Below, in pieces: positions 1 through 64,000 of a stretch of 64,000 nt of DNA. The notes beneath the pieces were generated by a model that was given only the letters and a program-made list of their open reading frames with translations, was not told the DNA's origin and searched no databases. Each line of letters begins with the position of its first letter. Positions within the stretch are counted from its first letter, which is position 1. Source of the DNA: a virus. The translations under genes and the position numbers were made by a program. The DNA lies in IMG/VR virus record IMGVR_UViG_3300009514_000016, positions 16,186 through 80,185 of that record. One strand, given 5' to 3'.

Positions 1-103
1 ATTTGGAGTCGTCATGAATCGAACAAATCCGCCAGTTAGCATATCGCGAGTGTAACCATGATTGGTCCAGATCAAATATGATAAAGTCATGGTTATAAAA
101 AAC

Positions 104-1384
104 AGGGACAATCAGGAACACTGATTATCATTATTTTTCATTTTTCTTTCTTTTGCAGCCCAGGGACCATAACAGGATTATTTAATCCTTCCACCTGAGA
201 AAAACAAGAATTTCCATCACTATTCTGTGACTTGAGAATCTCCTCCTGCAACCGCTTCTGCGTTCTTCTTAACAAATTAAGTGATCCCACATAATCTGCG
301 TCAGCTTTATGTCCGCATTGTTTGCAATGAAAACTCTCCTTACTCCTGTTCTTAATGGACTCCCAACCACAAAGCGGACATATCCTGGAAGTGTTTTTTG
401 GATCAACCTCTAAAAGATGAACACGGTTCTCTTCTGACTTGTTTCTGATCCTCATTACCACCTGAGAATATGCCCATGGGGCCATCTGTTTTCTTAACTT
501 CTTATAACTCTTCTTTGAAGTGTTCTTCTTCAAATTTGTCAAATCTTCAATTCCTAAAACCTGGATTTCATCCCAAGGGAGATTCTTAATAACCTTAGCA
601 ATATAGTCATCTCTCCTCTTAATGGCTCTCCTTTTAGCTATGGAACCTTGCTTCTTTCTAGCAACAGCTTGACATAGTTCCTTAATTTTTATTCCATATC
701 TCCTATTCTTATTGTCAACACAGAGTTTATTATAACCAAGGTCAATTGCTAAAGTGTCTCCCTTAGTCTTTAATGGAGTGTCAGGAACTTCAACAAATAA
801 ACTGATATATTTATTGGATAACTGACAACCTTGAAGCAGTTTAGCCCCTGGTTTCTTTAACCACCTGTTTAGTGCTCTATTTGATTTAATAGGAACTTCA
901 ATTGGAGAACCTTTTTTCATTCCAGAGATTCTAACACAATAATCAAAGTGTTCTTGTCTAAATTTTTCAACTTTGCAAGTGTTTATAGAAAGTCTGATTG
1001 CTCCTTCAACTTTTGGAACAGAAGCTTTAACTTTTAGTGCTTTTGCTGATTTCTTTGTGGAAATAACAGTTTCCAAAGAAAATTTTAATGCTTCAGTCTT
1101 TTGCCTATAACCAAGAGAGCCAGAATTTAATCTTTTCAATGTTTTAGCATCTAGCTTCCCTTTTTCTATCCAAAGAGAGGGAATATAAGAATTCACTGCA
1201 TGAAGAAGCTCTCTTCTATAAGCTTGAAGAGCTTTCTTTTTCTCTTGAGTTAGATGGGATATGGATATTTTAAAACTTCTTAACATAGTGTGTTTATTAT
1301 ACAATGGATTATTTTGCGGAAAGTGAAAACAAGGAACGTTCCTTATTGTGAGATTTTTGTCTTAGATTGTCCTTATTTGTCCCT
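104..1384 (-). mobile_element. Non-autonomous TnpB-only insertion element with imperfect inverted ends
   Basis: AGGGACAA at 104-111 (+) is inverted at 1377-1384 (TTGTCCCT). The upstream end has short GACAA repeats. No transposase gene between the ends. Confidence 0.5.
138..1286 (-). CDS. tnpB: TnpB RNA-guided endonuclease (IS200/IS605/IS607-type)
   Basis: RuvC-I LAIDLGYNKL, RuvC-II GIEDLTNL, VDPKNTSRICPLCG...CKQCG zinc ribbon, RuvC-III DADYVGSLNL. Likely start is the ATG at 1286, 9 nt after a GTATAAT box (ORF track starts at 1304). Confidence 0.93.
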   Translation of the reverse strand: MLRSFKISISHLTQEKKKALQAYRRELLHAVNSYIPSLWIEKGKLDAKTLKRLNSGSLGYRQKTEALKFSLETVISTKKSAKALKVKASVPKVEGAIRLSINTCKVEKFRQEHFDYCVRISGMKKGSPIEVPIKSNRALNRWLKKPGAKLLQGCQLSNKYISLFVEVPDTPLKTKGDTLAIDLGYNKLCVDNKNRRYGIKIKELCQAVARKKQGSIAKRRAIKRRDDYIAKVIKNLPWDEIQVLGIEDLTNLKKNTSKKSYKKLRKQMAPWAYSQVVMRIRNKSEENRVHLLEVDPKNTSRICPLCGWESIKNRSKESFHCKQCGHKADADYVGSLNLLRRTQKRLQEEILKSQNSDGNSCFSQVEGLNNPVMVPGLQKKEK

Positions 1385-1580
1385 ATTTTGGAAAACTGTA
1401 AGTCATGCTGTTATCTGGATTAGTTTTGTTTTCAAAAACCTTGTCAACAATATGAATGCGAGAAAAGGCTTCTTCAGAAAGAATCAAATCTCCATTATAA
1501 ATGATGGTGTGATCTTTAAGGAAACATATCCCATCGCCTGTTTTAAGATAGAATGGATATATCAGCGCTATTGTCTGCAT
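1383..1580 (-). CDS. Hypothetical protein, possibly truncated by the TnpB element
   Basis: 65-aa ORF with AGGA SD; its TAG stop coincides with the putative element end. Confidence 0.45.
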   Translation of the reverse strand: MQTIALIYPFYLKTGDGICFLKDHTIIYNGDLILSEEAFSRIHIVDKVFENKTNPDNSMTYSFPK

Positions 1581-1709
1581 TATATGTCCTAATTGAAGTC
1601 TATTAATTTAAGCGATTTTCTGTTCATTTTTCCTTCATTTTAGAAGATGATTTTTGAAAAACATAAAGAATATATGAGAATATAGACATATTGCGGAAAA
1701 TCCTCAAAA

Positions 1710-2654
1710 ATGAACAACTGGCCAAATAACTGGTATAGTCAATTCAATAAAATAGCTCAATCTCGTGGTGCTTTGCAAGACATAATCGATGTGCAGAATA
1801 TATTTATTGATTCATTTGCTGAAACCGGGAAAATTGATCAAAAACTGCAGCAATCTATCGTTGATCCTGTTGTTGAAAATTCTGTGCGCGAATTGAGCGC
1901 ATCAGTGTCTCAATGGATAGATGATGTTCTGTCTCAAACAAATCAGTGGACGCGCGGAGATCAGAGAGATTTGTCTGTATCAGACTTGAATGTCACTTTA
2001 GAGCATAGTTGGGCGAATGCTATGAGAGAATCAAATACTTTTTATATAAATTTTTCATCTCCAATAACTAATAAAAATAGAGATTCATTATTGCGGATTA
2101 GCGAGATGACTCCCCCAGGAATGGTGGAAGGATATTCCAGCAGAGAATCGATTAGGACATATGATTTTGTAGAATTCAATATCAGAATACTTATAAAAAG
2201 CATATTGACAAGCATGATGTCTGAATCAATTAACGTATCTGGCAAGGGCGTCTATAGCGCATACGAAAAGTTTCTTGAGAAATGGATCATTCCGAATGTG
2301 AGCACAGAATATTATCCGCCAAATCCAAATAAACCCGGAGAAAAGATGCGCCCACATGGTCAACAAACTCATTTGTGGCATTTGGTTCATAAGCAGTTTC
2401 TTCCATCAAAAATATGGGATCTGATAGAAAAATACGGATTCAACATGACAGTCAGAGGAGATCATTCTTCCCTGTCATATAAAAGCCAGAGAACTAAAGC
2501 GCCATACAGATACGATCCAAGAAAAGGCACAACTGATTTCATTAAATTTCCAAGCATGGCAAATAAATGGGCGGAAAATAAAATGATAACAGACAATGAT
2601 AAAGTGAAGCTCATTAGTTTTATTCAGGAGGCAATGGATATCAAAGATGAGTAA
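1710..2654 (+). CDS. Hypothetical protein with N-terminal NWY tag (putative internal head protein)
   Basis: Starts MNNWPNNWYSQFNKIAQ; weak similarity to 3380 and 62567 ORFs. Confidence 0.75.
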   Translation: MNNWPNNWYSQFNKIAQSRGALQDIIDVQNIFIDSFAETGKIDQKLQQSIVDPVVENSVRELSASVSQWIDDVLSQTNQWTRGDQRDLSVSDLNVTLEHSWANAMRESNTFYINFSSPITNKNRDSLLRISEMTPPGMVEGYSSRESIRTYDFVEFNIRILIKSILTSMMSESINVSGKGVYSAYEKFLEKWIIPNVSTEYYPPNPNKPGEKMRPHGQQTHLWHLVHKQFLPSKIWDLIEKYGFNMTVRGDHSSLSYKSQRTKAPYRYDPRKGTTDFIKFPSMANKWAENKMITDNDKVKLISFIQEAMDIKDE

Positions 2655-3378
2655 CTGGTACAACATATTTAATCACAAAATGGCTCAAAACACTTCTTCA
2701 TACCCATATGAGAAAAATCCATTTAGCCTATCCAAAAGAGAAGTGGAACAACTCATGCATGACGCCAACAGAGATGTCGCTGATAAAGTCGCTGTCAACT
2801 CTGTGGGATCTCTATCTGAAAGAGATCTGGGATCCATAATGCAAGGAGGCGAGGATACTGTCAATGATATGTTTGATGAATTTATAAAAATTAAAGCTTC
2901 ATGGAGCGGCGGAATCATCCAAATATATATAAAAACTCCAGATCCCGCAAAAGAAGATCATATCACCCTTTACCTTAATGATATGGGAGTCGATGACGAA
3001 ACAGAGTTAGCTAATTATCTCCATGGCGCTGTATATGGGATGATTGTTCAATTTGTGTCCGATATGCACATTCAATACTCAACCGATGATATTCAAGGGG
3101 CAATTGACGATTTCTATAGCGGTGTAAGGCCATCTGATCTATCTTCTAAGGAAACACCCGAATATGAAGCGGAAATGCCACAGGAGGCCCCACAAGAGCC
3201 TGCAAAGGCTAAAAAACCATGGTATCACGAATATCTCAAGCAAGAACTAGAACACCAAAGAATTCAAGACAAAACATTTGAAGAAAAACTCATAGAAGAG
3301 ACTAAAGGAGACAAATTAGAGCAACAATTGCGGGAGTGGGAAGCTAAGGGATATATTTCAAGAAGACCTAGACGATAA
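2647..3378 (+). CDS. Hypothetical acidic protein with N-terminal NWY tag
   Basis: Starts MSNWYNIFNHKMAQ; overlaps the upstream stop. Confidence 0.75.
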   Translation: MSNWYNIFNHKMAQNTSSYPYEKNPFSLSKREVEQLMHDANRDVADKVAVNSVGSLSERDLGSIMQGGEDTVNDMFDEFIKIKASWSGGIIQIYIKTPDPAKEDHITLYLNDMGVDDETELANYLHGAVYGMIVQFVSDMHIQYSTDDIQGAIDDFYSGVRPSDLSSKETPEYEAEMPQEAPQEPAKAKKPWYHEYLKQELEHQRIQDKTFEEKLIEETKGDKLEQQLREWEAKGYISRRPRR

Positions 3379-3379
3379 A

Positions 3380-4357
3380 ATGAATAACTGGTATCTCAAA
3401 TTCATCAAACTGGCGCAAGAAGAAAAGTCTCCAACATGGCAAGATGAATTCGCTGATATTAAAGATCGTTTCAGCGTCGCTCACGATATGATGGCAGAAA
3501 AAGGCCACCAAACCTTTCAAGACCCCATGGTCACTGATCTTACAAATATTGATTATATATCAGAACAATTCTTAAATCAACACACTAGCGAAATTTTAGA
3601 CAAAATAGAAACACTAAAAAGAAGTTACCAAAACCAAACAAATATCAATGATGAACCACAAGAAATGCCAGATGCTTGGATTGGACCCTATCACGAAGAA
3701 GAAATAACATATCCAGAAGCCAGAGGAAGATTAATGTTTAATTTGCCGCTAATGAATTACAACATAAGCATCAATATGGATATGTATATTGACGAACACC
3801 CATCAACATTTGCTTGGAATCCTAATAATTCATATTTTTCACTTGCAGCAGATTTCACTTCAGAACCAGTTTTATCTAAGAAAGCATTCGAAGGAGAACG
3901 CGGAGGAAGCTCAATAGTTCATATCCCATACACCTTAGCTAATGAAAAATATATAAAGCCATACCTGAAAAATCTAATAAATGGATCAGTTCATAGCTAC
4001 ATCAATCGAAATAGCAACGCACTTCAAGATATGCTCCAATCAAAAGCACCTGATCAACATATCGGAAACCTAAATAAAAACAACCAAATGCTAATGAATA
4101 TAGCATGGAAATTCAATGAAGCAAATACTAATAATTGCACTCCAGAAATTCTAGATGGACAATTAGATGGATTGCAACTGGCCGCAGAAATATGCGAACA
4201 CCCATATATCAGAAAAATCTACAATGACCACATCAATCCTGACGATAGGCGAGAATCTATCTATGTTAGCAGCCTGTGGTCTCTCCCATATTCTGTTTTT
4301 GTGCATTTAGTTCACTGGATGGAAGAATTTATCAATAAGAATTCTGGGCCATCCTAA
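3380..4357 (+). CDS. Hypothetical protein with NWY tag; paralogue of 62567..63415
   Basis: Starts MNNWYLKFIKLAQ; shares AEKGH and SLP..V..H...M...IN blocks with 62567. Confidence 0.8.
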   Translation: MNNWYLKFIKLAQEEKSPTWQDEFADIKDRFSVAHDMMAEKGHQTFQDPMVTDLTNIDYISEQFLNQHTSEILDKIETLKRSYQNQTNINDEPQEMPDAWIGPYHEEEITYPEARGRLMFNLPLMNYNISINMDMYIDEHPSTFAWNPNNSYFSLAADFTSEPVLSKKAFEGERGGSSIVHIPYTLANEKYIKPYLKNLINGSVHSYINRNSNALQDMLQSKAPDQHIGNLNKNNQMLMNIAWKFNEANTNNCTPEILDGQLDGLQLAAEICEHPYIRKIYNDHINPDDRRESIYVSSLWSLPYSVFVHLVHWMEEFINKNSGPS

Positions 4358-4902
4358 ATCTCTAATTGTTCATACCTGTCAACATCTTCAATAAAAGACT
4401 CAATTAACTCAACCTCAATTAGATTTGTACTACACATGTCTTCTGCGACGCTTGCGTCCATTGATGCTAGTTTTTCTTCTTTGCTTTTTGATTTATGTTT
4501 TACACAAGTTCCATATTTATCGTGAGGCAAAGTAGTGTTATTTGGTAAGAAACACACATTTTTGCAAAACCAAAAATATTCGACAATTGGCCAAGGTCGG
4601 TATTCTTCTTTTTGTTCTGATTTAGAAAGTATATATGTGAATCTCACAAAACTAATAAAACCAATCAAGCATATTATTGCGCCGCTAATGGAAATTATAG
4701 AATAATTTCCCGATGTTAACATGCAAGATATGATACCTATAGTAAAAAAGGTTAATACTACATAAAAACCCTCGAATTCCCCCTGAGGTGTTGTTTTATC
4801 AACAGAGTTTTTGATTCTATAATATATTATTATAGGAATTGTCACCGGAAGTAACATTATTCTCACCCAAAAACATAGAAAATCCAATATTATTCTCATC
4901 AT
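4354..4902 (-). CDS. Membrane protein with C-terminal LEI tag
   Basis: Three hydrophobic segments; ends RYEQLEI. Confidence 0.75.
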   Translation of the reverse strand: MMRIILDFLCFWVRIMLLPVTIPIIIYYRIKNSVDKTTPQGEFEGFYVVLTFFTIGIISCMLTSGNYSIISISGAIICLIGFISFVRFTYILSKSEQKEEYRPWPIVEYFWFCKNVCFLPNNTTLPHDKYGTCVKHKSKSKEEKLASMDASVAEDMCSTNLIEVELIESFIEDVDRYEQLEI

Positions 4903-5378
4903 ATCTCTAAATTCCCATAAGTTGTTGGTTTGAATTCTTTGATTTCTATTTCTTTGCTTTTAATGTCATTGTTTATTTGCTCATCAATTGTTGCATCTTG
5001 ACAAAAATTGAAATTGTTTTTCTCAAGAATTTTAAAAACATCGTCATATTTAGCTCTAATAATTACATTTTTATCAGTCAAAATAGCCAAATATTTGAAA
5101 CCCAAAACATTTGAGGAATAAATTTTATTTATAGTTGCTTTATATTTACAGTTTATAGCGCCATCATCATTGCTAATATACCTATCAAAAATATTGCTTA
5201 TTTCGCTGGCTTCAATTTTAGCAAGCTTCATGTTTTCATCGTAAAAATAATATCTTAAAATGTCAATATGAATAACGTCGGATGGACCCAATTCATGAGC
5301 ATAAAACGCTTCTGAAATAATCTGGACAGTCTTATGTGGAAGACTCCTATACGCACAGCGATACACTTGATTTGTCAT
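4899..5378 (-). CDS. Hypothetical protein with C-terminal LEI tag
   Basis: GAGGA SD; ends TYGNLEI. Confidence 0.75.
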   Translation of the reverse strand: MTNQVYRCAYRSLPHKTVQIISEAFYAHELGPSDVIHIDILRYYFYDENMKLAKIEASEISNIFDRYISNDDGAINCKYKATINKIYSSNVLGFKYLAILTDKNVIIRAKYDDVFKILEKNNFNFCQDATIDEQINNDIKSKEIEIKEFKPTTYGNLEI

Positions 5379-5395
5379 CTGTTCCTCATTATTCG

Positions 5396-5680
5396 CTAAT
5401 TTTCTTTTCTCATTGCATAAACTTCCTCACCAGTTTGCAATGCGTCGCACAATTCTCTAGCCATGCCAACAGCGTAATCTATGTCATGTGGAAAACTATC
5501 AATATCATCCAGGTGGTCTTTATTTACAAATTTACTCTTAAGGGCATTGTTAATATATGATATTAGATCTTTGGCGTTTTGTTTTGCTTGTTTCAGCCAA
5601 TCTTTCACTTCGCTGTCAAGAATTTTGTAGTTTCTTTTGTCTTCTTCAGTTTCTAATTTATAGAATAATTCTTCGCTCAT
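5396..5680 (-). CDS. Hypothetical helical protein
   Basis: GGAG SD and upstream GTATAAT. Confidence 0.7.
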   Translation of the reverse strand: MSEELFYKLETEEDKRNYKILDSEVKDWLKQAKQNAKDLISYINNALKSKFVNKDHLDDIDSFPHDIDYAVGMARELCDALQTGEEVYAMRKEN

Positions 5681-5709
5681 GATAGTCTCCGCATATAGTC
5701 TACAAATTT

Positions 5710-5716
5710 ATTATAC
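5710..5716 (-). promoter_or_regulatory. GTATAAT sigma70-like -10 element (representative of 11 copies)
   Basis: Same 7-mer upstream of genes at 1296-1302, 9198-9204, 42719-42725, 43382-43388, 45034-45040, 54502-54508, 57134-57140, 58291-58297, 60673-60679 (all -) and 46380-46386 (+). Confidence 0.7.
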
Positions 5717-5780
5717 CGGATATGGATTGAGGATAAAATTTTATTGCTATTACTGTTGGTTTTCTATTGAATGGTTGTTA

Positions 5781-6449
5781 CTATATTTCTAAAACTCCAT
5801 ACATGCCATTTGCAAGTTTTCTACTTATTATGGTCAAAAATCCTTTTTTATGATCTATAAAATTATCTTTATTATAATAAGGAATGCACAGGCGTCGCTC
5901 GCTATCGTCTAAGTCATTTTTTATGCTAAGTCTTTTACCAATGTCATAGCCAGACAGCGAATTCTGCAACTCAAGCCACATACGTTTACATTTAAAATAA
6001 AGACCTATATACTCTTTCATTAGTTTGGTCCCATTAAAATTAAATACATATATTAGATCCCCTCCCAAGATATTGTCATGTATATATGTTATTTTATTGT
6101 GTGGTTTGATCTCTTTTAGCGAATTTTTATTGTCCTCATGGCTTAGTGCTATATGGCATTTAGCTATTATTTTGCTTACATCGGTAGACGAATAAGTAAA
6201 GTTGCAATGTTGTTCTTTCATGCAGTATTCAGTAAAATAACTTTTTATCACATATGGAACAGCGTACGTCAGAATGTCCTTTTTTATCGCCTTATAGGGA
6301 ATTGCGTTTTCTAATTTTATTTGACCGCTCTGATCGAATTTGATGTCATCATATTGGTTTTCGTTGAAAAATTCTTGTATCATAGAATGAGTATTGCGTG
6401 GCAGTAATTCGTTAAATTTGCTAGTATATTGTTGCACAATGCCGCTCAT
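5781..6449 (-). CDS. Hypothetical protein with C-terminal LEI tag
   Basis: AGGAG SD; ends MYGVLEI. Confidence 0.75.
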   Translation of the reverse strand: MSGIVQQYTSKFNELLPRNTHSMIQEFFNENQYDDIKFDQSGQIKLENAIPYKAIKKDILTYAVPYVIKSYFTEYCMKEQHCNFTYSSTDVSKIIAKCHIALSHEDNKNSLKEIKPHNKITYIHDNILGGDLIYVFNFNGTKLMKEYIGLYFKCKRMWLELQNSLSGYDIGKRLSIKNDLDDSERRLCIPYYNKDNFIDHKKGFLTIISRKLANGMYGVLEI

Positions 6450-6469
6450 AGTATCTCCTATAAAAAAAT

Positions 6470-6505
6470 ATTAGTGAATCTCAAAATTCTCAGATTAGTG
6501 AATCT
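6470..6505. repeat. 12-bp direct repeat ATTAGTGAATCT (2 copies), possible operator
   Basis: Copies at 6470-6481 and 6494-6505 in the intergenic gap. Confidence 0.5.
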
Positions 6506-6532
6506 TGGAATTAACAATTAGATTATCTATAT

Positions 6533-7978
6533 CTAGTTTCTAATAGAATATTCCTTTTTCCAAATTAATATATCGATATTCCTGTCCTCGCGTGTTTTGC
6601 GAAGATATTCTCTCCTTTGCGTCGCAAAGGGAATTGTCTCATGAAAAACAATCCCGCACTTCTCTGCTATTTTCTTGCAATCATCAACTAAATTATACTT
6701 TCTTCTGATATCCTCAACATATAGCCCAAAATATCCGCCATCCCGAACATGCTCAACACTTTTAGAGATGAACGGTTCCACAAAATTGGAAAGCCACTCT
6801 GAATAATCGCTGGATGGCGTCACTCCCTTATACTTTTCCACATCCAAAAATGGCGGGGAAGTAAAAACTAAATCAAAACAATCTGAAACCCTATCCAACT
6901 CCTCCAAACAATCGCCATGAATCACTGACAAATCCATATCAATCTGCTTTCTAATGAACTCTGCAGTTTTATTCAAGCCACTCACAGTGTCTGGAGACAA
7001 GTCTATGCCAACATACTTAGAAATCCCAGAAGCGGAAAATCCCAACATCCGACCACTAAACCCCGCACAAGGATCTAAAACCGATATGTGCTCATCACCA
7101 AATAAATGATGCTTAATCATCTTGGCAACTCTCGGAGGAAAATTGTTGACAGTTCCAGCCTTATTCTCTGTTCTGCAAATTTCTCTAATTCTACTGATAT
7201 TCACTTTTGGATAACGAGCCAAAACCTTTCTAATGCCCCTCTTGAAATCTTTGTCAGAATTAAAAAACTCTAACGGAGACATTTTCCCTTTCCGATAACA
7301 CTCCATCATATGCGGATGAAAAGAACTGGCCAATCCGCTCCCAACTCCATCCCACCTATAGTTGTCTGCTTTAGGAATGTAGTCATAGATCGTTTTCCAC
7401 TTGGCTAACATTTGGTCGCCGCTAAAACGATAGTGGGGGAATCCGTGCTTGCGATACTCTTGAAATATTTCCTCAACCTGAGCATCCATCTTATTCTGAG
7501 TCTCCTCAGAATTTATTTTGCTCTTCAATTTTTCAATCTGATTGACAGCAATCTTATTGCCTTTGGAAATATCCACTTCATTGTTATTGCCCAGCCACAT
7601 GGCTATCTGCTTCTGATCCTTGGAAATAACATCAGCAATGTCAACTTCAACAACGTCTTCTTTCATAACATTGCCACATGTCAAGGGAAAACCTGGAAAC
7701 CGAGATTGATATTCCGCCGCAGAGATATTGTGAACCTTCAAATGCCCAGTGTCATTCAACATCTTAAAAGGATGTTGGCATATCTGACACAAAATATAAT
7801 CCTGACCCAACACTCCATATTTTGACAAATAAGAGTTTTTATCTAACACTTTCTCTCTGACTTTGAGACGCTGATAGCATTTCTTGCAGCGCCCCTTAGA
7901 GAAATGAGGATATTCAATCAATCCGCATTCAACACATTTGTCGTGTTTGCGACTCCATTTATTCATATGCGCATCCAT
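6533..7978 (-). CDS. DNA amino-methyltransferase (N4-C/N6-A) with N-terminal Zn-finger modules
   Basis: SAM motif VLDPCAGFSGR precedes catalytic DLVFTSPPF; N-terminal CxxC-H-CxxC and CxxC...HLKVH modules. Confidence 0.85.
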   Translation of the reverse strand: MDAHMNKWSRKHDKCVECGLIEYPHFSKGRCKKCYQRLKVREKVLDKNSYLSKYGVLGQDYILCQICQHPFKMLNDTGHLKVHNISAAEYQSRFPGFPLTCGNVMKEDVVEVDIADVISKDQKQIAMWLGNNNEVDISKGNKIAVNQIEKLKSKINSEETQNKMDAQVEEIFQEYRKHGFPHYRFSGDQMLAKWKTIYDYIPKADNYRWDGVGSGLASSFHPHMMECYRKGKMSPLEFFNSDKDFKRGIRKVLARYPKVNISRIREICRTENKAGTVNNFPPRVAKMIKHHLFGDEHISVLDPCAGFSGRMLGFSASGISKYVGIDLSPDTVSGLNKTAEFIRKQIDMDLSVIHGDCLEELDRVSDCFDLVFTSPPFLDVEKYKGVTPSSDYSEWLSNFVEPFISKSVEHVRDGGYFGLYVEDIRRKYNLVDDCKKIAEKCGIVFHETIPFATQRREYLRKTREDRNIDILIWKKEYSIRN

Positions 7979-7981
7979 AAA

Positions 7982-9145
7982 TTACTGTGATTCAGAAGTT
8001 AATTGCAAAGAATCTCTAAATTGTTTTAGTGCATCTTCTGCTGAATAGTCTTTAATTGGCAGTCCTAAATCTGGAAATAATTCGCATATTTCTTCCAAAT
8101 AAAAATCATTTCTTATATCATGGCCCCAAAATTTTATAGCATTCCATTCATGTTGGGCAAATTTTTTAAATCTCTTTTTGTCTAAAACAAAATTGCGCGC
8201 AACCCACCCATCTAGTTCATCGAATTCTTTTTTCCCAGAGAGGTATTCCCATCCATGCCAATAATCCCCCATAATTTCTATTATAATTTTCCTTTCTGGG
8301 TCGGCAAAATCAGTTGTGGCAAAATCCATAAAATTATACTGCCATACAATTTTAGGCGATTTTTCAGCATTTATATCTCCAATTTGAATGTGATATCCAC
8401 GATTCAGCATCCAATTGGCAAATTTTCTTTCAATTCCAGAGACTTTTTCAAAACCGCCTTCTCTATTTTTTTTGATCATTCTGGCTCTTTGAGCTTCGCA
8501 CTGCTCAGGGGAATTGATATATCCCCTAGTTTCTTTGAGTAATATTCTTCCAGCAGAAGTGGCTTCGCTTCTATAATCAAGAATTTTTTGAGCCATCATG
8601 GGATAATTAGGAAATTCATCTTTATATTCAGATGTCTTTATATTATGAATTTTTAGGTGCCCATAATCAGCGAGCCACAAAAATGGTTCATGACATATTC
8701 GGCAAATAACATAATCTTCATTTTCTACACCATCTTCCATTATTTCTGCATTTTTAGCTCTAGTTTTTTCTTTGCCTCTCTCGTTTTCAATTTCATTTCT
8801 ATGATCTTTATAGCATATTTCACACATTCCTAAAGACTTATGCGCATATTCTGTGCTTTTACATTGCACGCATTTCTTATGTTTTTTAGACCATTTTCCG
8901 TTTAAAGAATTCATACTGGGTTTTCCTGTTGTGATTTTTCGTAGATTCTCAGCCCCTTTGGAATAGAATTTTTTCATTTCCTCAGGCTTGTCCTTCATCC
9001 ATGATTCTCTTGTCGGCGCATTATGTTTTGCTTTATACTCTTTGGCGCTCATTCCATGAACTTGTCTAACATGACTCAAAATCGTTTTCTCTTGTTCGAA
9101 TCCACATTCTTCACATTTTAACATCTCATTATTCCTTTGTTTCAA
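7982..9145 (-). CDS. Zn-finger protein with C-terminal Vsr/DUF559-like endonuclease domain (homing-endonuclease-like)
   Basis: SGIERKF...DF...IIIEIMGDYWHG...D..R....W..IKFWGHDI nuclease signature; C2H2-like fingers (HVRQVHGM, HLKIHNI). Confidence 0.8.
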   Translation of the reverse strand: MKQRNNEMLKCEECGFEQEKTILSHVRQVHGMSAKEYKAKHNAPTRESWMKDKPEEMKKFYSKGAENLRKITTGKPSMNSLNGKWSKKHKKCVQCKSTEYAHKSLGMCEICYKDHRNEIENERGKEKTRAKNAEIMEDGVENEDYVICRICHEPFLWLADYGHLKIHNIKTSEYKDEFPNYPMMAQKILDYRSEATSAGRILLKETRGYINSPEQCEAQRARMIKKNREGGFEKVSGIERKFANWMLNRGYHIQIGDINAEKSPKIVWQYNFMDFATTDFADPERKIIIEIMGDYWHGWEYLSGKKEFDELDGWVARNFVLDKKRFKKFAQHEWNAIKFWGHDIRNDFYLEEICELFPDLGLPIKDYSAEDALKQFRDSLQLTSESQ

Positions 9146-9339
9146 AATTTGCGTCTTGGCGACTGATCATTAATTGCGTCAATTGCCTTGTGATTTCATT
9201 ATACTATTGATTTTTGGCATCCGTGAAAGAAAAATGATTTTCTCAAAGAAAAATATCGATCCGTCTACAAAAAAATATCTAGCCACTAGGCGTATCGATA
9301 TATGCGAATAAGACGTGTCGATATTTTTATTAAACAGTT

Positions 9340-9373
9340 AAAAAGAAAAGGGAGAGAACGAGTCTCTCCCTTT
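9340..9373 (-). terminator. Rho-independent terminator after the major capsid gene
   Basis: 11-bp stem AAAGGGAGAGA/TCTCTCCCTTT, 5-nt loop, U-rich tail on the minus strand. Confidence 0.85.
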
Positions 9374-9410
9374 CTAACTCCTTGATTTATAAGGACTTAC
9401 CTAGATCGGA

Positions 9411-10274
9411 TTAGGAACCAGATGTCACGCTGACTTTTGCCAGAGCATAGTCATTGATGATTACTATGCCCACTTCTTCATAAATTATCCAGCCAAGGCG
9501 AAGCTCTTTAGGGTTATCTGCTGGTAGAACGGTGATGTCCTGGCGAACCGGGAAGGCACCGACGTATTCGGCTGGAGCGAGCAGGAATACTTCGTCGGTT
9601 CTCATACGAGAAGAGACGTGAATATCTGCTGTCCAGAGGTGTCCGAATAAACCAGAGGTTAGAACCTCTCTCTGGGTTGCTTCATCGTAAACGGTTTTTC
9701 CGAAGTTACGAACGTCAGCATAGCGTGAAGCATGCATAACGATCTTAGCAACGGTTAGGTCGTGTTGCTCGATGAAAGCGAAAGCGCTGTTTAGGGCGGC
9801 TAGGGTTAGAGCGCCACCAGTTGTGGTGACAGTGTGATCAGCAAGAATGGAGCTTCTGATTGCGGCGAAGATGTTTGTATCTTCTTCCTTTTGAATAGCT
9901 TCTTTTGCTTTGATCTGAGCGCGGTCTACAATGTAGAATCTACGAGCTTTGATCTCGGAAATTCTGATTTGTGGGTTGACAGCGATCTCGAAAGTTGGGA
10001 CAAGGATTTCCTCGCCCTCGGTGATTTCGTCTGGCACAGCGCCTCTACGGGAGATGACGTGAGCGACTGAACGAACGTCTTTTTCGTAGCGAGCTAGGGC
10101 TCCTTGTGGTAGTTCGTCAACCATGAGAAGTTTACGACCTACAGCCTGATACTCAAGTGCTCTACGAATTGGTTCAACCATTGCCTGGGCAAGGGCTACA
10201 CGTCCTTCGTCTGTTTCAAGAGCTTGAGCGATAAGAGCTTCGCGTTCTGCTACTGCTGATTTATCTAAAGCCAT
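9411..10274 (-). CDS. Major capsid protein (HK97 fold, encapsulin-like size)
   Basis: GRVALAQAMVEPIRRALEYQAVGRKLLMVDELPQG N-terminus typical of large-phage MCPs; C-terminal GWIIYEEVGIVIIN; strong AAGGA SD; follows protease/scaffold and precedes a terminator. Confidence 0.85.
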   Translation of the reverse strand: MALDKSAVAEREALIAQALETDEGRVALAQAMVEPIRRALEYQAVGRKLLMVDELPQGALARYEKDVRSVAHVISRRGAVPDEITEGEEILVPTFEIAVNPQIRISEIKARRFYIVDRAQIKAKEAIQKEEDTNIFAAIRSSILADHTVTTTGGALTLAALNSAFAFIEQHDLTVAKIVMHASRYADVRNFGKTVYDEATQREVLTSGLFGHLWTADIHVSSRMRTDEVFLLAPAEYVGAFPVRQDITVLPADNPKELRLGWIIYEEVGIVIINDYALAKVSVTSGS

Positions 10275-10376
10275 TTTTGTTATTCCTTTTTCTGAGTTAT
10301 ACTTAGAAATTTCTTATTTGTTCTATATTAGAAACTTTTCTAATTAGACGCGATCTAATAAGAGTTATACTCTAAA

Positions 10377-10904
10377 TTAGATTACTAGTTTGAAGACTAG
10401 GTAGGTGCCGAGTGACAGATCGCCATTCAGACCGGAGCTTGTTCCTGGAACTCCTGATGGATATGGACCTGGAACTTCAACAACTGTTGCTACAACTTGT
10501 GAGTTTGCAGAAGAGGTTGTTGTTAGTTTACCATCTGAACCGACGAATAGGTCAGCGCCTACAGTGTAGGAAACGCCGTCGTCATATTGGTCAGTGGCGA
10601 ACTTTCCGCCTGAGTGATAGACGGTCATCTTGCCAGAGGCAGATGTTTCGTCTACGAATGGGTCTGATACTCTGTTCACAAAGCTATCTGAACCACCGCT
10701 GATTCCAGCGCCTACTTTTGGAAGACCAGGAGCGGATGATTTAGTATCACCAGCGATTCCTAGTGTCTTTGTAGAAGCGCCTCCGGTTGCTAGAGCAGCT
10801 TCTCCAGAGGAGTTTAGCTGAACGAACATTCCTTCAACGATATCTGCTGCGCTGTTTACAGGGTAAAAATCAGCGACAACGTGATAAATTTCGACTAATG
10901 CCAT
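10377..10904 (-). CDS. Probable capsid cement/decoration protein
   Basis: Gly/Ser-rich beta-type 175-aa protein between scaffold and MCP; YTVGADLFVGSDGKLT motif seen in decoration proteins. Confidence 0.65.
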   Translation of the reverse strand: MALVEIYHVVADFYPVNSAADIVEGMFVQLNSSGEAALATGGASTKTLGIAGDTKSSAPGLPKVGAGISGGSDSFVNRVSDPFVDETSASGKMTVYHSGGKFATDQYDDGVSYTVGADLFVGSDGKLTTTSSANSQVVATVVEVPGPYPSGVPGTSSGLNGDLSLGTYLVFKLVI

Positions 10905-10950
10905 TGTTATATTCCTTTTTGGACTTTTTTCAAATTATTTGTTTCGACTA

Positions 10951-13900
10951 CTACTTTTCGTCAGATTCAAACATTTTGTTCTTTTTGTTTAGGCTCATGA
11001 GATTCATGAGTTTCTGAGCTAGATCTTCTGTTTCAGACTCTTTCGAGGCTGTTCTAGTAATTAGAGGAATTTCTAGTCCAGGGTTTTCCTTGCTTGCTGT
11101 CTTGGTGAGTCTATTGGAAGCAGCTTTTCTAACGGTTGCCTCATATTTTTGAATTAGAGGAACGGCTTGCTCTGATAGATCTGCAACAAGTGTTTCGTAT
11201 TCGTCTGCTTCGACTAGTCCATCTCTTAGAAGTGAGGCTGCAGTTTTGCAGGCTTCTTTATATCTTGCTGTTGCAACCTTAGTCTCATTGACTTCTTTTT
11301 CGGCTTTAGCAGCTTTAGCAGAGAGTGATTTTACCTTGTCAGACTCTTTATTGTCTTTGCTGGAAGAAACCTTTACAACTGTACGTTTCTTGCAGGACTT
11401 GCAGGTAATAGCATTGTTTCCAGATGCTACTACTTTATCGTGTCCGCATTGCGGGCAGGATGCGAGAACGGTTCCTTTGATTCTGGTGTCTCCACCTTCA
11501 AGTTCTTCGTTCCCCAGGTTTCCGCTTCCAGCCGGAATATTCGGGCCGTCTTTCGGAACAGAAGTTTCGTTACCTATTCTTGCGCCATCCCCCTTAGAAG
11601 GAATTTCTGGGGCTTTCTTGGTAGCAGGCTCTTCTTTGCCTAAAGTTTTTCCAGTTGATGGAACATCAACTTCTGATTCGTTGATATGATCAACTTTATC
11701 GAGTTTCTTTTCTTTTGGAGTTGATTCCTTTATTTTTTCTGCTTTTGGCAGTTCTTGCTGAGCAAACTTTTCATTAATTGCTTTCTGAGTGCTATCAGCC
11801 AGGGTTGTTCCCTTGATGTCGTAATCTCCTCCGTCTAGTTCTTCGTTTCCTAGTTGTTGATTTTTGACAGGAACTTCTGGTTTTTCAACTCCGAAGTTTT
11901 CTTCTTTGCCCATGGTTGCTTTTCCGCCTTTGTCTGGAACATCTGGTCCCTTCTTATCGACGTGTTCTTCTTTGCCCATGGTTTTTCCGTCATGTGTTTT
12001 GCCTAGATCCTTGACTTCTTCAACAGCGATTGGCTCTTTGAGTTGTTTATTCTTTGGAGATTCGCTTTTGACTGGTTTTGGTTCTACGCTATCAACAACA
12101 TCTGCGTTTTTCTGCAGGTGTCCGCCTTTGAGTGCTAGAGTTTCCATGGCCTCATCTTCTTCGACCATGTCTTCATCAGCAAGTTCTTCTGTCATATCTT
12201 CAACAGCATCTTCTTCTTTCATATCCTCTAGTTCTTCCTCGGCATCTTCGTGGAATTCTTCGAGTGAGCTTTCTAGTTGGTCTTCGACTTCATCTAGAAC
12301 GTTCTTTAGGGCTTCGGCGTCTTCTTCATCAAGAGTGATTGTAACAGAGCCTTCGCCTTTATCTCCCTCTTCGAATTCATAGCCTTCGTTGGCGATGTCG
12401 AATTCAGATTCTGTTTCGGCTGGAACTTCTTTTTCTTCTGGTTCAGTGTTGAAATCATAGTCAAATGCTAGGACCATGTTTTCTGCTTCTAGTTCGTCTT
12501 GTTCTGCGTATTCAGCTTTGATTGCTTCGCATGTTGCGCAAGCAGCTTTTTTGCTTAGACCTTCGGCCATTCTTTCGGCAACGCATTGTTTCATTGGGTC
12601 GGCTTCAGCTAGTTTAGAAGCGACTTTCATGAATAGTCCAGCAGTTACTTGCTTGCTGGCTTTCTTTTCCCATTGTGAAAGCATTTTGCAAACTGATTCA
12701 GCGAGTGGCTTGCCTTCAAATGGACCTGATAGACATACGGCGTTTTCACCATATCTGCGGCTCATTTTTTCGAGGCAAGTTTCAACTGGGAATTTGCGAT
12801 CAGCCATGTATGAGGCAACTAGTTGTTTGTGTGATTTTTTTGTTGCGGCGGAAATTATTTTGCCTTTTGGACCTTTTGGATCTGTTTCATCTTTGAATAC
12901 AACTGGAACCCATGTTAGGTGGGCAATAAGTTTCTTAGAATCTTTTGGATGTGCAACAATGTCAACTTTGTAGTTTTGCGAGCATGCAGAGCATGATCCG
13001 ATGTTGTTATCCATTGCGACTTTAGATGAATTGCAGTTCGGGCAGAAAGATCCGAATGATGCTTTTCCAGCAGTTTTTGTTGCTTTATCTGGAGAAATAA
13101 CCATTGAAAGTCTGATTGGAAGAGCAATTTTCTTAGAAGCGGCTAGTCCAACTGGCTCTTCCAGTTTTAGTCCGCCTTCTTCTTCTTCGCCTTCGCCGCC
13201 TTTGCTATCCTCGATAGTTCCTGGCCATTTGTGGACATCAATATTGACAGAGATTTTGAATTCTGCTCCGCAGGAGTTACATTCTCCTTCTCCGTTCATG
13301 ATGTCAACGTCGTCAGAGGCGCATGCTGGGCATGTTGAGCCTGGTGGTTGAGCTTCGCCTTCAGATTCTGTTTCTGCGGCAAGATCTTCTTCCATTTTTG
13401 GCTCTGCTTCTGGTGGAGTGGCAAGTGTTTCAGCACCAAGTCCGCCCATATCGGTTGGACCAGCAGCCAGATCGCCTCCGGCTGGAGCGGCAGTCATCTG
13501 ATCTGGAGTTCCGCCTCCAATTTGAGCAATTAGCTTGCGTCTTTTTTCCGCTCTTGCTTTCAAGAAATCTTCTTTTGATTCAGCTTTCTCTTTTGCGGCA
13601 GTTTTCTTTGTGGCCTTAGAGAATGCGACATGAACTTCTTTTGCTTTTTTGTCGACTTCTACGCCGGTTGCCTCAACAACTTCGAATCCGTTCTCAGCAG
13701 CAATTTCAACTGCTCTTGCGATAACAGATTCTTTATCATCGATTTTGGCATCGCCTAGATCATCGAATTTAATGTGAACATTTGCTGTCTCGTCGCTTGC
13801 GACTTTTGTTTCTTCTTCAGCGGAAGCTTCGGTTGTTTCTTCTTCCTCGGTTGAGTCTTCAGTTTCTTCAACTTCTTCTTCTTTTTCGGCTTCTTTTGTT

Positions 13901-16236
13901 TCTTCTTTGGCATCCATAGCAAGCAGTGTTGCTTCAAGATCGCTGCCGATTGTTGGGATTGAATCCTCTTCTTCAGCTTGCTTGACAAATTCTTCTGCCA
14001 TAGTGGTGATTTTGCCAGTTGAAACATTTGGGTGTTTGGCTAGAACAGCAATTCCTTCCATGATTAGTTCAGAAGGAACATCTTCATCAGTGATGGATGC
14101 AGCAATGTTCTTGCCTAGTTCTTTTTCAGAAGACTTTGCACTAGCGACTTTAACTCTGGTTTCTCCAGACTGGATGCTCTTGACCAAATCTGCAGTTCCT
14201 GATTGCCAAGATGGAGACACGATCTTGCTTGCAATGCTTAGAACTCTCTCTGGTTGAGCGCCAGTGCGGGCGACGACTCTAGCTAGAGCGCTGATGGAGG
14301 CTTTGATAACTTCATCAGATTTCTTAGCGAATCGTTTGCCAAGTGGTTGATCTTGTGAGTAAAGTTGTTTCTCGGTAATATCGTCTGTTGGAGACCATCT
14401 GCTATCTTTGGATTTCCACTCGTCAAGCTGAGCTTCCATGGTCTTTTCTAGTTGATCTTTTTGATACCATGAACCATTAGACGGAGCAGAGTTGCCTTTC
14501 CATGACTCATCTCTTAGCTGTTCGTCAGTGATGTCGAGACGTGGTTCGTCCTGTCTTGTATGATTTGCGATGTATCCTTCAGCGACAGAGGCATTTTTTC
14601 CTGGCTTATCCTTGTCTAGCTGATCTTCTGTAATTGTTTCAATAGATTTATTCCAACGAGGATGAGAAGTTGTTCCAACTCCTTTGCCGTCCAGCTGAGC
14701 TTCTGTTGTCTCTTCTGGGTATCCTTTTCTGCTATGGATGGCATTACCGTTGTGCTCTTCAAGCTGCTTTTCGGTAATGTCTTGGCGAGGCTCTTTCTCA
14801 CCTTCCCATTTGGTTTTTGCTTCTTTTATATCTTTAGCCACTGTTTTGTCTCCTGTGCTAGATGTAAGGATTTCTTTAGAAATTTCCTCAGTATGGGATG
14901 CCATAAGATCTTTCAACAAACTCTTAAGGACTGCTTCCTTTTCATCTGTCATAGCTTTTCTGATATTATTATCTTCAAAGTCGTCTATATTCAGACTTTT
15001 TATAACAGAATCCTTGTAATATCCGAAATAACTATTTCCATCGGCTACTACTTTATAATCTCCAGAGCTAGCTTCCAATTTTGAGCCAGACTCTTTTTTA
15101 TTGCCTTTTCCGGCAAATTGGTTTTTTATTGTTTGCAGTTGTTCTACAACTTGCGATATTTTTTCCATTGCTTTTTCGCGCTCGGCAGCAACCGGCATTC
15201 CAGTTATTGATCCAACGCCTCCGGCTGGAGCGGCTTCTGGAGAAACTTCTGGTTCTGCTGAGGCTTCTGGGGCTTCTTCTGGAAGACCTGCTGGACCATC
15301 TGGCCCTTCTGCTCCTTCTGGACCTTCGCCGCCAACTTGAGAGTAACCCATTTCAACCAAAGTATCAGTTGTTTCCTGAAGATCACCAAGAACCTTGATA
15401 AGATCAGTTAGATAATCCATGTCAACGATATGGCGCTGATCCAGCATGGCGCGGCAAACATCTTCAATGTCTTTTAGAGCGGCTTGCAATTTGTCAACTT
15501 CAGCTTTTCCGCCAGTTTTGATAGATCCAGCTGATACTATTTTTTTGATTTTGCCAACAGCAGATGCGGCTTTGGTCATATACTCTTCATTATCAATAAT
15601 GTCTTGAATTGTGCAATCTTCGCAAGCGCCATCGGTTACGCAAGAAAGTTCAATGAATTTAATGCCATAGTTTTCTTCGTAAACTTTCTTGCCGTTTACG
15701 GTGCGTCCTTTATGATTTTGAACGCACTTGCAATAATCTTCAGCGGTAACAGCTTTATTGCGGCAAACTGAGCAAACGGAATGCTCAACTTGGCATCCCA
15801 TTGAAACGTCAGTAATATAACCTTGCTCGATTCCTCTGCAAAGCTGCGGATAAGCTTGACGATCAATGAACATGACAGTATAAACTGATTTATCATCTTC
15901 TGACCATTCAGCAGAAACGACCTTGCCTTTGGCGGTTTCAATCTTATCGTTTTCATGATTCGTAAAAACTGGAACACCAACAAATGAACGGTAAGACTTT
16001 TTCAATTCCTCAGTTGAGAAATAATCTCCGTTATCGTTTGGCTCATCGGCAACGATTGCCTTGACTTTGATAAACAAGGCGTCAGGGTGCTTTTCGATGG
16101 CTTCTCTAATATTCTTTTCATTTTCTGTTCTATCTTTTTCTGCGTCAATAAGGATAGAGGCAGTTTTCACTGTCTTATCTTTCTTTGCAGTATCTATAAT
16201 AGAAACAATTTTATGAGTTGCTGTTTTTATAAGCAT
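10951..16236 (-). CDS. Prohead (capsid maturation) protease fused to a giant scaffold with Zn fingers and repeats
   Basis: N-terminal domain with NDNGDYF..EEL...Y.SFVG.PVF.NH, VSMGC...CSVC and E.N.GI.FIELS.V..GA motifs of phage serine prohead proteases, followed by a long acidic region with CxxC pairs; located upstream of the MCP. Confidence 0.8.
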   Translation of the reverse strand: MLIKTATHKIVSIIDTAKKDKTVKTASILIDAEKDRTENEKNIREAIEKHPDALFIKVKAIVADEPNDNGDYFSTEELKKSYRSFVGVPVFTNHENDKIETAKGKVVSAEWSEDDKSVYTVMFIDRQAYPQLCRGIEQGYITDVSMGCQVEHSVCSVCRNKAVTAEDYCKCVQNHKGRTVNGKKVYEENYGIKFIELSCVTDGACEDCTIQDIIDNEEYMTKAASAVGKIKKIVSAGSIKTGGKAEVDKLQAALKDIEDVCRAMLDQRHIVDMDYLTDLIKVLGDLQETTDTLVEMGYSQVGGEGPEGAEGPDGPAGLPEEAPEASAEPEVSPEAAPAGGVGSITGMPVAAEREKAMEKISQVVEQLQTIKNQFAGKGNKKESGSKLEASSGDYKVVADGNSYFGYYKDSVIKSLNIDDFEDNNIRKAMTDEKEAVLKSLLKDLMASHTEEISKEILTSSTGDKTVAKDIKEAKTKWEGEKEPRQDITEKQLEEHNGNAIHSRKGYPEETTEAQLDGKGVGTTSHPRWNKSIETITEDQLDKDKPGKNASVAEGYIANHTRQDEPRLDITDEQLRDESWKGNSAPSNGSWYQKDQLEKTMEAQLDEWKSKDSRWSPTDDITEKQLYSQDQPLGKRFAKKSDEVIKASISALARVVARTGAQPERVLSIASKIVSPSWQSGTADLVKSIQSGETRVKVASAKSSEKELGKNIAASITDEDVPSELIMEGIAVLAKHPNVSTGKITTMAEEFVKQAEEEDSIPTIGSDLEATLLAMDAKEETKEAEKEEEVEETEDSTEEEETTEASAEEETKVASDETANVHIKFDDLGDAKIDDKESVIARAVEIAAENGFEVVEATGVEVDKKAKEVHVAFSKATKKTAAKEKAESKEDFLKARAEKRRKLIAQIGGGTPDQMTAAPAGGDLAAGPTDMGGLGAETLATPPEAEPKMEEDLAAETESEGEAQPPGSTCPACASDDVDIMNGEGECNSCGAEFKISVNIDVHKWPGTIEDSKGGEGEEEEGGLKLEEPVGLAASKKIALPIRLSMVISPDKATKTAGKASFGSFCPNCNSSKVAMDNNIGSCSACSQNYKVDIVAHPKDSKKLIAHLTWVPVVFKDETDPKGPKGKIISAATKKSHKQLVASYMADRKFPVETCLEKMSRRYGENAVCLSGPFEGKPLAESVCKMLSQWEKKASKQVTAGLFMKVASKLAEADPMKQCVAERMAEGLSKKAACATCEAIKAEYAEQDELEAENMVLAFDYDFNTEPEEKEVPAETESEFDIANEGYEFEEGDKGEGSVTITLDEEDAEALKNVLDEVEDQLESSLEEFHEDAEEELEDMKEEDAVEDMTEELADEDMVEEDEAMETLALKGGHLQKNADVVDSVEPKPVKSESPKNKQLKEPIAVEEVKDLGKTHDGKTMGKEEHVDKKGPDVPDKGGKATMGKEENFGVEKPEVPVKNQQLGNEELDGGDYDIKGTTLADSTQKAINEKFAQQELPKAEKIKESTPKEKKLDKVDHINESEVDVPSTGKTLGKEEPATKKAPEIPSKGDGARIGNETSVPKDGPNIPAGSGNLGNEELEGGDTRIKGTVLASCPQCGHDKVVASGNNAITCKSCKKRTVVKVSSSKDNKESDKVKSLSAKAAKAEKEVNETKVATARYKEACKTAASLLRDGLVEADEYETLVADLSEQAVPLIQKYEATVRKAASNRLTKTASKENPGLEIPLITRTASKESETEDLAQKLMNLMSLNKKNKMFESDEK

Positions 16237-16269
16237 TTAGATTGGACCCCAATCGTTAAATTAGTAACC

Positions 16270-16848
16270 TCAGCTGGAGCTTTCTGACTCTAGCTCTTCC
16301 ATTAGTGCTTCCAGATATTCGGCTTCAGCCGCATCTAGAACGTTTTCAGCAACCAATGATTTTTTGCTGTGGCCGCTTGCGATTAGAGATTTGTACATTC
16401 TAGCTTCCAACTCGCCTTTTGGAGCTTTAGAGGCAGAAATAACATCCTTTTTATCGACAATATTGAATTCCTCAAGGGATTCTAGGTTATCATCGATTGA
16501 ACTGATGATTTTGCTCATTGCAACTCTTTGATCTCTGTTCGGGAATTCTTTTCTGCCAACGCTAACTCTGTCGATTAGTTTGCTGGCAGCTCTGTAGAAT
16601 CCTTTTAGAGCGGTTTTATCTTTGTTGGATAGTTTCGCAGCAGGAATTTCCGGCTCGCTAACTTTGGTCTCTTCTGTGTTTTTAGCTTGGACTGGTTCAT
16701 CTTGTTCAATTGAGCTAATCAATTCAGTGATTTCATCAGATAGTTCCAACATTTCTTTCGACTGATCGAATGAAACAGTTTCATCCATGGCTTTTTCATC
16801 GATTGTTTCGGCAATTTGAGCCAGACGTTCGAGTAATCTTTTTGGCAT
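16270..16848 (-). CDS. Putative head-associated protein
   Basis: First gene of the capsid operon; N-terminal LERLAQIAETIDEK motif. Confidence 0.65.
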   Translation of the reverse strand: MPKRLLERLAQIAETIDEKAMDETVSFDQSKEMLELSDEITELISSIEQDEPVQAKNTEETKVSEPEIPAAKLSNKDKTALKGFYRAASKLIDRVSVGRKEFPNRDQRVAMSKIISSIDDNLESLEEFNIVDKKDVISASKAPKGELEARMYKSLIASGHSKKSLVAENVLDAAEAEYLEALMEELESESSS

Positions 16849-16908
16849 AGCTATCTTTCCATTGTTTAAATTTTTGTAAAAACAGGCCGCACTGCTGCTT
16901 GCGTGTTT

Positions 16909-16936
16909 ATTTGACTGTCTTCGCGATTAAATCCTT
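16909..16936 (-). promoter_or_regulatory. Putative phage late promoter AAGGA-N16-GTCAAAT
   Basis: Matches a bipartite motif also seen at 19336-19362, 37902-37928, 40479-40505, 45895-45920, 57662-57689 (-) and 58353-58378, 62471-62498 (+). Confidence 0.5.
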
Positions 16937-16962
16937 CAATTTTCTGAGAAATCAAGACTCTA

Positions 16963-18846
16963 TTAATCTAGTCTTATGATTCTTTTGATTGTTTCGTGGA
17001 TCTTTTTTGCGGCCTCTGGGTTTTGCTCTTTAACTTTGCTGGCCATTTTCTTTAAGTCATTAACAATAGATGACTTAGGTTTTCTGGCCTCTGGTGGCAG
17101 CGGCGGCGGAACAGATCTTGGTTTCTTTGGTAATGGTGGCGGCATTGGAGGCTGAGTTTGTTGCATTTCTTGACGCATTCTGGCTATTTCTTCTGGAGAT
17201 GGACCTTCCATCTCAAAAATATCCTCATCTGTTTCTACGTCAAATTCTGGAGTATCAGGAACTTCTGGGAATTCTGGCTCAACTTCTTCTAATTCTTCAA
17301 CTGGAACAGTTGGAGCCTCAATCTTTGGCTCTTCCTTGACTTTTTTCTTTTTCGGCGCTTTTGGTTTTTTGGTTTTTTTCTTAGTTTCGATTGGCATGTC
17401 AAGATCAGTTTCATTGATTTCAGCGTAATCAATCTCTGTCATACCTTGTTCTTCTAGTTCTCTGAGTGCGTCAATAACTTCAGGCTTCTTGGTTTTAGTC
17501 AATGGTTTACCCTTGGCGTCCAAGATAACCAACTGGTCATCATCCCAATCAAGTCTCACTTTAGTCATATCTCTGACGTTCCAGTCAGGAATGATCAAAG
17601 GCTCTTGAAATGCTGGCCCAAAACTTCCATCCTCTTGTGGATCTAAGTAGTTAGATCCGCCAACCAAATCTTTTGCAACTTGGAATGCGTGCTTTAGAGT
17701 TGGAAATGCGGATAGTCCTTTGACGTTCTGCGGATCGCCAATTCTATTACCAGTCTTGTCAGTGTTCATTGTTGACATAATGGCAGCAAAACCGATGTGC
17801 GGCCTAATAGGCAGGAAGCCTCCAAATCTTTTAATGTCTTGACGACCAACGGCTTGCGGGAACAATTGCTCTTGATACTCTTTCATTGACTCTGTTGGCT
17901 CAAATTGATAAGCATAATATGGCCCAACAGCTAATCTGAATGTGTCGCCATACATAACTTCACCTTCAGAAAACATATCGTAATCTCTGACTGGTCTAGT
18001 CTGATAGTTTCCGCTCCACGGATTTAGGATTGATCCCATTCCTTCTTTTTGAGCTGAAATTCTATAACCTGGCTGCGAACTTCCAGTTGCTTGAATTGTT
18101 TTTGTCGCGCATGTTGATAGGTCAACTATATCATAGTTTTTGAAGATTGGATCATCTGCAGTAACATAGCCACGAGCTTTGAATGTTTCAAAATATCCAT
18201 CGGCAGGATACATTTGCGGGGAATCAGGGTCTTTTGGTCTAAATCCTAATTTGGTGTTCATGACCATGTATGGTATATTGCCGCCCGCAGACACAATAAA
18301 TGGCTGACCTTTTTCTTGGTCTAATCCGCCATTAATTATATCGAGCGCCTGATCCAAATCTAAAACTCTTGGGTTGCTTCTTTGTGGAGCATTTTTGGAT
18401 TCATCCCACATGACATCAGTATTGATGTAGTGAAATATAGATCCTGGGCCAATATATCTTAACCCGCGAAGTGGTCTAGTCCCCTCGCTGTAGTGGCCTT
18501 CCGCAGGAGGCATTTCGAAACTCTCTCTAATTCCTCTAATTCCATATTTAGACGGGAACGGCATCATGCCATAATCAACTTTATGTAGTTCTTCTTCCCA
18601 GTCTGGGTAATAAACTTTCCATCCTGGAATTCCCTCTGGATGTTCTCTAAGCATTTGGTCGAATCTGGCTCTGGTAGATTCATTGACATTTCTTAGTTTT
18701 GCCAAAGTATCTTCGTCATAATTGAATGAGTCAGCATAAATTGGAAGCCATTTTCCAGCCCATTTTCTTTTATGAAAACGGACTCCACCAGCTTCGCGAT
18801 AAATTTGCTTGTAAATTAGAGAAAGTAAATTATTTCTATCAATCAT
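16963..18846 (-). CDS. Putative virion protein with Pro/Glu-rich C-terminal region
   Basis: 627-aa ORF in the head module; ends IVNDLKKMASKVKEQNPEAAKKIHETI helix motif. Confidence 0.7.
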   Translation of the reverse strand: MIDRNNLLSLIYKQIYREAGGVRFHKRKWAGKWLPIYADSFNYDEDTLAKLRNVNESTRARFDQMLREHPEGIPGWKVYYPDWEEELHKVDYGMMPFPSKYGIRGIRESFEMPPAEGHYSEGTRPLRGLRYIGPGSIFHYINTDVMWDESKNAPQRSNPRVLDLDQALDIINGGLDQEKGQPFIVSAGGNIPYMVMNTKLGFRPKDPDSPQMYPADGYFETFKARGYVTADDPIFKNYDIVDLSTCATKTIQATGSSQPGYRISAQKEGMGSILNPWSGNYQTRPVRDYDMFSEGEVMYGDTFRLAVGPYYAYQFEPTESMKEYQEQLFPQAVGRQDIKRFGGFLPIRPHIGFAAIMSTMNTDKTGNRIGDPQNVKGLSAFPTLKHAFQVAKDLVGGSNYLDPQEDGSFGPAFQEPLIIPDWNVRDMTKVRLDWDDDQLVILDAKGKPLTKTKKPEVIDALRELEEQGMTEIDYAEINETDLDMPIETKKKTKKPKAPKKKKVKEEPKIEAPTVPVEELEEVEPEFPEVPDTPEFDVETDEDIFEMEGPSPEEIARMRQEMQQTQPPMPPPLPKKPRSVPPPLPPEARKPKSSIVNDLKKMASKVKEQNPEAAKKIHETIKRIIRLD

Positions 18847-18849
18847 GTC

Positions 18850-19302
18850 CTAGTCTCTCTTCTTGGGATAGAGAACTCGATCCCAAGCCTTTTGATATTT
18901 ATCTTCCATCTCTTTTGGTTCTTTTGATTTTCCAGTATCTTCTCCTGGAACATGAACATTAGCCAGATGGGCTTTAGTATAAGATGGTATAACTGGAGCA
19001 GGAACACCCCATTTATCTCTTGCATACTTTGCTGCTGCCTGCATTGTTGGGAAATAATCGCCGCTAGGCGCATAATCAGCAGGCATTTTTCTAATTCCAG
19101 AAAAAAATGATTTGCCTTCTTTCTTAGAAAAACCTGGACCTAAAACTACATAATAACTGGAATCAGATGTGGCATCGTAACCTTCCCATCTGAAGTATGA
19201 ATTGGCACCAATTTCGCGATCATAGCGTTCTTTGAGAGTTTTAGATTTCTCTCTATAGATTTCTCGCCACTGAATTCCACGGTCTCTAATTCTCTTTGGC
19301 AC
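18850..19302 (-). CDS. Conserved-looking hypothetical head-module protein
   Basis: GTG start with AAGGA SD; preceded by AAGGT-N16-CTAAAT. Confidence 0.7.
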   Translation of the reverse strand: MPKRIRDRGIQWREIYREKSKTLKERYDREIGANSYFRWEGYDATSDSSYYVVLGPGFSKKEGKSFFSGIRKMPADYAPSGDYFPTMQAAAKYARDKWGVPAPVIPSYTKAHLANVHVPGEDTGKSKEPKEMEDKYQKAWDRVLYPKKRD

Positions 19303-19362
19303 TACTAATCCTTATTTCTAAATGAGTTATTATTCATTTAGAACAAAATGAAAGAAAACCTT

Positions 19363-21495
19363 CTAATCTTTTTGCTTCGCCTGCCTGATGGTTTCAGCTT
19401 TTTTCTGAACATTGGCGATAATAACTTTTGCGACTTCTGGCATTTTTTCTTCAATTTCGAAATCTTTAAATCTCAAAATAGTCCATCCCATTCCAGCCAG
19501 CAACCTGTCTCTTTCTTGATCAGAGGCAATCTGCTCTGGAAGCCCATGGAATAATCGACCGTCTGCCTCAATTCCAAACTTTATTTCTGGCATAGCGAAA
19601 TCAAGAGCAAAATCTTTTCCGCCTTTTGGGTTTTTCACTGGATACTGAGCATATTTGGCATACGGAATATTCATTCCCATTAATGCCTTATACATTTTGC
19701 GCTCAATGGAAGTAAACTGAATTTGTTGTCTTTGAACTTCTAAATAATCACCTTCTCCACCGCTGCTCTTTTTCTGCTTCTTAGCTTTTTCTGGAGTTAA
19801 TATCTTGCCGCCAGTTCCTGCCAATGCTGGACCCGGCATTCCGCCTCCTCCAGATTCTGCTGGAGGCGGCGCTCCTCCCGGTGCTCCTCCTGGTGCTCCA
19901 CCTAAGCCTCCTCCTGGTGGTGGTGGCATTGGAAGTCCGCCTCCCATTCCTCCTCCGAAACCGCCGCCCATGCCGCCCATGCCGCCTCCAATCGGAGCGC
20001 CCATGCTCGCCATTTGCTCTGCTTGCTCGAATCTTAGACGTTCAATTTCTTGATCAAAATCTATGCCGCCAAATAGTTCCCATAGAGTTTCTCTGGAAAT
20101 ATCTCCATTGCTTTTCATTTGCAATAGCATTTGCAATTTGGCTGAATTATCTCTGATCTTGAGATCATTCCATTTGATTTCTGGGACGACGTACACAGTC
20201 TCGCCCATCTTCTTGGATTTTTCTTCATCAATAAATCCGCGCATCTTGGCCAATGGCAAGAATATCTTCTCTTCAATCCACTCAGCAAGCTCTGTTCGCC
20301 AAGATTCCAATTTCTGAATCATAGCTTCAACACCAACCGCCGCAGATTGATAAGCAGCGGCCTCTCCGTTGAGCAGGGCTTGGTTAATCATCATTCCATC
20401 AAGAATTTCTTGAGAGATTAACTCAAATTCATTGCTCAGAGATAGGACGCGACCTGATGTTCCATACCATTCATAATCAAAAGCATGGTGAGTTACCAAA
20501 GTCAGGTTTGGATCGTTTGCCGTCAAAGCCAATTGAGCCTGAACATTCGCCAAGTCTTCTGGACCCGCTGGACGATCATCATTTCCAACCTTGACGACTC
20601 TAACTGGGAGAATTAATCTTTCCGCGACAATCCATTGAGCGACCATGAGCTTGTCTTTGTATGACAAAATCTTGAATAGTCGGCGGATAAAAGAAGATCC
20701 ATAAGTTGTATAAGAATTTCCCTTATGTTTTAGATGGGAAACAACTCTATTACTTAATTTTATTGGCTGACCAGCAGCAACTTTTTTTCTAACTTCAAGA
20801 GGAAGTCTCTCATAAATCTCTCTAGGAGATCTGGTCATCACCACTGATTTCAAAGTTTCATCTGGCAACATCTTGATCTGTGGGTCGTCAACAAAAGGAG
20901 AGTCTTCAACCTCTACATTGTCTGGGTTGAGAATAATAATTGCTGAGAATTCTCCGCCTTCATGATTGCATACCCCACCAGTTTCTGGATCAACAGAGCT
21001 TCCAGCACATTTGTCGCATTTGACTTGGAGCATTGGGAACACATCGCCAATGACAAGTCTATCATGAGAAATTTCTTTGAGGATTCTATTGAGTTTTATT
21101 TTCTTGCAGAAACTTTCGTAATATTGTTTGATATTTCTGTCTTGGCACTGCAGAGTAAATCCATTCATAGGAAATTCAGAATACCAGTCAATCGCAGCGG
21201 CAACTTTAGGCTCATTCTCATAAAAATATCTAGCCCATTGCATAACCTCTCTGCGCTTTGACGGAATCTGCCAGTTGATAGGCGTGTGAAGCGGAGAGTA
21301 ATATTGCGGTTGAGTTGTTATAACATTGCCGCCGATTCCGCCTGTCAACCCTGAGACACTGCCCAATCCAGCAATTCTAGTAAATTTCTTATCGTTGGCC
21401 GCTTGAATAGTCAATCCCTGTTTAGACATATGGTATGCCTCTTCAGTTCTACTAGTGATTATTTTGTTGGTAACTATTCTAGGAATCTTGTTCAT
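19363..21495 (-). CDS. Portal protein with Gly/Pro linker and C-terminal DUF559/Vsr-like endonuclease domain
   Basis: WARYFYENEPKVAAAIDWYSEFP, GDVFP, IILNPDNVEV, VSHLKH...YG.S.I.R, P.RVVKVG portal motifs; C-terminal TSIERKMY...DFA....KFGIEADGRLFH...DQERDRLL...GWTILRF. Confidence 0.85.
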   Translation of the reverse strand: MNKIPRIVTNKIITSRTEEAYHMSKQGLTIQAANDKKFTRIAGLGSVSGLTGGIGGNVITTQPQYYSPLHTPINWQIPSKRREVMQWARYFYENEPKVAAAIDWYSEFPMNGFTLQCQDRNIKQYYESFCKKIKLNRILKEISHDRLVIGDVFPMLQVKCDKCAGSSVDPETGGVCNHEGGEFSAIIILNPDNVEVEDSPFVDDPQIKMLPDETLKSVVMTRSPREIYERLPLEVRKKVAAGQPIKLSNRVVSHLKHKGNSYTTYGSSFIRRLFKILSYKDKLMVAQWIVAERLILPVRVVKVGNDDRPAGPEDLANVQAQLALTANDPNLTLVTHHAFDYEWYGTSGRVLSLSNEFELISQEILDGMMINQALLNGEAAAYQSAAVGVEAMIQKLESWRTELAEWIEEKIFLPLAKMRGFIDEEKSKKMGETVYVVPEIKWNDLKIRDNSAKLQMLLQMKSNGDISRETLWELFGGIDFDQEIERLRFEQAEQMASMGAPIGGGMGGMGGGFGGGMGGGLPMPPPPGGGLGGAPGGAPGGAPPPAESGGGGMPGPALAGTGGKILTPEKAKKQKKSSGGEGDYLEVQRQQIQFTSIERKMYKALMGMNIPYAKYAQYPVKNPKGGKDFALDFAMPEIKFGIEADGRLFHGLPEQIASDQERDRLLAGMGWTILRFKDFEIEEKMPEVAKVIIANVQKKAETIRQAKQKD

Positions 21496-21498
21496 TTT

Positions 21499-22665
21499 CT
21501 ATGCCAACTGTTCAATTAATATGTTGTCCACAAACATCAGGGATTCATCAGTGTTCACAAAGGTTTGTAGCATCGCCAGTGTATCTACTTTGTTCTCATA
21601 GACGAATTCTCCTCTATGAATGTTGTCAATGAACACATTAACTTTCTTCTGAACTCTATCGAATTCTAATGAAATATTATACCATGTTCCCAGAGAATAA
21701 TTGATGCCCAATCCGACATTTTGATGAATTGTGTTCTGGAACGAGATTTGACCCGGACTATCTAGCTCAGTATTGTCAGGCCCGACAAAAGAAACCATCC
21801 CTGCGAAGAATTCTCCAAAGGAAGCAACTCCTCCATCACTTTTGATTTCTCTTTCTACTCTAACGTCAGCAGTTATTCTTACTGCATTAACAAAATCATC
21901 GAAATCAAATTGTCTGCCAAAAACCTGACTTCCAGATCCCAGTCCTGGTTCAACTCTGAGCTTAAGACTCTTTGTCCCATCCTGAGCAGCGTCTGTCGTC
22001 ACTGTAAAAGTTCCAACAGAATCTACTGTAACTTTGCTTACAAAACTGATCCCTCTAAAGAGGAATTTTCCCTTAGTGACCGGCAGGGCAATTGGAATAT
22101 GGTCGAATACTTCTTTTAGCCCTAAAGGAAGAGAGCCTGTAAACCCTCTTACTCCACTGAAATCAGTGTCGGCGTCATATGCCTCAAAATTCTCTGAAAA
22201 CAATGTAAAAGGAAATGATCCATCATTAAATGTGTCAAAAGTATATAAATCGCCGTTCGGGTCAACAGCCAAATTTCCAATAGTATCTGATGGATCTTGG
22301 CTCAATAGCCTCGTCACGGTTGTGACTTTGCCATAATCTCTAACTAATCTTATCGCTGAATTTCCAGTGTCAACAACATAAATGTTGCCAGAAGCATCGC
22401 ATATCATGTGAGATGGGCGATTGAATCTGGCGGCATTTCCCAATCCATCCACAAACCCTGAGACCCCTCTAGTTCCAGCAAGAACTATGGGTTCATTGAA
22501 TCCTGGATTTATTTTTAGAATGAGATGATTCTCAATGTCAGAAACGTATATGTCGCCAGATGGAGTAACTGCAACTCCAGAGCCATCGCTAAGAATTAAA
22601 TTGGAAAGGATTCTCCGTCTGCCATCTGGTGTGATTTTTATCAGTCTGTTTAGTGGTGTTGCCAT
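21499..22665 (-). CDS. NHL-repeat protein with C-terminal beta-sandwich (lectin/LamG-like) domain
   Basis: GVAVTPSGDIYVSDIENHLILKI and GFVDGLGNAARFNRPSHMICDASGNIYVVDTGNSAIR NHL repeats; WYNISLEFD....VNVFIDN...FVDNILI C-terminus. Confidence 0.75.
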   Translation of the reverse strand: MATPLNRLIKITPDGRRRILSNLILSDGSGVAVTPSGDIYVSDIENHLILKINPGFNEPIVLAGTRGVSGFVDGLGNAARFNRPSHMICDASGNIYVVDTGNSAIRLVRDYGKVTTVTRLLSQDPSDTIGNLAVDPNGDLYTFDTFNDGSFPFTLFSENFEAYDADTDFSGVRGFTGSLPLGLKEVFDHIPIALPVTKGKFLFRGISFVSKVTVDSVGTFTVTTDAAQDGTKSLKLRVEPGLGSGSQVFGRQFDFDDFVNAVRITADVRVEREIKSDGGVASFGEFFAGMVSFVGPDNTELDSPGQISFQNTIHQNVGLGINYSLGTWYNISLEFDRVQKKVNVFIDNIHRGEFVYENKVDTLAMLQTFVNTDESLMFVDNILIEQLA

Positions 22666-22674
22666 CTAACATTT

Positions 22675-24327
22675 CTATTGCTGTTGTTCCTGATCAGGAA
22701 ATTCATGTTCTACATCTTCATCCGCGCCAGTTTCATGAAGAAATTCTTCTTCATCTTCATAGTGTTCTGGAACATACTTGGCGAAATGGGTTATGGCCTC
22801 ATCCTCTGAATCATGGAAGTGCATCTTGCCAGCAACGACTGATCTCCATACGCCATCTTTGTAAAATACTCCACCGTCTAGTGAAGCTGATTTTCCTGGA
22901 TACTCTACAAAATCTTCGACTCTCTCTTCAACTGAATCGTCTTCATTTTCTTCAAATTCATCTCCAATGCCAATTGGGCCATTGGATTCTGGAAGATCAA
23001 TGTCTTCTGTTATTGGCATTTGATCCATTAGCTTTTGAACATCTGCCATATCAACCATGTCCGCTGGAGTGTCCGTCTGAATGGCTTGCAAAGTTTCATG
23101 AGTAACATCAAACTCTGGGGAAGAAGTCATAATCTGCATTGGGTGAACCCCTTGTATCCATGCTTCATCGTGAGTCATAGCGCCTAATTCATCGAGATTG
23201 TATCCCTGAGCGGCCATGAAATCGCCATAGCTCGCCATGTCTTGACTAATTTGCTCTTGAGCAACTGCTTGTGCTTTCTTGACCAGCCCGTTAGATGCAC
23301 TAACTTCTGGATTCAAGAACACTTGTTTCATTGCAGAGATGATTTTTCCGGCTGTTTTAATTTCTTTCTTACCAGAGCCAACAACCTTTTTGTCTGGTTC
23401 TGGTGCGCCGCCAAGATATTCTCTTTCTTCTGAAAGTTTATCTCTCATGTTGGAAAGGCGTTTCTCGTAGCTCCACTCATCTGGGCTAATTGGTCTGCGT
23501 CTCTGTCCTGGCTTTAGCTGATAAGAGTTTCCTGCGGTGTCATAATGAACTTCAAATCTCTTATTAAAATACCCGCCAACATAGTTCCCATCTTTGTCGC
23601 GATATTCTCTTGAGAATTTGTCAATAACATTTTGTCTGAAAAGAGTTTCAGCACAAATAATACGGTAATCATCTAGGGCAAGTCCATCTAAGCAGTGCCA
23701 GCGGCAAACATAATCAGAAATGACATTGCGAATCTTGGGACACCAGCGTTTTTCATCTGGTCCATTTAGGATATATGGTTCGCTCATACGAACTGCTGTT
23801 TTAGTGAATTTCTTTAAGTTAAACGCTTTCATTGGTTCTCTTTCGTGAATATCCTCAACAACTTGTTCATATTTAGGAAGTTCTTCGGATCTTTCCTCTT
23901 TAACTTCCTCTTCAACCGCCTTCTCTGGATCTCTCGCCATATTGTTCTTTTCGAATATATTGAACAATTTTACTGCTATTTCTTTTTGGTCTTCTTTTGC
24001 ATCTGGATGCTCTGACTCCCCCAATGCGATATAGGCGTCAATTAGCTCATCTGTGCTATGTTCCATAGATGGATTGGGAATCCGACTCAAGAAGTCAAAT
24101 TTGATCTCTTCTCTATTCTCGTCTTGCGCCAAGGAATCTAGCCATGTTTGAACAGAAGGGACTTCTTGACCTTGCTCATCCGTCATTGAATAACCGACAG
24201 CAGATTGAAAGAGCGGAGGATTTTGAACCCAGTCCTGAGAACCGAATTCCCCTTGTTGATCCTGCGGACCATCAAGGGGAGATTCAGAAATTTGTGCTAG
24301 TTTATAAGCTTTTTTGTTGAATCCCAT
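22675..24327 (-). CDS. Putative internal head protein (acidic, central Cys/His cluster)
   Basis: Probable start MGFNKKAYKLAQ; internal MKAFNLKKFTKTA; WCPK...CRWHC...C cluster. Confidence 0.7.
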   Translation of the reverse strand: MGFNKKAYKLAQISESPLDGPQDQQGEFGSQDWVQNPPLFQSAVGYSMTDEQGQEVPSVQTWLDSLAQDENREEIKFDFLSRIPNPSMEHSTDELIDAYIALGESEHPDAKEDQKEIAVKLFNIFEKNNMARDPEKAVEEEVKEERSEELPKYEQVVEDIHEREPMKAFNLKKFTKTAVRMSEPYILNGPDEKRWCPKIRNVISDYVCRWHCLDGLALDDYRIICAETLFRQNVIDKFSREYRDKDGNYVGGYFNKRFEVHYDTAGNSYQLKPGQRRRPISPDEWSYEKRLSNMRDKLSEEREYLGGAPEPDKKVVGSGKKEIKTAGKIISAMKQVFLNPEVSASNGLVKKAQAVAQEQISQDMASYGDFMAAQGYNLDELGAMTHDEAWIQGVHPMQIMTSSPEFDVTHETLQAIQTDTPADMVDMADVQKLMDQMPITEDIDLPESNGPIGIGDEFEENEDDSVEERVEDFVEYPGKSASLDGGVFYKDGVWRSVVAGKMHFHDSEDEAITHFAKYVPEHYEDEEEFLHETGADEDVEHEFPDQEQQQ

Positions 24328-24328
24328 C

Positions 24329-25345
24329 TTACTCCTCTTCGGATTCAGATGGTTCATTTCTTGTTGTATCAGTGAAAAGCTTAGAAAGAGAATCGACTAT
24401 TTCAGCTTGCTTATCTGCGGAACGGGTTCCTTTGCCGACTTTTTTCCAGCTATCATCTTTTTCCGCTTTACGGCTAATGTCAGCTTTTCTCTTTTTAGCG
24501 GCTTCAACGCTTTGCTCTTTTGTGGTTTTCTCTGATGCGAAAGCAGAGCCTTCTCCGTCAAACATGCTGATTTGGTCTTTTCCGACTCCAACGTAAGACT
24601 GAGAAACTGCTGGCTCTGATGCTGCGGTCTGAACAGTGTGAGACTGAACTAGATCCAAGCCCTCTCTTAGAGAAGCAAGCATAATTTCCTGACGCTCAGT
24701 TTCCATTTCTTTGATTGAGTTCTTTCTGGCTTCAACAGACTTTTGAATTCTTTCTTTGTTGTCGTCTAATTCCATTGACTCGACTTGAACATCAAAATCT
24801 TCAAACATGCTAAACTGGCCCGGAGCAACTCTGTGTGATCCGCCGAAGTTAGTCTCTGTCTGAGAGCCCGAGTAACGAACCTCTCTCTCCAAGCTGGTTG
24901 ATTCAACCTTGAATCCACTATCGCCAAGTTTCTTAGCAACTTTGGTTGTGATTTTTTTCACAGAAGCCTCAATGTCGTCGTCATCTTCCATTTCGATGTC
25001 TTCTTCTGTTTCTTCTGATTCTATCTCCTCCAGCTCTTCATCGGTTGGTTCATCGTCTTCCTCCTCTTCGTCGTATCCATATCCAGCAACGATAAGAGTT
25101 TTTATTGCTTGAGAGCTAGATTCTGTGAATTTAATTCCAAGATTAGCCATTGCCTCAACAGCGGCTTCAGGAGATTCAGTGCTCTCTTTGTAATAAGAAA
25201 GCATGTCGTCATCTAGACCTTGAGCGGCCAAATCTGCTGGAATTTCTTTAATTTCTTCAACAGGAGAAAATGATTCTTCTACTGTTTGAGCTTCTTTCCG
25301 AGCAAACCATTCTAGATTGTTTTGATCTTTAGTTTTGCGCAACAT
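24329..25345 (-). CDS. Acidic putative head protein
   Basis: Very D/E-rich; LEWFARKEAQ and KVA motifs; repeated Q[FI]SMF[ED] motif. Confidence 0.7.
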   Translation of the reverse strand: MLRKTKDQNNLEWFARKEAQTVEESFSPVEEIKEIPADLAAQGLDDDMLSYYKESTESPEAAVEAMANLGIKFTESSSQAIKTLIVAGYGYDEEEEDDEPTDEELEEIESEETEEDIEMEDDDDIEASVKKITTKVAKKLGDSGFKVESTSLEREVRYSGSQTETNFGGSHRVAPGQFSMFEDFDVQVESMELDDNKERIQKSVEARKNSIKEMETERQEIMLASLREGLDLVQSHTVQTAASEPAVSQSYVGVGKDQISMFDGEGSAFASEKTTKEQSVEAAKKRKADISRKAEKDDSWKKVGKGTRSADKQAEIVDSLSKLFTDTTRNEPSESEEE

Positions 25346-25806
25346 TATTTTTTATCTCCTGTGCTCTTTTTAGAAATTGCTTTAGAAATGATAATTTTTT
25401 CCACTGCAAGAGAGCTTTTTGATTTCTTTTTATCGCCACTAATACTATGGCTTTTATTTTTCATCCAGTGAGCTAAAGCCCAAGGATTATCGCTGTCTTT
25501 TAGCTCTTCACCATTGTCTTCTTTAGCGGCAGCTTTGGGTTTTCCTGGTTTAACTTCCCAATCTAAGGTGTTTCTGCCTTGCAGGGAGCAATCTTCGCAT
25601 TGAGTTTCTCCACAATCGCATCCTTGGCTTTCTCCAATTCTCAAAAATTCCTCATGGACTTCTTGAGCAATGTTGAAAATACCCTGCTTATCAGCTAGGA
25701 CAGCCGCTTCTTCCATGGAAACACCTTTTTTCTCAGCTAGCCGAGAAATGATGTTATTAATGGATGCGTGGATTAGATTGGAAAATTCTTTTTTAGCTTC
25801 GCTCAT
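25345..25806 (-). CDS. Putative head protein
   Basis: CDCG..QCEDC cluster; DNPWALAHWM motif. Confidence 0.65.
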   Translation of the reverse strand: MSEAKKEFSNLIHASINNIISRLAEKKGVSMEEAAVLADKQGIFNIAQEVHEEFLRIGESQGCDCGETQCEDCSLQGRNTLDWEVKPGKPKAAAKEDNGEELKDSDNPWALAHWMKNKSHSISGDKKKSKSSLAVEKIIISKAISKKSTGDKK

Positions 25807-25827
25807 TATTGATCCCTTAATAAACTT

Positions 25828-25852
25828 AGGGGCGGGACAACCGCCCGCCCCT
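25828..25852. terminator. GC-rich intergenic hairpin (terminator or mRNA-stabilising stem)
   Basis: AGGGGCGGG/CCCGCCCCT stem with 7-nt loop; U-tract is on the + strand side, antisense to the flanking genes. Confidence 0.6.
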
Positions 25853-25864
25853 TTTCGTTTTTGC

Positions 25865-26677
25865 TTAGTAGTCTTGGACTAGCGCCTTAGCATATTCTTT
25901 TGGATAGTAGAGCCCGAAATAATTTTGCAACCATTTCTTGTCTTTATCCGTTAGCTTGGCAACAGTTGTGAACTTGCCTTTGAATCCAGCGTAAAGAGGA
26001 TCGCTAATGACAACAACTTCTCCGGTTCCTTCGTCCATTCTCTCTCCTGGAACAGACTTTTCAGACCCTTCTTCGTCAACGCAACCGCAAACGCATTTTT
26101 CGTCTTCGCATTTGCATTCTATTGACTCATGTGAAGCGCATCCCATTTTGGCACAATCCATGCAAAAATAGCATTCGTCATCTTCATCTTCGGCAGAGAA
26201 TTCCATTTCGACTGTCTCTTCTGGCTCTGGGATAGATGCGCATTTGTGTTCTAGAGCTTCTTCCTCGCCGCATGAATCGCAAGTAGATGCTTCTGTAATT
26301 TCTTCTTCTGGAGCCTCTTCGGATTTTTCTTGAGCAACTTTTGGATAAGTTGACTTGACGGCAGCGTAAATTGACGCCTTTAGTTCTTCAAGAGTTCCAT
26401 CAAACCATTTTGGAACTTCCTTGTACTCAGCCATTCTGATGAGAGCATCAGTTGCCTGCTTGGCATTGTTAATTGGATAGTGATGCTTTCCGTCTTTGAC
26501 TTTTGGATTACTGGAAGCAAAAACAACTTTTTCTTTTGAAGATTCAGCTTTCTTTTCTTCTTTGCTGGCTTCTTTTGTTAGTTTTTCTGAAGATGCGATC
26601 TTCTTTTGCTTGGCCACCCAGTCAGTCCAACTGGATTTGCTTGAGTCGCCTTTAATTTTATTGCTGAATAGTTTCAT
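25865..26677 (-). CDS. Putative head protein with Cys-rich region
   Basis: Start MKLFSNK with AGGAG SD; HHYPINNAKQATDALIR helical module; Cys-rich acidic stretch; KKIAS and KEAS motifs. Confidence 0.7.
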   Translation of the reverse strand: MKLFSNKIKGDSSKSSWTDWVAKQKKIASSEKLTKEASKEEKKAESSKEKVVFASSNPKVKDGKHHYPINNAKQATDALIRMAEYKEVPKWFDGTLEELKASIYAAVKSTYPKVAQEKSEEAPEEEITEASTCDSCGEEEALEHKCASIPEPEETVEMEFSAEDEDDECYFCMDCAKMGCASHESIECKCEDEKCVCGCVDEEGSEKSVPGERMDEGTGEVVVISDPLYAGFKGKFTTVAKLTDKDKKWLQNYFGLYYPKEYAKALVQDY

Positions 26678-26785
26678 GTTGATGTAACTCCTGTTTAGTG
26701 GGTAGTATATACGCACACAGATAAATTGTTATGGTATTAACGATTGTACCTTTAAAAAAAATCTTTTCCTCTATTTTTCGATAAT

Positions 26786-28735
26786 TTAGAGTGCAGCTTT
26801 AGCTTGCCCAATATTTGCCATGTTTTGCGATAGTTGATCCATCTCTCCAATTTGGCCGCTTAATCCTGAAATGACATCTATGGTTTCCATCAGATTGGCT
26901 CTGATGCTCTCTAGTTGTGCCATAACTCCTTGCATGTCGGCAGCGGCTGTAATTTTTTTAGAAGATTCAGAAATAGCGCGCAAAAATAGATTTCCATATT
27001 TTTTGTGATCATTGGCGCTTGCATATTTGGCAAAACTTGGTGTTTGCGCCAAAGTCATGTAGTCGTTATACTCTGTAATAGCAGTAATCCATGCCTCATA
27101 TGGGGACATATCAGTTTTAGCTCTCAGTTCGCGAATTCTCTTTTGCAAAGCCCTGGAGTTGGCAATAAAATATCCCTGGACTCCAACGTACTGAGCTTTC
27201 TTATTGAGTTTGTGTTGTTTGCTATTAAATGAATTTTTCATATTAGTCTCTTTTGCTAAATTGGAAGATGTTTTCCTTTTTGTGGAATTGTTTTTCGCAT
27301 TAATCGTTGAATATGAGTTCTGTATTGTTTCAAGATTATTTTTGATTGAATTCCCCATTTGAAGAACGATGTTGTCTTTTGCGTCTGCAGATATTTTCCT
27401 ATTAGCCAGAACTGTTCTAGCAAATATTCTAAACATATCATATAATAATATGAATCTTACTAGATCTGCATTTCTCCTGATTGCGGCATCAGCGCTGTCA
27501 TCTGTAATAACTGCTTTGATTACATTTTCTTTTACTGGGCCATATAATGCCATAACTGATTTTTGATCTAATTCTGTATCTTTTTGAATTTTTGACGATT
27601 CTTGATTTATTTGGTTGCCAACATTCCTCCATATTTTTTCCATATCTCTGTACGCTTGTTTTCGAGCATTTTGTAAAATAGCTTGTCTGACAAGTGGTAA
27701 AATTGTCGTATAAAATTGGCTATACCTGCTTATGTAATAATTGTAGTTTTCATTTGAAGACTGTTGCTGAGATAATTGTTCGCCTTCTTCGTCTGGATCG
27801 CCATCTAACTCATCATCTGACTCTTCATCCGATTTAGCTCTGTTTCTCATAATAGTGTTGATACTACTTATAAAGTTATCGCTTCTTATGGCATCAAAAG
27901 TTCCAAGTCCGCGCAATTCTGGCACCGGAGCAGTATTGATCCGATAAAATTCATCCGCCCATCTATAGAATGAACTCAGTGATGATAGTAATTGCATTTT
28001 CGGATCATTTTGATCAAAACCAGCCGCACTGCCAATCTGAGAAGCCATATTTTCTATAATTGGTCTGATTGAATTGTAATATTGTAAATATCTATCGTAA
28101 TGATTTTTGACATTGCTCCATGTAGACCTTAAGTCCTCGCTAAATTGATTGAGAAATCTAATTTGCATTTCACTAATGTTTTGCCCAACATTTTGCCCGA
28201 TATGAACGATAAACTTGTTTTTTGATTTGGCAGATGTTGTATTTTGAATTGCTATATTTTGCGATTGAGTCGATGCGCTCTGAGATGCGCTCTGAGATGT
28301 ATTCAGCGCTGTGGCAAAAGCCGCGCTGGCCCTATTCATGCTGGACACTACTTCCGTTGTTTGATCCTTCATGCCCATTACGATATCAGCTAAAGAGGAA
28401 ACGGCGCTTATCATGTTTTCTGGGATTAAATCATCAAAGCCTTTATACCGTTGATTCTGAAGGACACTCTGTGTGTTTCTTATTTCTTTCTCATATCGCG
28501 ACAGTGCTGCATGGTACATGCTAATGGATTCAACAACGGCAGGGATGTTCGTCTCAAGTATCGGCATATTATTGCCAAACACAGACATTATCTGATTGAA
28601 TTTATTGTGAATATATCCAGGGGTGTTTTGAGGATTTTGATTTTGCTGGTTGAACTGCGGACTCCCTTGCACTTGAGTTTGCTGAGGTTCGTTTTGCGCT
28701 AAAGTGATATGTTTTCTTTTATTGAACTTTGGCAT
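26786..28735 (-). CDS. Large helical Q/N-rich putative internal/ejection protein
   Basis: 649 aa; MPKFNKRKHITLAQ N-terminus; internal SFNSKQHKLNKKAQ. Confidence 0.7.
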   Translation of the reverse strand: MPKFNKRKHITLAQNEPQQTQVQGSPQFNQQNQNPQNTPGYIHNKFNQIMSVFGNNMPILETNIPAVVESISMYHAALSRYEKEIRNTQSVLQNQRYKGFDDLIPENMISAVSSLADIVMGMKDQTTEVVSSMNRASAAFATALNTSQSASQSASTQSQNIAIQNTTSAKSKNKFIVHIGQNVGQNISEMQIRFLNQFSEDLRSTWSNVKNHYDRYLQYYNSIRPIIENMASQIGSAAGFDQNDPKMQLLSSLSSFYRWADEFYRINTAPVPELRGLGTFDAIRSDNFISSINTIMRNRAKSDEESDDELDGDPDEEGEQLSQQQSSNENYNYYISRYSQFYTTILPLVRQAILQNARKQAYRDMEKIWRNVGNQINQESSKIQKDTELDQKSVMALYGPVKENVIKAVITDDSADAAIRRNADLVRFILLYDMFRIFARTVLANRKISADAKDNIVLQMGNSIKNNLETIQNSYSTINAKNNSTKRKTSSNLAKETNMKNSFNSKQHKLNKKAQYVGVQGYFIANSRALQKRIRELRAKTDMSPYEAWITAITEYNDYMTLAQTPSFAKYASANDHKKYGNLFLRAISESSKKITAAADMQGVMAQLESIRANLMETIDVISGLSGQIGEMDQLSQNMANIGQAKAAL

Positions 28736-31700
28736 TTTTCTTTGCTATGGATTTGTTGTAGGCTCTCACGCTAGATGGACTTGATTCATACAGATAGCTT
28801 TCCAGCGTCGCCAACTGCATGCCGATATTGCCCTCATTCCACTCTTGATCTAAAATGTTATTGATGTTGGTCAATTTTTTGCTTATTTCTTCTTCACTAT
28901 GTCCTTTTTGAAACAAGATATCAGACATGCTCCTGCTTATAGAAACGAATTTGTCTTTGGAAATATAATCTGATGCATTCGGCACGCTTCTTATTTTGTT
29001 TTTGAATTTATTTGTCACATTATCATATATTGTGTCTGGATCATTCATCTTGCGAATATGGTGCGACGGATTTGGTCTCGATAGGATATCGAGTATCTCT
29101 GCCGCATTCATGCTAATATTGCTTTCATCCCATTCTTTGCCAAGAACATTTCTCACCTCTCTTATCTTTCGATTTCTTTCTTCCTCAGTCCCTTCTGCAG
29201 GATCATTGATTTGTGACAGGATGCTGAGTATTCTTTTGCTTACTTGATTTATTTCATTTTCAGATATATAATTTGATGCATTCGGGATGTTCTTTACTTT
29301 GCCTCGCAATTGCGCATCCATTTCTTTCCATGTCGTTGACGGAGCATCCAAATAAGATGTTCCATCGTAATCAGCAGCAATTTTTCTATTGCGTTTATTC
29401 CAAGCAACTTGTCGCTGAGATGGTTCTTCAACAGATATTTCCGGTTCACCAACTTGGGAGGGGTCTGTCTTAGGGGTTTGAGGTTGTGATTGATTTTTTG
29501 TTTTTCTTCTTTCAGTTGCTGCAGGATAATTCTCTTGTATGTGGGACAAAGATTTCTTAATTGATCCAACCAATTCGGGTTTAAATATGTTTTTCAACAT
29601 AGAGCTTAAATAATTAGAAAAATTTATCTTCTCTTCTGAACCGCCCTCATATTGCTTATACTGCCTGAATAAATCAGGCAAAATTTGTCGTATAGAATTT
29701 AATACTCCAAGCATTATTGAGGCATTTTTGATTCCCCCAACAAGGTCTTTTGATGTTATTATGTTAGCATTGAATGATTGCGCAGCTTGATTTAGATCTT
29801 CAATTGAATAATCTTGTTTTGCAATGTTGGCAATTTCACTTCGCAACTCAGAAGACATTGTCGATGCCAGTTCGTCCAATGTGTTTTGAACTGCGTCTAG
29901 TGGATGCATTTTGAGCATATCATCATAGGCGAAGTATCCTCTCCACAGAGGATCTTTTTCATTATCTTTCCGCCATGTATGGACTTTTTCTTCTTTAGAG
30001 GCCTGTTCTTGAGCATCTTTCAATTCTTGATTTTTTGCATTTAGTATTTCTGTATATTTATCTGCATCTATACCTGTAAACGGTTTGATGAATCTTTCAC
30101 TGAACTCCTGATGTGAACTTCTAAATAGAACCTTAATATTTTCTAGTGATTTTACTGAATCTTCAATTCTAAGGTTGATTTTTTCATAAGCGGAATTGTC
30201 CTTAGATTTTTCATTGAATATTTTTATTTTGTCTATGACATTTTGCAGCGATCTCTCATATTCTGGATTATAATTGGCGATTTTTATAACCCTATTGCCG
30301 CTAGATTTTCTAGACATTTCTGACAAATGCCCGCGAGTAATTGCCATGCTGTTATTTAGTCGTTTAACTTCTTTTTCAATTTGATTGATTGATTCATCTA
30401 GGAATGGCAATGCATTTTTAGCAAAATCTTTCGCGAATAATGTGGCCTGAGATTTTATGTCATTGTCTTGAATGGACCTCAAATGCTCATTGTGGATTTT
30501 ATTGAATTCTGAGAGTATTTCTTTTTTGAACTTGCTTACGTCTATAGACCCAAGAATGTCATAAACTTCTGTTTGAAGTTTTTCAAATTCGTCTCTGGCA
30601 TGTTGTGGGTTGACAAATTTTTCAATTGGCGATTCTGCTGGTGTAATTTCAGGCTCCATAGATGTCGATTTGGATTCTGTTCCCTTTTGAGCGCCGGATG
30701 GCTCATAAGCCCATGACCCGCGATCTTTATTGATCTCTTTTGGATCAAATTTAGTTGCACCAGATAGGCCTTCTGCAATTTTTTTTGCTGCATCAGGGTT
30801 TTTTGTTATAAAAGACTTAAATTGATCTTTTATAATTTTGAAATTTGTGGACACATTTTCTATTAAAGACGCAATATTTTTGGGAGTCGGAGGAACTGGG
30901 CCGCTGCCCAAGTCTAGCCCTCTCATCATTTGTTTAAATGTTTCATTCGCTGTTACGGTGGCATCGTCTTTGGACTGACCGAATCCTATGTCATTAAATA
31001 CTTTTGTGGCAGTTTGTTTTAAGTCATCATCAACTTCGTTACTGTTTATTATGTTTCTAGATAAATTCCACAATAATGCAAGAGCTTGACTTGTCTCTCT
31101 TAGTATTGTTGGCTGTGCCTCTATTATTGATGTTATTTTTGAATAGCTATTTCCGAGCAAATTTTCTATGGTCGCAAAATGTGTGGATTCTATTTTTTGT
31201 TCTGCCGCTTCCAGTATTTTACTGGCTATATTAAATATCTTGTTATTATTTGTTTTTTTCCCAATAGCAATTATATCTGCGCATGCGCAGGCTGCTCTTC
31301 CATAAATGTTTGCTGGATCATGTTCTTTGAACTTGCCCCATTTTCTTTTTTCCAAAGCTTTCAACGCTTTAGCGCCGGGAGTTCCCTTTCCCTTGTCAAT
31401 CTCATCGTAAAATTCTCTTTCAACCTTAGACATACTGTCGCCACCTGAGGCTCCTCCAACAGCGGCTGCATGCTTTCTGTTCCATCTGTCTGATTTTAGG
31501 TCTTTGCCCCTAAACTCATTAATAACTTCTTTCCAACATTCGTCAGCAGTCTTTACGCTGGATGATTTTTTCATTCTGTATAATTCGAGGAAAGCGGCTT
31601 CTTTTTTGACCCAATGCTCGCAATTATCTTTGATATCCAACATATTCATGACTTCAATGGCTTCATCCAAAGACTTTGCCTCTTTGAACAATAGGCGAGA

Positions 31701-31748
31701 TTGCAAGTCGCTAATAATATTTTTTAGTTCTTTTATTTCTTTCTTCAT
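28719..31748 (-). CDS. Large helical putative internal/ejection protein with C-terminal tandem repeat
   Basis: 1009 aa; two copies of a ~90-aa PNAS.YIS...EW.E.NI.M unit; several WNxK/KxA motifs. Confidence 0.7.
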   Translation of the reverse strand: MKKEIKELKNIISDLQSRLLFKEAKSLDEAIEVMNMLDIKDNCEHWVKKEAAFLELYRMKKSSSVKTADECWKEVINEFRGKDLKSDRWNRKHAAAVGGASGGDSMSKVEREFYDEIDKGKGTPGAKALKALEKRKWGKFKEHDPANIYGRAACACADIIAIGKKTNNNKIFNIASKILEAAEQKIESTHFATIENLLGNSYSKITSIIEAQPTILRETSQALALLWNLSRNIINSNEVDDDLKQTATKVFNDIGFGQSKDDATVTANETFKQMMRGLDLGSGPVPPTPKNIASLIENVSTNFKIIKDQFKSFITKNPDAAKKIAEGLSGATKFDPKEINKDRGSWAYEPSGAQKGTESKSTSMEPEITPAESPIEKFVNPQHARDEFEKLQTEVYDILGSIDVSKFKKEILSEFNKIHNEHLRSIQDNDIKSQATLFAKDFAKNALPFLDESINQIEKEVKRLNNSMAITRGHLSEMSRKSSGNRVIKIANYNPEYERSLQNVIDKIKIFNEKSKDNSAYEKINLRIEDSVKSLENIKVLFRSSHQEFSERFIKPFTGIDADKYTEILNAKNQELKDAQEQASKEEKVHTWRKDNEKDPLWRGYFAYDDMLKMHPLDAVQNTLDELASTMSSELRSEIANIAKQDYSIEDLNQAAQSFNANIITSKDLVGGIKNASIMLGVLNSIRQILPDLFRQYKQYEGGSEEKINFSNYLSSMLKNIFKPELVGSIKKSLSHIQENYPAATERRKTKNQSQPQTPKTDPSQVGEPEISVEEPSQRQVAWNKRNRKIAADYDGTSYLDAPSTTWKEMDAQLRGKVKNIPNASNYISENEINQVSKRILSILSQINDPAEGTEEERNRKIREVRNVLGKEWDESNISMNAAEILDILSRPNPSHHIRKMNDPDTIYDNVTNKFKNKIRSVPNASDYISKDKFVSISRSMSDILFQKGHSEEEISKKLTNINNILDQEWNEGNIGMQLATLESYLYESSPSSVRAYNKSIAKKNAKVQ

Positions 31749-31758
31749 AATTTCGCCT

Positions 31759-32277
31759 TTAGGCCATTAGGACATATTCTCTAATATGCTGAATTCTTGG
31801 AATCACATATGCTCTCCATGCGCTCATATTGTGATCCCATGCCACACATAGTTCATTGCCAGTTCCAGCAGTGAACATGTCGTCTGGAGTAATATCTCTT
31901 TCGATAAAGTGATTCCCCATCAAAGTAATATAGGCTATATTCAGTTTGCCTTCCTTTTTTCTTATGTAATTGTCAATCAAGGTTCTTATGTTCAACGACC
32001 CCTCGACAGGGGAATCAGATAAGACATATCTTCCAGCCGGAACAGTATTAGGATTCAATCCAGTGTATTGAGTCCCTGGCTGTGTTGTTATTAGATTTCC
32101 ATATTCCGGGCTATAAATATCGATTTGTGGCCCTCTCCTGTCAACGTATTGAGGAGGAACCATGGCAATTTCTTGGCTTTCATCAATTTGCTCAACAGGA
32201 GCAACTTCCTGAACAGGATATCCTCCCAATTCAGTGTTGTCTTGTTGAGCATAGCGAAAACTAAATATCTCCACCAT
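31759..32277 (-). CDS. Protein with C-terminal WYL-like domain
   Basis: NIAY......IERDITP......GNELCVAWDH...AWRAYVIPRI resembles the WYL (Sm-like) core. Confidence 0.6.
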   Translation of the reverse strand: MVEIFSFRYAQQDNTELGGYPVQEVAPVEQIDESQEIAMVPPQYVDRRGPQIDIYSPEYGNLITTQPGTQYTGLNPNTVPAGRYVLSDSPVEGSLNIRTLIDNYIRKKEGKLNIAYITLMGNHFIERDITPDDMFTAGTGNELCVAWDHNMSAWRAYVIPRIQHIREYVLMA

Positions 32278-32983
32278 CGAATTTTACAACCTTATTTTCG
32301 TCATCTACAACAATCTTATGCCCAATTGCGATATTGTGCTTGGAGAAAAATCCTTTAGGAACTTCTAGGGCATAAACGCATTTGTCTTTAGATTTGTGGG
32401 CTTGCGTCGAAAGCGGAGTCATAGAGTCAATTTGTTTAATAGTATAATCTTGATCAATAAATGCAATGTCTAGTGGAATGTAAGTGTTTTCCATCCAGAA
32501 AGATAGATTGTGTGGAGATTGGAACTTGAAAAGCATCCCCTCGTTAGATCCAAGAGTCTTTCTATATTTTAGTCCGACTGACTGATCTATGGAATTAGAA
32601 GCTATTGATAACAACTTCACTTCTGGTCCAGATTCTTTTTTGTGCGCTTTGGTCATTTTGTTGTTGTTATTTGCAAAAATAAATTTCTCTGCTTTTTTCT
32701 GTTGGTCAAAAGTTGAAACTTCGCTAGAGAGAACGTAGTTGCGAATAAATTTTTTACCCTTAGAGGTGATAACGTGATCGCCATCTCTATAAGAAACCAA
32801 TCCTTTGGCTTTCAGAGCGGTTAGCATCATTCTGTCGAAATCCACTGGAACGCTCAGAATGTCGACTTCTCTATTTTTATCCCATAGATCAACTAGGGCT
32901 TTTGATTCTTCTCTGGATGCTGTTACTTCTTTTGATTTCCAGCTATCATCTGAAAAGAAAAATGGCATAATTGGTAGTGGCAT
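32261..32983 (-). CDS. DUF192-family protein with N-terminal winged-helix-like region
   Basis: GLKYRKTL..NEGMLFKF.....SFWMENTYIPLDIAFID...YALEVPKGFF. Confidence 0.85.
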   Translation of the reverse strand: MPLPIMPFFFSDDSWKSKEVTASREESKALVDLWDKNREVDILSVPVDFDRMMLTALKAKGLVSYRDGDHVITSKGKKFIRNYVLSSEVSTFDQQKKAEKFIFANNNNKMTKAHKKESGPEVKLLSIASNSIDQSVGLKYRKTLGSNEGMLFKFQSPHNLSFWMENTYIPLDIAFIDQDYTIKQIDSMTPLSTQAHKSKDKCVYALEVPKGFFSKHNIAIGHKIVVDDENKVVKFDGGDI

Positions 32984-32992
32984 GGCTTTCTC

Positions 32993-33826
32993 CTAATCTC
33001 TCATTAATAGAGATCTAATTTTGTATGGACTGTCGCCCTTCATTACTTTATCCCATGTTGTGGGTTCCCAAGATAGTTCTCTAATTTCGAAATATATCCC
33101 GTTTCTGCTGTGTTCAGGATTGTATCTTGGTTGGTTCTTGATGGCTTTGTCCCTGTTCTCTAATCCATCCGCGACTCCATATGGCCCATCGAATGGATAA
33201 ACTCTTTCTAATTCTGGTAGATCCAGTCTATTATAAGGCCCGTCAACGTTATCTTTTGTTGAACTGTAGTACCCAGGTCCAAATAGTGATCCAGCGGTCC
33301 TCATTTGCTTTTTCTCTTCTATTTCCTCATGAAATGCTAAAAGCAAAATGATTCTGTATTTCACTCGATCTATGGCCATAAAATTGTTTTGCAGTCTTAT
33401 AATGTATTTTTGCAGAGCGTCTATATCTGACTGTTTAGCGAATACTCCATTTTTAGAGTCGCTGATTTCATCTATGAAATTCTGAGTTAGTTCTTCAATA
33501 TCGCTTTGTTGATCTTTTTGTGAAAAACTGACTAATTCTCTAAGTCTGTAGGATATTTTTTCGCCATTGCTAATAAATTCCGGCTTGACTCTTCCAAGAA
33601 TATCGGCGAATATATGTCTGATTGTTTGCCATGTTTTTTCTTTGATCGAGATATTGGCGCAAAGGAGAGAATTCAAAAAGTTATAGCATTCTTCAATGGA
33701 TTTGAATTTCTTCCATCCCTTTTTAGTCACGTCAAATGCGGAAATTGACCCATCTCTCTGCGGAGCAATTTGGTAATGCCACATTTCGTGAATTAGTCTG
33801 TCAAAAAATGGAATGTGATGAGTCAT
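32993..33826 (-). CDS. Hypothetical head-module protein
   Basis: 277-aa ORF in the contiguous operon; internal QMRTAG. Confidence 0.65.
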   Translation of the reverse strand: MTHHIPFFDRLIHEMWHYQIAPQRDGSISAFDVTKKGWKKFKSIEECYNFLNSLLCANISIKEKTWQTIRHIFADILGRVKPEFISNGEKISYRLRELVSFSQKDQQSDIEELTQNFIDEISDSKNGVFAKQSDIDALQKYIIRLQNNFMAIDRVKYRIILLLAFHEEIEEKKQMRTAGSLFGPGYYSSTKDNVDGPYNRLDLPELERVYPFDGPYGVADGLENRDKAIKNQPRYNPEHSRNGIYFEIRELSWEPTTWDKVMKGDSPYKIRSLLMRD

Positions 33827-34291
33827 CTATTGTTTTGCTTTCCATTTTTTGGCTAGAGTTGCCATTCCGATGTCCGAAATTCTTTCTATTTGATGTTCCG
33901 GGCCAAGTTCAATCATATTTTTGTTATGCAAAGAATTCAAGGCTTGCTGATTGATGTTTTGTATTCCGCGTCTCTTTCCGCTGCTGATATGCTTTGATAT
34001 TTCGAGAAGCATTCTAAATTCTTCATCATTTAAAATTGGAGCTTGCTCTTCATCTTCTGCGCCCATTTCTGGAAAACGCCATGCTGTTTTGACAGAGAAT
34101 CTTCCATACCAGTTGTTGGCACTGATCTTCTTTTTTATCTTTTGCAGATTTTTGGTTTCCAAAATATAACGTGAGTTAGAATTGCTTTCAATGACAATGG
34201 CTTTATCTCCCATAAGCATCTGGACTTTTCCAGTTCTTTTGGTTCCGCCATCATTCCATTCTACTGTATTAGTTGCGAATATTTTAGCCAT
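33827..34291 (-). CDS. Hypothetical protein with internal NWY tag
   Basis: Internal KKISANNWYGRFSVKTAW between an N-terminal beta domain and a C-terminal wHTH-like domain. Confidence 0.65.
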   Translation of the reverse strand: MAKIFATNTVEWNDGGTKRTGKVQMLMGDKAIVIESNSNSRYILETKNLQKIKKKISANNWYGRFSVKTAWRFPEMGAEDEEQAPILNDEEFRMLLEISKHISSGKRRGIQNINQQALNSLHNKNMIELGPEHQIERISDIGMATLAKKWKAKQ

Positions 34292-35591
34292 TAGATTGAA
34301 ACCTTAGTTCTTCTACTCCAGTTATTTTGACAACCTCTGGAGCAAGATAGTCCAGAGTTAATTCTGTTCCTTTACTAATTGGCAATTTAGCATACAATTT
34401 ACCTTTTGCGTTTATTTTTGCATTAGGGCTTTTATCGTAATTGATATACGTTCCCAATTCAGTTCTTATGTCACTGCCATTATGACTCGCACTCTTAAGC
34501 ATATCGCCAGTGACAATCACATTTCCGATATATTCGCCAGGGAATAAGTCTCTGTCGGCAATAACGCCTTTTCCATGAATTGAACTCTTATCAATTCTAT
34601 ATTTCTTGCTGGAAATGGATTTGCTTTGGAATTTATACCAAGCAGTCACTTCTGAAAAGTTATCATCGTAAAGACATCTTGTAATGGCCTGCCTCTCAGA
34701 CTCCCATAGCTTTCTATGCTTGAATCCGTTATTCTTTGTCGATGATTTATATAGAATATTATCTTCTCGATCCAAGATCGAAAAGTCAGTTTCTCTAAAT
34801 TCTGAGATAATATAGCGACTAGGAATAATTTCTATCCCGTGTTGGTACTCGATCTGGTTTTCATCCAACCACTGCATAATATATTCAGAAGGAACAATAA
34901 CATTATAGCCATTTCCTTTTGTTGCCGAAACAACTGGAACAATCATTCCAATCGTATCGCCATTTCTGGGATCGACAACTGCCCCGCCAGAAGCAGAAGA
35001 GGTTACTGGGCCATTTATTATGTGGACTTTCGGTTTATTTTTATCGGCAAATATAATTCTATTCTTGGAGAAAACATGGCCCAAACAAGTTCTGTTCCTG
35101 AACTGAGAATCTAGGCCAGCATAAACAATCTGATTGCCATTTCCAGCCAAAGAAGAATTTCCCAAATTAGCAATGAAAAGATTCCTCTCTTCCACTTCTA
35201 GAACAGAAAGATTGTTTTTTCTGCTGGCACAGACTATCTTTGCTTTTTGAAATCCAGAACTGCTATTGATCCAAACTTGGGAATGTTCTATTTTTTCTCC
35301 TAGAATTGTTGCATCCAGAGATGTGAGAATGTGATTATCAGATATATTAATCCCGCTGGAGAATTTGAATTCTCCATTAGAGAATTTGGCAATAATCATG
35401 CTAGAGCTATTAATAACTCTCTCTCTTATGTCGGATAATTTGTCATTATCTTTTTCTATTTCATCCAAATAGATCGATTCTTCATCATTGTTGCTGTCAA
35501 AAAGGATAGAAGCCCTGTTGTCCGCAAGGCTTCTAATCATCCCTTTATCTCCGCTAAATTTGTGAATTATGCGATCATTTATTCGAAACAT
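34284..35591 (-). CDS. Degenerate trypsin/HtrA-like domain fused to a SET domain
   Basis: SSGINISDNHILTS, NLSVLEV, LGNSS, ASGGAVVD...GDTIGM (trypsin-like); KSSIHGKGVIA...PGEYIG, YINYDKSPNA, ISKGTELTLDY (SET). Confidence 0.75.
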   Translation of the reverse strand: MFRINDRIIHKFSGDKGMIRSLADNRASILFDSNNDEESIYLDEIEKDNDKLSDIRERVINSSSMIIAKFSNGEFKFSSGINISDNHILTSLDATILGEKIEHSQVWINSSSGFQKAKIVCASRKNNLSVLEVEERNLFIANLGNSSLAGNGNQIVYAGLDSQFRNRTCLGHVFSKNRIIFADKNKPKVHIINGPVTSSASGGAVVDPRNGDTIGMIVPVVSATKGNGYNVIVPSEYIMQWLDENQIEYQHGIEIIPSRYIISEFRETDFSILDREDNILYKSSTKNNGFKHRKLWESERQAITRCLYDDNFSEVTAWYKFQSKSISSKKYRIDKSSIHGKGVIADRDLFPGEYIGNVIVTGDMLKSASHNGSDIRTELGTYINYDKSPNAKINAKGKLYAKLPISKGTELTLDYLAPEVVKITGVEELRFQSNG

Positions 35592-36335
35592 CTATATTTC
35601 TAGAAGCATGTCCTTGGGACCGTCCTCCTCGACAACCAAGAAATCGTCAAAAGCTTTAATGGCTTCATTTGTTTCCGGTTTCTTTGGAGCTAGATCCATG
35701 ACGGTAACTTCCTCTCCTTTTGTGTTAGATGATTTGATTTTCTTTGGCTTTTCTTCAGAAGAGTCTTTTATTTCAAAAGGAACCTCTTCTTTTTTCTCTG
35801 CTTTTTTAGATGGTCTGCCACGTTTCTTCGCAGTTTTCTTTGTTGCAGTCTTTTGTGCAGTCTTCTTCTTCGCAGGCTTTGCGCTTCTCTTTTCAAGAAT
35901 TTCTAGTTCTTCTGCTGATAACTCTGGCTCAACAGTCTTAAACTCTTCTTTGTCAACCTTGATAAGAAATTTTGCTTTTTCCGCTCCTAAGAAATCAGGC
36001 GCAAAAGAATGTTTCTTAGGCACTGTCAAGAATTTATCTTCTTTAGAAACTCTATAAGTAGCTCTTTTGTCGCCTTCCAGATATTGCAGGGCCATATGTC
36101 CTGATGGAAGATGAACTGAATAACGAACTGTTTCATTATCATCATATTCTTCTTCTTCTGGATGAATTTCAACTTTCCCAATTAGTTCAAGAACCTTGTG
36201 AGAAATCGCATTCTGCACTTCTGCGGTCTGGAAGTGAACATCGTCAATGTCCACGATTGAATTGTACGGGACTAACGCTCTGGCGCACTCCAACGAAACT
36301 GCGGTTTTTCTTGGGTTTATGTTTTTCAATTTCAT
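35592..36335 (-). CDS. Protein with Lys/Ala-rich histone-H1-like segment and AT-hook
   Basis: AKPAKKKTAQKTATKKTAKKRGRPSKK; ends DMLLEI. Confidence 0.7.
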   Translation of the reverse strand: MKLKNINPRKTAVSLECARALVPYNSIVDIDDVHFQTAEVQNAISHKVLELIGKVEIHPEEEEYDDNETVRYSVHLPSGHMALQYLEGDKRATYRVSKEDKFLTVPKKHSFAPDFLGAEKAKFLIKVDKEEFKTVEPELSAEELEILEKRSAKPAKKKTAQKTATKKTAKKRGRPSKKAEKKEEVPFEIKDSSEEKPKKIKSSNTKGEEVTVMDLAPKKPETNEAIKAFDDFLVVEEDGPKDMLLEI

Positions 36336-36345
36336 TTCATTTCTC

Positions 36346-37014
36346 CTATATGGATTTTATAATAACCCCTGGAGCTATCTTCTCAATAGCCAGGGCTTTC
36401 TCAAAACTTGGGCAAATCACTTCAACAGTATTATCCTTGTGGATTTTTACTTCAATATCTTTATGCTTCTTAGCAAATTCTTTGGCCTTATCGTGACTAT
36501 CAAATTTTACGAAAGCAGCATAACTTTTGCCATCTTTGTCAACATCGGCATTTTCAATATTGTCTTTAATGATGTTTTTCAGATAAAGATCATGATAGTC
36601 TTCTGGACGTTGCTGTCTTAGACTCTTATTCTTTTCGTCCCGATCATCATCTATTTGCTGATCGCCACCCGAGATATCTGGCCTGCCATTTCCTTTGCCA
36701 TCCTTGCCTCTCCATCTCCCTCCGAATTCTGGGACAGAAGTGAATGGATTGAATCTCGGATTATTTCCTGTCGATGGGCTCCATCCGTATTCTTGATTGC
36801 CTCCCTGAAAAGAAGTTGGCAAACCTCCTCCGATACCTCCGTGGTAAGCTGTTTTGTATGCCTTAAGATTGAATCCAGACTTGTTAAATGATTGACTGGC
36901 CAGATGTTTTAGCAGTGAATCATGAGCATCTTGGACGCTTTTGAATTCCTTGCCTACAAAATCTGGATGCCCAATTTCATAAGTGTTTTGTCTGTTCTTA
37001 GTAATTTTAACCAC
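36346..37014 (-). CDS. Putative head protein
   Basis: Internal GFNLKAYKTA followed by a Gly-rich segment. Confidence 0.65.
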   Translation of the reverse strand: MVKITKNRQNTYEIGHPDFVGKEFKSVQDAHDSLLKHLASQSFNKSGFNLKAYKTAYHGGIGGGLPTSFQGGNQEYGWSPSTGNNPRFNPFTSVPEFGGRWRGKDGKGNGRPDISGGDQQIDDDRDEKNKSLRQQRPEDYHDLYLKNIIKDNIENADVDKDGKSYAAFVKFDSHDKAKEFAKKHKDIEVKIHKDNTVEVICPSFEKALAIEKIAPGVIIKSI

Positions 37015-37863
37015 TTAATTCTTGCCGCTATAGATTCCCAATAGTTTTGATTTTGCAATCTTAATTTGTGCCATGCGAACAAAATCTTCTTCAGTGTATT
37101 CGCCCTTGCTTGAGAGAGAAATAAACTCTTCATCTAGCTTAGACATTGATTTAGAAATATCTTGCTCATCATTGCTGGCTATTTTTTGAAGTTTCTTATT
37201 GTATGCAGCCCTATTCCACCCATTGCTCAATCCTCTTTCGACAAAGTCGCCAAAAGAGAAATACTCTGGGCCTTCTTTTTTGCTGTGACTTGAATTGTCT
37301 CCGTCATAATATTTGGTTGACGGAGATTGAGTTGGATCATAATCTTCTTGCTGAGGCGTATTCTGAGTAATCTTGTGCTTTGGAAGGTCTTTCTGGTCAC
37401 CGATGTTCTTTTCTTGGAGAAGTTCTGAACTTTCGGCCCCAAAATACTCTGTGTCTTTTGTTGACTCAACCTCTAAAGCATTGGTTAGCTCTCTAAGCTT
37501 AGGAACGTCGCCATCCCAAGCTGACTCATTTCTATGAGGAACGCCTATAGCTTTCTTGGATTCAAATTTCTTTTCTGGCAAATCATGAACATCTTTAGAT
37601 CCATGGTGTTTGGTCTCTAGCAAAGTATTGTAATGATTTTTTGCAATTGCCTCGCCATCATACTCAGAAGCCTCTTCTCTCAATAGAGATTCTTCTGGCT
37701 TTGACCAATCTGTTTTGTGGTCAAACTTTTCTCTCTCTTGCTCAAGAAGCTTGTCTTCTGTTGGAAGATTGGCTTTTTCCTTTTTCTGGGATTCCAAAAC
37801 TTTCTTTAGGCTCTCACCTACTGAGTTCTCATCGCCATTGTTGTAGCTGATAATTTTTGTCAT
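37015..37863 (-). CDS. Putative head/scaffold-like protein
   Basis: Charged low-complexity sequence; WNRAAYNKKLQKIAS; GGAG SD; late-type promoter upstream. Confidence 0.65.
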   Translation of the reverse strand: MTKIISYNNGDENSVGESLKKVLESQKKEKANLPTEDKLLEQEREKFDHKTDWSKPEESLLREEASEYDGEAIAKNHYNTLLETKHHGSKDVHDLPEKKFESKKAIGVPHRNESAWDGDVPKLRELTNALEVESTKDTEYFGAESSELLQEKNIGDQKDLPKHKITQNTPQQEDYDPTQSPSTKYYDGDNSSHSKKEGPEYFSFGDFVERGLSNGWNRAAYNKKLQKIASNDEQDISKSMSKLDEEFISLSSKGEYTEEDFVRMAQIKIAKSKLLGIYSGKN

Positions 37864-37927
37864 TTGTTTTCTCCAAGAATATAATAATCCTTAATCCTAC
37901 CATTTCGATAGGTGGATATCATATCCT

Positions 37928-38713
37928 TTATTTTCCAAGCGACTTAGCGGCGACTTTCTTTATAGCGTCTGCCGTCATATCTTGGCCGGTAGAAAATGTT
38001 TTCACAACAACATCATTTTTCATAATATCAAAAACATCTTTTCCTGATTCTGAGTGGGAAAAACATATTTTGTAAGTCCCAAGATGATATGTCTCATTAT
38101 TAGACTTCTTTTTCTTATTCTTTTTATAATTCTTGAAATCGGGGTGGTGACCATGTTCCTCATACCATTTGCGCCACATTTCTGGCTTATTGATCATCAT
38201 CCAATATTCTTGTTTTGCCGACTCAAATGGGGCTTGTTTCATCAATTTGGATGTTACAGTTTTATTGCTGGATTCTGCCATCCCTCCCAATCCTCCTCCT
38301 GGTTGTTGCGGCTGAGGAATTAATGGGATACTGTCGAGAATATCTGTTACTTCTTTATGGTATTTTTCGATGTTTTCTAAAATTCTATCAACTATCTGAT
38401 TAAGAGCCTTATGATAATTGTCATCCAAATACTCAAATAGATTCGTCTCATTATCCCATGGGTTAATATGGGACTGAATATAATCTAAAATCATATCTCG
38501 ATCAATCCCCAAGCCTTCTTCTTGATCAGAGTGTTTATTGGCTCTTTTATCGCGAATCAGATCAAGCACAATTCTTTTGCCCATAGTGTCAATTTTTGAC
38601 GGATCTTTAACCAGATCTTTGACTATTCTCTCGTATCCGAGAGCAATAGCATCATCAGTATGATCTATCGTTTTTTCTTTTGGTTCTTTTTGCGATATTC
38701 TATACCAATTCAT
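37928..38713 (-). CDS. NWY-tagged hypothetical protein downstream of terminase
   Basis: Probable start MNWYRISQ at 38713. Confidence 0.7.
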   Translation of the reverse strand: MNWYRISQKEPKEKTIDHTDDAIALGYERIVKDLVKDPSKIDTMGKRIVLDLIRDKRANKHSDQEEGLGIDRDMILDYIQSHINPWDNETNLFEYLDDNYHKALNQIVDRILENIEKYHKEVTDILDSIPLIPQPQQPGGGLGGMAESSNKTVTSKLMKQAPFESAKQEYWMMINKPEMWRKWYEEHGHHPDFKNYKKNKKKKSNNETYHLGTYKICFSHSESGKDVFDIMKNDVVVKTFSTGQDMTADAIKKVAAKSLGK

Positions 38714-38717
38714 CTTA

Positions 38718-40445
38718 TTACCTAAACCCTGTATAAGCAACAATCGCTCTCGGAAGCCTCTTGTCGTTCCTCTGATTAAAGTTCATTCCGACGTAAAGAG
38801 CGCCTGCCAAGCAGTCAGCTAAGTCGTCTGTTCCGACTTCGCCGTCTTGATCGGGATAAAGAGTATATCCCTTATGAGTGTACTTCATCTTCAACTCTTT
38901 CAATTCATTTATCAAATAGTAATTATCTGGAATGCTAACGTTTTCCATTCTGACCGCTTCTCGCAAAGCTCCATAAATTAGAGATTTATAGCTCTGACCA
39001 AACCTTGTCTCTACGGCATTTAGACCATATTTAACAAATCTCTGCCTGCTGTGAACAGATTGAAAGTTGTCAAAAGTCAAAGTTGCAAGCTGAAATCTGC
39101 GCGAAAGATCAATAATTTCATTGTCAATGGATTCCAAGTCTAATTCTTTTCCGCCTTCTGGTTCCCACCTTCTGATGAGATCGACAACAAATTTCTTTCT
39201 CTCTTCACCGCCTGTGTGAGTATAGTGCTCAACATGTCCAATAATGCATCCGTAAATGTGGCTTGAAATAGCCGGGTCGATGTGCATGTGGTATATTTTC
39301 CCTTTGACGCCCACATGCTGCTCTGAAAGAGTCAAATCGACAATATTTTCTACCTGCTCTCCAGTTAGGAAATTTGAAGCAGCGCTTCCGCTGAATTGCG
39401 CTCCATATTCCATCTCTGCAGAAACCGGATCTCTTTTGAAATCGTTTTTAAAGTCTTCCCTAGTAAGTGTTTCATTCGCAACCCATGTTGGAAGCTGGAA
39501 ACAAATTGTGTCCTGGGCTGACAAATCATTCCCCTGCTTGTAGAGTTTGTAGAATATCCCCTCTTTTCCAGCCGGGTTCGATAGACTCATGATCCTTCCA
39601 TGCTCTTTGAAAGTTTTAGTTGACGGAATCATGGACTCATAAACTTGAGAGCCACTGCTTTTTCCAGTTGAGGTGACAAAGTGGGCTAACTCATCAAAAA
39701 TAACGGCGATTGCCAGTTTTCCACGAAGCGAGGCGCTGTTGGAGTGCCCGCATCTTAGGACAATAGAGCCCTTGATGTCAATTGGATTGCCATCATCTTG
39801 CAGTTCTTTTTGTCTTTCTCTGTCTTTTCTGGTGTAGACGTGGATTGTGTCTTCAGTGCTTGCGCCGATTCTTCCAAAGAAATATGGAGAGTTTCTTAGT
39901 CTCGCTTTAATTTCTTCAAAAAGCGGAGATTTAGCCTGCTCTTTAGAAACAGCGCAGTTGATGATGGATATTTCCTTATCCTTTGGCAGTCCGTAAAACT
40001 CATGGGGATCGCCATTGTTTATTTCTAGCAGTTTATAGATTTCATAAGCACTAATAACTGAAATGATGAACGTTTTGCTGGAACGACGACCAAGGACTAA
40101 CACTAGTTCTTTAACATGTGCAGGAAGTCCGGCCTCATTTTTCATGCCGTACTTTTTAAGAGCGGCAGTCTGACCGTTCTCTTCCATGAGCCTGATCTCT
40201 TCTTCTGTCAATTCGAGATCTTCGTTCCCGATGCTTCCTCGATAGAAACATTTGAGAATAATTCGCTGCCAAGGCCACAAAGCGAATCCCTGAGCCTTAA
40301 CGTTTAGTAGATCTGATCTTTCGCAGAATTCGATAACGTTAGCAATGTCTTTGCCGGAAGTTAGGTCTGTAGATATTCGACTTGTTAAGTCATCAACAAT
40401 ATTGTTGAAACTTATCACTTGTTTTTTGTTTTGTTTTTTTGCCAT
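38718..40445 (-). CDS. terL: Terminase large subunit
   Basis: Q motif LWPWQ, Walker A LVLGRRSSKT, SLRG, Walker B AVIFDELAHF, coupling motif LSNP, nuclease HIDPA and DDLADCLAG. Confidence 0.92.
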   Translation of the reverse strand: MAKKQNKKQVISFNNIVDDLTSRISTDLTSGKDIANVIEFCERSDLLNVKAQGFALWPWQRIILKCFYRGSIGNEDLELTEEEIRLMEENGQTAALKKYGMKNEAGLPAHVKELVLVLGRRSSKTFIISVISAYEIYKLLEINNGDPHEFYGLPKDKEISIINCAVSKEQAKSPLFEEIKARLRNSPYFFGRIGASTEDTIHVYTRKDRERQKELQDDGNPIDIKGSIVLRCGHSNSASLRGKLAIAVIFDELAHFVTSTGKSSGSQVYESMIPSTKTFKEHGRIMSLSNPAGKEGIFYKLYKQGNDLSAQDTICFQLPTWVANETLTREDFKNDFKRDPVSAEMEYGAQFSGSAASNFLTGEQVENIVDLTLSEQHVGVKGKIYHMHIDPAISSHIYGCIIGHVEHYTHTGGEERKKFVVDLIRRWEPEGGKELDLESIDNEIIDLSRRFQLATLTFDNFQSVHSRQRFVKYGLNAVETRFGQSYKSLIYGALREAVRMENVSIPDNYYLINELKELKMKYTHKGYTLYPDQDGEVGTDDLADCLAGALYVGMNFNQRNDKRLPRAIVAYTGFR

Positions 40446-40516
40446 GAAAATAACCGCAAATAGAATTAACTACTTACGGTTACAATTATTTATGATTGAA
40501 AACCTGCGTTTTATTC

Positions 40517-41059
40517 TTAGGACATAACTGAAAATACCTTTTGATTAAGTTTTTCTTCAATCATATTAACCAACTCGAAATGTTTGTTGCTATAAGAATT
40601 TAGGCTATCTGCGTATATGGCATCACATTTCGTTCCGCGGTATATTTCAATTTCATGAATATTCCCAAAATGGACAGAATATAAATAGTCCCCCAAAGGA
40701 AACGATATTTCATGATTAAATCCACAAGTAAGAAAAACATCATCCATATTTACAACTTCACCAATTTGCAAATTAAAAAACAAATTATTGAGCATAAGCT
40801 TGCAATTAAATTTAGCTCGACTTATGATCAGAATGTTTCTATCTCCGCAGCATTCTGTTTCTTGCATAAATTCTTCCGAATCAAATGCTGGAGCTATCTT
40901 TGTTGTCTCGTAATATTGGACATAATCTTTCATCGCGCAAAATAAAAGAGCCCATGAATTTCCTGCGCGCCTTGGAGCAACAATATGTCGATGAGCACCT
41001 TCTTCAAAAGTGCTCATGACATATTGCTGATATCTAGTCGGAGTAAAATGAAGAATCAT
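40517..41059 (-). CDS. Degenerate terminase-ATPase-like protein
   Basis: PTRYQ, APRRAGNS (Walker A Lys lost), NILIIS, YRG..CDAIYADS; no nuclease domain. Confidence 0.55.
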   Translation of the reverse strand: MILHFTPTRYQQYVMSTFEEGAHRHIVAPRRAGNSWALLFCAMKDYVQYYETTKIAPAFDSEEFMQETECCGDRNILIISRAKFNCKLMLNNLFFNLQIGEVVNMDDVFLTCGFNHEISFPLGDYLYSVHFGNIHEIEIYRGTKCDAIYADSLNSYSNKHFELVNMIEEKLNQKVFSVMS

Positions 41060-41062
41060 TTT

Positions 41063-42688
41063 TTAGAATGGAATTCCTGGAATGCCGCTCAACATTTCCC
41101 CGCCTGCTTTTGGATTTTCCTCAACCAACATGACTTGGCTTGTTAGAAGCAATCCGGCAATGCTCGCAGCAGTTTCTAAAGCAGTTGTTGTAACTTTAGC
41201 TGGGTCAATGATTCCGCTCTCAACAACGTCTCCATACTCTCCACTCGCAGCATCATAGCCATATTCATACTTGTTTTCTCTGAGAACATTTTGGACAACA
41301 ACCTCCCCATTTGCTCCAGCATTCTCAGCAATTTTCATAATAGGAGCAGCAAGAGCTTCATAGACTATCTGAATTCCTCTTGCGAAATCTCCCTTATGTT
41401 CTTTGGCAAAGTCTGTTAGAACTTCTCTTGATCTTAGCAAAGCGATCCCACCTCCAGGGAGAACTCCAGTTTCAATTGCAGCTCTGGTTGCGTGTAGAGC
41501 ATCCTCGATTCTGGCTTTCTTTTCTTTCATCTCTACTTCAGTGGCAGCGCCAACATTAATCTGAGCAATTCCGCCAGCAAGTCTAGCTAGACGCTCTTGC
41601 AATTTCTCAGTTTCATATTCACTCTTTGAAGCAGCGATATGTGATTTGATTTGCTCAATTGCCTCGTCAATCTTTTCATCCTCGCCATAGCCATTGGTAA
41701 TAGTTGTTGAATGTTTGGTTATGACGATTTTCCCGCAACGTCCCATATCTTCAATTTTGAAGTCTCTAGCTTTCTTGCCTGAGTCTTTTAGGAGTGCTTT
41801 TCCGCCAGTGGCAACAGCAATATCTTCAATAAGGTTTCTCTGGGTGTCACCAACACCGGGGACTTTGACGCAGCAAGCACTCATTCTGCCTTGCAGCTTA
41901 TTGGTCAAAATGGTTGTCAAGAATATTTCAGAGAAATCTGGAGCAATGAGAACAACTGATTCGCCTTCATTGGCGCATGCTTGAAGCACTCCAGTTAAAT
42001 CTCTGATGTTCACATTTTTGTCATCTGTCAAAAACAGGCGAGCATTGTGGAAAACACATGTCTGCTTATCTTTTTCTGTTGCGAATGCCTGACTGACCCA
42101 TCCTTTATCAAATTGCATACCAGCAATTAGGTCGATATAAGTTTCATTGGTTTTGCCCTCTTCAACTGTGACAACGCCATCTGTCCCAACCTTCTCCATT
42201 GCATCAGCGATAATTTCGCCGATATAGGTATCGTTGTTGGATGCGATTGAGGCAACTTGAGTTACTTCATTTTTGCTGTCAATTTGCTTAACTTTGGCCT
42301 TCAAGTCTGCCATAACTTTATCGACCGCAGCGTGAATCCCGTTCTTTAGAGTGACTGGGTTAGCGCCAGCAGAAACTGCTTTTCTTCCGCTTTGATAAAT
42401 TGCTCTTCCAAGAACAGTAGAAGTTGTGGTTCCATCTCCAGCGACTTCAGCAGCTTTGACAGCAACTTCTTTTAGCATTCTTGCGCCAAGATTCACAAAT
42501 TCATCTGATACTTCAAATTCTTTTGCTACAGTAACGCCGTCTTTGGTGACTATTGGAGAACCGCCTAGTTTTCCAATGATAACATGTCTTCCTTTTGGCC
42601 CAAGAGTAGATCCAACTGCATCGGCAATTTGATTTACGCCTTGCTCAATAGCATCCTGAGCATACTCAAAGTATATGACTTTTTTCAT
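41063..42688 (-). CDS. groEL: Chaperonin GroEL
   Basis: TLGPKGR, TKDGVTVAKE, AGDGTTTSTV, GMQFDKG, LQERLARLAGG, PGGG, GIIDPAKV. Confidence 0.97.
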   Translation of the reverse strand: MKKVIYFEYAQDAIEQGVNQIADAVGSTLGPKGRHVIIGKLGGSPIVTKDGVTVAKEFEVSDEFVNLGARMLKEVAVKAAEVAGDGTTTSTVLGRAIYQSGRKAVSAGANPVTLKNGIHAAVDKVMADLKAKVKQIDSKNEVTQVASIASNNDTYIGEIIADAMEKVGTDGVVTVEEGKTNETYIDLIAGMQFDKGWVSQAFATEKDKQTCVFHNARLFLTDDKNVNIRDLTGVLQACANEGESVVLIAPDFSEIFLTTILTNKLQGRMSACCVKVPGVGDTQRNLIEDIAVATGGKALLKDSGKKARDFKIEDMGRCGKIVITKHSTTITNGYGEDEKIDEAIEQIKSHIAASKSEYETEKLQERLARLAGGIAQINVGAATEVEMKEKKARIEDALHATRAAIETGVLPGGGIALLRSREVLTDFAKEHKGDFARGIQIVYEALAAPIMKIAENAGANGEVVVQNVLRENKYEYGYDAASGEYGDVVESGIIDPAKVTTTALETAASIAGLLLTSQVMLVEENPKAGGEMLSGIPGIPF

Positions 42689-42742
42689 ATTTCAATTCTC
42701 CGTTTTGTTCGCTTTGCAATTATACAAGCTTTGTCGGTGTCT

Positions 42743-43069
42743 CTAAGCTGTTTCTACTAGTTCGTCTTCTGTTTCTTCAACTAGAGAGATAACAGCCAGT
42801 ACATTTTCATCTTTGACGACGGTGTACTTTTGTCCGCCGATTTCAATAATAGTTCCTTGAGAGAAAACAATCTGGTCTCCAAGCTGAACATCAAGATTTT
42901 CAAATTCTTTGACTTGAACACCGATTCTAACGACAGTTCCTTTAATGCTGTTACTATTCATTTCTTCTTCTGATTCAGGAATGAATAGAGCATCAGGGTC
43001 TTGTTCCACTTTTTTAACTGGAGTGACCAAGAAGTGTCTAGGGGCTGGACGAATCTCTACTTTGCTCAT
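42743..43069 (-). CDS. groES: Co-chaperonin GroES
   Basis: IRP...FLV, LFIPES, GTVVRIG, GDQIVF, VKDENVLAVI; adjacent to groEL. Confidence 0.85.
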   Translation of the reverse strand: MSKVEIRPAPRHFLVTPVKKVEQDPDALFIPESEEEMNSNSIKGTVVRIGVQVKEFENLDVQLGDQIVFSQGTIIEIGGQKYTVVKDENVLAVISLVEETEDELVETA

Positions 43070-43376
43070 CTAAGTGCCTTTCATTTTCAATTTGTTTTTT
43101 CAATTCATTTGCCAATTCAAACTCGCCATTCATGATGGCTTGTTCTAATTGGGATTTCCGCTCTGAATCAGATATATCCTCTTCTTTTATGGAATCACGA
43201 GAAATGTTCTCGCAATTTGAATTTGTTCTGCCTTTATGTTTTATGCTGCGGCTCTGAATTTCAGTCAGAATAACTTCTAACTCTTCTCTAAAAACATCAT
43301 AGCATTTTGGGCATCCCAAGTATGGCGATGTTTTTAGGTTTGCAATTTGGAAACCGCATTCACAAGATTCTGGCAT
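43038..43376 (-). CDS. McsA-like protein (CxxC plus UVR motif)
   Basis: CECG...LGCPKCYDVF...L..IL..IQ.....H.G and LEQAIMNGEFELANELKKQI UVR motif. Confidence 0.8.
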   Translation of the reverse strand: MPESCECGFQIANLKTSPYLGCPKCYDVFREELEVILTEIQSRSIKHKGRTNSNCENISRDSIKEEDISDSERKSQLEQAIMNGEFELANELKKQIENERHLDEQSRDSSSP

Positions 43377-43396
43377 TCGTCATTATACAAGAGTTT

Positions 43397-43912
43397 TTAG
43401 GAAACTCGCATGCTCACTTCATATATTGTTGAGCCAATCACATAATAGTAGCGATTGATTAGTTTGAAAATAGAATTGGGTTTCAAATCAAATATGGCAT
43501 GAAGCGCTGCATTGTTTACAGTTGTGAACGGTGTGACGCTCGGGCTTAGTCTTCTGTTCCCGTAAACCAAAGCAATGAATGGTGTATTTTTGGATCTGTG
43601 TTTGACTATCGCCAAATTGATTGGGGCTGGCTCATTGGTTGGCCCGTCGTCAATATCGTTTTTGGGAGTAAAATCGTTTGGAGGATTTCTTCTCTCAGTG
43701 ACATCGACTCTAGTTATTCTGTAATAAACAAAATCCTGCCCCTCCCTATAAACTTCATTAGCATCGCCATCAGATGTTAGGGCAGCAGAAACAGCACTGA
43801 CGATTGGCTCAACATCGGTGTCTTCATCTCCAATAATGGCCACGAATTCTCCGGCAGTAAATTTATCTGTAGCTTCGTCTATGAATTCGCTGATAGTAAA
43901 AGTTTTACCCAT
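43397..43912 (-). CDS. Hypothetical protein
   Basis: 171-aa ORF abutting the upstream gene. Confidence 0.6.
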   Translation of the reverse strand: MGKTFTISEFIDEATDKFTAGEFVAIIGDEDTDVEPIVSAVSAALTSDGDANEVYREGQDFVYYRITRVDVTERRNPPNDFTPKNDIDDGPTNEPAPINLAIVKHRSKNTPFIALVYGNRRLSPSVTPFTTVNNAALHAIFDLKPNSIFKLINRYYYVIGSTIYEVSMRVS

Positions 43913-44248
43913 TTATATCTCTATGTTTGTAAATCTGTCTTCTGAACCACCAGTTTTAGGAGTGTTTTTGCCCTTAACAAATGTATCAGCGATTTTTGTA
44001 GCCAAAAATTTGTCTATGCATCTAGGCCCGTGAAAAGGAACGTCATATATATGTTCTTTTTTCTTATCTGGCTCAGCGGCTGGTCGGTAGATCTTTAATC
44101 TGCAATACATAGTTCCTGTTCGGATCTCTTTATTGCATCCGGGGCATGTGTAGTCTTTGGACGCAGGAAATCTGGAATCTCTTATTAGTAAATACTCTCC
44201 TAAAGATTTTCGAATTAGGGGATTCCAATCTGTGTCCTTATTAGCCAT
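43913..44248 (-). CDS. Zn-ribbon protein with C-terminal IEI tag
   Basis: ASKDYTCPGCNKEIRTG...HGPRC; ends RFTNIEI. Confidence 0.7.
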   Translation of the reverse strand: MANKDTDWNPLIRKSLGEYLLIRDSRFPASKDYTCPGCNKEIRTGTMYCRLKIYRPAAEPDKKKEHIYDVPFHGPRCIDKFLATKIADTFVKGKNTPKTGGSEDRFTNIEI

Positions 44249-44249
44249 G

Positions 44250-44591
44250 TCACTGCCTTTTGATTTTAGATATTTCTAACACTAGATATCTCAAATACAT
44301 TGGAATTAGGAATATCGCAGCAATAGGAAAGAAATAGGCCGACACTCCAAACAACGCTGACATTGAGATGAAAATAGCTGCATTAAAACCAAATTCAAGT
44401 TTTGTATGCTCTTTTCCCTCTTTTGATTTATCAGAAAGTTCTTGAATCTTGTCTAAAATCTTCTCTGAAGCGGCTGTCATAGATTCTGCTAGTTGTTGGC
44501 CTTGTTTGTCTTTTGCGGATTTCGCATTTTTAAGTGTATCAATAAAATCATTATATTCTTGGCCGTAATTGTTTTTATTTTCTTCTGTCAT
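44250..44591 (-). CDS. Small membrane protein
   Basis: C-terminal hydrophobic hairpin; ATGA overlap with the upstream stop. Confidence 0.6.
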   Translation of the reverse strand: MTEENKNNYGQEYNDFIDTLKNAKSAKDKQGQQLAESMTAASEKILDKIQELSDKSKEGKEHTKLEFGFNAAIFISMSALFGVSAYFFPIAAIFLIPMYLRYLVLEISKIKRQ

Positions 44592-45028
44592 ATTTCCAAC
44601 CCAACCCATCTGTCAGTGTGGTCCCACATTTTTTTGTTCTCTTCATGAAGATATTCGACACTGATATCTTTGTAGACGCAAATCTCTCCAGCGTGAGGCC
44701 CCTCAATAAATTCAATATTAAATGAAGTGCCAGTGTAGTAGTCTACGTCAATTGAATGTATTATACCAACGGATTGTTCCGGGTCAAATCGTTTCTTAAG
44801 TCTTACTTTATCGCCTATTGTTGGCATCCATTCCATATTGCACGATCCGATGATTTCATATTGTCTAGGATTTAAGACGGCCCGATATCCGGGTTTACCG
44901 CTAATGAATGAGACAAGAACAAATAGGCCAGTCTCGCGCTCTTGCACGCTAAGAATTCTGGCGACACAATTGTGAAGTTGGTGATTTTCGGCCAAACACC
45001 GAATCACTTTATCTTTTTCCGGTTTCAT
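44588..45028 (-). CDS. Tandem SH3/KOW-like protein with C-terminal LEI tag
   Basis: P.IGDKVR type repeats; ends RWVGLEI; leaderless GTATAAT promoter. Confidence 0.7.
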   Translation of the reverse strand: MKPEKDKVIRCLAENHQLHNCVARILSVQERETGLFVLVSFISGKPGYRAVLNPRQYEIIGSCNMEWMPTIGDKVRLKKRFDPEQSVGIIHSIDVDYYTGTSFNIEFIEGPHAGEICVYKDISVEYLHEENKKMWDHTDRWVGLEI

Positions 45029-45045
45029 GCGCTATTATACAGCGA

Positions 45046-45867
45046 TTAGGAATATATTCTGAGAAGAATATCCTTGATTCTATCGTATCCGAGAGTCTTT
45101 TTCAAACCCAGCATGGCAGTGCTAATGGCAAATGCCCAACGATAATCGTTGTCTTTAATCGAGTCTTTATCAACCTGTTTTGGCTCAACAGTTAATTTGC
45201 CAACCAATTTATCATAGTAGTCAATATTGTCATAAACCTTATTGAGATTGGCTCTTTCAATATATGATCTCCAAAGATCATTCATATCTTCAGCTATTTT
45301 TTTGAACTCTTCGGCTTTTCCAGTTTCTAAAATATCAGTAACTCTGTGGTGAGTCTCATTATAGCGGTGAGTGTAATTCCTGTCGTGAACTCTGTTCTTG
45401 AGAGTCTTTTTCCATTGTCCAAATTCTTTCATCATTTTTCTATTGCGAGCATCGAGCATAACTTCTGCTTCTAATTTTTTAAGCATTTCAGGAGAATAGT
45501 CTAGCATGACGTTTTGAGGGTTTTTATAAACGCGATACTCAGCGTCAAAAGCTTCAACAACTCTTTTTTTATTCCATGAGCCAGATTTCGCAATACTGCC
45601 ATCAAACTTTTTATTGTTAATGCTGTTTTTGATATCGCGCGGATAAATATGGGTGTCAGCTAACATTGTAATGGTTGATGGAATATCCATGTCTATGTTG
45701 GCCATTTTTTTGATGAGAAATCGGTAATCAACCCCAAATAGGTTCTGGGCGATTTCATCTGAATCTTCAGCGTGCTGCATAATGAATGCAAATTTCTCTG
45801 ATCCAAGAATGGTGTGCAGATCGTTTACTAGGTTTCTAATTTCTCTTGAATATGGTTCCATTGACAA
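45046..45867 (-). CDS. Hypothetical protein (putative head protein)
   Basis: Internal SWNKKRVVEA and IKKMAN; late-type promoter upstream. Confidence 0.65.
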   Translation of the reverse strand: MSMEPYSREIRNLVNDLHTILGSEKFAFIMQHAEDSDEIAQNLFGVDYRFLIKKMANIDMDIPSTITMLADTHIYPRDIKNSINNKKFDGSIAKSGSWNKKRVVEAFDAEYRVYKNPQNVMLDYSPEMLKKLEAEVMLDARNRKMMKEFGQWKKTLKNRVHDRNYTHRYNETHHRVTDILETGKAEEFKKIAEDMNDLWRSYIERANLNKVYDNIDYYDKLVGKLTVEPKQVDKDSIKDNDYRWAFAISTAMLGLKKTLGYDRIKDILLRIYS

Positions 45868-45918
45868 TTTCTCTTTGCAAAAGATATATTGACAATTACA
45901 ATATCTTGAGGAAGATTC

Positions 45919-46290
45919 CTATAGGAAATTTGCCGAAAAGAAAATTATCCCAGCGATAGACATGAGCGCAAGCCCTATCCATAATGCTCCAATGGACAGT
46001 TTATTCTCTGCTTCTGTCTCCGTTTGCGCTTCTGATTTTGTATTCAATTTGTCCAGAACCTCCAAAATCAGTTCATTATTAGCGTAGCATATATTAATAA
46101 TGTCTCCTGTTTCCTGATAGATGGTGTTGAATGATTTTTCTACTCCTTTAACAAGCTGCTCAAAATAAGCTGCTGCTTCCATGCTCCGAGCTGTTATTTC
46201 TTGATTCTGAGCAGCCTGAGCACATTCCTGGCACAATTCGCTCTCATTCAGCTCTCCTAGTTCATTGCAGTTATTACATTCTCCGAACAT
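45919..46290 (-). CDS. Zn-finger protein with C-terminal transmembrane anchor
   Basis: Start MFGECNNC with AAGGAG SD; CxxC...CxxC; hydrophobic C-terminus. Confidence 0.65.
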   Translation of the reverse strand: MFGECNNCNELGELNESELCQECAQAAQNQEITARSMEAAAYFEQLVKGVEKSFNTIYQETGDIINICYANNELILEVLDKLNTKSEAQTETEAENKLSIGALWIGLALMSIAGIIFFSANFL

Positions 46291-46409
46291 ATTCAACTCC
46301 TTATGAGATTCAACCGCTATTATATGAATAAAGTGTTGATGGCCAATGATTTTTAAATTTTCCTCTTTTCCGACACCGAGTATAATACCAAAGATTGAAA
46401 GGAATGACA

Positions 46410-47729
46410 ATGAATTGGGAAAACATCACAGAATTTATTGTTCCAGCCATGACGACTGGAATAGCCCCGCGCCCAAATATCAAAAACATCAAAACTGAAA
46501 ATCTTTTTCAGTACACAATCAAGTCATATCTCGAATGGACAGATAAAAACAGTCTGACCATTGTTGCTAAAAACGCAATCCCTGGTGATAACATACATCT
46601 CTCTGGCTGGAATTTATCGGCAAAAACCTTAGATTTAGACGTTAAGTCTATGACTTTCAAAGAAAAATTGTCAACTTTTCTTCTTCCAGTCAAAAGTTAC
46701 CCGCCAAATACTTATGACTCATTTGCCACAACTAAAAATGGCAAAATATTTAATATATCCAATTACCCATATCAAGACCCATACTACAAAACACAAACCA
46801 AATCTGATTACCACGACTACCGACTGCACATACTGAATAATGATGATAAAACTGGATATGCCGGGGAATATAATATTCTGACTCAAGAACATCCGATGTC
46901 AGTAAATATCCCCATTAAAGACCAAATATTTGATCACATAAATGAGAGAAATCCATATCCATTCATGAGCACTAGTAATAACAAAGAAAAAACGCTGATA
47001 AGCAATGAGAAATTAGGATTATTCACTGTCTATGATGAAAACCTTAACTACTGTTTATTTGTTGTTCAAGCAAAAGGAGCTAATGCTGCCATCCTGTCCC
47101 CGAATGGATGTCAAATAATTGTATTCTTGCAACATAAAAACAAGCTAAATTACAAATGCTATGACATAAATTCTGGAACATTGACCAAAACTGGTCAATT
47201 TGCCATCGGGAACAAAAGAAACAAATTTGAACTCAAACCTGAACTAATGGCAATGGACAGCAAAAGAAAGCTGATGTATCTTGGCTATCATAATAATGGA
47301 ATCCCATATATTGCAGTTGCTAATTTTGCAGATGATTCAGTTGTGATCAAGCCATTGGGCGACATAAATGAAATCACTTCTATTAAACAAGATGGAGATT
47401 ATATCTCTGTTGGCGGGGTTATGGTTAAAGGGATGAATTCTATTAATGCCTATGTCCCAAAGAACACCTTTTCGCTTGCTCTAAAAACAAAACCGACTCA
47501 CATATGTAACTCTTTCTTTCAATATGATGATGAAGAAAAAACAATCTCTCACTGCAAGCAATACGATTTCAGCTACAAACTTAATATCGCTAAATCACAG
47601 AGCATATCAAGCAATATCGCTAATAATATGTTGGCTGTTATGGTTGACGATCGCATTCAAATCAAGGAATTCATCAATGAGGAGTTGAAAAACACATATG
47701 ACAAGAAATACCAAGACCTTGAAATCTAA
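46410..47729 (+). CDS. Beta-propeller-like protein with C-terminal LEI tag
   Basis: WD40-like pieces (AILSPNGCQI, EITSIKQDGDYISVGG); ends KYQDLEI; GTATAAT at 46380. Confidence 0.65.
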   Translation: MNWENITEFIVPAMTTGIAPRPNIKNIKTENLFQYTIKSYLEWTDKNSLTIVAKNAIPGDNIHLSGWNLSAKTLDLDVKSMTFKEKLSTFLLPVKSYPPNTYDSFATTKNGKIFNISNYPYQDPYYKTQTKSDYHDYRLHILNNDDKTGYAGEYNILTQEHPMSVNIPIKDQIFDHINERNPYPFMSTSNNKEKTLISNEKLGLFTVYDENLNYCLFVVQAKGANAAILSPNGCQIIVFLQHKNKLNYKCYDINSGTLTKTGQFAIGNKRNKFELKPELMAMDSKRKLMYLGYHNNGIPYIAVANFADDSVVIKPLGDINEITSIKQDGDYISVGGVMVKGMNSINAYVPKNTFSLALKTKPTHICNSFFQYDDEEKTISHCKQYDFSYKLNIAKSQSISSNIANNMLAVMVDDRIQIKEFINEELKNTYDKKYQDLEI

Positions 47730-47730
47730 T

Positions 47731-48300
47731 ATGCCCGGAAAGACTAAAAAATCTTCTAAAGAATCACATTACGAGAAAATGGGGAAACCATCTGAAAAGT
47801 ACATCAGAAGTTTTTCTCAGATTCCAACTAGCAGAATGAGTGAAGAAGATTACTGTCTGATCATGGATAGATTTTTTTTCCAATTAAACAATATTGACGA
47901 AAAGAAACCGCAAACCCTAATTGATAATATCAGTCTAAAATATGAAACAAAAGATGGAGAAGTCAAATATAGCCCCATAGTTGACACTGATTATTGGGTC
48001 AAATATGACGTGAAAGCCAGAACGTACTATATCTATCACTTGATGGCTCGAAAAGTGTCGCAGGGAAAAAGCAAAAATATCCGACTAGAAAAATGGAATG
48101 AAGAAAAACATGGGCCAATCATTCCGCAAACCAGAATCAAATCTAAAAAAGATTCATCAAGAGAAGGGGCAATTTATCCTCATGGCCATCAGTGTTTGAT
48201 TCGGTGGGATGACGGCAAAATAGAATTTCTTAAAACTAAAAGCAGCTTAGTCTTTCTCTGGAAAGAAGACTACGATATTTATAAGACTTTTATAAAATAG
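47731..48300 (+). CDS. Hypothetical basic protein
   Basis: ORF directly after the 47729 stop. Confidence 0.6.
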   Translation: MPGKTKKSSKESHYEKMGKPSEKYIRSFSQIPTSRMSEEDYCLIMDRFFFQLNNIDEKKPQTLIDNISLKYETKDGEVKYSPIVDTDYWVKYDVKARTYYIYHLMARKVSQGKSKNIRLEKWNEEKHGPIIPQTRIKSKKDSSREGAIYPHGHQCLIRWDDGKIEFLKTKSSLVFLWKEDYDIYKTFIK

Positions 48301-48360
48301 CAGGGTGAATATTCGACTTGTCTGAATGGAAAGGAATAATCCTTTTCAGGACAAATCGAA

Positions 48361-48759
48361 GTGAATTTTGAAGAAGAACAAAGCAAATACGCTTACAGAA
48401 AAAACTTACTGTTAAATATGTTTGGCAACAAATGTGCTTGCTGCGGATATGAAGGAAGTCCATCAAGCATGCATTTCCACCATAGAAATCCTGAAGAAAA
48501 AACAGCATCTATCTCCCAGCTTTTAGGCGGCAAGTGGATTAAAGTTCTCAAAGAGGCAGAGAAATGCATTTTATTGTGCAGTCGATGTCACGCCGAACAT
48601 CATGATGGGATAGTTGAGATCCCCGAGGATGCAAAAACAATAATATCCAAGCGAGATGTTTCTTCAGAACTAAAAGAAGACTTAAATAAAATTGCCGAAA
48701 ACACCGGAATGGAGTATAATGATGCGATGAAAATGCTTTTCGGATTTGATTTGGATTAA
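48361..48759 (+). CDS. HNH endonuclease
   Basis: CACCGY.....MHFHHRNPEEK...EAEKCILLCSRCHAEHH. Confidence 0.88.
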   Translation: MNFEEEQSKYAYRKNLLLNMFGNKCACCGYEGSPSSMHFHHRNPEEKTASISQLLGGKWIKVLKEAEKCILLCSRCHAEHHDGIVEIPEDAKTIISKRDVSSELKEDLNKIAENTGMEYNDAMKMLFGFDLD

Positions 48760-48761
48760 AA

Positions 48762-49283
48762 ATGAAATACTACACGGGAATCGGCTCAAGAAAAACTCCT
48801 GCGGATGTCCTAAGCAAAATGCAGCAAACCGCCTCTGTGCTCGCCAAGAGAGGATATGTGTTGCGCTCTGGAGGCGCGGATGGCGCTGACTATGCCTTTG
48901 AATGCGGTGCAGCCTCAATAAATCCAAAATTGGTTCATCTCATGTTGCCATGGAAAAACTTCAACGCTAATATCAGGAATAAAGGCGTATTCTGTTTTAT
49001 ATGCGGTGACAACGACAAAATGAGAGAAATTGCGAGTCAAGTTCATCCGGCTTGGGGCAATTGTTCTTATGGAGCGAAAGCGCTGCACACAAGAAATGTT
49101 GCTCAAATCTTGGGGCCAGAATTAGATTGCCCATCGGATTTTGTTATTGCATGGACTGATCAAGGAATGAAAAAAGGCGGGACAAGAACTGCCCTCATGA
49201 TTGCAGAACAAAATAATGTTCCGATATTCAATGTTTTCAATGAGCAAGATAAAAAGAGATTGAAAGAGTTTTTGGGAGAATAA
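48762..49283 (+). CDS. SLOG-superfamily (DprA/Smf-like) phage protein
   Basis: YTGIGSRKTP, LRSGGADGADYAFE, RNVAQILG, GGTRTA...A....VPIFN. Confidence 0.85.
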   Translation: MKYYTGIGSRKTPADVLSKMQQTASVLAKRGYVLRSGGADGADYAFECGAASINPKLVHLMLPWKNFNANIRNKGVFCFICGDNDKMREIASQVHPAWGNCSYGAKALHTRNVAQILGPELDCPSDFVIAWTDQGMKKGGTRTALMIAEQNNVPIFNVFNEQDKKRLKEFLGE

Positions 49284-49286
49284 AAA

Positions 49287-49859
49287 ATGTTGAATCCATT
49301 TTTACTATCTGTTGGGTCTATATTCATAGACAAATACAGTAGATATCAAAAAGTTTTAAGCATCGATAGCCATAATGGTTTTATAGAATTTCAACTCATA
49401 AACGGCACTGGTCCAAAACATAATCATCTGAATTCTGATAAGGGATGGTGGAACTCATGCACTCTAGTGGATGACACTAGCTCTTTAGGAGTAGACCCTT
49501 GGCTATTGAGCCAGGGCGATTTAGTCCACAATGTTCTAACCGGAAAAAAACAAACAGTTCAGACCACTAGTTCAAGTGGCATCATTTTTAAAGAAGACAT
49601 GCACACTCTGGTTGATTTAAATGATCCAGTTTGGCATTACTGCAAACTCGATCTTGACCTAGATTACATGGATTGGGATGATATCATTATTGATCTTAGT
49701 GATATCACAACTATAGAAGAAGAATTAGAAGAATCTCTAAAAACTCCTGAACAAAAGAGCAAAGAGGCTGAAATAGACTTTTTCTTTTTCCCTGAAAAAT
49801 GGGCCGAAAGAGTTAAGAGAAACCAAGAAAAGTACGGCAAGAATAACGATACTTTTTAA
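49287..49859 (+). CDS. Hypothetical protein with two internal repeats
   Basis: [ND]P[FW]LLS.G...Q.V...W..C.L occurs twice. Confidence 0.65.
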   Translation: MLNPFLLSVGSIFIDKYSRYQKVLSIDSHNGFIEFQLINGTGPKHNHLNSDKGWWNSCTLVDDTSSLGVDPWLLSQGDLVHNVLTGKKQTVQTTSSSGIIFKEDMHTLVDLNDPVWHYCKLDLDLDYMDWDDIIIDLSDITTIEEELEESLKTPEQKSKEAEIDFFFFPEKWAERVKRNQEKYGKNNDTF

Positions 49860-51094
49860 AGAGCTGTTTTCAAATAGCCTCGCGCGAAATCCATAATTGC
49901 AAATTCATCATCTGCAATAGATGGGTTATCTAAAATGTGATCTTTAACCAATTGATTCACAGTTCCCAGTATTCTAGGATCTTCCGAAATCGCGGGGAAT
50001 TCATCCATTAGCTGTTTATTGTTTATCTTCGGCTTTTGCAATAAAGAGATAAATTCTTCTGGACTATGAGGCAAATACTCATTGCGATCTAAAATATCTC
50101 TGAATTTAGTTCTCTGATCTGGCCGCAAGAATCCTAGGGCACTAACATTCATTATCGATGATTCAAATAGCTCATAAAGCAAGTCTATGTTTTTATTGTT
50201 TTGCATTTGTCTTTTCAGATAAGTTGCAAATGGTTGATTCTGCGCAATCATTTCTTCAATAACGGAAACTAACCCCAGTCTCTTCATGTCTTGGAACATA
50301 ATATGAGCATTTGGTTCATCCAAAATATTTTCAACCAGTATCGTTCCAATGGCTTCCCATGGAGCATTCTTCATTTTATCAGCATTTCTCATTATAGATT
50401 GTTCAACTTCTGGAGACAGAGTAAATCCATATTTGCCCATGAATTTTATTGCTCTTAAAATTCTTGTTGGGTCGTCTGAAAATGTCACATCTGGATCAGA
50501 CGGAGTTCTCATATTCTTATTATAAAGATCTTTAAGTCCAGTTCCAAGGATATCAATTGTATCGGAAGCATCTGGACCATCATCTAGGTCAGCCATTCTC
50601 CATAACAGAGTGTTGAAAGTGAATTCTCTTCTCAACAAGTCTTCTTGAATTGTTGCTGGTTGAACATCTGTCGGCTTGTATCCCTTGCCTTCGTCATCTT
50701 TTGTTTTGCCATATGACTCTTTGCGGGCGTTGGCTATTTCAATTATTTCTCCATTGAAGTTTTGTCCATCAATAATCCAATCATCTTTGATTGTTACGAT
50801 TGCGACTCCATACTGATTAGTTGCCAAATTGGTTTCAACTGGAATTTCGCTCATAATATTGTGAGCAAGCCAAGCAGAATCTTTCCCTTCTCCCATGGCG
50901 ACGCTGTCAATGACAATATCAATATCTTTTATGGGCTTTCCCAATAGGAAGTTTCGAACTGCCCCTCCAACAACATAAGTATCATTCCCAGCGCCTAATT
51001 TTTTAGTAACTTCTGAAATGAATTTCATCAGAATAATAGATTTCTTGTGTTCATCGACTATGTTTTGCGCGAATTTATGATACCAATTATTCAT
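49856..51094 (-). CDS. cca: CCA-adding tRNA nucleotidyltransferase / poly(A) polymerase family, with N-terminal NWY tag
   Basis: YVVGGAVRNFLLG..IKDIDI, EIANAR.E.Y, EDLLRREFTFNTL, F.DDPTRILRAIKF; probable start MNNWYHKFAQ at 51094 (TAATG overlap with the upstream gene). Confidence 0.9.
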   Translation of the reverse strand: MNNWYHKFAQNIVDEHKKSIILMKFISEVTKKLGAGNDTYVVGGAVRNFLLGKPIKDIDIVIDSVAMGEGKDSAWLAHNIMSEIPVETNLATNQYGVAIVTIKDDWIIDGQNFNGEIIEIANARKESYGKTKDDEGKGYKPTDVQPATIQEDLLRREFTFNTLLWRMADLDDGPDASDTIDILGTGLKDLYNKNMRTPSDPDVTFSDDPTRILRAIKFMGKYGFTLSPEVEQSIMRNADKMKNAPWEAIGTILVENILDEPNAHIMFQDMKRLGLVSVIEEMIAQNQPFATYLKRQMQNNKNIDLLYELFESSIMNVSALGFLRPDQRTKFRDILDRNEYLPHSPEEFISLLQKPKINNKQLMDEFPAISEDPRILGTVNQLVKDHILDNPSIADDEFAIMDFARGYLKTAL

Positions 51095-51561
51095 TATCTC
51101 TTTCTCTGATCCCTCATAAAATCTTCTATAAGTTGTTTGACTTGTTTCCTCCACTCATCATAACTTGTTTTTGAGGCGACTAAAGATTCTTCATAAGTTG
51201 TTTGATCTAGAACCTCAGAAAATTTCATTTCCCCATTATTGCCGCATGCGATATCAAATTTATTAAGCAATCTTTTTCTGGAATTATAAGACAGCAAGTC
51301 AGACAGAGATGTAATTATGGCAATAAATGCATCTGGTTTTTCACAAATATTTATTTGCTCAATGTCGGTTTGAGATTCAATGAACTTTTTATTCCAGTTA
51401 TAGGCGATATAATCCATGTTCTCTGACAATCCTTGTGGTGGACCAATGGGCGCTTTAGGCTCTTTTATAAAACCCACATCGCGTCTAGGTTGAATGGTTC
51501 CCAAATCCGGCTCTGGGGATTCAATGCGTTTTTTCTTTTTGATCTTTTTCTTTTTGGCCAT
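51094..51561 (-). CDS. Hypothetical protein (putative head protein)
   Basis: Lys-rich start MAKKKKIKKKKR; internal YNWNKKFIESQ. Confidence 0.65.
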   Translation of the reverse strand: MAKKKKIKKKKRIESPEPDLGTIQPRRDVGFIKEPKAPIGPPQGLSENMDYIAYNWNKKFIESQTDIEQINICEKPDAFIAIITSLSDLLSYNSRKRLLNKFDIACGNNGEMKFSEVLDQTTYEESLVASKTSYDEWRKQVKQLIEDFMRDQRKR

Positions 51562-51604
51562 AATGATAACAATTGGGAATAAAATCATCTATTCCCTTTA
51601 AAGT

Positions 51605-51630
51605 AAAAGAGCCGGTTACCCGGCTCTTTT
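51605..51630. terminator. Bidirectional rho-independent terminator after hsp20
   Basis: AAAAGAGCCGG-TTAC-CCGGCTCTTTT. Confidence 0.88.
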
Positions 51631-51649
51631 GTTCCTCAGGAAAATCAGA

Positions 51650-52066
51650 TTATTTCGATATTTTGATCTGTTTCAAAACAGGTTTCTCTTCTTCTTTTTT
51701 ATTCACTCTCAACTTCAACACTCCATTTTTGCAAGTTGCAACCAAAGTATCAATATCTGCATCTGATGGAAAATTATACTTGTAATAGTGCGATCTTGAT
51801 TCTAAGGTTTCTTCTGAGCTTTTTGCACTTACTTCAACATGAGATTCACCGCATTTTATCTCAATGTCTTCATCAGAAACTCCTGGCACATCTAGGTTCA
51901 TATAGTAATAATGCCCTGGACACTCTCCTAAGTCTTGAATCTCTTTCCAATAGTGAGATTTCAAAATACTCTTGTCTTCCAACATGTGTTTTGCGCCAGA
52001 ATAAGCCCCATGCCAAATCTTATCAAAATCACTCCAAAGTTTATGCCACATACTCGAATGAAACAT
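51650..52066 (-). CDS. Small heat-shock protein Hsp20 (alpha-crystallin domain)
   Basis: LDVPGVSDEDIEI, FPSDADIDTLVATCKNGVLKLRVNK, C-terminal IKI motif. Confidence 0.9.
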   Translation of the reverse strand: MFHSSMWHKLWSDFDKIWHGAYSGAKHMLEDKSILKSHYWKEIQDLGECPGHYYYMNLDVPGVSDEDIEIKCGESHVEVSAKSSEETLESRSHYYKYNFPSDADIDTLVATCKNGVLKLRVNKKEEEKPVLKQIKISK

Positions 52067-52132
52067 AATAATTCTCCTTATAAATAGTCTTTATGCCAAA
52101 ACGGCATACATAAATGTCATAATAACATGAAT

Positions 52133-52148
52133 AGCAAGCGGTGTGCCA
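52133..52148 (-). promoter_or_regulatory. Sigma54 (RpoN) -24/-12 promoter of hsp20
   Basis: Minus strand TGGCAC-ACCGC-TTGCT, an exact match to TGGCAC-N5-TTGCW, about 67 nt upstream of the ATG. Confidence 0.8.
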
Positions 52149-52154
52149 AATCAA

Positions 52155-52955
52155 TCAGATTTCTAGTTTTGCGAAATCTTGTTCACAATTCCCTATGGAT
52201 TTCATGATTTTTTTAATATATCTGTTGTAGGCGTTCAGGTATTTTTTCATTAAATACGTTTCGCATATTTCCAGATAGCGATCATTTTTGATGTCATATA
52301 TTTTTTTAGACTTACCTTTTTGCATAATTTTAAATCTGTTAATGAATAGTTCTGGCCTGTCCAAGAACGGAATTATATTAGCAAACTCATCTTTCCCATA
52401 AGGGAAACCGCTTATATTCCGCTTCATCCACACGCCGCTATGTTTATTGAAACACTCGAAAGTATGAATAGAGTATCCGGTGCCTTCTCCGTAAGAAATA
52501 GTCCTGTTATTAGAGCATACTCTGAATTTTTGAGCATCAAAAGATATTTTGTTAAATTTCTTGCCAAACTCTTTTCCAAAATTCCTTTCGATAAACATGT
52601 AAAACTCTTTGGGAATGCTTAAAAAGAATTTATCGGTTCTGTTGATCTTTTCTGGTTTGACTTTAGCGCGGTACTCACATTCATATGCAACGTAATATTC
52701 TTCTTTGTCGATATAATCGCTGCAAAGAGAAATAGAGTCAATATCTTTTCTGAAATTTGCTCCTTCATAGAGTTCCGTGAATGTTTCTCTACTTCCGTCT
52801 CTGCCCATGCTGTCATTCAACAAATACGTCATCAAGTCATGAATATCATATGAAACTACAAACACATATTCAATTCCAGACTCGTCTTTGAAACCAATCT
52901 TGATTGAATTGCTTGTGTAGTGTCGGCCATCGAAAAATGTCCATTCTTTTTTCAT
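52155..52955 (-). CDS. Hypothetical protein with LEI tag; probable paralogue of 52957..53691
   Basis: Start MKKEWTFFDG; ends DFAKLEI. Confidence 0.7.
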   Translation of the reverse strand: MKKEWTFFDGRHYTSNSIKIGFKDESGIEYVFVVSYDIHDLMTYLLNDSMGRDGSRETFTELYEGANFRKDIDSISLCSDYIDKEEYYVAYECEYRAKVKPEKINRTDKFFLSIPKEFYMFIERNFGKEFGKKFNKISFDAQKFRVCSNNRTISYGEGTGYSIHTFECFNKHSGVWMKRNISGFPYGKDEFANIIPFLDRPELFINRFKIMQKGKSKKIYDIKNDRYLEICETYLMKKYLNAYNRYIKKIMKSIGNCEQDFAKLEI

Positions 52956-52956
52956 A

Positions 52957-53691
52957 TTACAATTCCAAGAGAGAGTATTCTTTTTCTGTTGGGGCAGCAA
53001 CCCGATTTATGGCGTTGTATTTACACATAATAATTGCGTTCATAGGCGAATTCTTCTCATAAACCCATGCATGTTGGATTTTATCTGATTTAGGCGACAC
53101 AATAGCTGCGCCACTATCCCTTTTAATGCAAATCTCAAATAGCTCTTCAAAAACTTGATCATTCCAATAACTCAGAAACATATGCGCTGAAGGCTCTCTT
53201 CGCACAGGGTAAAACCTATAAATAACATTTTTGTTGTCAACTACATAGTATGAATCGTCTGTCGGACACTGATAAATTTTGTCGTAGAATATTTTCCTGT
53301 CTTCATTAAAGTGCTTGCCAATCGACTCTCCGCATATATTGGATAAATCATCGTAAGTTGCTTTTGCTATCTTACTGGACAATTTCCCTTTTGGCCCTTC
53401 ACCACTAACGCTATATTTCTTCCCATCCTTAGTGATTGCGATGCTTTTAGGGTTGATCTCGCTGAATATTGATTGCTTTGTAGCCGTTTTAATTTTCTTA
53501 CCTTTAATCTGAGATTCGTCACGTTCAACATCGCCATAAATTGCTTTGATGAACAAATTTATAGATAAAGCTGATTGCATAAAATAATACTGACTTAGAA
53601 CCCCCATTTCCTCATCGCATTGATCACCAACAACGAAAAGCGGTCCAGCATGCAAATAGCTTCCATCAAATTCAAAATATTTATCCGACAT
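52957..53691 (-). CDS. Hypothetical protein with LEL tag
   Basis: MSDKYFEFDG start, G..[FI]GK.FN and KY.NA.NR blocks shared with 52155; ends EYSLLEL. Confidence 0.7.
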   Translation of the reverse strand: MSDKYFEFDGSYLHAGPLFVVGDQCDEEMGVLSQYYFMQSALSINLFIKAIYGDVERDESQIKGKKIKTATKQSIFSEINPKSIAITKDGKKYSVSGEGPKGKLSSKIAKATYDDLSNICGESIGKHFNEDRKIFYDKIYQCPTDDSYYVVDNKNVIYRFYPVRREPSAHMFLSYWNDQVFEELFEICIKRDSGAAIVSPKSDKIQHAWVYEKNSPMNAIIMCKYNAINRVAAPTEKEYSLLEL

Positions 53692-54493
53692 CTGTAAACA
53701 TTCCTATTTTGGATCTGATCTCAGCAAAATAATCATCGTCTCTTTCGATGAGAACAAATCTTCTTCCCAAATCTATTGCCGCCTCTCCAACAGTTCCAGA
53801 GCCACCAAATGGGTCTAAAACAATATCATTCTTAAAAGAATATAATTCAATAACATCCTTTGCCAACTCATGAGGAAAAACAGCCGGATGATTTTTATCT
53901 GATCTTGGATTGATTTTCCACACATTTGTTGAATTGTATTCGCCGCTTATTTTGGATTCTTCAACCATATTCTGATCAGGATGTCTTTTTACAAACCACT
54001 CAACTAACTTGTCGCTAGATTTCCTGTAAACCATAACATATTCAGTTATCGGAATTGTCTTATACTGCATCGGTTTTCTGTCAACAGCAAATCTTCTTCC
54101 CCTGCCACACCCCGCCCCTTCCGGTTTCAACCATATAATATCGTCTATAAATTCAAAATCCGCATCCATAAACAATTTATGAATATCAAATGGGATTGCC
54201 AGTCTTTTGGATGATTTGCTTCTGTTTTCTCTTGCCACTATGACATGAGAAGTGTTCATTATGAAAAACTTTCCATCCATCAAAACTCTTTGGCATTCCA
54301 AAATTAAATCATTTATAAAAGCGAGATAATCTGGATATGATTTGTATTCAGCATATTCCGGTCTTGCATTGAAATATGGCGGGGAAGTAAAAATTAAATC
54401 AACACTCTGATCAGGAAGTTTCTTTAACTCATCCAGACAATCTCCATGTATTATGGAATTTTTTAGATTTGATACAATATATTTATTCACCAT
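53681..54493 (-). CDS. DNA methyltransferase, beta class (probably N4-cytosine)
   Basis: IIHGDCL, DLIFTSPPY, HPAVFP, VLDPFGGSGTVG. Confidence 0.93.
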   Translation of the reverse strand: MVNKYIVSNLKNSIIHGDCLDELKKLPDQSVDLIFTSPPYFNARPEYAEYKSYPDYLAFINDLILECQRVLMDGKFFIMNTSHVIVARENRSKSSKRLAIPFDIHKLFMDADFEFIDDIIWLKPEGAGCGRGRRFAVDRKPMQYKTIPITEYVMVYRKSSDKLVEWFVKRHPDQNMVEESKISGEYNSTNVWKINPRSDKNHPAVFPHELAKDVIELYSFKNDIVLDPFGGSGTVGEAAIDLGRRFVLIERDDDYFAEIRSKIGMFTDVG

Positions 54494-54530
54494 AGCGATA
54501 TATTATACCGCACAAAGATAAAATTGGCAA

Positions 54531-54929
54531 TTATATTTCTAGTTCTGAGAACCTTTTCATTGGGTCATACAATTTCGATATAACTTCTTTTTTATGGGCA
54601 TCTAAATTAGGATATTCAACACCGTGAATAAAATATCTGTGCTTTCCTGATGGCGTTATAATGGCGGGGCCATCCTCTCTGTGATATTGCTCATTAAAAT
54701 AGTAAGCAATGAAACCATCGGCGCATACAACGGCAGGCCCATCTTCTCTATGAAGTTGTCCCCATTTATTTTTCCATTCTTTTCTGAATTCTCCATTGGA
54801 AAACAAAATATACTTGCCAACCATTTTGCGAGCATAAGTTTCATTAGAATTAATAACTAATGGCTGTGCTTCATCAATATATATGGTTTCAGGGTATTTG
54901 CTAGAGTTGTTATACGACGTTATCTTCAT
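54531..54929 (-). CDS. HREDGPA-repeat protein with LEI tag
   Basis: Two HREDGPA repeats; ends RFSELEI. Confidence 0.75.
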   Translation of the reverse strand: MKITSYNNSSKYPETIYIDEAQPLVINSNETYARKMVGKYILFSNGEFRKEWKNKWGQLHREDGPAVVCADGFIAYYFNEQYHREDGPAIITPSGKHRYFIHGVEYPNLDAHKKEVISKLYDPMKRFSELEI

Positions 54930-54966
54930 AGCGCCATATTCTAAAAAATATTACTTTCTCCTAGTT

Positions 54967-55473
54967 CTATCTCGGCATGGGGTACTTTTGATCCCATTCA
55001 TATTGCGCTATATCTCTAGCCCTAGAAACATCTGCAAACAAATCTAGGTGGTCTGCATCGACATCGCCGTACAGACGATAGGAAAAGAAATGATGCAATT
55101 CATGAGCCAGCGCCCAAAGAACACTGTTAGAGTAAGGAACATTATAGATTCTTATTCGGTTATGCCAAGTGCTATAATTCGCCCCGCAATAGCCTGTAGA
55201 AGTATAGGGGCATGACACACGACCATAATCATTGATGATGATTCTAATATTTGGAGTTGGGATGGGCAACTTTGATTTTGCAACTTGATTAGGATATAGC
55301 TCTCTGACAAAAACCCCAAATATAAAATCTATCTGCTCTGCGAGATTTCTTTCTATGGCCCAGTCCGGGGCTTCATAATCAATATTCCAGATTGGCGTTC
55401 TGTGATCATATCTTTCACATCCAGTCACAAATAAAAACAATAAAAGTAAAGTTAATTTAGTTTTCCATTTCAT
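54967..55473 (-). CDS. Lipoprotein with zincin HExxH motif
   Basis: Signal peptide with lipobox FVTGC; ALAHELHH. Confidence 0.7.
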   Translation of the reverse strand: MKWKTKLTLLLLFLFVTGCERYDHRTPIWNIDYEAPDWAIERNLAEQIDFIFGVFVRELYPNQVAKSKLPIPTPNIRIIINDYGRVSCPYTSTGYCGANYSTWHNRIRIYNVPYSNSVLWALAHELHHFFSYRLYGDVDADHLDLFADVSRARDIAQYEWDQKYPMPR

Positions 55474-56014
55474 ACATCATCCTAAACTTACTAGATATTC
55501 TCCATAAATTCAATCCAAGTCTTTTGGGGGAAGGTTTAGCGGAATGTAGGTTTTTACAGTTAAATTGCCATACAGACCCTGGGATCAAATTTACTGATTT
55601 AATTCCAGTTTCTTTTTCTTTAGTCCAAGTAAACCCCTTATACCCCAATCTGTATTCAAATTCACATTCCCCAATAAGATTTATCCCCCAACTTTCATAG
55701 TCGGCATAGCTATCATCTCTGTGAGGATTGATGCCGATACCACTTTTCCCGCTCCAAGTTAGAAGCCCAATTTCAGGCTGCCAATCTGAAAATTCTTTTA
55801 TAACATCTTGAGACCAAGAAAGAATTTTATTTGCAGTTTCTGAATCTGGCGCAGAGAAAAATTTTCTCTCATTAAGAGACCATTCTCTGCCAAGCCATAC
55901 TCTTTTTCTCCCTTTGGCATATGAACTAACATCCTCATTCATGTGGGGATACATTTTTCTGCATGTATCTATCATTTCTTCAGGCACAGAAATAGGACCG
56001 TATATATTCAGCAT
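55457..56014 (-). CDS. 2OG-Fe(II) dioxygenase (AlkB-like)
   Basis: INPHRDD (HxD), LHSA (distal His), RLGLNLWR. Confidence 0.7.
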   Translation of the reverse strand: MLNIYGPISVPEEMIDTCRKMYPHMNEDVSSYAKGRKRVWLGREWSLNERKFFSAPDSETANKILSWSQDVIKEFSDWQPEIGLLTWSGKSGIGINPHRDDSYADYESWGINLIGECEFEYRLGYKGFTWTKEKETGIKSVNLIPGSVWQFNCKNLHSAKPSPKRLGLNLWRISSKFRMMYEMEN

Positions 56015-56710
56015 CTATATTTCCAATCCAGAATAAGTTTCGTCAACTTCTTCTTCTCTTTCGCATTTTTTCTTGGCCTTTTTCTTTGATTTTTTCTTTC
56101 CACCTTTAAAAAGATCAGGTCTGTTTTCTTTGCGATAGGGAGTAAGTTCTTTCAAAACATCAAAATACTTTGGATCAGTTAAGAATGTTATTTCCTCTAA
56201 TATCCCTAATGCTGCATCTTTCTTTTTTTGTTCCTCATATAGCGCGTAGACATTATCCGCTATAACAGATGAAATTACAGAGCATGGATTGCGATAAGAT
56301 AGATGGATTACACTTGTCTCTGGCGGGCAGAATTGCCATCTATCTTTTGCAGGATCAGTAAGAGCATTTTCTATGTCCTTCTCAATATTTTCTTCTCCGA
56401 CCCCCTTGTAGAGATCCCATCTTAACGTAAAAGCCAATCCGCATTTCGCCCAAAAAACATTTGATCCAACATGTAAAACACCGTTTGAGCTTTGATTGCA
56501 CACAGACATATTCATTGAGGAAAAACACCAAGGACATCCATCTCGAAATATCTTTGATACATTATGGATGTACTTGTAATTTTTACATTTGTCACATATC
56601 TTGTCTTTGACTAGGTATGCCGAAAAATCAAAATATTTTCCTGGATCTCCTTTACATAACTCGCAATCATATGGAACTCTCAACGGCTCGGGCATTAATG
56701 CGGTTTTCAT
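56015..56710 (-). CDS. Cys-rich Zn-binding protein with LEI tag
   Basis: CELC, CDKC, CPWC; ends TYSGLEI; GGAG SD. Confidence 0.7.
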   Translation of the reverse strand: MKTALMPEPLRVPYDCELCKGDPGKYFDFSAYLVKDKICDKCKNYKYIHNVSKIFRDGCPWCFSSMNMSVCNQSSNGVLHVGSNVFWAKCGLAFTLRWDLYKGVGEENIEKDIENALTDPAKDRWQFCPPETSVIHLSYRNPCSVISSVIADNVYALYEEQKKKDAALGILEEITFLTDPKYFDVLKELTPYRKENRPDLFKGGKKKSKKKAKKKCEREEEVDETYSGLEI

Positions 56711-56711
56711 C

Positions 56712-57128
56712 TCAATTCTCCAAATCACTCAAAATCTTGTTAACCAAATGCCAACACATAGTAACGCATTTGACTCTCATTGGGTATTCTCTTACTCCTG
56801 AGAAAACCATGAGTTTTTCATCTTCAATATCTCCATCATTAGTCAACATCCCATGGAATTTTTCAAATATATTTTTAATATCACTAACGCTCATGCCTTT
56901 AAGCTTCTCTGTCATGATGGACGCCGACGCCGTGGACAGGGCACATCCGCTGCCTGTGAAGTTAACTTGCGAGACTGTGTCGTTTTCTAATGATAACCAT
57001 AATTGAATTTTATCACCACATAAGCGATTATGTTCAGATCCACAGTGTGTATACTTTGATGGTTCACTGAAATTACGCGGATTATTATTGTGATCAATAA
57101 TCACTTCACGGTATAAATCGTCAATCAT
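56712..57128 (-). CDS. sufU: SufU/NifU-type Fe-S cluster scaffold
   Basis: LYREVIIDHNNNPRN, NRLCGDKI, FTGSGCALSTASASIM, FSGVREYPMRVKCVTMCWH. Confidence 0.92.
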   Translation of the reverse strand: MIDDLYREVIIDHNNNPRNFSEPSKYTHCGSEHNRLCGDKIQLWLSLENDTVSQVNFTGSGCALSTASASIMTEKLKGMSVSDIKNIFEKFHGMLTNDGDIEDEKLMVFSGVREYPMRVKCVTMCWHLVNKILSDLEN

Positions 57129-57184
57129 CAAATATTATACCCGAGATTCGGGTGCGGCAAATATTAAAATCTAATTACATGTAG

Positions 57185-57625
57185 TTATTCAGAAAGCGCA
57201 GCAGCCGGAGCGTTTTCCATAAGTTGAATTTCATTTAGAGCTTCATCAACTGTGGTTTTGAATGGAATTCCATAGCTTTCCTCATATCCTTCCATATAGG
57301 TTTTTGCTTTTTCAAGATCTCTTTTCAATGTTGTCATATCTATTGCTTTGTTGCGATATGCATAAATACTCTCAATAACATGGTTAATCCATCCAACAAT
57401 ATCTTGTTGATGAGAGCCGAATAGCCCACTCATCAATCCAGAGTCATCTGCCCATTGCCTTCCTCGCAATCCAATTAATTTGCCCAAAACCTCGTCAATC
57501 CTGCCGCCATCGCTCATCGCGCAGATGATATTATCAATCTCTTCAGAAATCTCAAACATTCCAATTTTATCTAGTTTGTCAGCTATTTTCGCAAGTTTTT
57601 CTGCAAATGTTTTTGTGGTTGCCAT
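57185..57625 (-). CDS. Putative head protein with LxKIAxKLD motif
   Basis: EKLAKIADKLDKIGMFEISEEIDNII; late-type promoter upstream. Confidence 0.65.
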   Translation of the reverse strand: MATTKTFAEKLAKIADKLDKIGMFEISEEIDNIICAMSDGGRIDEVLGKLIGLRGRQWADDSGLMSGLFGSHQQDIVGWINHVIESIYAYRNKAIDMTTLKRDLEKAKTYMEGYEESYGIPFKTTVDEALNEIQLMENAPAAALSE

Positions 57626-57711
57626 GTAATAATGATCCTAAAATTCGAACTATATGGTTCAATTTTAGATTATTGCTAATGATTTCCTTTCAATATTTTT
57701 GGCGCAAAATA

Positions 57712-58263
57712 TTATATTTCCAGCATTGAGTACGGATCATCTTTAGTCATAACCTTTAAAACTAGATCATGCTTTTCTTTATCTGATTTATATTTTTCGA
57801 TGATAGGTTCTTTATTTTTATATTCTTCTGATTTTGAATTAGTGTTGAAACTATTTAAATATTGAGTATACTTCGCAATATGTCCTTGCCATTCAGCGAC
57901 GTAACTATCATACTTTGATGCTTTTATTTTGATTCCTAAAATATAGTATTCTTTGCTCCCTCCAGATGAAAACCATGCAGGCCCATCTTCTCTGTGAATA
58001 TACCCTGACGCAGTTCTATAGGTAGTTGTGTCTAAAGTTGTCGTTACATGCGTTGTTTGCGGAGTGGACGGTATGACGATTAGGCCAGTGCCACACTTCA
58101 TAGATTTAAAGTTTTTCATTTCATAGATAATAAAGATAATAAACAAAAATACTGTTGCAAGATATGCGATGCTTACTGTAACAGCGTCAAAAAATATGAG
58201 GCCCAAAGGAAAAGTGAAAAACAATATGTTAGGAATTTTATCTCTTATCTTTTGCGCTATCAT
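57712..58263 (-). CDS. Membrane protein with HREDGPA repeat and LEI tag
   Basis: Start MIAQK with AGGAG SD; two TM segments; ends PYSMLEI. Confidence 0.7.
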   Translation of the reverse strand: MIAQKIRDKIPNILFFTFPLGLIFFDAVTVSIAYLATVFLFIIFIIYEMKNFKSMKCGTGLIVIPSTPQTTHVTTTLDTTTYRTASGYIHREDGPAWFSSGGSKEYYILGIKIKASKYDSYVAEWQGHIAKYTQYLNSFNTNSKSEEYKNKEPIIEKYKSDKEKHDLVLKVMTKDDPYSMLEI

Positions 58264-58386
58264 GTTAGATCTCCTAAAAGTATGCATTCCATTATACATG
58301 ATCATTGTGTTTGTTCCTAATTCCGCCCAAAAATAAAGCAAATCAAATAAACAGGAAATTTATAATCCAAAAAGAAATAATCCCTT

Positions 58387-58989
58387 ATGAACAATTGGTA
58401 TAATAAATTCCACAAAATATCTCAACAAAACTGGATGCAAAATATCCAAGAACAATCCAGCGTAGATGGGAATATAGGGCAAGAAGAAGAATTATCTGAA
58501 ATTCACTCAAAAAGCTACAAAATGAAAAAGAATGCTGCCGCTTTTGAGATAGCCGGAGCCGTGTTCCTTATAACAAATATCTTGATCGCTCTCAAGTATA
58601 GTGTGACTGACTCAATTGATCCAGAAACTCTAAATCGAATTGATGATCAGGCCGAAAAAGAAAAGATAGCAAGAAATAAAATTCAAATATTTGACAAATT
58701 ATCTAAACAATTATTCAATCTCGTGCATAGTCTAAATATGCTCATTGATGATGATAGTAATGTTAGAGAACAGATAATGGAATATGCCAAAATAGCTAAA
58801 AGCACTAGCATAGATTATGAGAATTTAGTTTTAGATGGAAAGTCCCTGCCAACTGAAACCCACCGAAAAGAAGATAGTTTGAAAAATGTTATGCCAAATA
58901 TGTTAGACAGACTAAAAAATAAACTGGAAGAATTCCATGCAAAAGGCGATGAAGTTGCAGGGAAAGCGTTGTCGCAAATTCCACAGTAA
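58387..58989 (+). CDS. NWY-tagged protein with one hydrophobic segment
   Basis: MNNWYNKFHKISQ; KKNAA then a hydrophobic helix; isolated + strand gene with late-type promoter. Confidence 0.72.
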   Translation: MNNWYNKFHKISQQNWMQNIQEQSSVDGNIGQEEELSEIHSKSYKMKKNAAAFEIAGAVFLITNILIALKYSVTDSIDPETLNRIDDQAEKEKIARNKIQIFDKLSKQLFNLVHSLNMLIDDDSNVREQIMEYAKIAKSTSIDYENLVLDGKSLPTETHRKEDSLKNVMPNMLDRLKNKLEEFHAKGDEVAGKALSQIPQ

Positions 58990-58990
58990 T

Positions 58991-59683
58991 TTATATCTCT
59001 AATCCTGAATATGGATTATCATATAATTGTTTGTCCAAGATATCTGCTTCTACTAAATTCTTTTTGCTCACAATCAATTTATCACTGTAATTATTATCAA
59101 CAATATCTTGCACCCTGATATTGTCGTCAACATATTTGTTCTTAGGAATATACCATTGACGCTTTTTCATGAATTCTTTGGCATAATGCATATCAAGCCA
59201 TCTGTTTGTAAAGAAATCAACCAAATCTGAATACTGAAAAACACAAAGTGTGCGCTCTATTTTATAGAGAAAACCATCTGTCGGAATTCCAAGGTGAGTC
59301 AACTTTGCCTTGTGATCGTATTCCATTTTATCTTTGTGCAATTGCCACAAAAATCCACCAATGTTATAAAAAATACTTTCATCACTTCCATTGTCCCTGT
59401 GACCTTCTGGAATTTTATCTAATTTTTCATTTATCTCTTTAACCGTTGGTATCAAATTGGAACTTAGGTCGCATTCGGTGTTGGATGATCCGTCTTCAAC
59501 AGTCAAAACTTTGCCTAATAGATTTTTATTATTATTGTGAGTGAAGCTAATTTCAATTCTAAATTGAGATGAACACGCTGTAGTTATCTTAGTTTGACAT
59601 GCTGGTGATAGATTTTTCATAAATTCATCAAGAGTGTATCTTTTCCAATTTGGGTCGTAGCCCCAATAATATAAATTGCCCAT
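58991..59683 (-). CDS. Hypothetical protein with LEI tag
   Basis: Ends NPYSGLEI. Confidence 0.72.
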   Translation of the reverse strand: MGNLYYWGYDPNWKRYTLDEFMKNLSPACQTKITTACSSQFRIEISFTHNNNKNLLGKVLTVEDGSSNTECDLSSNLIPTVKEINEKLDKIPEGHRDNGSDESIFYNIGGFLWQLHKDKMEYDHKAKLTHLGIPTDGFLYKIERTLCVFQYSDLVDFFTNRWLDMHYAKEFMKKRQWYIPKNKYVDDNIRVQDIVDNNYSDKLIVSKKNLVEADILDKQLYDNPYSGLEI

Positions 59684-60144
59684 TATATCTCCAATCCTGA
59701 GTAAGGATCTCTCTTTGTGACAATGAATTTTTTGTCTTCGATATAACTGCCATAAATAATAGTCTCAAAGTCTTGTTTGCTAAAACATTTTCCACCAATA
59801 TAGTAATGATTTTCTTCGCCCACCATAACCGCAGGGCCATCCAATCTGTGGATCTTGCCGCAAACAAAAAAGAGTCTACTATCTGCTGCCCAAAACGATA
59901 CATTAGATTCTAAAATATGAGGAAACTCAGAAATAACTGGAATCTCCTGAGCTACCAACAATGCTGGACCTCCAACCCTGTGCCGAACCCCATTGAGCCA
60001 CCACTCCTCAGAGCCATTGTCCCACACAACTGCTGGCCCACCTTCTCTGTGAATCCTTCCGTTATCATCATAATAAGTTTTATACTGAGGAGATTTCATG
60101 AACTGAGAAAAGAAATCATAGCCCAAGTTATCAAAATTAAACAA
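59683..60144 (-). CDS. HRxDGPA-repeat protein with LEI tag
   Basis: Three HRxxGPA repeats; ends DPYSGLEI. Confidence 0.75.
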   Translation of the reverse strand: MFNFDNLGYDFFSQFMKSPQYKTYYDDNGRIHREGGPAVVWDNGSEEWWLNGVRHRVGGPALLVAQEIPVISEFPHILESNVSFWAADSRLFFVCGKIHRLDGPAVMVGEENHYYIGGKCFSKQDFETIIYGSYIEDKKFIVTKRDPYSGLEI

Positions 60145-60146
60145 CT

Positions 60147-60623
60147 CTAAATCTCCAATAACTCATATGGGTTTCTAGGATGAGCAAGCTGAATCTCTCC
60201 AGCAATTTTTTGAACAATGCCGTGTTTGGCCTTATAGGATTCTGCGGATTTTTTATATCTTCCCATATCTACAGTGTCTATTATTTCATTGCGCGATCCA
60301 AAATAAGCACCGTCAACATAATAATAAGCAGATCGGACAATTGGCTTTCCTTGATCTTGACGGTCAACTCTCTGAATCGCAGGGCCATCGACATTGTGAT
60401 ACAACCCATTTTTGTAGTATTTGTAAAAATAGAAGAACTCATTCTTTATTTCCACATAAGCAGGGCCATTATCTCTGTGAAGTTTTCCATTTTTATGCCA
60501 AGTTCTTATTGATGTATTTTGACCTGAAAATTGCAATGAAGATGGCTCATCATTAAAGCTGTGCAATTTCCCATCGTCATTATAGGTTCTAATACCGCCA
60601 TTTTTAAACGTTTTCTTTTTCAT
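60147..60623 (-). CDS. HRxDGPA-repeat protein with LEI tag
   Basis: LHSFNDEPS, LHRDNGPA, YHNVDGPA; ends NPYELLEI. Confidence 0.75.
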   Translation of the reverse strand: MKKKTFKNGGIRTYNDDGKLHSFNDEPSSLQFSGQNTSIRTWHKNGKLHRDNGPAYVEIKNEFFYFYKYYKNGLYHNVDGPAIQRVDRQDQGKPIVRSAYYYVDGAYFGSRNEIIDTVDMGRYKKSAESYKAKHGIVQKIAGEIQLAHPRNPYELLEI

Positions 60624-60697
60624 ATCTCTAACATTTCAAATGCAAATAACCCCATGTTTGAAACATAGGGCCATTATACATGAGAATACTATTAGTC

Positions 60698-62239
60698 CTA
60701 TATCTCTTTGGGATTTATATCTTCGCTAAACATTAGCTGATCAAAATACGCCCCTAGATCATCAATAAATCTGGCATATTGAATGTCATTCATATTGCGG
60801 ATTTCATAACTAGACATTGCATTTGGTCTGTATAACGCTTGTTTAATTATTTCTTCAGGAAAGCCAATTTTTTGATAGAATCCCTCTAACAATCCGCGCT
60901 CAAATTTGTCTGGGTACTCTGTGTATGATATGGTTTTAGAGTCTTTATCCAAATAAGCGACATAAGTTTTAGATGAAGCAGGATCAAAAACAATAGGAGG
61001 CGTAATTAACGCGATATCAAATAAAGCAGCTAGTTCTGGCCTGCTCAATTCATTAATCGGTTTGGTTTTTTCATACATCTCTATAAATGTCTGGTCATTC
61101 ATATCTCTGACTGGCATGTCCCCATATCCATGCTGAGCATACAACTCCTGCAACATGGCCTGCTCTTGGGGACTCAACTCCCTATCAACTCCAGCGCATC
61201 CAGTGCTCAGAGTGCATGCTCCAATCATTATTAACAAAGCAGCAGCCCATTTCCTAACTGATTGGGCAGCATTCCCAAACATGCCTTTCAATTTATCAAA
61301 CCATCCTGTTTGTTTCGCTGTGTTCTCAACTGCAGAAACATCTTGAGGAGTGCTCTCGCCGTTTTCTGCAATCTTTTTCAGCCGCGAAATATATGAACTA
61401 GACAAAATAACTATTGATGGCTTAGACTTACTAACTAACAAATCCAATTTGTCAGCCTCCTCATGCAATCCTAGTTTATCCAATTTATTCGCAATTCTCA
61501 CAAGCTCGCTTAACACTGAAGCTCTGACTGGATATTTGCCGCCTCTTGGGATTTCCGCATGGTGCTCGTCTATTAGTCTCATTAGTTCCTCTCTGATATT
61601 TTCTTTATTAGATAACATTTCAGGAGTAACTGGCTTCCACACTTCACGCAACTTCCAGTTTTCTTCATCTGATCGGTCAATGTCAGGCATTAATGCCAAT
61701 TCTGATTTCTCTTGCTGAAATATCGGTTTTATTTTGAGTGCAGGCTCTTCTGGAAGCGGAGTAGCGCTTCCGCTTTCATCATAATTTTCTAGATACTCCA
61801 TCCATTTTTTATGATCTTCAATTTCTTCTGGAGTTGATTTGCGCTCTTTGATGTTGGGGTCATTAAATACAGTTACATACCCGCCATCGATGACTTTTTT
61901 AGTTTCTTTCGACCATTCATCGCGTTTATTATACTGAATAAGAGATATGCCTTGGTTAACTGAGTATAAGTAAGCAGGTCCATTGTCTCTGTGAATCATG
62001 TCGTCAACCCACCACACTAATTCTTTAATGCCTTCCCACAAATCTAAAGCCGCTGGTTTATCTCCGTCCCTGTGTTTTAATCCGTTTTTATAGTAAACTG
62101 TCGATCCGTTTTTCTCAATATAGGCCGGAAGATCGCCATCCCTATGGAGTTCCCCTTGTTCGTTTTTCCACTGTTTAGTTCCACGGCCAGTCACTGCGTC
62201 AGGATTCGCATTTACGGGATCGTTATAAGGATTTTCCAC
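60698..62239 (-). CDS. Multidomain protein: HRDGDxPA repeats, LxRIAxKLD motif, internal hydrophobic segment
   Basis: LHRDGDLPA/KHRDGDKPA; SELVRIANKLDKLGLHEEADKLD; LKKIAE; WAAALLIMIGACTLSTGC. Confidence 0.72.
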   Translation of the reverse strand: MENPYNDPVNANPDAVTGRGTKQWKNEQGELHRDGDLPAYIEKNGSTVYYKNGLKHRDGDKPAALDLWEGIKELVWWVDDMIHRDNGPAYLYSVNQGISLIQYNKRDEWSKETKKVIDGGYVTVFNDPNIKERKSTPEEIEDHKKWMEYLENYDESGSATPLPEEPALKIKPIFQQEKSELALMPDIDRSDEENWKLREVWKPVTPEMLSNKENIREELMRLIDEHHAEIPRGGKYPVRASVLSELVRIANKLDKLGLHEEADKLDLLVSKSKPSIVILSSSYISRLKKIAENGESTPQDVSAVENTAKQTGWFDKLKGMFGNAAQSVRKWAAALLIMIGACTLSTGCAGVDRELSPQEQAMLQELYAQHGYGDMPVRDMNDQTFIEMYEKTKPINELSRPELAALFDIALITPPIVFDPASSKTYVAYLDKDSKTISYTEYPDKFERGLLEGFYQKIGFPEEIIKQALYRPNAMSSYEIRNMNDIQYARFIDDLGAYFDQLMFSEDINPKEI

Positions 62240-62566
62240 GAGACCAGTTCTCCATAAGGTTTTTATTCTATTTGTTTCTTTTTCCTAAGAATTCCTACAT
62301 ATTTTCACAAGATCTCCCAGTTCACAATTTTTTTGAGACCTATTTTTTTCAACTATGTTTTTTGCAATTTTAGACAATTATTCCACAACTCTAAAAATGC
62401 TGAAAATAACCACTTTTCGGCCAATCCCTTTTTCTTCAATTTCCAACAATTATTGCAATCCATTCCAGAAAAGGAAAGAAACCAAATCAGCCGAAAATAA
62501 AGATAACCTAAAAGAACTAGGAAACGAACAAATAATCAAAACCATAAATAAATTAGAACTAATATA

Positions 62567-63415
62567 ATGAACTGGATCCATAGATTCAAAGCTGCCCAAA
62601 TAACTCCGCATATGCAGGATTTCCATGATATTCTAGCTGTGGCAGCCGATATATTAGCCGAAAAAGGCCATACTGAATATGAATCCCAAGATATAACAGA
62701 TTTAATAAATAGTATAGAACCAATTGTGCGCCAAATAGTTGAACCACAAATAGCCAACCTAGAACAAGAAGTGCGAGACACGCTAAATAACCCTCCTCCT
62801 CGACCAGAAGAAGAAATACATCCAAATCAAATGCCTTCATATGAACCGCTGAAAGTAAAAGATATTGATATAGATAAAAATGTATCCATAGAAGTCTATG
62901 TAGAAAATAGTATCATGCCTGAACCAGATATTAGATTCGAATTAGACGGAGAATCATCTTTTTTGTATCTTCCATACAATGAAGAATTAGGATTAATAGA
63001 GCCATTCTCTGAAGATACAAAAAACAAAATATTCTCCCATATATTCTATCTAATAAAATACCATATCAATATGAATAGCGATACAATAAGTCAATTGCTG
63101 CAACGAAAAGATATGTACCCAGAAACTTATACTACAAATCAGGGGCTCCAAAAACTAATAGGAGAATTCAACCACCGAATCATACGCAATAGACGATCTA
63201 CTAGATCGCCATATAATAGACTTCTGTACCTAAAAGATGAATATCTAATAAATGTGCTAGAAAAATATGTCCCTGATAAAGTCGGCACAATTAGAAGCGG
63301 ACCATTTGATGGGATAAAAAATATAACCTATGAAGGAATAATGAGTCTACCTCAACCTGTGCTAATACATGTAATAAACTATATGAAAGACAAGATTAAT
63401 GGAAGTAAACAATGA
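62567..63415 (+). CDS. NW-tagged protein, paralogue of 3380..4357
   Basis: MNWIHRFKAAQ; AEKGH; GIMSLPQPVLIHVINYM. Confidence 0.78.
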   Translation: MNWIHRFKAAQITPHMQDFHDILAVAADILAEKGHTEYESQDITDLINSIEPIVRQIVEPQIANLEQEVRDTLNNPPPRPEEEIHPNQMPSYEPLKVKDIDIDKNVSIEVYVENSIMPEPDIRFELDGESSFLYLPYNEELGLIEPFSEDTKNKIFSHIFYLIKYHINMNSDTISQLLQRKDMYPETYTTNQGLQKLIGEFNHRIIRNRRSTRSPYNRLLYLKDEYLINVLEKYVPDKVGTIRSGPFDGIKNITYEGIMSLPQPVLIHVINYMKDKINGSKQ

Positions 63416-63714
63416 ACTGGTTAGATAAACTATACAATCAAATACGCAATAAACCTACACAAGAAGTAGATGACACCACAAAAGCAATGAGACAACAACG
63501 CAAAGCAGAGTTCTATGAGGCTTTGCCTAATGTCCCAGAAGAACATCGTGAAAAACTTGAAAAACTATTCAATGATACAGTAATGCGTGAATCTGGAGTG
63601 AATTGCCGATGCACGGGAGAAATGCTCCCTCTTGTAAAAATAACAGGATATGAATTAGGAATCAAACACCCAAAAGATCCAAATCCATTCTATTATGCAA
63701 TAGAGAGACAATAA
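63412..63714 (+). CDS. Small protein with NW-type N-terminus
   Basis: MNWLDKLYNQ; ATGA-type overlap with the upstream gene. Confidence 0.6.
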   Translation: MNWLDKLYNQIRNKPTQEVDDTTKAMRQQRKAEFYEALPNVPEEHREKLEKLFNDTVMRESGVNCRCTGEMLPLVKITGYELGIKHPKDPNPFYYAIERQ

Positions 63715-63720
63715 ATAAAA

Positions 63721-64000
63721 ATGAATAATTGGTATCTTAAATTCAATAAAACAGGCCAAAATTCTAATCCTTACAATCACCCTGATAACCAGGATTTCAC
63801 AGAAATAGATTCTGCTGGATGTAAGATTTGGAGAAATTCTGCAGGAAAAATCCACAGGGATGGCGACAAACCTGCCTATATTTATCCTGATGGATCAGCA
63901 TTTTATTACAAAGAAGATAAGCTTCACAGAGAAGGAGATAAGCCTGCTGTAATTTGGCCCAATGGAACAGTAGAGTATTTCAAAAACAATAAGCTTCACA
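63721..64000 (+). CDS. NWY-tagged HRDGDKPA-repeat protein (partial, runs off the window; absent from the ORF track)
   Basis: Manual translation: MNNWYLKFNKTGQNSNPYNHPDNQDFTEIDSAGCKIWRNSAGKIHRDGDKPAYIYPDGSAFYYKEDKLHREGDKPAVIWPNG... Confidence 0.85.
   Translation, partial: MNNWYLKFNKTGQNSNPYNHPDNQDFTEIDSAGCKIWRNSAGKIHRDGDKPAYIYPDGSAFYYKEDKLHREGDKPAVIWPNGTVEYFKNNKLH

Follow-up and report, generated by a model that had tools for sequence, protein, structure and literature searches.

Pairing of two portable peptide tags with two promoter classes in a giant phage related to Bacillus phage G

Genomic source and overview of the locus

The stretch of DNA analyzed here (hereafter the window) comprises 64 kb out of an 80-kb contig, which covers ~17% of a phage of ~0.47 Mb. 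The source is an uncultured giant phage related to Bacillus phage G. This is its nearest cultured relative, with 55.8% identity between the capsid proteins, and belongs to the same genome-size class, the genome of phage G (Donellivirus gee) being 497.5 kb (PMC12484599). Phage G infects a spore-forming Bacillus, carries many sporulation-related genes and its own sigma factors, and has many non-structural proteins that were detected in virions; its promoters were given as predictions only, without promoter classes or tags (PMC12484599). Further comparisons were made with relatives, including the 476-kb relative G001 and five complete relatives examined for sigma-factor ORFs. Two upstream motifs recur in the window, namely GTATAAT (class I) and a bipartite AGG[A/T]-N16/17-nnWAA[T/C] element (class II), as do two short peptide tags: a C-terminal tail typified by LEI and an N-terminal leader beginning MNWY. 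The original prediction had assigned the tail to the first motif and the leader to the second, and every one of its coordinates proved correct.

Class I: a -10-only box before accessory genes

The seven GTATAAT boxes singled out at the outset are all present on the strand of the genes that they precede. On the minus strand, the box at 5710..5716 heads 5396-5680 and the LEI-tailed 4899-5378 and 4354-4902; that at 45034..45040 stands 5 nt upstream of the start codon of 44588-45028 (LEI), in a unit that includes 43913-44248 (ending IEI); and that at 54502..54508, with TTGCCA 17 nt upstream, heads a DNA methylase gene (53681-54493), 52957-53691 (LEL) and 52155-53000 (LEI). The minus-strand box at 57134..57140 lies 5 nt upstream of one ATG of 56712-57131, a NifU-like gene whose unit includes 56015-56728 (LEI). 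That at 58291..58297 is overlapped by 57712-58341 (LEI) when this ORF is called at its maximum length; translation probably begins at an ATG near 58263, which has an SD. The element at 60673..60699 (GTATAAT at 60673-60679, preceded by AGGA in the -35 position) heads 60147-60623, 59683-60144 and 58991-59683, all three LEI-tailed. The plus-strand box at 46380..46386 heads 46395-47729 (LEI) and four further plus-strand genes. Four more minus-strand boxes were found in the window: 1296..1302, 9 nt upstream of the start codon of the TnpB-like gene 138-1304; 9198..9204, located after the capsid-gene terminator (9346-9374) and heading 7982-9145, 6533-7978 and 5781-6449 (LEI); 42719..42725, heading the GroEL gene 41063-42688 and 40517-41059; and 43382..43388, 5 nt upstream of the start codon of 43038-43376, which is followed by the GroES gene 42743-43069. 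The last two units have no LEI gene.

With five additional intergenic boxes in the remaining contig, the total reaches 16 intergenic, correctly oriented boxes, each containing TATAAT, the -10 hexamer of SigA. Oriented intergenic DNA has GTATAAT in 11 spacers compared to an expected 0.7 (z=12). Class I is conserved across the clade, and G001 alone has 44 intergenic boxes against 3.9 expected. No conserved -35 column was found upstream of the 16 contig boxes, a full two-hexamer scan (TTGACA, 16-18 nt) gave no enrichment over shuffles, and TTGAC[AT] occurs in the -35 zone of only 1/53 boxes of G001. An extended -10 element, with TG one base before the hexamer, was also considered and rejected, since the conserved G directly abuts TATAAT. 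Class I is a -10-only box, (T)GTATAAT, which resembles the -10 element of housekeeping sigma factors. It heads accessory genes, including small ORFans, GroEL/GroES, methylases, a NifU-like protein, TnpB and a tRNA array. In G001, however, GTATAAT occurs 22 nt before the portal gene, so that structural genes of the clade can also have class I. Upstream of the window's own capsid gene, GTATAAC occurs twice and class II is absent.

Class II: a SigH-type architecture before head and leader-tagged genes

All eight of the predicted class II sites occur on the strand of the following gene. Those on the minus strand lie at 16909..16936, heading 16270-16848, the gene for a 1761-aa protein with a protease domain (10951-16236) and 10377-10904; at 19336..19362, heading 18850-19302 and 16963-18846, with the -10 part within a hairpin; at 37902..37928 (AGGA-N17-GAAAT), heading the head/portal block of 16 genes from 37863 down to 19363, in agreement with the proposed link to the head module; at 40479..40505, heading 38718-40445 and 37928-38713 (NWY); at 45895..45920, heading 45046-45867; and at 57662..57689, heading 57185-57625. 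On the plus strand, the site at 58353..58378 (AGGA-N17-GAAAT) ends 8 nt short of the start codon of 58387-58989 (NWY), the mRNA of which is probably leaderless, and that at 62471..62498 (AGGA-N17-GAAAAT) lies 69 nt before 62567-63415 (NWY), to which the NWY genes 63412-63714 and 63721-63999 are coupled. A ninth, previously unlisted site at 62270..62296 (minus strand) heads 60698-62239.

Within the window, class II matches number 13 in the orientation of the genes versus 3 against it, and the spacing between the blocks peaks at N18 and N19 (7+6 matches versus about 1.1 each). Unbiased motif discovery (a dyad search and a Gibbs sampler) nevertheless ranked class II no better than shuffles in the window, and the motif AGGA-N17/18-xAAAT as derived from the window alone is only suggestive; confirmation came from the related phages. 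Their 534 spacers display an independent peak at N17/18 (34 and 36 matches versus about 12-20), with the consensus AAAGGwTTT-N12-14-GAAw, and class II is thereby conserved across the clade. The published SigH motif consists of AGGA, 17-18 nt and GAAT, as in the SigH regulons of B. subtilis and C. difficile (PMC12456013). Spacers of N18/19 before WAAY correspond to N17/18 before the preceding base, in agreement with the published values. The -35 block of the window and contig sites is AGGA (9/11) or AGGT (2/11) with an A-rich upstream flank; the -10 block reads GAAAT at 37902, 58353 and 62471 and C/T-AAAT or GTAA[TC] at the others, GAA[AT] being the rule in the relatives. Judged by the -35 block and the spacing, together with the -10 block of the relatives, class II is of SigH-type promoter architecture. 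It resembles the SigH promoters of Firmicutes in these respects, and the closest cultured member of the clade infects Bacillus. It differs in being phage-carried and placed before head and leader-tagged genes, in the mostly xAAAT form of the window -10 block, and in its location only 3-8 nt from the ATG in relatives. Capsid genes are rarely associated with it: a class II-like site is seen in only 6/72 distinct capsid-gene upstream regions of relatives.

The C-terminal LEI tail

The pattern [YFW]xx[LIV]E[IL] at the extreme C-terminus ends 21 contig proteins, whereas 0.02 would be expected. Among these, glutamate at position -2 is invariant (21/21), and isoleucine at -1 (20/21), leucine at -3 (18/21) and tyrosine at -6 (17/21) are strongly conserved, with free variation of the leucine, glutamate, isoleucine and stop codons. 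The bodies bearing the tail are mostly unrelated, and most lack detectable similarity to each other. In the window, 14 genes have the strict pattern, and the 15 counted originally are recovered with the addition of 35592-36335 (minus strand; weak tail LLEI), which is located in the head block and immediately precedes 34284-35591, the gene for a trypsin-like peptidase. The strict genes occupy 4354..6449, 43913..45028, 52155..54929, 56015..56728 and 57712..60623 on the minus strand, and 46395..47729 on the plus strand. On the scale of the contig, they form islands at -6447 to 6449, 43913-47729 and 52155-60623. All LEI proteins are ORFans that are missing from the relatives; the only homologue of the 444-aa product of 46395-47729 among 5.8 billion proteins was itself. 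A search of the relatives recovered the LEI tail in none of them, so that its link to class I is not replicable elsewhere.

Paralogy is detectable for the pair -1757/-1407 and among five HRxDGPA proteins. A hidden Markov model of the HRxDGPA repeat matches five LEI-type proteins, including three of those encoded in 57712..60623, and one untagged protein. It had been suggested that this domain occurs with either tag, but the model matches no NWY protein. The HRxDGPA-repeat protein encoded by 60698-62239 has a weak tail, PKEI.

The N-terminal NWY leader

The leader M-N-W-Y-[KR]-x-A-Q is present in 9 genes of the window (8-9 proteins) and is conserved across the clade, with 40 further genes in relatives whose bodies are mostly unrelated: stripped of the leader, 48 proteins from the window and relatives fall into 39 BLAST clusters. 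MNWYK was not found in phage G. The tagged bodies include an Acb1-like phosphoesterase, multi-HTH proteins and a nucleotidyltransferase, and the leader ends exactly where the alignment with the nucleotidyltransferase of a relative begins. The leaders terminate in [AS]-Q, and the head proteins encoded at 16270, 22675, 26786 and 31759 likewise contain x-A-Q within their first 9-22 residues (N-terminal enrichment 12 versus 4.2, p=0.001, for a pattern picked after looking). The head block also encodes a head-maturation-protease-like domain in addition to the trypsin-like peptidase.

In its strict form, the proposal that NWY genes follow class II holds for only 4/9 of them in the window, which lie in strict class II units. 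The tandem plus-strand genes 1710-2654, 2647-3378 and 3380-4357 (1710..4357) have only a one-mismatch site upstream, AGAA-N18-AAAT with AGAA replacing AGGA, ending 9 nt before the ATG. The minus-strand gene 49856-51094, encoding a CCA-adding/poly(A)-polymerase-type nucleotidyltransferase and coupled to ORF 51094-51588, has neither a class I nor a class II site upstream of its unit. Among relatives, class II precedes 16/40 NWY genes as against 6% of controls (odds ratio 10, p=4e-9). An upstream spacer of their own is available for 22 of the 40: class II stands at leaderless distance in 16, GTATAAT is present in 1, and the remaining 5 lack both motifs. As class II lies only a few bases before the ATG in the 16, their mRNAs are probably leaderless.

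The arrangement at 58387, which was previously described as a cassette of promoter plus leader, has counterparts of identical geometry in many relatives. However, DNA similarity between such units is limited to the leader codons, and they were thus not recently dropped into early regions as mobile elements.

Pairing of the tags with the promoter classes

Twelve LEI genes lie in the seven units named at the outset, as claimed. Of the two remaining strict genes, 5781-6449 follows the box at 9198 as part of its unit, and 54531-54929 (minus strand) could be transcribed by read-through in the 57134 unit or from TAGAAT (54938-54943), located 8 nt before its ATG. At the level of genes, 21/40 in GTATAAT-headed units have the tail versus 0/34 in class II units (p=1.2e-7); at the level of units, the split is 13/15 versus 0/10 (p=2e-5). 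Behind class II, just two tails occur, both degenerate (LLEI and PKEI), and the sole LEI-type gene of the head operon (35592) indeed lacks the aromatic residue. Likewise, no protein carries both full tags, although this says little, given that an overlap of only about 2 would be expected from 8-9 NWY and 21 LEI proteins. Together with the odds ratio of 10 for NWY genes, these observations bear out the central claim of two promoter classes and two portable tags, each tag with one class. With LEI genes behind one promoter type and NWY genes behind the SigH-like type, the pairing is real.

Both the tags and the promoters are clustered regionally along the genome, and the gene-level tests therefore overstate independence. 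The pairing could accordingly be an outcome of genome architecture, with no functional coupling of promoter and tag: the LEI proteins would be a lineage-specific, fast-evolving swarm generated by local duplication within GTATAAT islands, and the leader genes would have arisen near the head module. The clustering of LEI genes in few islands, the paralogy of some and the ORFan status of all are in keeping with such an origin, as is the location of the relatives' NWY genes, which are arrayed in tandem less than 10 kb from the capsid gene. Yet the six-residue tail is near-invariant, with free codons, on bodies that are mostly dissimilar, and 19/40 genes of these units are non-LEI genes interspersed with the tailed ones. 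Furthermore, 58387, a lone NWY gene that has a class II site to itself, lies amid an LEI island on the other strand, and its promoter-to-ATG geometry is repeated in many relatives on unrelated bodies. We hence consider neighborhood alone an improbable explanation.

Candidate sigma factors

The original prediction invoked a phage-encoded sigma factor for class II. The contig, representing 17% of the genome, yielded no sigma gene, but each of the five complete relatives encodes one SigH-like ORF covering nearly the whole model, with E-values of 1e-17 to 1e-22 and 62-78 bits, all below the curated cut-off of 294.8. The reader of class II is probably a phage-encoded SigH-like sigma factor, which would be a divergent version lying below the family cut-off, in contrast to the SigH of Firmicutes.

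Class II might instead be read by host SigH, in which case head and leader genes would respond to the transition or stationary state of the host, or to the onset of sporulation, rather than to a late switch timed by the phage. This would account for the host-type consensus and the failure to find a sigma gene in the contig, and the closest cultured relative has many sporulation-related genes and a spore-forming host (PMC12484599). Nonetheless, we find it quite unlikely: every complete relative examined has its own SigH-like ORF, the conserved flanks of the relatives' motif (AAAGGwTTT, GAAwwAwA) extend past the host consensus, and it is hard to see a lytic phage leaving capsid production to a host stress sigma.

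Proposed functions of the two tags

We favor, as the likelier reading overall, two promoter types to each of which one portable tag keeps, with a distinct fate for the products. Genes with class II and the leader would be switched on by the phage SigH-like sigma alongside the head/portal block, and transcripts would begin directly with the start codon where class II abuts the ATG, as it does in relatives and at 58387. Leader-tagged proteins would then be made with the head and, by analogy with the capsid-targeting sequence (CTS) of T4, loaded into it as cargo, perhaps with cleavage of the leader. The LEI-tailed proteins may be cytoplasmic accessory proteins, perhaps made earlier, that share one docking or disposal partner. 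That the leader is instead selected for translation, its A/U-rich first codons replacing the missing ribosome-binding site on leaderless mRNAs (predicted for 16/22 promoter-bearing NWY genes of relatives and for 58387) and so fixing the 5' coding sequence, is very doubtful, since the leader is equally conserved on 18 relative and 4-5 window genes that are coupled in arrays and not leaderless, synonymous codons vary (AAT/AAC, TAT/TAC, GCT/GCG/GCC/TCT), and related MKIYK-like leaders keep the residue pattern rather than the bases.

Phage sigma cascades, such as those of SPO1 (gp28 and gp33/34) and T4 (gp55), redirect the host core polymerase to later promoter classes. The present system would be comparable in using host-type promoters for the first genes and a phage sigma for later classes. 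It differs in that class I has no -35 element and also precedes the portal gene of a relative, and in the coupling of promoter class to peptide tags.

The CTS of T4 is a peptide of ~10 residues at the N-terminus of internal proteins and Alt, fusions of which load foreign proteins into capsids, and it ends at a short consensus cut by the prohead protease (PMC9026906). In the giant phage SPN3US, many head and ejection proteins have N-terminal propeptides that end at one short motif for cleavage and are removed by the prohead protease, gp245 (PMC10052503, PMC5694885). The leader is like the former a short N-terminal peptide common to unrelated, poorly conserved proteins that are predicted to be made with the head, and like the latter an N-terminal segment of many proteins ending in one short motif. 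However, its aromatic-K/R-x-A-Q motif ends in glutamine instead of the glutamate of T4, it is associated with a SigH-type promoter and often leaderless mRNAs instead of a -10-only late promoter, and it is a fixed segment of 8-13 residues with a different motif, unlike the long and varied propeptides of SPN3US.

More speculatively, the tags could be two arms of a phage-private protein-fate code, with a SigH-like regulon of mostly leaderless mRNAs and a capsid ticket on one side and an LEI label with a single reader on the other, though the odds are well against this fuller version. If true, the leader set would be an injectable kit including anti-defense and RNA-repair enzymes, and Y-x-x-L-E-I would label about a fifth of the accessory proteome for one phage or host reader. 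Candidates for that reader are the phage chaperones and a protease made late, and its action at the switch might be to clear the labeled proteins, hold them or relocate them.

C-terminal recognition tails are known from ssrA-type degrons and from small heat-shock proteins (motif I/V-x-I/V), and the LEI tail is similarly a short signal at the extreme C-terminus, independent of the body. An ssrA-type degron, with an LAA-like non-polar end read by ClpX/ClpA, does not fit, as the LEI tail differs in its glutamate at -2 (21/21) and aromatic residue at -6. One relative has HSP20 and lacks LEI tails. In the window, an HSP20 domain (51650-52066, E=1.5e-13) adjoins LEI genes, and the tails (L/I/V-E-I/L) match the [ILV]-x-[ILV] pattern of the ligand of the small heat-shock protein groove, making them candidate ligands of this domain.

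Source of the sequence and its relatives

The window covers bases 16186-80185 of one 80,185-bp IMG/VR viral contig, for which CheckV gives a completeness of 17%; the contig is thus part of a phage genome of roughly 0.47 Mb. The phage G-like megaphages rank among the largest phages known. Searches with the 287-aa capsid protein recovered 158 relatives among viral contigs, several of them complete genomes of 460-548 kb. Among cultured phages Bacillus phage G is the closest, at 55.8% capsid protein identity. The head/portal block, spanning 9.4 to 40.4 kb of the window, codes for the capsid protein, a decoration-like protein, the portal, a trypsin-like peptidase and a 1761-aa protein with an N-terminus resembling head-maturation proteases. 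It is flanked by accessory genes for GroEL, GroES, HSP20, two methylases, NifU-like and TnpB-like proteins and a CCA-type nucleotidyltransferase, along with many ORFans.

Two promoter classes

Two kinds of promoter were distinguished in this DNA: a GTATAAT box (class I) and an AGGA-N17/18-xAAAT site (class II). All seven GTATAAT boxes originally named are present on the gene strand; the window contains a further four and the remaining contig another five. Oriented spacers with the heptamer number 11, where 0.7 would be expected (z=12). The box, usually in the form TGTATAAT, is also the top intergenic word of relative G001 (476 kb; 44 versus 3.9 expected). No conserved -35 element was found for class I, and a standard two-hexamer promoter scan showed no enrichment. 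Several boxes lie 5-9 nt upstream of a start codon and lack a Shine-Dalgarno sequence (45034, 43382 and 57134, each with the ATG 5 nt downstream, and also 54502 and 1296), so a subset of class I mRNAs may have little or no 5' untranslated region. Not every such heptamer is a promoter: that at 58398-58404 (plus strand) arises from the codons TGG TAT AAT (W-Y-N) of the N-terminal leader, described below, of gene 58387. The TnpB/Cas12f-like gene (138-1304, minus strand) has its own GTATAAT box 9 nt 5' of its ATG, and just 3' of it a 9-bp hairpin with a T run (107-129) overlaps the called start of a further gene (-176..111; negative positions denote contig outside the window) whose product carries the C-terminal tail described below. 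The words GCTTGACAT and AGTAGTACT are also strongly enriched in G001 spacers (z about 11-13) and may represent additional promoter classes of the clade.

The eight class II sites of the original prediction all exist, and a further one was added at 62270-62296. In the window the pattern AGGW-N(k)-WAAY shows a sharp peak at k=18 and 19 (7 and 6 sites, with about 1.1 expected for each; 13 oriented versus 3 anti-oriented), for a motif that was picked after inspecting this same DNA. Unbiased searches of the window did not raise it above shuffled sequence: in a dyad search AGGA/AAAT at N18-19 occurred in 6 spacers, inside the range of the shuffle maxima, and a one-site-per-sequence Gibbs sampler did not recover it. 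From the window alone class II is only suggestive; the motif is settled by the relatives, in which 534 spacers near capsid genes peak at k=17-18 with 34 and 36 sites, compared with a background of ~12-20 and with about 10 sites in the anti-oriented direction. No spacing peak was seen in G001 or in the 11 closest capsid loci. Alignment of the relatives' sites gives the consensus AAAGGwTTT, 12-14 nt, GAAwwAwA, an architecture that is the same as that reported for Firmicutes SigH promoters (-35 AGGA, 17-18 nt, -10 GAAT; PMC12456013). The phage sigma factor that had been anticipated is absent from the contig, a 17% fragment, but each of five complete relatives codes for one SigH-like ORF; these ORFs match almost the entire model at 62-78 bits, a score under the curated cut-off. 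A FliA-like sigma is also found in 4/5 of these genomes, and an RpoD/RpoS-like sigma in G001. The outcome is two concrete promoter motifs open to testing, one of them with SigH architecture and matching a SigH-like gene in each complete relative examined. A pattern describing leaderless geometry, AAGG-N16-20-GAAW-N5-12-ATG, occurs at chance level in the window, and its matches in the phage G locus are mostly coding.

An N-terminal leader behind SigH-type promoters

Nine window genes begin with the NWY leader, M-(N)-N-W-[YIL]...[AS]-Q, and for the CCA-type enzyme the alignment to a homologue from a relative starts at the residue directly after this leader. In the relatives 40 more genes start with M-N-W-[YF]-[KR]-x-[AS]-Q, often in tandem arrays at most 10 kb from the capsid gene. 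The proteins behind the leader are diverse, with 48 bodies from the relatives and the window falling into 39 BLAST clusters. Represented among leader proteins of relatives (L016:15252-15776, L025:13070-14545 and L120:15706-19413) are a 2H-phosphoesterase/Acb1-like (anti-CBASS) fold, proteins with multiple HTH domains, and a 1235-aa protein whose C-terminal end is a poly(A)-polymerase/CCA-type head domain, a homologue of the CCA enzyme of the window. Where the relatives' leader genes have their own upstream spacer (n=22), 16 are preceded by class II, with the GAA 9-18 nt 5' of the ATG, one by GTATAAT and 5 by neither; the remaining 18 are translationally coupled. Taking all 40 leader genes together, 16 have such a site, compared with 6% among control genes whose spacers measure 40 nt or more (p=4e-9, odds ratio 10). 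Related MKIYK-like leaders show the same bias (9/25 versus 45/858). A second leader family, M-K-I-[YWI]-[KR]-[IT]-[AS]-..., seen in relatives behind the same SigH-type promoter (for instance at L006:14053, L006:14488, G006:79895 and G007:79312), seems to be a version of the NWY leader.

The isolated NWY gene at 58387-58989 (plus strand), with a class II site ending 8 nt 5' of its ATG, had been read as a promoter and leader cassette dropped into an early region. Since the promoter-leader geometry recurs in the relatives, this gene is one case of a conserved promoter-leader unit. Upstream of the ATG the window's NWY genes do not resemble one another at the DNA level, and a recently moved or transposed cassette is therefore rejected.

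Two further observations concern leader-like sequences. An unlisted 164-aa ORF (51094-51588, minus strand) is TAATG-coupled to the gene of the CCA enzyme. Its N-terminus is rich in Lys, and an internal stretch, Y-N-W-N-K-K-F-I-E-S-Q, resembles the leader; upstream of the ORF are two hairpins at about 51575-51650, one followed by a T run. In phage G, small Zn-ribbon proteins encoded 3' of the capsid gene (L134 22814-29797) end in sequences like Y-W-K-E-N-D-R-Y-L-A-K and look like paralogues rather than carriers of a portable tag.

A private C-terminal tail

The LEI tail, [YFW]-x-x-[LIVM]-E-[IL]-COOH, terminates 21 contig proteins as against 0.02 expected from composition. Glu at -2 is invariant, and Ile at -1 (20/21), Leu at -3 (18/21) and Tyr at -6 (17/21) are nearly so; degenerate versions end two further proteins (35592-36335, LLEI; 60698-62239, PKEI; both minus strand). 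Leu, Glu, Ile and stop are each written with freely varying codons, so that the peptide is the level of selection and a DNA-level signal is rejected. Few of the bodies are linked to one another by all-against-all BLASTP. No homologues of LEI proteins were found in the six relatives compared, and the 444-aa LEI protein matched only itself among 5.8 billion proteins. A DNA pattern for D-P-Y-S-G-L-E-I-stop, of low sensitivity as it occurs once in the contig itself, gave no viral-contig matches and two out-of-frame, chance matches in metagenome contigs. Borne by ~22% of the fragment's proteins and absent from every relative examined, the tail is probably a young, lineage-specific code, and would be a very young private recognition signal.

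In its sequence pattern the tail resembles ligands of small heat-shock proteins ([ILV]-x-[ILV]), and the HSP20 gene is placed after two LEI genes; in appearance it is unlike an ssrA-type degron. No PDZ-type reader was found. The head-block peptidase (34284-35591, minus strand) is not supported in that role, its Trypsin_2 domain (residues 79-216) being fused to a C-terminal half that looks SET-like. Its gene comes directly after the sole LEI-like gene of the head block. Among 5.8 billion proteins the peptidase has a single homologue, at 66% identity (P0003, on a 4.4-kb contig). The spacer 6450-6532, upstream of the LEI gene 5781-6449 (minus strand), lacks GTATAAT and contains two copies of the direct repeat GATTCACTAAT 17 nt apart, which may be an operator or another promoter type.

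Segregation of the tags with promoter class

Each gene was traced upstream to the first same-strand promoter site. Strict LEI genes make up 21/40 genes of class I units versus 0/34 of class II units (p=1.2e-7); counted by units, the tail is present in 13/15 versus 0/10 (p=2e-5), and class II units hold only the two degenerate tails. The proposed split of tags by promoter stands for the tail, with 21/21 strict genes in class I, and only in part for the leader, where strict class II units account for 4/9 genes (58387, 62567, 63412 and 37928). Coupling behind 63412 adds a fifth (63721), three at 1710-4357 have a one-mismatch class II site at the same 9-nt distance to the ATG, and the CCA-enzyme unit has no recognisable promoter site; an intergenic GTATAAT box precedes none of these nine genes. 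That no protein bears both tags is true, if statistically weak. The closest approach to double tagging is a LEI protein encoded outside the window (-1407..-700) that begins M-N-W-V-N-V-E-V, a partial look-alike of the leader without K-x-A-Q. The claim that the HRxDGPA domain occurs with either tag failed: five LEI-type proteins and an untagged one carry it, and no protein with the NWY leader does. It belongs to a very widespread repeat family (17,440 matches), and among the best 150 matches of the LEI-type query the LEI ending occurs only on the query itself.

Neither temporal promoter classes that use phage sigma factors nor N-terminal leaders for capsid targeting are new in kind. No experimentally mapped promoter classes for phage G-like megaphages were found in the literature searched, and a multi-omics study of phage G gives predicted promoters only, with neither such classes nor tags (PMC12484599). 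New here are a SigH-type promoter class in this clade, the apparent link of this class with a conserved leader and with leaderless starts, and a private C-terminal tail strictly confined to the other class. This confinement is the best available hint on the timing of the tail's action.

Timing and possible capsid loading

Class II heads the head/portal block in the window and some capsid genes in the relatives. The assignment of class I to a host sigma and early expression, and of class II to a phage sigma and late expression, is plausible but unproven, because a class II-like site is present in only 6/72 distinct capsid upstream regions of the relatives, the capsid gene of the window lacks a class II site and is preceded by two GTATAAC boxes, and GTATAAT lies upstream of the portal gene in G001. 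By analogy with the T4 capsid targeting sequence (PMC9026906), we infer that leader proteins could be loaded into the capsid, drawing also on the kinds of tagged bodies (Acb1-like phosphoesterase, HTH proteins and nucleotidyltransferases) and on the x-A-Q near the N-termini of four head-block proteins. The SigH-type motif is tied to a clade-wide leader on unrelated enzymes, including the Acb1-like anti-CBASS fold and the CCA-type nucleotidyltransferase; if this leader does load capsid cargo, it would offer a simple sequence rule predicting the injected proteome across an uncultured group of giant phages, as well as a portable tag that engineering could use.

The region upstream of the capsid gene (9411-10274), at 10275-10376, has two copies of AGTATAACTC, whose GTATAAC boxes stand 96 and 28 nt 5' of the ATG; a strong 12-bp terminator lies 3' of the gene at 9346-9374. 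The capsid gene of the closest relatives is instead preceded by a conserved TATAGG...CCTATA hairpin.

Follow-up and report, generated by a model that had tools for sequence, protein, structure and literature searches.

Prohead proteases of the lineage that includes T4 gp21 and the herpesvirus assemblins become active in the assembled prohead, as in the HK97, T4 and herpesvirus systems, and the herpesvirus members cleave after Ala, before Ser. Encapsulin cargo peptides are usually C-terminal with a G-S-L-type consensus, remain uncleaved and need neither protease nor scaffold. Polyvalent proteins, encoded by phages and conjugative elements, were reportedly brought to attention by Iyer, Aravind and colleagues in 2017. 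A described counterpart of the peptide considered here is that of phage T4, where gp21, the prohead protease, removes the capsid-targeting sequence (CTS) of the internal proteins IPI-III and Alt (Mullaney & Black 1996, as cited in PMC10052503). N-terminal propeptides of head and ejection proteins in phiKZ and SPN3US are cut by gp175 or gp245 at A-X-E (PMC10052503, PMC7411985), and in staphylococcal phage 80alpha L27-like N-terminal leaders on capsid and scaffold proteins are removed by host Prp (PMC5744158).

Nine tagged starts

The window, the whole 64,000-nucleotide stretch of viral DNA analysed, encodes M(N)NW[YIL]..K-x-[ASG]-Q at nine ATG starts where ~0.08 would be expected (P~1e-18), seven on the + strand (1710, 2647, 3380, 58387, 62567, 63412 and 63721) and two on the - strand (38713 and 51094, with the genes running to 37928 and 49856). 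All nine N-terminal sites listed in an earlier sequence-only reading, which gave no strand for the two on the - strand, were located, as was the internal copy it had pointed out (Table 1); the 63412 product, counted there as a member, does start with MNW but is a weak case. Ten of the 92 genes of the whole 80-kb contig start M.?NW, against 10 NW dipeptides in the remaining ~24,400 residues (binomial P~1e-18), the tenth such gene being outside the window and without K-x-A-Q.

Similarity among the nine proteins stops after K-x-[ASG]-Q, just where divergence had been claimed to set in. In an all-against-all BLASTP with the leaders trimmed the sole related pair is 3380 and 62567 (24% identity, E 3e-6), so that their description as unrelated holds for eight of nine lineages and fails for this pair. 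Eight of the nine window cargo proteins have no recognisable function, and the 3380 product is an orphan in a collection of 5.8 billion proteins. The residues following the tag are polar or acidic, and nowhere in the first 60 residues of any of the nine is there a Sec, Tat or lipoprotein-type hydrophobic core (maximum 19-residue Kyte-Doolittle mean <0.7); a Sec/Tat or membrane signal was rejected on this ground. Synonymous codons differ between the copies and the DNA upstream is without conservation, which places the selection at the level of the tag peptide.

Table 1. Tagged genes, head-module genes and related features of the window
Feature	Position	Strand	Details
Tagged cargo gene, 314 aa	1710..2654	+	Tag MNNWPNNWYSQFNKIAQ (1710-1760), NNW duplicated; no match in Pfam and PHROG searches
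Tagged cargo gene, 243 aa	2647..3378	+	Tag MSNWYNIFNHKMAQ (2647-2688)
Tagged cargo gene, 325 aa	3380..4357	+	Tag MNNWYLKFIKLAQ (3380-3418); distant paralogue of 62567 gene
Major capsid protein (MCP; HK97 type, no delta domain)	9411..10274	-	Pfam Phage_capsid, weak
Prohead protease (~residues 50-210) fused to long acidic scaffold-like region, 1761 aa	10951..16236	-	PHROG 18299, 6e-16
Head-module protein p560	22675..24357	-	N-terminal leader (M)GFNKKAYKLAQ, without NWY
Head-module protein p270	25865..26677	-	Five K-x-A-[STQ] sites
Head-module protein p649	26786..28735	-	N-terminal MPKFNKRKHITLAQ; internal N-K-K-A-Q-Y-V-G (27182-27205)
Internal tag-like copy	34079..34120	-	ANNWYGRFSVKTAW, residues 58-71 of 154-aa ORF 33827-34291
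Tagged cargo gene, 261 aa	37928..38713	-	Tag MNWYRISQ (38690-38713), canonical clade form
Tagged tRNA nucleotidyltransferase (CCA-adding type), 412 aa	49856..51094	-	Tag MNNWYHKFAQ (51065-51094); Pfam PolyA_pol 1.5e-15, PHROG 2244 8.6e-32
Tagged cargo gene, 200 aa	58387..58989	+	Tag MNNWYNKFHKISQ (58387-58425)
Tagged cargo gene, 282 aa	62567..63415	+	Tag MNWIHRFKAAQ (62567-62599); paralogue of 3380 gene
Weak member, 100 aa	63412..63714	+	N-terminus MNWLDKLYNQ, without K-x-A
Tagged cargo gene, truncated by contig end	63721..64000	+	Tag MNNWYLKFNKTGQ (63721-63759)

A clade-wide tag of viruses

The leader MNNWYxKFxKxAQ of the sequence-only reading is real in the window, but only as a local variant: it is a lengthened private form, NWY-x-[KQI]-F-x-K-x-[ASG]-Q, of an eight-residue tag, M-N-W-[YF]-[KR]-x-[AS]-Q, present on ~140 distinct proteins in ~35 IMG/VR contigs that are relatives of Bacillus phage G. 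In a pattern search, MNWYKx[AS]Q matches 55 stretches in ~35 IMG/VR contigs. The information content of the clade tag drops to background at residue 9, and the window's form looks like the clade cargo head (MNWY) fused to a leader of the F-N-x-K-K-[AS]-Q type seen in p560. A literature description of an MNWYK tag was not found, and the lengthened form is new.

The tag is restricted to viruses. In 596 Gb of prokaryote contigs MNWYKx[AS]Q has 28 matches versus ~35 expected by chance, and only three of the 28 are true tag arrays, all on small MAG contigs. Both synonymous codons are in use across the clade (N2 66:70, Y4 105:19, K5 92:23, Q8 62:8), with the tag codons being somewhat A-rich and AAC, GCA and CAA over-used; substitutions are conservative in the protein (Y/F, K/R, A/S) yet disrupt the DNA motif.

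Tagged families in relatives include kinases, GNAT acetyltransferases, ADP-ribosyltransferases, RNA-repair enzymes of the 2H and RNA-ligase types, an anti-Thoeris protein and HTH proteins, and also glucose-6-phosphate dehydrogenase (G6PD) and aldo/keto reductase (AKR). The known cargo families, RNA-repair, counter-defence and DNA-binding proteins, overlap the 'polyvalent' co-injected domain set (ART-PolyVal, 2H-SAK, PcfJ, cREC_REC and Tad6). The MCP or the protease-scaffold was found in every near-complete tag-bearing genome tested; among alternatives in complete tag-bearing genomes, the trypsin-like p435 is present in 0/5, phage ClpP in 1/5 and phage GroEL in 1/5.

The CCA enzyme gives a view of the tag's second half in two architectures. 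Its orthologue in a relative, G005, with ~20 MNW[YF]-type starts in 122 kb, is likewise tagged, and in the tagged stand-alone forms K-x-[AS]-Q (KFAQ, KVSQ) is ~15 residues upstream of the CCA-enzyme domain. In polyprotein orthologues of 890-910 aa the position aligned with the tag reads I-K-T-A-Q, again ~15 residues before the domain, and in tagged and polyprotein forms alike the K-x-A motif marks the edge of the CCA-enzyme domain on its N-terminal side.

The protease-scaffold and the head module

The sequence-only reading had placed a protease at 10951..16236, and the protein there has an N-terminal prohead protease domain, identified by its PHROG match, by 49% identity to phage G gp19 and by fold matches. 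The top Foldseek matches of the protease-domain model are 5JBL (probability 0.96; T4 gp21) and herpesvirus proteases, the model having a pLDDT of 58.8 and the matches being weak (E 0.07). Profile match, gp19 identity and modelled fold together place the domain in the T4 gp21/herpesvirus assemblin lineage. The scaffold-like region has three CxxC...CxxC modules.

K-x-A-[S/T/Q], which forms the tag's second half, shows a 4-8 fold enrichment in this protein and in every one of the 15 orthologues tested. The window's copy has 12 sites versus 3.2 expected, a number reached in 0/300 shuffles, and the orthologous scaffolds (15/15) have 7-17 versus ~2, always at least the maximum of 200 shuffles. Among the 12 are L-I-K-T-A-T (residues 2-7) and a clade-invariant V/I-K-T-A-S (residues 23-27); 17 orthologues keep both the K and the A of I-K-T-A-S without exception, ~25 residues ahead of the protease domain.

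Enrichment of the motif extends to p560, p270 and p247. Orthologues of p560 begin M.FN[LF]KK[AS]Q or MKKAQ; the internal site of p649 coincides exactly with the start of a C-terminal domain conserved in relatives, and its orthologues have [IV]-K-x-A-Q-Y exactly at the onset of conservation; at the homologous site of p270 orthologues K-T-A-S and K-T-A-Q interchange. The MCP, better conserved than any other protein of the clade (69-84% identity to relatives), has an N-terminus that is variable until ..L-I-A-Q and conserved afterwards, a site that is uncertain because phage G has I-S-K at the I-A-Q position. With the motif most concentrated in the protease-scaffold and neighbouring head-module proteins, here and in relatives, the proposed tie between the leader's K-x-A and this protease gains in substance. 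The NWY half is limited to cargo and absent from head-protein leaders.

In phage G the architecture recurs, but with another address peptide. Its own tag form, M-[KS]-R-L-[IKM]-K-K-[AS] (in summary M-K-R-L-I-K-K-[AS]), also new, is on ~18 ORFs, six of them head-module genes, and K-x-A-[STQ] is enriched in only 2/546 ORFs, both in the head module. The form of the tag co-varies with the head-module leaders by lineage, across the window, the marine clade and phage G. With this tag form, and with a protease that shares 49% identity with the window's, phage G allows the idea set out below to be tested in culture.

A proposed address-and-cut tag

We give an even chance to the leader being a two-part, virus-encoded address-and-cut tag that would act in packaging and cleavage as does the T4 CTS. 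The first part, M-N-(N)-W-Y, on cargo only, would attach a newly made protein to the prohead core during assembly, the candidate receptors being the fusion of protease and scaffold or the HK97-type capsid protein on its inner face. The second part, hydrophobic-hydrophobic-K-x-[A/S]-[Q/S/T], would be what the phage's own prohead protease recognises; copies of this motif are scattered across the scaffold and head several head-module proteins. After assembly the protease may strip the 7-16-residue leader and dismantle the scaffold, and the freed cargo inside the head, in the window putatively the CCA-adding enzyme and seven proteins of no assigned function, would pass into the next host alongside the DNA at ejection.

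Several observations count against this. K-x-A-[STQ] is not depleted in cargo bodies (16 observed vs 16.8 expected), although depletion might be anticipated in neighbours of an active protease, unless folding shields their domains, as it may; G6PD and aldo/keto reductase are not obvious injected effectors; some relatives have many tagged genes, G005 being the example; and there are the low confidence of the protease model, the I-S-K of the phage G MCP and the want of a recognisable function in eight of the nine window cargo proteins. Also counting for it is the genomic setting: GTATAAT-type promoters precede 11 other operons and no tagged operon, and one tagged gene, 37928..38713, starts 5 nt past the end of the large terminase gene, and so is probably in the same operon.

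Alternative explanations

A tag serving processing only, as a removable propeptide for inactivity or timing that is cut in the cytoplasm by the prohead or another protease with no packaging involved, would draw equally on the evidence for K-x-A-[STQ] as a processing motif, and the metabolic cargo (G6PD, AKR) would suit a cytoplasmic role better. It is nevertheless improbable, given that HK97, T4 and herpesvirus-lineage prohead proteases are activated inside the assembled prohead, that seven residues capping the N-terminus can hardly be expected to keep dozens of unrelated folds inactive, and that the cargo-specific NWY half, missing from head proteins, is left unexplained.

We hold it to be unlikely, to a similar degree, that the tag docks its carriers onto a hub other than the capsid (a replication factory, chaperone, ribosome or membrane complex) with the resemblance to the head motif being incidental. 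A short, amphipathic peptide on enzymes of RNA and DNA metabolism would fit such a role, and there is a precedent in T4, where, as cited in PMC10052503, an N-terminal peptide of a head protein targets proteins to GroEL; the window's phage encodes GroEL and GroES. However, phage GroEL is in only one of the five complete tag-bearing genomes, the want of a hydrophobic segment in the nine window proteins goes against a membrane or Sec/Tat signal, and the K-x-A-Q half is common to head-module leaders, with which the tag form co-varies by lineage.

An N-terminal degron limiting protein lifetime through an AAA+ protease is very unlikely. N-W-Y-K-[I/F/L] appears to match the loose ClpX N-motif-1 pattern, which is said to go back to Flynn et al. 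in 2003 (lambda-O type: polar-hydrophobic-hydrophobic-basic-hydrophobic), and 21 other proteins of the same contig have a C-terminal tail. Phage G, moreover, encodes ClpXP (PMC12484599). Yet position 6 of the clade tag is mostly K, Q or R, not hydrophobic, and the head-module enrichment is left unexplained. A ClpX N-terminal degron was rejected on protease co-occurrence, phage ClpP being in one of five complete tag-bearing genomes, and on cellular substrates, where the chance-level occurrence of the tag speaks against mimicry of a commonly used host degron class, though host ClpXP may play a part.

A nucleic-acid element, in which the 5' codons would be a translation-initiation or promoter-like signal resembling an extended -10 box (TGG-TAT-AAA/T), is already disfavoured and scarcely credible, for although the W-Y-K/N codons read TGGTATAAA/T, the copy at 58397 was found by a GTATAAT search and the tag codons are A-rich, both synonymous codons occur at N2, Y4, K5 and Q8, protein-conservative changes break the DNA motif and the upstream DNA is unconserved.

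Comparison with known systems

To judge from sequence, the address-and-cut tag would be an analogue of the T4 CTS, not a homologue. In both, a short N-terminal peptide is common to unrelated proteins (here nine in the window, with one paralogous pair, and ~140 in relatives); the T4 peptide ends in a prohead-protease cleavage motif frequent in scaffold and core, and here the recurrence of the motif is seen and its cleavage predicted; a prohead protease of gp21/assemblin fold is encoded (PHROG 18299, phage G gp19 and Foldseek with a low-confidence model); and the cargo includes an ADP-ribosyltransferase-type enzyme. Sequence similarity is lacking, with K-x-A-[S/Q/T] here and L/I-x-E in T4, and the consensus M-N-W-[YF]-[KR]-x-[AS]-Q has no terminal Glu. 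The protease here is fused to a giant scaffold, the clade is a different one (phage G relatives), and there are dozens of cargo families versus a handful.

With phiKZ and SPN3US there would be in common a giant-phage head with many non-structural proteins (predicted here), one short consensus in many substrates and a protease that cuts itself, but their propeptides are mostly of 20-254 residues with no shared address and the cut follows Glu, whereas here there is a near-identical 8-13-mer. The herpesvirus assemblins share the protease-fold lineage and a motif in which a small residue, Ala, has Ser, Thr or Gln after it, with the scaffold as a probable substrate here; the present motif differs in having Lys two residues before Ala in place of the herpesvirus context, at a putative scissile bond. 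In 80alpha, as is predicted here, a short N-terminal leader common to head proteins is cut at a fixed motif, there with Ala before Ser, but the 80alpha motif imitates the leader of a ribosomal protein of the host, whose own cysteine protease does the cutting, while the present tag is not on ribosomal proteins and its absence from cellular genomes beyond chance argues against host-protein mimicry of the Prp/L27 type.

Encapsulins illustrate that a short terminal peptide is all that unrelated enzymes need to enter an HK97-fold shell. The shell protein here is of HK97 type, and its conservation is as expected of a receptor for so conserved a tag; encapsulin peptides are usually C-terminal and are uncleaved, and the tag is N-terminal. 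Polyvalent proteins have domains in common with the cargo (ART-PolyVal, 2H 'Swiss army knife' phosphoesterase, PcfJ, ParB_N and SLOG), and both are proposed to be delivered along with DNA. There the domains are fused in one giant protein and here they are separate genes, each tagged; intermediates exist as well, in the form of polyproteins with internal K-x-A-Q sites.

A clade-wide N-terminal tag

The leader MNNWYxKFxKxAQ that a sequence-only reading had described is present in the window, but it is merely the local form of a tag, M-N-W-[YF]-[KR]-x-[AS]-Q, that recurs throughout a clade of phages. The 64-kb window makes up the right-hand end of a virus contig of 80,185 bp and codes for a portal, large terminase, HK97-type major capsid protein (MCP), decoration protein, GroEL/GroES and a 1761-aa protease-scaffold. 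Its portal shares 33.6% identity with the portal of Bacillus phage G and 45-59% with those of IMG/VR contigs, complete 461-548-kb genomes among them, and MCP identity to the relatives G016 and G017 is up to 84%; the window is therefore part of the genome of an uncultivated huge phage from the phage G lineage. At its C-terminus (residues 596-704) the portal is HNH-endonuclease-like (PHROG 559), and a 108-aa GroES-like gene adjoins that for GroEL (PHROG 5725, E 1e-152).

A related 122-kb fragment, G005, has ~20 ORFs with an MNW[YF] start, and the back-translated pattern MNWYKx[AS]Q was found in 55 stretches on ~35 contigs of IMG/VR; the pattern loci, G005, a further relative (G012) and this contig together supply 150 distinct motif-bearing ORFs. 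Complete related genomes each have 7-14 copies of the bare start ATG-AAY-TGG-TWY, versus 0-2 of the reversed control. Among the recovered loci, information content is maximal at M-N-W, high at [YF]-[KR], moderate at [AS]-Q and no higher than background beyond residue 8. There is a second clade variant, MNWYKxIKxA[LV]P, in which, as in the window form NWY-x-x-F-x-K-x-[ASG]-Q, the K-x-A is kept but shifted 3-5 residues downstream. Within 596 Gb of prokaryote genomes the tag pattern occurs 28 times versus ~35 expected, and only three of these matches are genuine tag arrays, all on small MAG contigs. MNWYK-tagged ORFs number four on a 19-kb Halanaerobium MAG contig (L115), three on a 3.6-kb Flavobacteriales MAG contig (L120) and one on a Patescibacteria MAG contig (L124); these contigs are probably mis-binned phage fragments, the ORFs not being host genes. 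Searching the literature for the tag strings turned up no paper on the tag.

The tag in the window

All nine N-terminal sites claimed earlier are there. An M.?NW start is carried by 10 of the 92 genes in the gene set for the whole contig, and NW occurs elsewhere just 10 times in ~24,400 residues (P~1e-18). Codon usage differs among the window copies, and no shared sequence was found in the 70 nt upstream of the tagged genes. The proteins had been called unrelated, which holds in that similarity is absent past K-x-[ASG]-Q, but those starting at 3380 and 62567 are a distant paralogous pair. The gene at 63412, in which K-x-A is missing, is a weak member. The sole window cargo with a recognisable function is a tRNA nucleotidyltransferase. 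No hydrophobic segment follows the leader in any of the tagged proteins of the window. The 325-aa cargo protein proved an orphan when compared with a 5.8-billion-protein collection, and tblastn found no match to it in phage records.

Window cargo tags end in ..F-N-K-I-A-Q, ..F-I-K-L-A-Q or ..F-N-K-T-G-Q, while the leaders of p560 and p649, two proteins of the structural block, read M-G-F-N-K-K-A-Y-K-L-A-Q and M-P-K-F-N-K-R-K-H-I-T-L-A-Q, and to judge by these residues the cargo tags resemble an NWY fused to a leader of the p560/p649 type. As a DNA pattern the long form MNNWYxKF has no match in IMG/VR and 56 in the metagenome collection, all of them chance or out of frame except for a 1.6-kb fragment (L199), so that the lengthened tag is essentially private to this contig.

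Coordinates of the features discussed (window positions unless a locus is named; the LEI-tail genes are examples)
Feature	Position	Strand	Remark
Tagged start	1710		
Tagged start	2647		
Tagged start	3380		325-aa protein
Tagged start	38713	-	
Tagged start (gene 49856-51094)	51094	-	tRNA nucleotidyltransferase
Tagged start	58387		
Tagged start	62567		
Tagged start	63412		
Tagged start	63721		
Protease-scaffold	10951-16236	-	1761 aa
Portal	19363-21495	-	
p560	22675-24357	-	
p270	25865-26677	-	
p649	26786-28735	-	
p435	34284-35591	-	435 aa
GroEL	41063-43069	-	
LEI-tail gene	4354-4902		
LEI-tail gene	4899-5378		
LEI-tail gene	5781-6449		
LEI-tail gene	43913-44248		
LEI-tail gene	52155-52955		
LEI-tail gene	54531-54929		
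LEI-tail gene	56015-56710		
LEI-tail gene	57712-58305		
LEI-tail gene	58991-60623		
CCA polyprotein of a relative	L058: 2972-5692		
CCA polyprotein of a relative	L088: 6414-9071		

The second half of the tag in head-module proteins

The protease-scaffold has 12 occurrences of K-x-A-[STQ] versus 3.2 expected, a number reached by none of 300 shuffles, and 15 orthologous scaffolds have 7-17 each versus ~2 expected. Significant enrichment extends to p560, p270 and p247, all of the structural block. An alignment of 17 protease N-termini, most of which start M-x-[FI]-x-K-x-A-[TS], shows no variation at the K and A of an I-K-T-A-S that lies ~25 residues ahead of the protease domain. In p649 orthologues conservation sets in exactly at [IV]-K-x-A-Q-Y (N-K-K-A-Q-Y-V-G at residue 511 of the window copy), orthologues of p270 alternate K-T-A-S with K-T-A-Q at one site, and those of p560 start M-x-F-N-[LF]-K-K-[AS]-Q or M-K-K-A-Q. 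Head-module proteins thus bear the tag's second half and no NWY; the NWY half is cargo-specific. Cargo bodies are not depleted of K-x-A-[STQ] (16 observed versus 16.8 expected), which is neutral to mildly negative for the model. In its scaffold part the 1761-aa protein has three modules of the CxxC...CxxC type, which are zinc-ribbon-like, and long, acidic stretches of low complexity.

The CCA-adding enzyme stands alone and tagged in the window (..K-F-A-Q) and in G005 (..K-V-S-Q). Two other relatives have the CCA domain inside 890-910-aa polyproteins, where an I-K-T-A-Q ~15 residues ahead of it aligns with the stand-alone K-x-[AS]-Q; the polyproteins have further K-V-A-[SQ] sites, with K-x-A-[SQ] flanking the CCA domain, and an internal M-[AS]-N-W-Y-[KR]-[KR] tag before the last ~100-aa domain. 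Such an arrangement is what would be expected if a protease freed the domain at K-x-A-Q.

Candidate protease and cleavage site

The placing of a prohead protease in the 1761-aa protein is borne out, its N-terminal domain matching PHROG 18299, ‘head maturation protease’, and being 49% identical to phage G gp19 over 138 residues. The top fold match of a low-confidence AlphaFold model (pLDDT 58.8) is T4 gp21 (probability 0.96, E 0.07), followed by herpesvirus proteases; a profile search found no match to the protease among PDB sequences. Conserved N-H-x-N-D, which reads N-H-E-N-D in the window protein, and S-M-G are candidate catalytic elements. Directly after S-M-G, 8 of the 17 orthologues (L003, L008, L012, L013, L014, L019, L021 and L022) have inteins carrying LAGLIDADG-type endonuclease motifs, none being present in the window's own copy, and the site of their insertion likely marks the catalytic serine. 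Herpesvirus proteases cleave after Ala and before Ser, and by that analogy the scissile bond is most likely the one between A and the following residue in K-x-A-[S/T/Q].

Another peptidase, p435, is coded within the structural block, immediately ahead of an ORF with an internal tag-like copy, and has a Trypsin_2 domain together with a weak SET-domain match. Five tag-bearing relatives have no counterpart of it, which rules it out as general tag protease. Phage ClpP and phage GroEL are ruled out as tag partners, each being present in only one of five complete relatives.

Bacillus phage G

Phage G is without MNWY and has two MNWF starts versus ~0.2 expected. It has instead M-[KS]-R-L-[IKM]-K-K-[AS] at the start of ~18 ORFs (NC_023719; loci L108 and L137-L161), several of which begin with TTG or GTG. 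This leader is on the head-module genes gp5, gp9, gp10, gp17, gp20 and gp38, where annotated starts agree with it, and no paper was found that mentions it. Further ORFs with the leader start at 39023, 73330, 81748, 147654, 207449, 245994, 254652, 258975 and 446709 of NC_023719. Two of the tagged proteins have ParB_N and SLOG domains, and one shows a weak alignment (E 1e-3) to a tagged marine protein, the alignment beginning equally far from the tag in both. Significant enrichment of K-x-A-[STQ] is confined to 2 of 546 phage G ORFs, both of the head module. Phage G particles are reported to contain 104 proteins, many of them enzymes (2025 paper, PMC12484599).

Cargo, expression and a C-terminal tail

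Pfam domains assign just a minority of 132 tagged clade proteins to families, among them AAA_33 kinases (six), GNAT acetyltransferases (four), cREC_REC (three), CCA/poly(A) polymerases and ART-PolyVal (two each), HTH proteins (several), and also Tad6, 2H-SAK, 2'-5' RNA ligase, PcfJ, DnaJ, glucose-6-phosphate dehydrogenase and aldo/keto reductase. Weak evidence points to non-early expression of the tagged genes. GTATAAT-type promoters precede 11 operons on the contig, none of them a tagged operon or head gene, and the tagged gene at 38713 begins 5 nt past the end of the terminase gene; a late-promoter motif shared by tagged and head operons was not found.

A separate C-terminal tail, [YFW]-x-x-[LIVM]-E-[IL]-COOH, mostly ..LEI, is on ~21 other proteins of the contig, many of their genes being behind GTATAAT-type promoters. 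It is a peptide and not a DNA motif, since the codons for L, E and I and the stop all vary. NWY-tagged proteins never have the tail, and G005, G012 and phage G lack it altogether; P-G-L-E-I near the C-terminus of the protease-scaffold resembles the tail.

Interpretation and comparison with known systems

The earlier interpretation, capsid targeting plus cleavage, is partly supported. We consider the chances about evenly balanced that the leader works as an address-and-cut tag in two parts and serves to load the head, packaging and cleavage being what we infer. Counting against this are that some cargo is metabolic, that the ‘I-A-Q’ of the MCP is not conserved in phage G and that the evidence for the protease fold is weak. 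Among rivals the leader could be a signal for processing only, a means of docking to another hub, or a degron. The weakest rival, an RNA- or DNA-level element, could appeal to the W-Y-K codons, which spell an extended -10-like TGGTATAAA, yet this reading, promoter look-alike included, is ruled out by codon variation: the 136 canonical tags use either synonymous codon at N2, Y4, K5 and Q8, so selection on TGGTATAAA is disfavoured. Tag replacements are conservative at the protein level (Y/F, K/R, A/S), and the 30 nt upstream have just a weak purine-rich ribosome-binding region.

Extending the address-and-cut reading, and with somewhat less confidence than an even chance, phage G-related huge phages may possess a modular packaging code, in which a cargo-only NWY address and a prohead-protease site, K-x-A, serve for loading and injecting arsenals for RNA repair and anti-defence as separate tagged genes, with lineage-specific forms. 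The marine clade would have MNWYKxAQ, this phage MNNWYxKFxKxAQ and phage G MKRLIKK[AS], a natural experiment on co-evolution of address peptide and receptor. Since phage G is cultivated, and has an orthologous protease and its own tag form, the idea is testable now. If true, the injected proteome of huge uncultivated phages could be listed from sequence alone, an 8-residue handle would be available for packaging foreign proteins in large capsids and an unstudied head-assembly system would have a defined protease motif.

Many of the recognisable tagged proteins are counter-defence and tRNA-repair enzymes, and much of the tagged cargo falls within the domain set of ‘polyvalent’ proteins, which are thought to arrive in the cell together with the DNA; the packaging code, if true, would functionally replace them. 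Though not homologous to it, the tag would in the address-and-cut reading act like the capsid-targeting sequence of T4.

What the first reader, a model, noticed from the sequence alone, without database searches (positions are those of the whole stretch)
4354..60623. A shared C-terminal [YFW]-x-x-L-E-I-COOH tag on 15 unrelated phage proteins
Seen: ORFs with stops at 4354 (RYEQLEI), 4899 (TYGNLEI), 5781 (MYGVLEI), 35592 (KDMLLEI), 43913 (RFTNIEI), 44588 (RWVGLEI), 47729 (KYQDLEI), 52155 (DFAKLEI), 52957 (EYSLLEL), 54531 (RFSELEI), 56015 (TYSGLEI), 57712 (PYSMLEI), 58991 (PYSGLEI), 59683 (PYSGLEI) and 60147 (PYELLEI). Thirteen are exact LEI, and 14 of 15 have an aromatic residue at -6. The protein bodies are unrelated (membrane proteins, Zn ribbons, SH3-like, propeller-like, HREDGPA repeats). 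Codons are synonymously scrambled (Leu TTA/TTG/CTA/CTT/CTG, Glu GAA/GAG, Ile ATA/ATT/ATC, all three stops), so selection acts on the peptide rather than the DNA. Established: free C-terminal hydrophobic motifs act as docking or degradation signals (ssrA tag for ClpXP, PDZ class II Phi-x-Phi ligands, SSB C-tail, HbYX). Inference: the phage appends a common zip code to many accessory proteins to route them to one hub, such as a protease/unfoldase, a PDZ or TPR adaptor, a compartment or an export machine. I do not know of a description of this tag.
Basis: partly seen in the sequence, partly recalled or inferred. Interest (0 to 1): 0.92.

Follow-up and report, generated by a model that had tools for sequence, protein, structure and literature searches.

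The report
Shared C-terminal tag on megaphage proteins
About a quarter of the proteins on this fragment of a giant uncultured phage, which are otherwise unrelated, end in the same six-residue tail (aromatic-x-x-Leu-Glu-Ile), kept by selection on the protein; it looks like an undescribed address label, but what reads it is still unknown.

Summary
All 15 listed ORFs end as stated. The whole 80-kb contig (about 17% of a phage G-like megaphage) has 22 of 95 ORFs ending [LIV]-E-[IL], 21 of them with Y/F/W at -6. Controls are far lower: 1 of 808 spurious ORFs, 0.17% of internal positions, and 4 of 688 ORFs in Bacillus phage G on a looser pattern.

The tagged proteins fall into 18 unrelated groups. 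Codons at the tag follow genome usage. Ten tagged genes have no adjacent downstream gene, so this is not a ribosome-binding-site artefact or paralogy. 120 homologues of one carrier lack the tail. AlphaFold models the tail as a low-confidence coil.

A related lineage (two contigs) carries a variant, F-x-W-x-x-[MI]-x-hydrophobic-COOH, on 52 small proteins in 48 unrelated groups.

The tag is almost always exactly terminal, so something senses the free end. Best reading: a modular docking or degradation peptide read in trans. No reader was identified. There is no PDZ or ClpP on the contig, and the adjacent trypsin-like protease carries a SET domain, not a PDZ domain. A phage small heat-shock protein, whose groove binds I-x-I tails, is only a lead. 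The scan has noted analogous tags in other phages.

The parts
4354..4902 (-). Tagged ORF, 182 aa, N-terminal membrane segments, tail RYEQLEI. Convergent with a + strand gene, so no downstream gene.
4899..5378 (-). Tagged ORF, 159 aa, tail TYGNLEI
5781..6449 (-). Tagged ORF, 222 aa, tail MYGVLEI. The next gene is 100 nt away, behind a GGTATAAT promoter-like site.
35592..36335 (-). Tagged ORF, 247 aa, Lys-rich with an RGRP (AT-hook-like) motif and an acidic end, tail KDMLLEI (no aromatic at -6). It lies in the late/head region, immediately upstream of the trypsin-like protease. It is the positional counterpart of a protein in relatives whose tail is D-x-F-[LIV]-[EKQ]-[ILVY]-COOH.
43913..44248 (-). 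Tagged ORF, 111 aa, Cys-rich, tail RFTNIEI
44588..45028 (-). Tagged ORF, 146 aa, tail RWVGLEI
46395..47729 (+). Tagged ORF, 444 aa, tail KYQDLEI (the only tagged ORF on the + strand of the window)
52155..53000 (-). Tagged ORF, up to 281 aa, tail DFAKLEI. The next gene downstream, 88 nt away, is the phage Hsp20.
52957..53691 (-). Tagged ORF, 244 aa, tail EYSLLEL
54531..54929 (-). Tagged ORF, 132 aa, HREDGPA repeats, tail RFSELEI, followed by a GGTATAAT promoter-like site
56015..56728 (-). Tagged ORF, 237 aa, Cys-rich, Lys-rich linker, tail TYSGLEI
57712..58341 (-). Tagged ORF, 209 aa, two membrane segments plus an HREDGPA repeat, tail PYSMLEI
58991..59683 (-). Tagged ORF, 230 aa, tail PYSGLEI. 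Convergent with a + strand gene, so no downstream gene.
59683..60144 (-). Tagged ORF, 153 aa, HREDGPA repeats, tail PYSGLEI. In the AlphaFold model the repeats and a helix are confident and the last ~11 residues are a low-confidence coil. 120 homologues elsewhere lack the tail.
60147..60623 (-). Tagged ORF, 158 aa, HREDGPA repeats, tail PYELLEI, behind a TGTATAAT promoter-like site
44250..44609 (-). The only near-terminal, non-terminal copy of the motif: YLVLEI followed by six residues (SKIKRQ)
51650..52066 (-). Untagged phage small heat-shock protein (Hsp20/alpha-crystallin domain) with its own I-K-I tail motif. It is a candidate reader of hydrophobic-x-hydrophobic tails; this is a lead only.
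34284..35591 (-). Untagged trypsin/HtrA-like serine protease (His and Ser kept, Asp replaced by Asn) fused to a C-terminal SET domain. It was considered as a reader. It has no PDZ domain.
41063..43069 (-). Untagged phage GroEL (41063-42688) and GroES (42743-43069), in operons with the same promoter type as the tagged genes

Best explanation
The tail D/N-[P/R]-[Y/F/W]-x-x-[L/I/V]-E-I-COOH is a modular short linear motif. It hangs on a flexible C-terminal linker of many unrelated, mostly small, non-virion accessory proteins of a phage G-like megaphage. One common partner reads it in trans and senses the free C-terminal end.

Shown:
- The tail is selected at the peptide level.
- It is independent of protein family.
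- It is essentially always exactly terminal.
- A related lineage has its own version with the same spacing: aromatic at -6, aliphatic at -3, hydrophobic at -1.

Inferred:
- A single reader exists that binds the last three residues like a class II PDZ-type or degron-type ligand (hydrophobic-x-hydrophobic-COOH), with the aromatic residue as a second anchor.
- The tag lets the phage handle these proteins as one group.

My split of the trans-reader reading:
- Timed removal by a protease or unfoldase that reads C-termini (C-degron), about 0.3.
- Non-degradative docking or localisation hub, about 0.3. Within this, the phage's own small heat-shock protein groove is the one concrete candidate on the contig, at about 0.12-0.15.
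For: Enrichment:
- 22 of 95 ORFs carry the tail, against 0.17% of internal positions, 1 of 808 spurious ORFs, and 4 of 688 ORFs in phage G on a looser pattern.
- The tagged proteins form 18 unrelated groups.

Peptide-level selection:
- Leu, Glu and Tyr codons match genome usage and all three stop codons occur as in untagged genes.
- In the paralogue pair, bodies are 29% identical over the aligned region but the last 12 residues match at 10 of 12 positions.

Not coupling signals:
- Ten of 22 tagged genes have no adjacent downstream gene. There is no association with coupling, P = 0.34.

Modularity:
- 120 homologues of the HREDGPA carrier lack the tail.
- Tagged proteins have no homologues in the fetched relatives.

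Exposure:
- The last ~11 residues are a coil with pLDDT 54-59 after a confident helix.

Terminal reading:
- 21 terminal copies against 3 elsewhere in about 24,900 residues.

Variant code in a relative:
- 52 proteins in 48 unrelated groups on two contigs end [FL]-x-W-x-x-[MI]-x-hydrophobic.

Selectivity:
- In the same GTATAAT-promoter operons, enzymes and chaperones are untagged: DNA methyltransferase, NifU-like protein, GroEL/ES and Hsp20. Other enzymes on the contig are untagged too: CCA-adding enzyme, deformylase and glycosyltransferases.
- Two membrane proteins are tagged on their soluble C-terminal parts.

Established knowledge:
- Free C-terminal hydrophobic tripeptides are read by PDZ domains, ClpX, tail-specific proteases and TPR domains. 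This is my own knowledge, not tested here.
- I-x-I tails are read by the beta4-beta8 groove of alpha-crystallin domains (PMC4823740). The motif is IEI in IbpA (bioRxiv 10.1101/2020.04.20.050740).
Against: - No reader was found. No PDZ or ClpP is on the contig. The adjacent protease has a SET domain, not a PDZ domain, and no match to it was found in the G004 contig, the G006 contig or phage G.
- Genes shared by the tag-bearing contigs are only head genes, glycosyltransferases, a deformylase and an HNH-like protein.
- Hsp20 occurs only in this contig. It was not found in the two contigs that carry the variant tag, which by CheckV's estimates are 17% and 29% of a genome each. Canonical I-x-I motifs need not be terminal.
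- The two tag versions could be independent inventions. Closer relatives by capsid identity (83%) show no tag in syntenic regions.
- No binding, stability or localisation evidence of any kind exists.
Confidence: 0.6

Rival explanations
1. Capsid or virion targeting. The tail copies the conserved C-terminal tail of the scaffold-like protein next to the protease and loads the tagged proteins into the procapsid. This would resemble encapsulin cargo-loading peptides or the C-terminal capsid-targeting signal of the HK97 protease.
For: - One tagged ORF (35592-36335) sits in the head region next to a protease.
- In 10 of 12 relatives the protein at that position ends D-x-F-[LIV]-[EKQ]-[ILVY]-COOH.
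- The capsid protein is a minimal 287-aa HK97-type protein, 56% identical to phage G gp27.
- Head genes are the main genes shared by the two tag-bearing lineages.
Against: - Twenty-one of 22 carriers lie in GTATAAT-promoter operons together with chaperones and enzymes, not in the head module.
- Two carriers are membrane proteins.
- The clade already has a separate N-terminal leader (MNNWY...K-x-A-Q) on other proteins that fits capsid targeting and cleavage.
- The scaffold-like tails have the aromatic residue at -4, not -6.
- The G000 protein is not detectably homologous to those of the relatives.
Confidence: 0.08
2. Cis-acting nascent-chain signal. The last residues act inside the ribosome when the stop codon is in the A site, for example to pause or tune termination. 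This would explain the exact terminal position without any reader protein.
For: - Strict register with the stop codon.
- Selection is on the peptide.
- The last Ile codon is biased to ATA.
- In the G004 contig, tagged genes are more often tightly coupled to the next gene (17 of 24 against 32 of 83, P = 0.01).
Against: - All three stop codons are used as in untagged genes.
- There is no link to coupling in this contig or in the G006 contig.
- The two lineages use different residues, although the ribosome tunnel is conserved.
- I can see no benefit of pausing at the end of 22 full-length proteins, some of which end operons.
- Conserved acidic/Pro/Arg positions at -8 and -7 and a flexible linker look like a docking motif.
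Confidence: 0.06
3. DNA- or RNA-level signal. The conserved letters would be the Shine-Dalgarno sequence, spacer and start of the next gene (GGAG-ATATA-ATG) or another nucleic-acid element, and the peptide would be a by-product.
For: - TTGGAGATATAATG-type junctions exist at several tagged genes.
- ATA is enriched at the last codon.
Against: - Ten of 22 tagged genes have no adjacent downstream gene. Three have no downstream gene on their strand and seven are followed by gaps of 37-176 nt, several with promoter-like sites.
- There is no association with coupling.
- Untagged genes are coupled just as often.
- The aromatic residue at -6 and positions -8 and -7 lie outside any ribosome-binding site.
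- Synonymous sites vary.
- Only 1 of 808 ORFs in other frames ends this way.
Confidence: 0.02
4. No common function. The tails are remnants of shared ancestry or of a recombining gene-end cassette, or a general structural cap that stabilises small proteins.
For: - Two small paralogue groups exist.
- Tagged genes cluster in arrays.
Against: - The proteins form 18 unrelated groups here and 48 in the other lineage.
- Codons are diverged, so there has been no recent DNA exchange.
- The tail is conserved while the bodies have diverged beyond recognition.
- The tail is modelled as a free coil, not packed on the fold.
Confidence: 0.05

Closest known systems
Class II PDZ ligands and related readers of free C-termini (e.g. 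the DegS PDZ domain reading Y-x-F-COOH of outer-membrane proteins; tail-specific protease Prc)
   Same: Hydrophobic-x-hydrophobic at the very C-terminus, a further aromatic residue upstream, and dependence on the free end. Many unrelated proteins can carry it.
   Different: - No PDZ domain was found on the contig.
- Bacterial PDZ proteins are mostly periplasmic, while these carriers look cytoplasmic.
- Glu at -2 is invariant here.
- The resemblance rests on my own knowledge of PDZ classes and was not tested.
I-X-I/V tail motif of small heat-shock proteins, read by the beta4-beta8 groove of the alpha-crystallin domain (IEI in E. coli IbpA; PMC4823740; bioRxiv 10.1101/2020.04.20.050740)
   Same: [I/L/V]-E-I on a flexible C-terminal extension. 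The phage encodes an Hsp20 with its own I-K-I tail, immediately downstream of the largest tagged gene cluster.
   Different: - The carriers are not heat-shock proteins.
- The tag is exactly terminal and has an extra aromatic anchor.
- Hsp20 was not found in the lineage with the variant tag.
- Binding is untested.
C-terminal degrons of bacterial AAA+ proteases (ssrA tag ...LAA for ClpXP; short C-terminal tags of Bacillus SpoIIAB, Sda and Spx)
   Same: A three-to-six-residue terminal signal that works on unrelated soluble and membrane proteins. It would suit timed removal of early proteins.
   Different: - It is genomically encoded rather than added by tmRNA.
- The sequence is different, with an acidic residue at -2.
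- No turnover data exist.
- The host is unknown.
Peroxisomal targeting signal 1 (S-K-L-COOH read by the TPR domain of Pex5)
   Same: A proteome-wide C-terminal tripeptide address on unrelated proteins, read by one receptor.
   Different: It is eukaryotic. No TPR reader or compartment is known here. The similarity is by analogy only.
Capsid-targeting signals (N-terminal CTS of T4 internal proteins; C-terminal signal of the HK97 protease; encapsulin cargo-loading peptides)
   Same: A short peptide that sorts unrelated phage proteins. A scaffold-like protein in relatives carries a similar tail.
   Different: - The carriers are non-structural, early-type genes, and some are membrane proteins.
- A separate N-terminal leader exists in this clade.
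Shared acidic C-terminal tails of T4 and T7 replication proteins that dock on the clamp or polymerase
   Same: Several phage proteins share a terminal docking tail for one hub.
   Different: - Those carriers are a few replication proteins with acidic runs ending in an aromatic residue.
- Here there are 22 or more orphan proteins with a different motif.

Membership tests
Class II PDZ-type C-terminal ligand | Hydrophobic residues at the last and third-last positions of a free C-terminus | tested here: met
   -3 is L19/I2/V1, -1 is I21/L1, and 21 of 24 motif copies are exactly terminal
Class II PDZ-type C-terminal ligand | A PDZ-domain reader is present | tested here: inconclusive
   No PDZ_2 or PDZ_6 match on the contig, but the contig is about 17% of the genome and the host is unknown
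Class II PDZ-type C-terminal ligand | Binding depends on the free carboxylate | not testable with these tools
This needs a peptide binding assay.
Small heat-shock protein I-X-I/V tail motif | [I/L/V]-x-[I/L/V] on a flexible C-terminal extension | tested here: met
   L/I/V-E-I in 21 of 22 tails and L-E-L in one. The tail is modelled as a low-confidence coil.
Small heat-shock protein I-X-I/V tail motif | An alpha-crystallin domain with the receiving groove is encoded alongside | tested here: met
   Hsp20 at 51650-52066: Pfam 1.5e-13, solved sHSP matches with its I-K-I aligned to the Hsp16.9 motif. It is absent from the other eight records searched.
Small heat-shock protein I-X-I/V tail motif | The motif belongs to the heat-shock protein itself and lies a few residues before the end | tested here: not met
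   The carriers have no alpha-crystallin domain. The tag is exactly terminal.
ssrA/ClpXP-type C-terminal degron | Non-polar terminal tripeptide of the L-A-A type | tested here: not met
   Glu is invariant at -2
ssrA/ClpXP-type C-terminal degron | Shortens the half-life of carriers through an AAA+ protease | not testable with these tools
   No ClpP on the contig. The host is unknown. This needs reporter turnover assays.
Capsid-targeting / cargo-loading peptide | Carriers are head-module or virion proteins | tested here: not met
   Twenty-one of 22 carriers lie in GTATAAT-type operons with chaperones and enzymes. Two are membrane proteins.
Bacterial sliding-clamp binding motif (Q-L-[S/D]-L-F) | Gln at the first position and the L-x-L-F core | tested here: not met
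   Position -6 is Y17/F3/W1/D1, never Q. The end is L-E-I.

The most novel reading that the evidence does not exclude
Phage G-like megaphages run a peptide-address sorting system with two orthogonal labels. An N-terminal MNWY...K-x-A-Q leader marks head cargo. A C-terminal aromatic-x-x-aliphatic-x-hydrophobic-COOH tail marks a large set of accessory proteins. The C-terminal code co-evolves with a dedicated reader from lineage to lineage (Y-x-x-L-E-I here, F-x-W-x-x-M-x-I in a relative). It would gather, hold or clear a quarter of the phage's proteins as one group.
Probability: 0.2. Interest if true: 0.88.

Novelty: new variant of a known kind. Interest (0 to 1): 0.68.

Why it matters
If one partner reads this tail, a virus would be labelling a quarter of its genes with a genomically encoded address. 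That would be a viral counterpart of PTS1 or ssrA-type signals.

It would give three things:
- A handle to group dozens of orphan megaphage proteins by fate.
- A simple way to fish out the hub by peptide pull-down.
- A portable tag for controlling protein stability or location in bacteria.

The scan has now met analogous C-terminal tags in several unrelated phage groups. This may therefore be a general feature of large phages that I did not find described, rather than a curiosity of one contig.

Tried and rejected
The alignments made for it were A2 (protease) and A3 (22 tails).

Candidate readers:
- PDZ reading of the adjacent protease: rejected. Its C-terminal part is a SET domain, and the catalytic Asp is Asn.
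- PDZ_2, PDZ_6 and ClpP families: no match on the contig.
- Co-occurrence between tag-bearing contigs gave only head genes, glycosyltransferases, a deformylase and an HNH-like protein.
- Close relatives of the phage Hsp20 in viral contigs: none.

Searches for relatives and more tagged genomes:
- Close relatives: the terminase has no homologue above about 41% identity among 5.8 billion proteins.
- A single-sequence terminase scan of viral contigs found nothing.
- The 649-aa protein has no match in GenBank phages.
- DNA pattern for D-P-Y-S-G-L-E-I-stop in viral contigs: 0 hits.
- Pattern for P-Y-S-G-L-E-I-stop in metagenome contigs: 42 hits, all chance.
- De novo search for any shared tail in about 160 related loci: only this contig and the G004 lineage stand out.

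Other:
- Host inference from GroEL: 46-50% identity to many phyla, so uninformative.
- Sequencing runs: none was listed and no RNA holder was listed.
- Literature: four full-text searches and one phage G multi-omics preprint gave no description of such a tail.
- A promoter scan with a strict -35 requirement was too narrow, so intergenic regions were read directly.

Full report
**What is there**

The window is bases 16186-80185 of a single 80,185-bp viral contig. CheckV rates the contig as about 17% of a genome. Its genes include:
- a large terminase, a portal, GroEL and a trypsin-like peptidase
- GroES and an Hsp20
- a CCA-adding enzyme, a NifU-like protein and a DNA methyltransferase
- a peptide deformylase and large glycosyltransferases

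The 287-aa capsid protein is 56% identical to gp27 of Bacillus phage G. It is 66-84% identical to capsid proteins on many uncultured contigs of up to 548 kb. The contig is therefore a fragment of a phage G-like megaphage. The host is unknown: GroEL is 46-50% identical to proteins from many phyla.

**The observation**

Seven more tagged ORFs lie on the contig upstream of the window.

In a greedy set of 95 non-overlapping ORFs, 22 end [LIVM]-E-[IL] and 21 of these have Y, F or W at -6. The position table is:
- -8: D7, N3, T3, K3
- -7: R6, P5, F3
- -6: Y17, F3, W1, D1
- -3: L19, I2, V1
- -2: E22
- -1: I21, L1

**More than chance**

- The tripeptide class occurs at 0.17% of internal positions. The hexamer occurs once in 24,284 positions. 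Binomial P is about 1e-40 and 1e-72.
- Residue-shuffled bodies give 5.7 internal hexamers.
- Of 808 other ORFs of 25 aa or more in all six frames of the same DNA, one ends hydrophobic-E-[IL] and none has the full motif.
- In 80 related loci around the terminase, 13 of 1514 ORFs end [LIVM]E[ILV].
- In the complete 497,513-bp phage G genome, 4 of 688 ORFs match a much looser pattern, which is the baseline rate.

**Not paralogy and not a nucleic-acid signal**

With the last eight residues removed, BLASTP joins only one pair and the four HREDGPA-repeat proteins. That leaves 18 unrelated groups.

Codons for Leu, Glu and Tyr at the tag follow genome-wide usage, and stop codons match those of untagged genes. 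Only the final Ile is biased to ATA (15 of 23 against 30%). That is a small nucleotide-level effect and fits overlapping ATG starts.

Twelve of 22 tagged genes and 31 of 73 untagged genes have the next start within 15 nt (P = 0.34). Of the other ten tagged genes, three have no downstream gene on their strand and seven are followed by gaps of 37-176 nt. Several of these gaps hold TGnTATAAT-like promoters. The ribosome-binding-site explanation therefore fails.

**A modular add-on**

The 120 homologues of one HREDGPA carrier found among 5.8 billion proteins lack the tail. The tagged proteins have no homologues in any fetched relative. An AlphaFold model built with those homologues gives confident repeats and a helix. 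The last ~11 residues are a coil at pLDDT 54-59.

The motif is almost always exactly terminal: 21 terminal copies against three elsewhere. Of those three, one is near the end (YLVLEI plus six residues, 44250-44609) and one is inside the terminase. This register argues that the free end is sensed.

**A second version in a relative**

The contig IMGVR_UViG_3300035698_014118 (G004; capsid 69% and portal 53% identical) carries about 24 small ORFs ending [FL]-x-W-x-x-[MI]-x-hydrophobic. A DNA-pattern scan then found a 147-kb contig from the same sample (G006) with 28 more. It shares no head genes with G004.

Together these are 52 carriers in 48 unrelated groups. Their position table is:
- -8: F44
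- -6: W
- -3: M31, I20
- -1: I25, V8, L5

The spacing matches this contig: aromatic at -6, aliphatic at -3, hydrophobic at -1.

Neither version appears in about 160 other related loci, nor in four further whole contigs searched end to end. These include relatives with 83% capsid identity. The tag is therefore lineage-restricted. I cannot tell whether the two versions share an origin.

**Where the tagged genes sit**

They lie in clusters next to the capsid gene and beyond the terminase/GroEL region. These clusters are in operons preceded by GTATAAT-type sites. In the same operons the methyltransferase, NifU-like protein, GroEL/ES and Hsp20 are untagged. Other recognisable enzymes on the contig are untagged too: the CCA enzyme, deformylase and glycosyltransferases. 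That the tagged genes are 'early' is an inference from promoter type only. Two carriers have membrane segments followed by a soluble tagged C-terminal part.

**The one late-region carrier**

ORF 35592-36335 is Lys-rich, with an RGRP motif and the tail KDMLLEI. It lies directly upstream of a trypsin/HtrA-like protease. In relatives, a homologous protease (E about 1e-10) is preceded by a roughly 270-aa protein that is Lys-rich with an RGRPKG motif and then acidic. Its tail is D-x-F-[LIV]-[EKQ]-[ILVY]-COOH in 10 of 12 cases.

- Its C-terminal part is a SET domain, not a PDZ domain.
- Its catalytic Asp is Asn.
- No match to it was found in G004, G006 or phage G.

Co-folding was not available. The protease remains possible but is not favoured.

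**A concrete lead**

The Hsp20 at 51650-52066 lies immediately downstream of the largest tagged cluster. It is a bona fide small heat-shock protein whose own tail carries I-K-I, aligned to the I-x-I motif of wheat Hsp16.9. I-x-I/V tails are known to plug into the beta4-beta8 groove of the alpha-crystallin domain (PMC4823740). The motif in E. coli IbpA is IEI (bioRxiv 10.1101/2020.04.20.050740).

For the lead:
- L/I/V-E-I tails fit that class.
- Hsp20 is absent from phage G, which has no tag.

Against the lead:
- Hsp20 was also not found in G004 and G006, which CheckV rates at 17% and 29% of a genome.
- Canonical I-x-I motifs need not be terminal.
- The upstream aromatic residue and the invariant Glu are not features of that motif.

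**Verdict**

The tail is a real C-terminal short linear motif, selected at the peptide level, on unrelated proteins. It is most likely read in trans by one partner that senses the free end (0.6). I cannot separate a degron from a docking or localisation label.

The rivals are less likely:
- capsid targeting, 0.08
- a cis effect at termination, 0.06
- no common function, 0.05
- a nucleic-acid signal, 0.02

I found no description of the tag in the literature searches. The general kind, a shared C-terminal address or degron, is known, so I class this as a new variant of a known kind. The scan has met analogous shared tails in other phage groups. Later checks of two of those priced the 'one common reader' reading at 15-33 in 100, which tempers my confidence in the hub.

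Noticed in passing
window 2647-3378(+), 3380-4357(+), 37928-38743(-), 49856-51154(-), 58387-58989(+); relatives L103 and L109: A separate N-terminal leader, M-(N)-N-W-Y...K-x-A/S-Q, opens at least five ORFs here, including the CCA-adding enzyme. None of them has the C-terminal tag. In relatives many ORFs beside the capsid gene start MKIYRLAQ, MNWYKKAQ or MKIIK.... Other notes read K-x-A-Q as the cutting site of the head protease.
   Followed up: partly
window 34284-35591(-): A trypsin/HtrA-like serine protease is fused to a C-terminal SET (lysine methyltransferase-like) domain. His and Ser are kept and the Asp position is Asn. Relatives have the protease without the SET domain but with a conserved ~170-aa N-terminal region. 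It sits next to a Lys-rich, AT-hook-like protein.
   Followed up: partly
window 41063-43069(-), 51650-52066(-); L101:8130-8786(-): The phage carries a proteostasis set: GroEL, GroES, an Hsp20 and a peptide deformylase. No Hsp20 match was found in phage G or in seven related or pattern-matched viral contigs.
   Followed up: partly
window 19363-21495(-): The portal protein carries a C-terminal DUF559/endonuclease-like domain at residues ~596-704.
   Followed up: no
window 138-1304(-): A TnpB/Cas12f-like ORF (TNB domain, E = 1.7e-16) lies between two tagged gene clusters.
   Followed up: no
window 6533-9145(-): Two adjacent ORFs (481 and 387 aa) both hit the ROS/MucR zinc-finger family. The first also carries a methyltransferase domain.
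   Followed up: no
window 54531-54929, 57712-58341, 59683-60144, 60147-60623 (all -): These four ORFs belong to a family of W-x-x-G-x-x-H-R-x-D-G-P-A repeat (MORN-variant-like) proteins. The family is widespread in metagenomes (122 homologues; a few carry DUF6745 or MORN_2). The model shows beta-hairpin repeats.
   Followed up: partly
L101:1032-4934(-) (contig bases 1032-4934, upstream of the window): A 1300-aa protein carries several GT2 and GT4 glycosyltransferase domains. A second, 521-aa GT4 protein is shared with the G006 contig.
   Followed up: no
last codon of the tagged ORFs: The final Ile is ATA in 15 of 23 cases, against 30% genome-wide. This probably reflects ATATGA/ATATAATG overlaps with the next start. 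It is the only nucleotide-level bias at the tag.
   Followed up: yes
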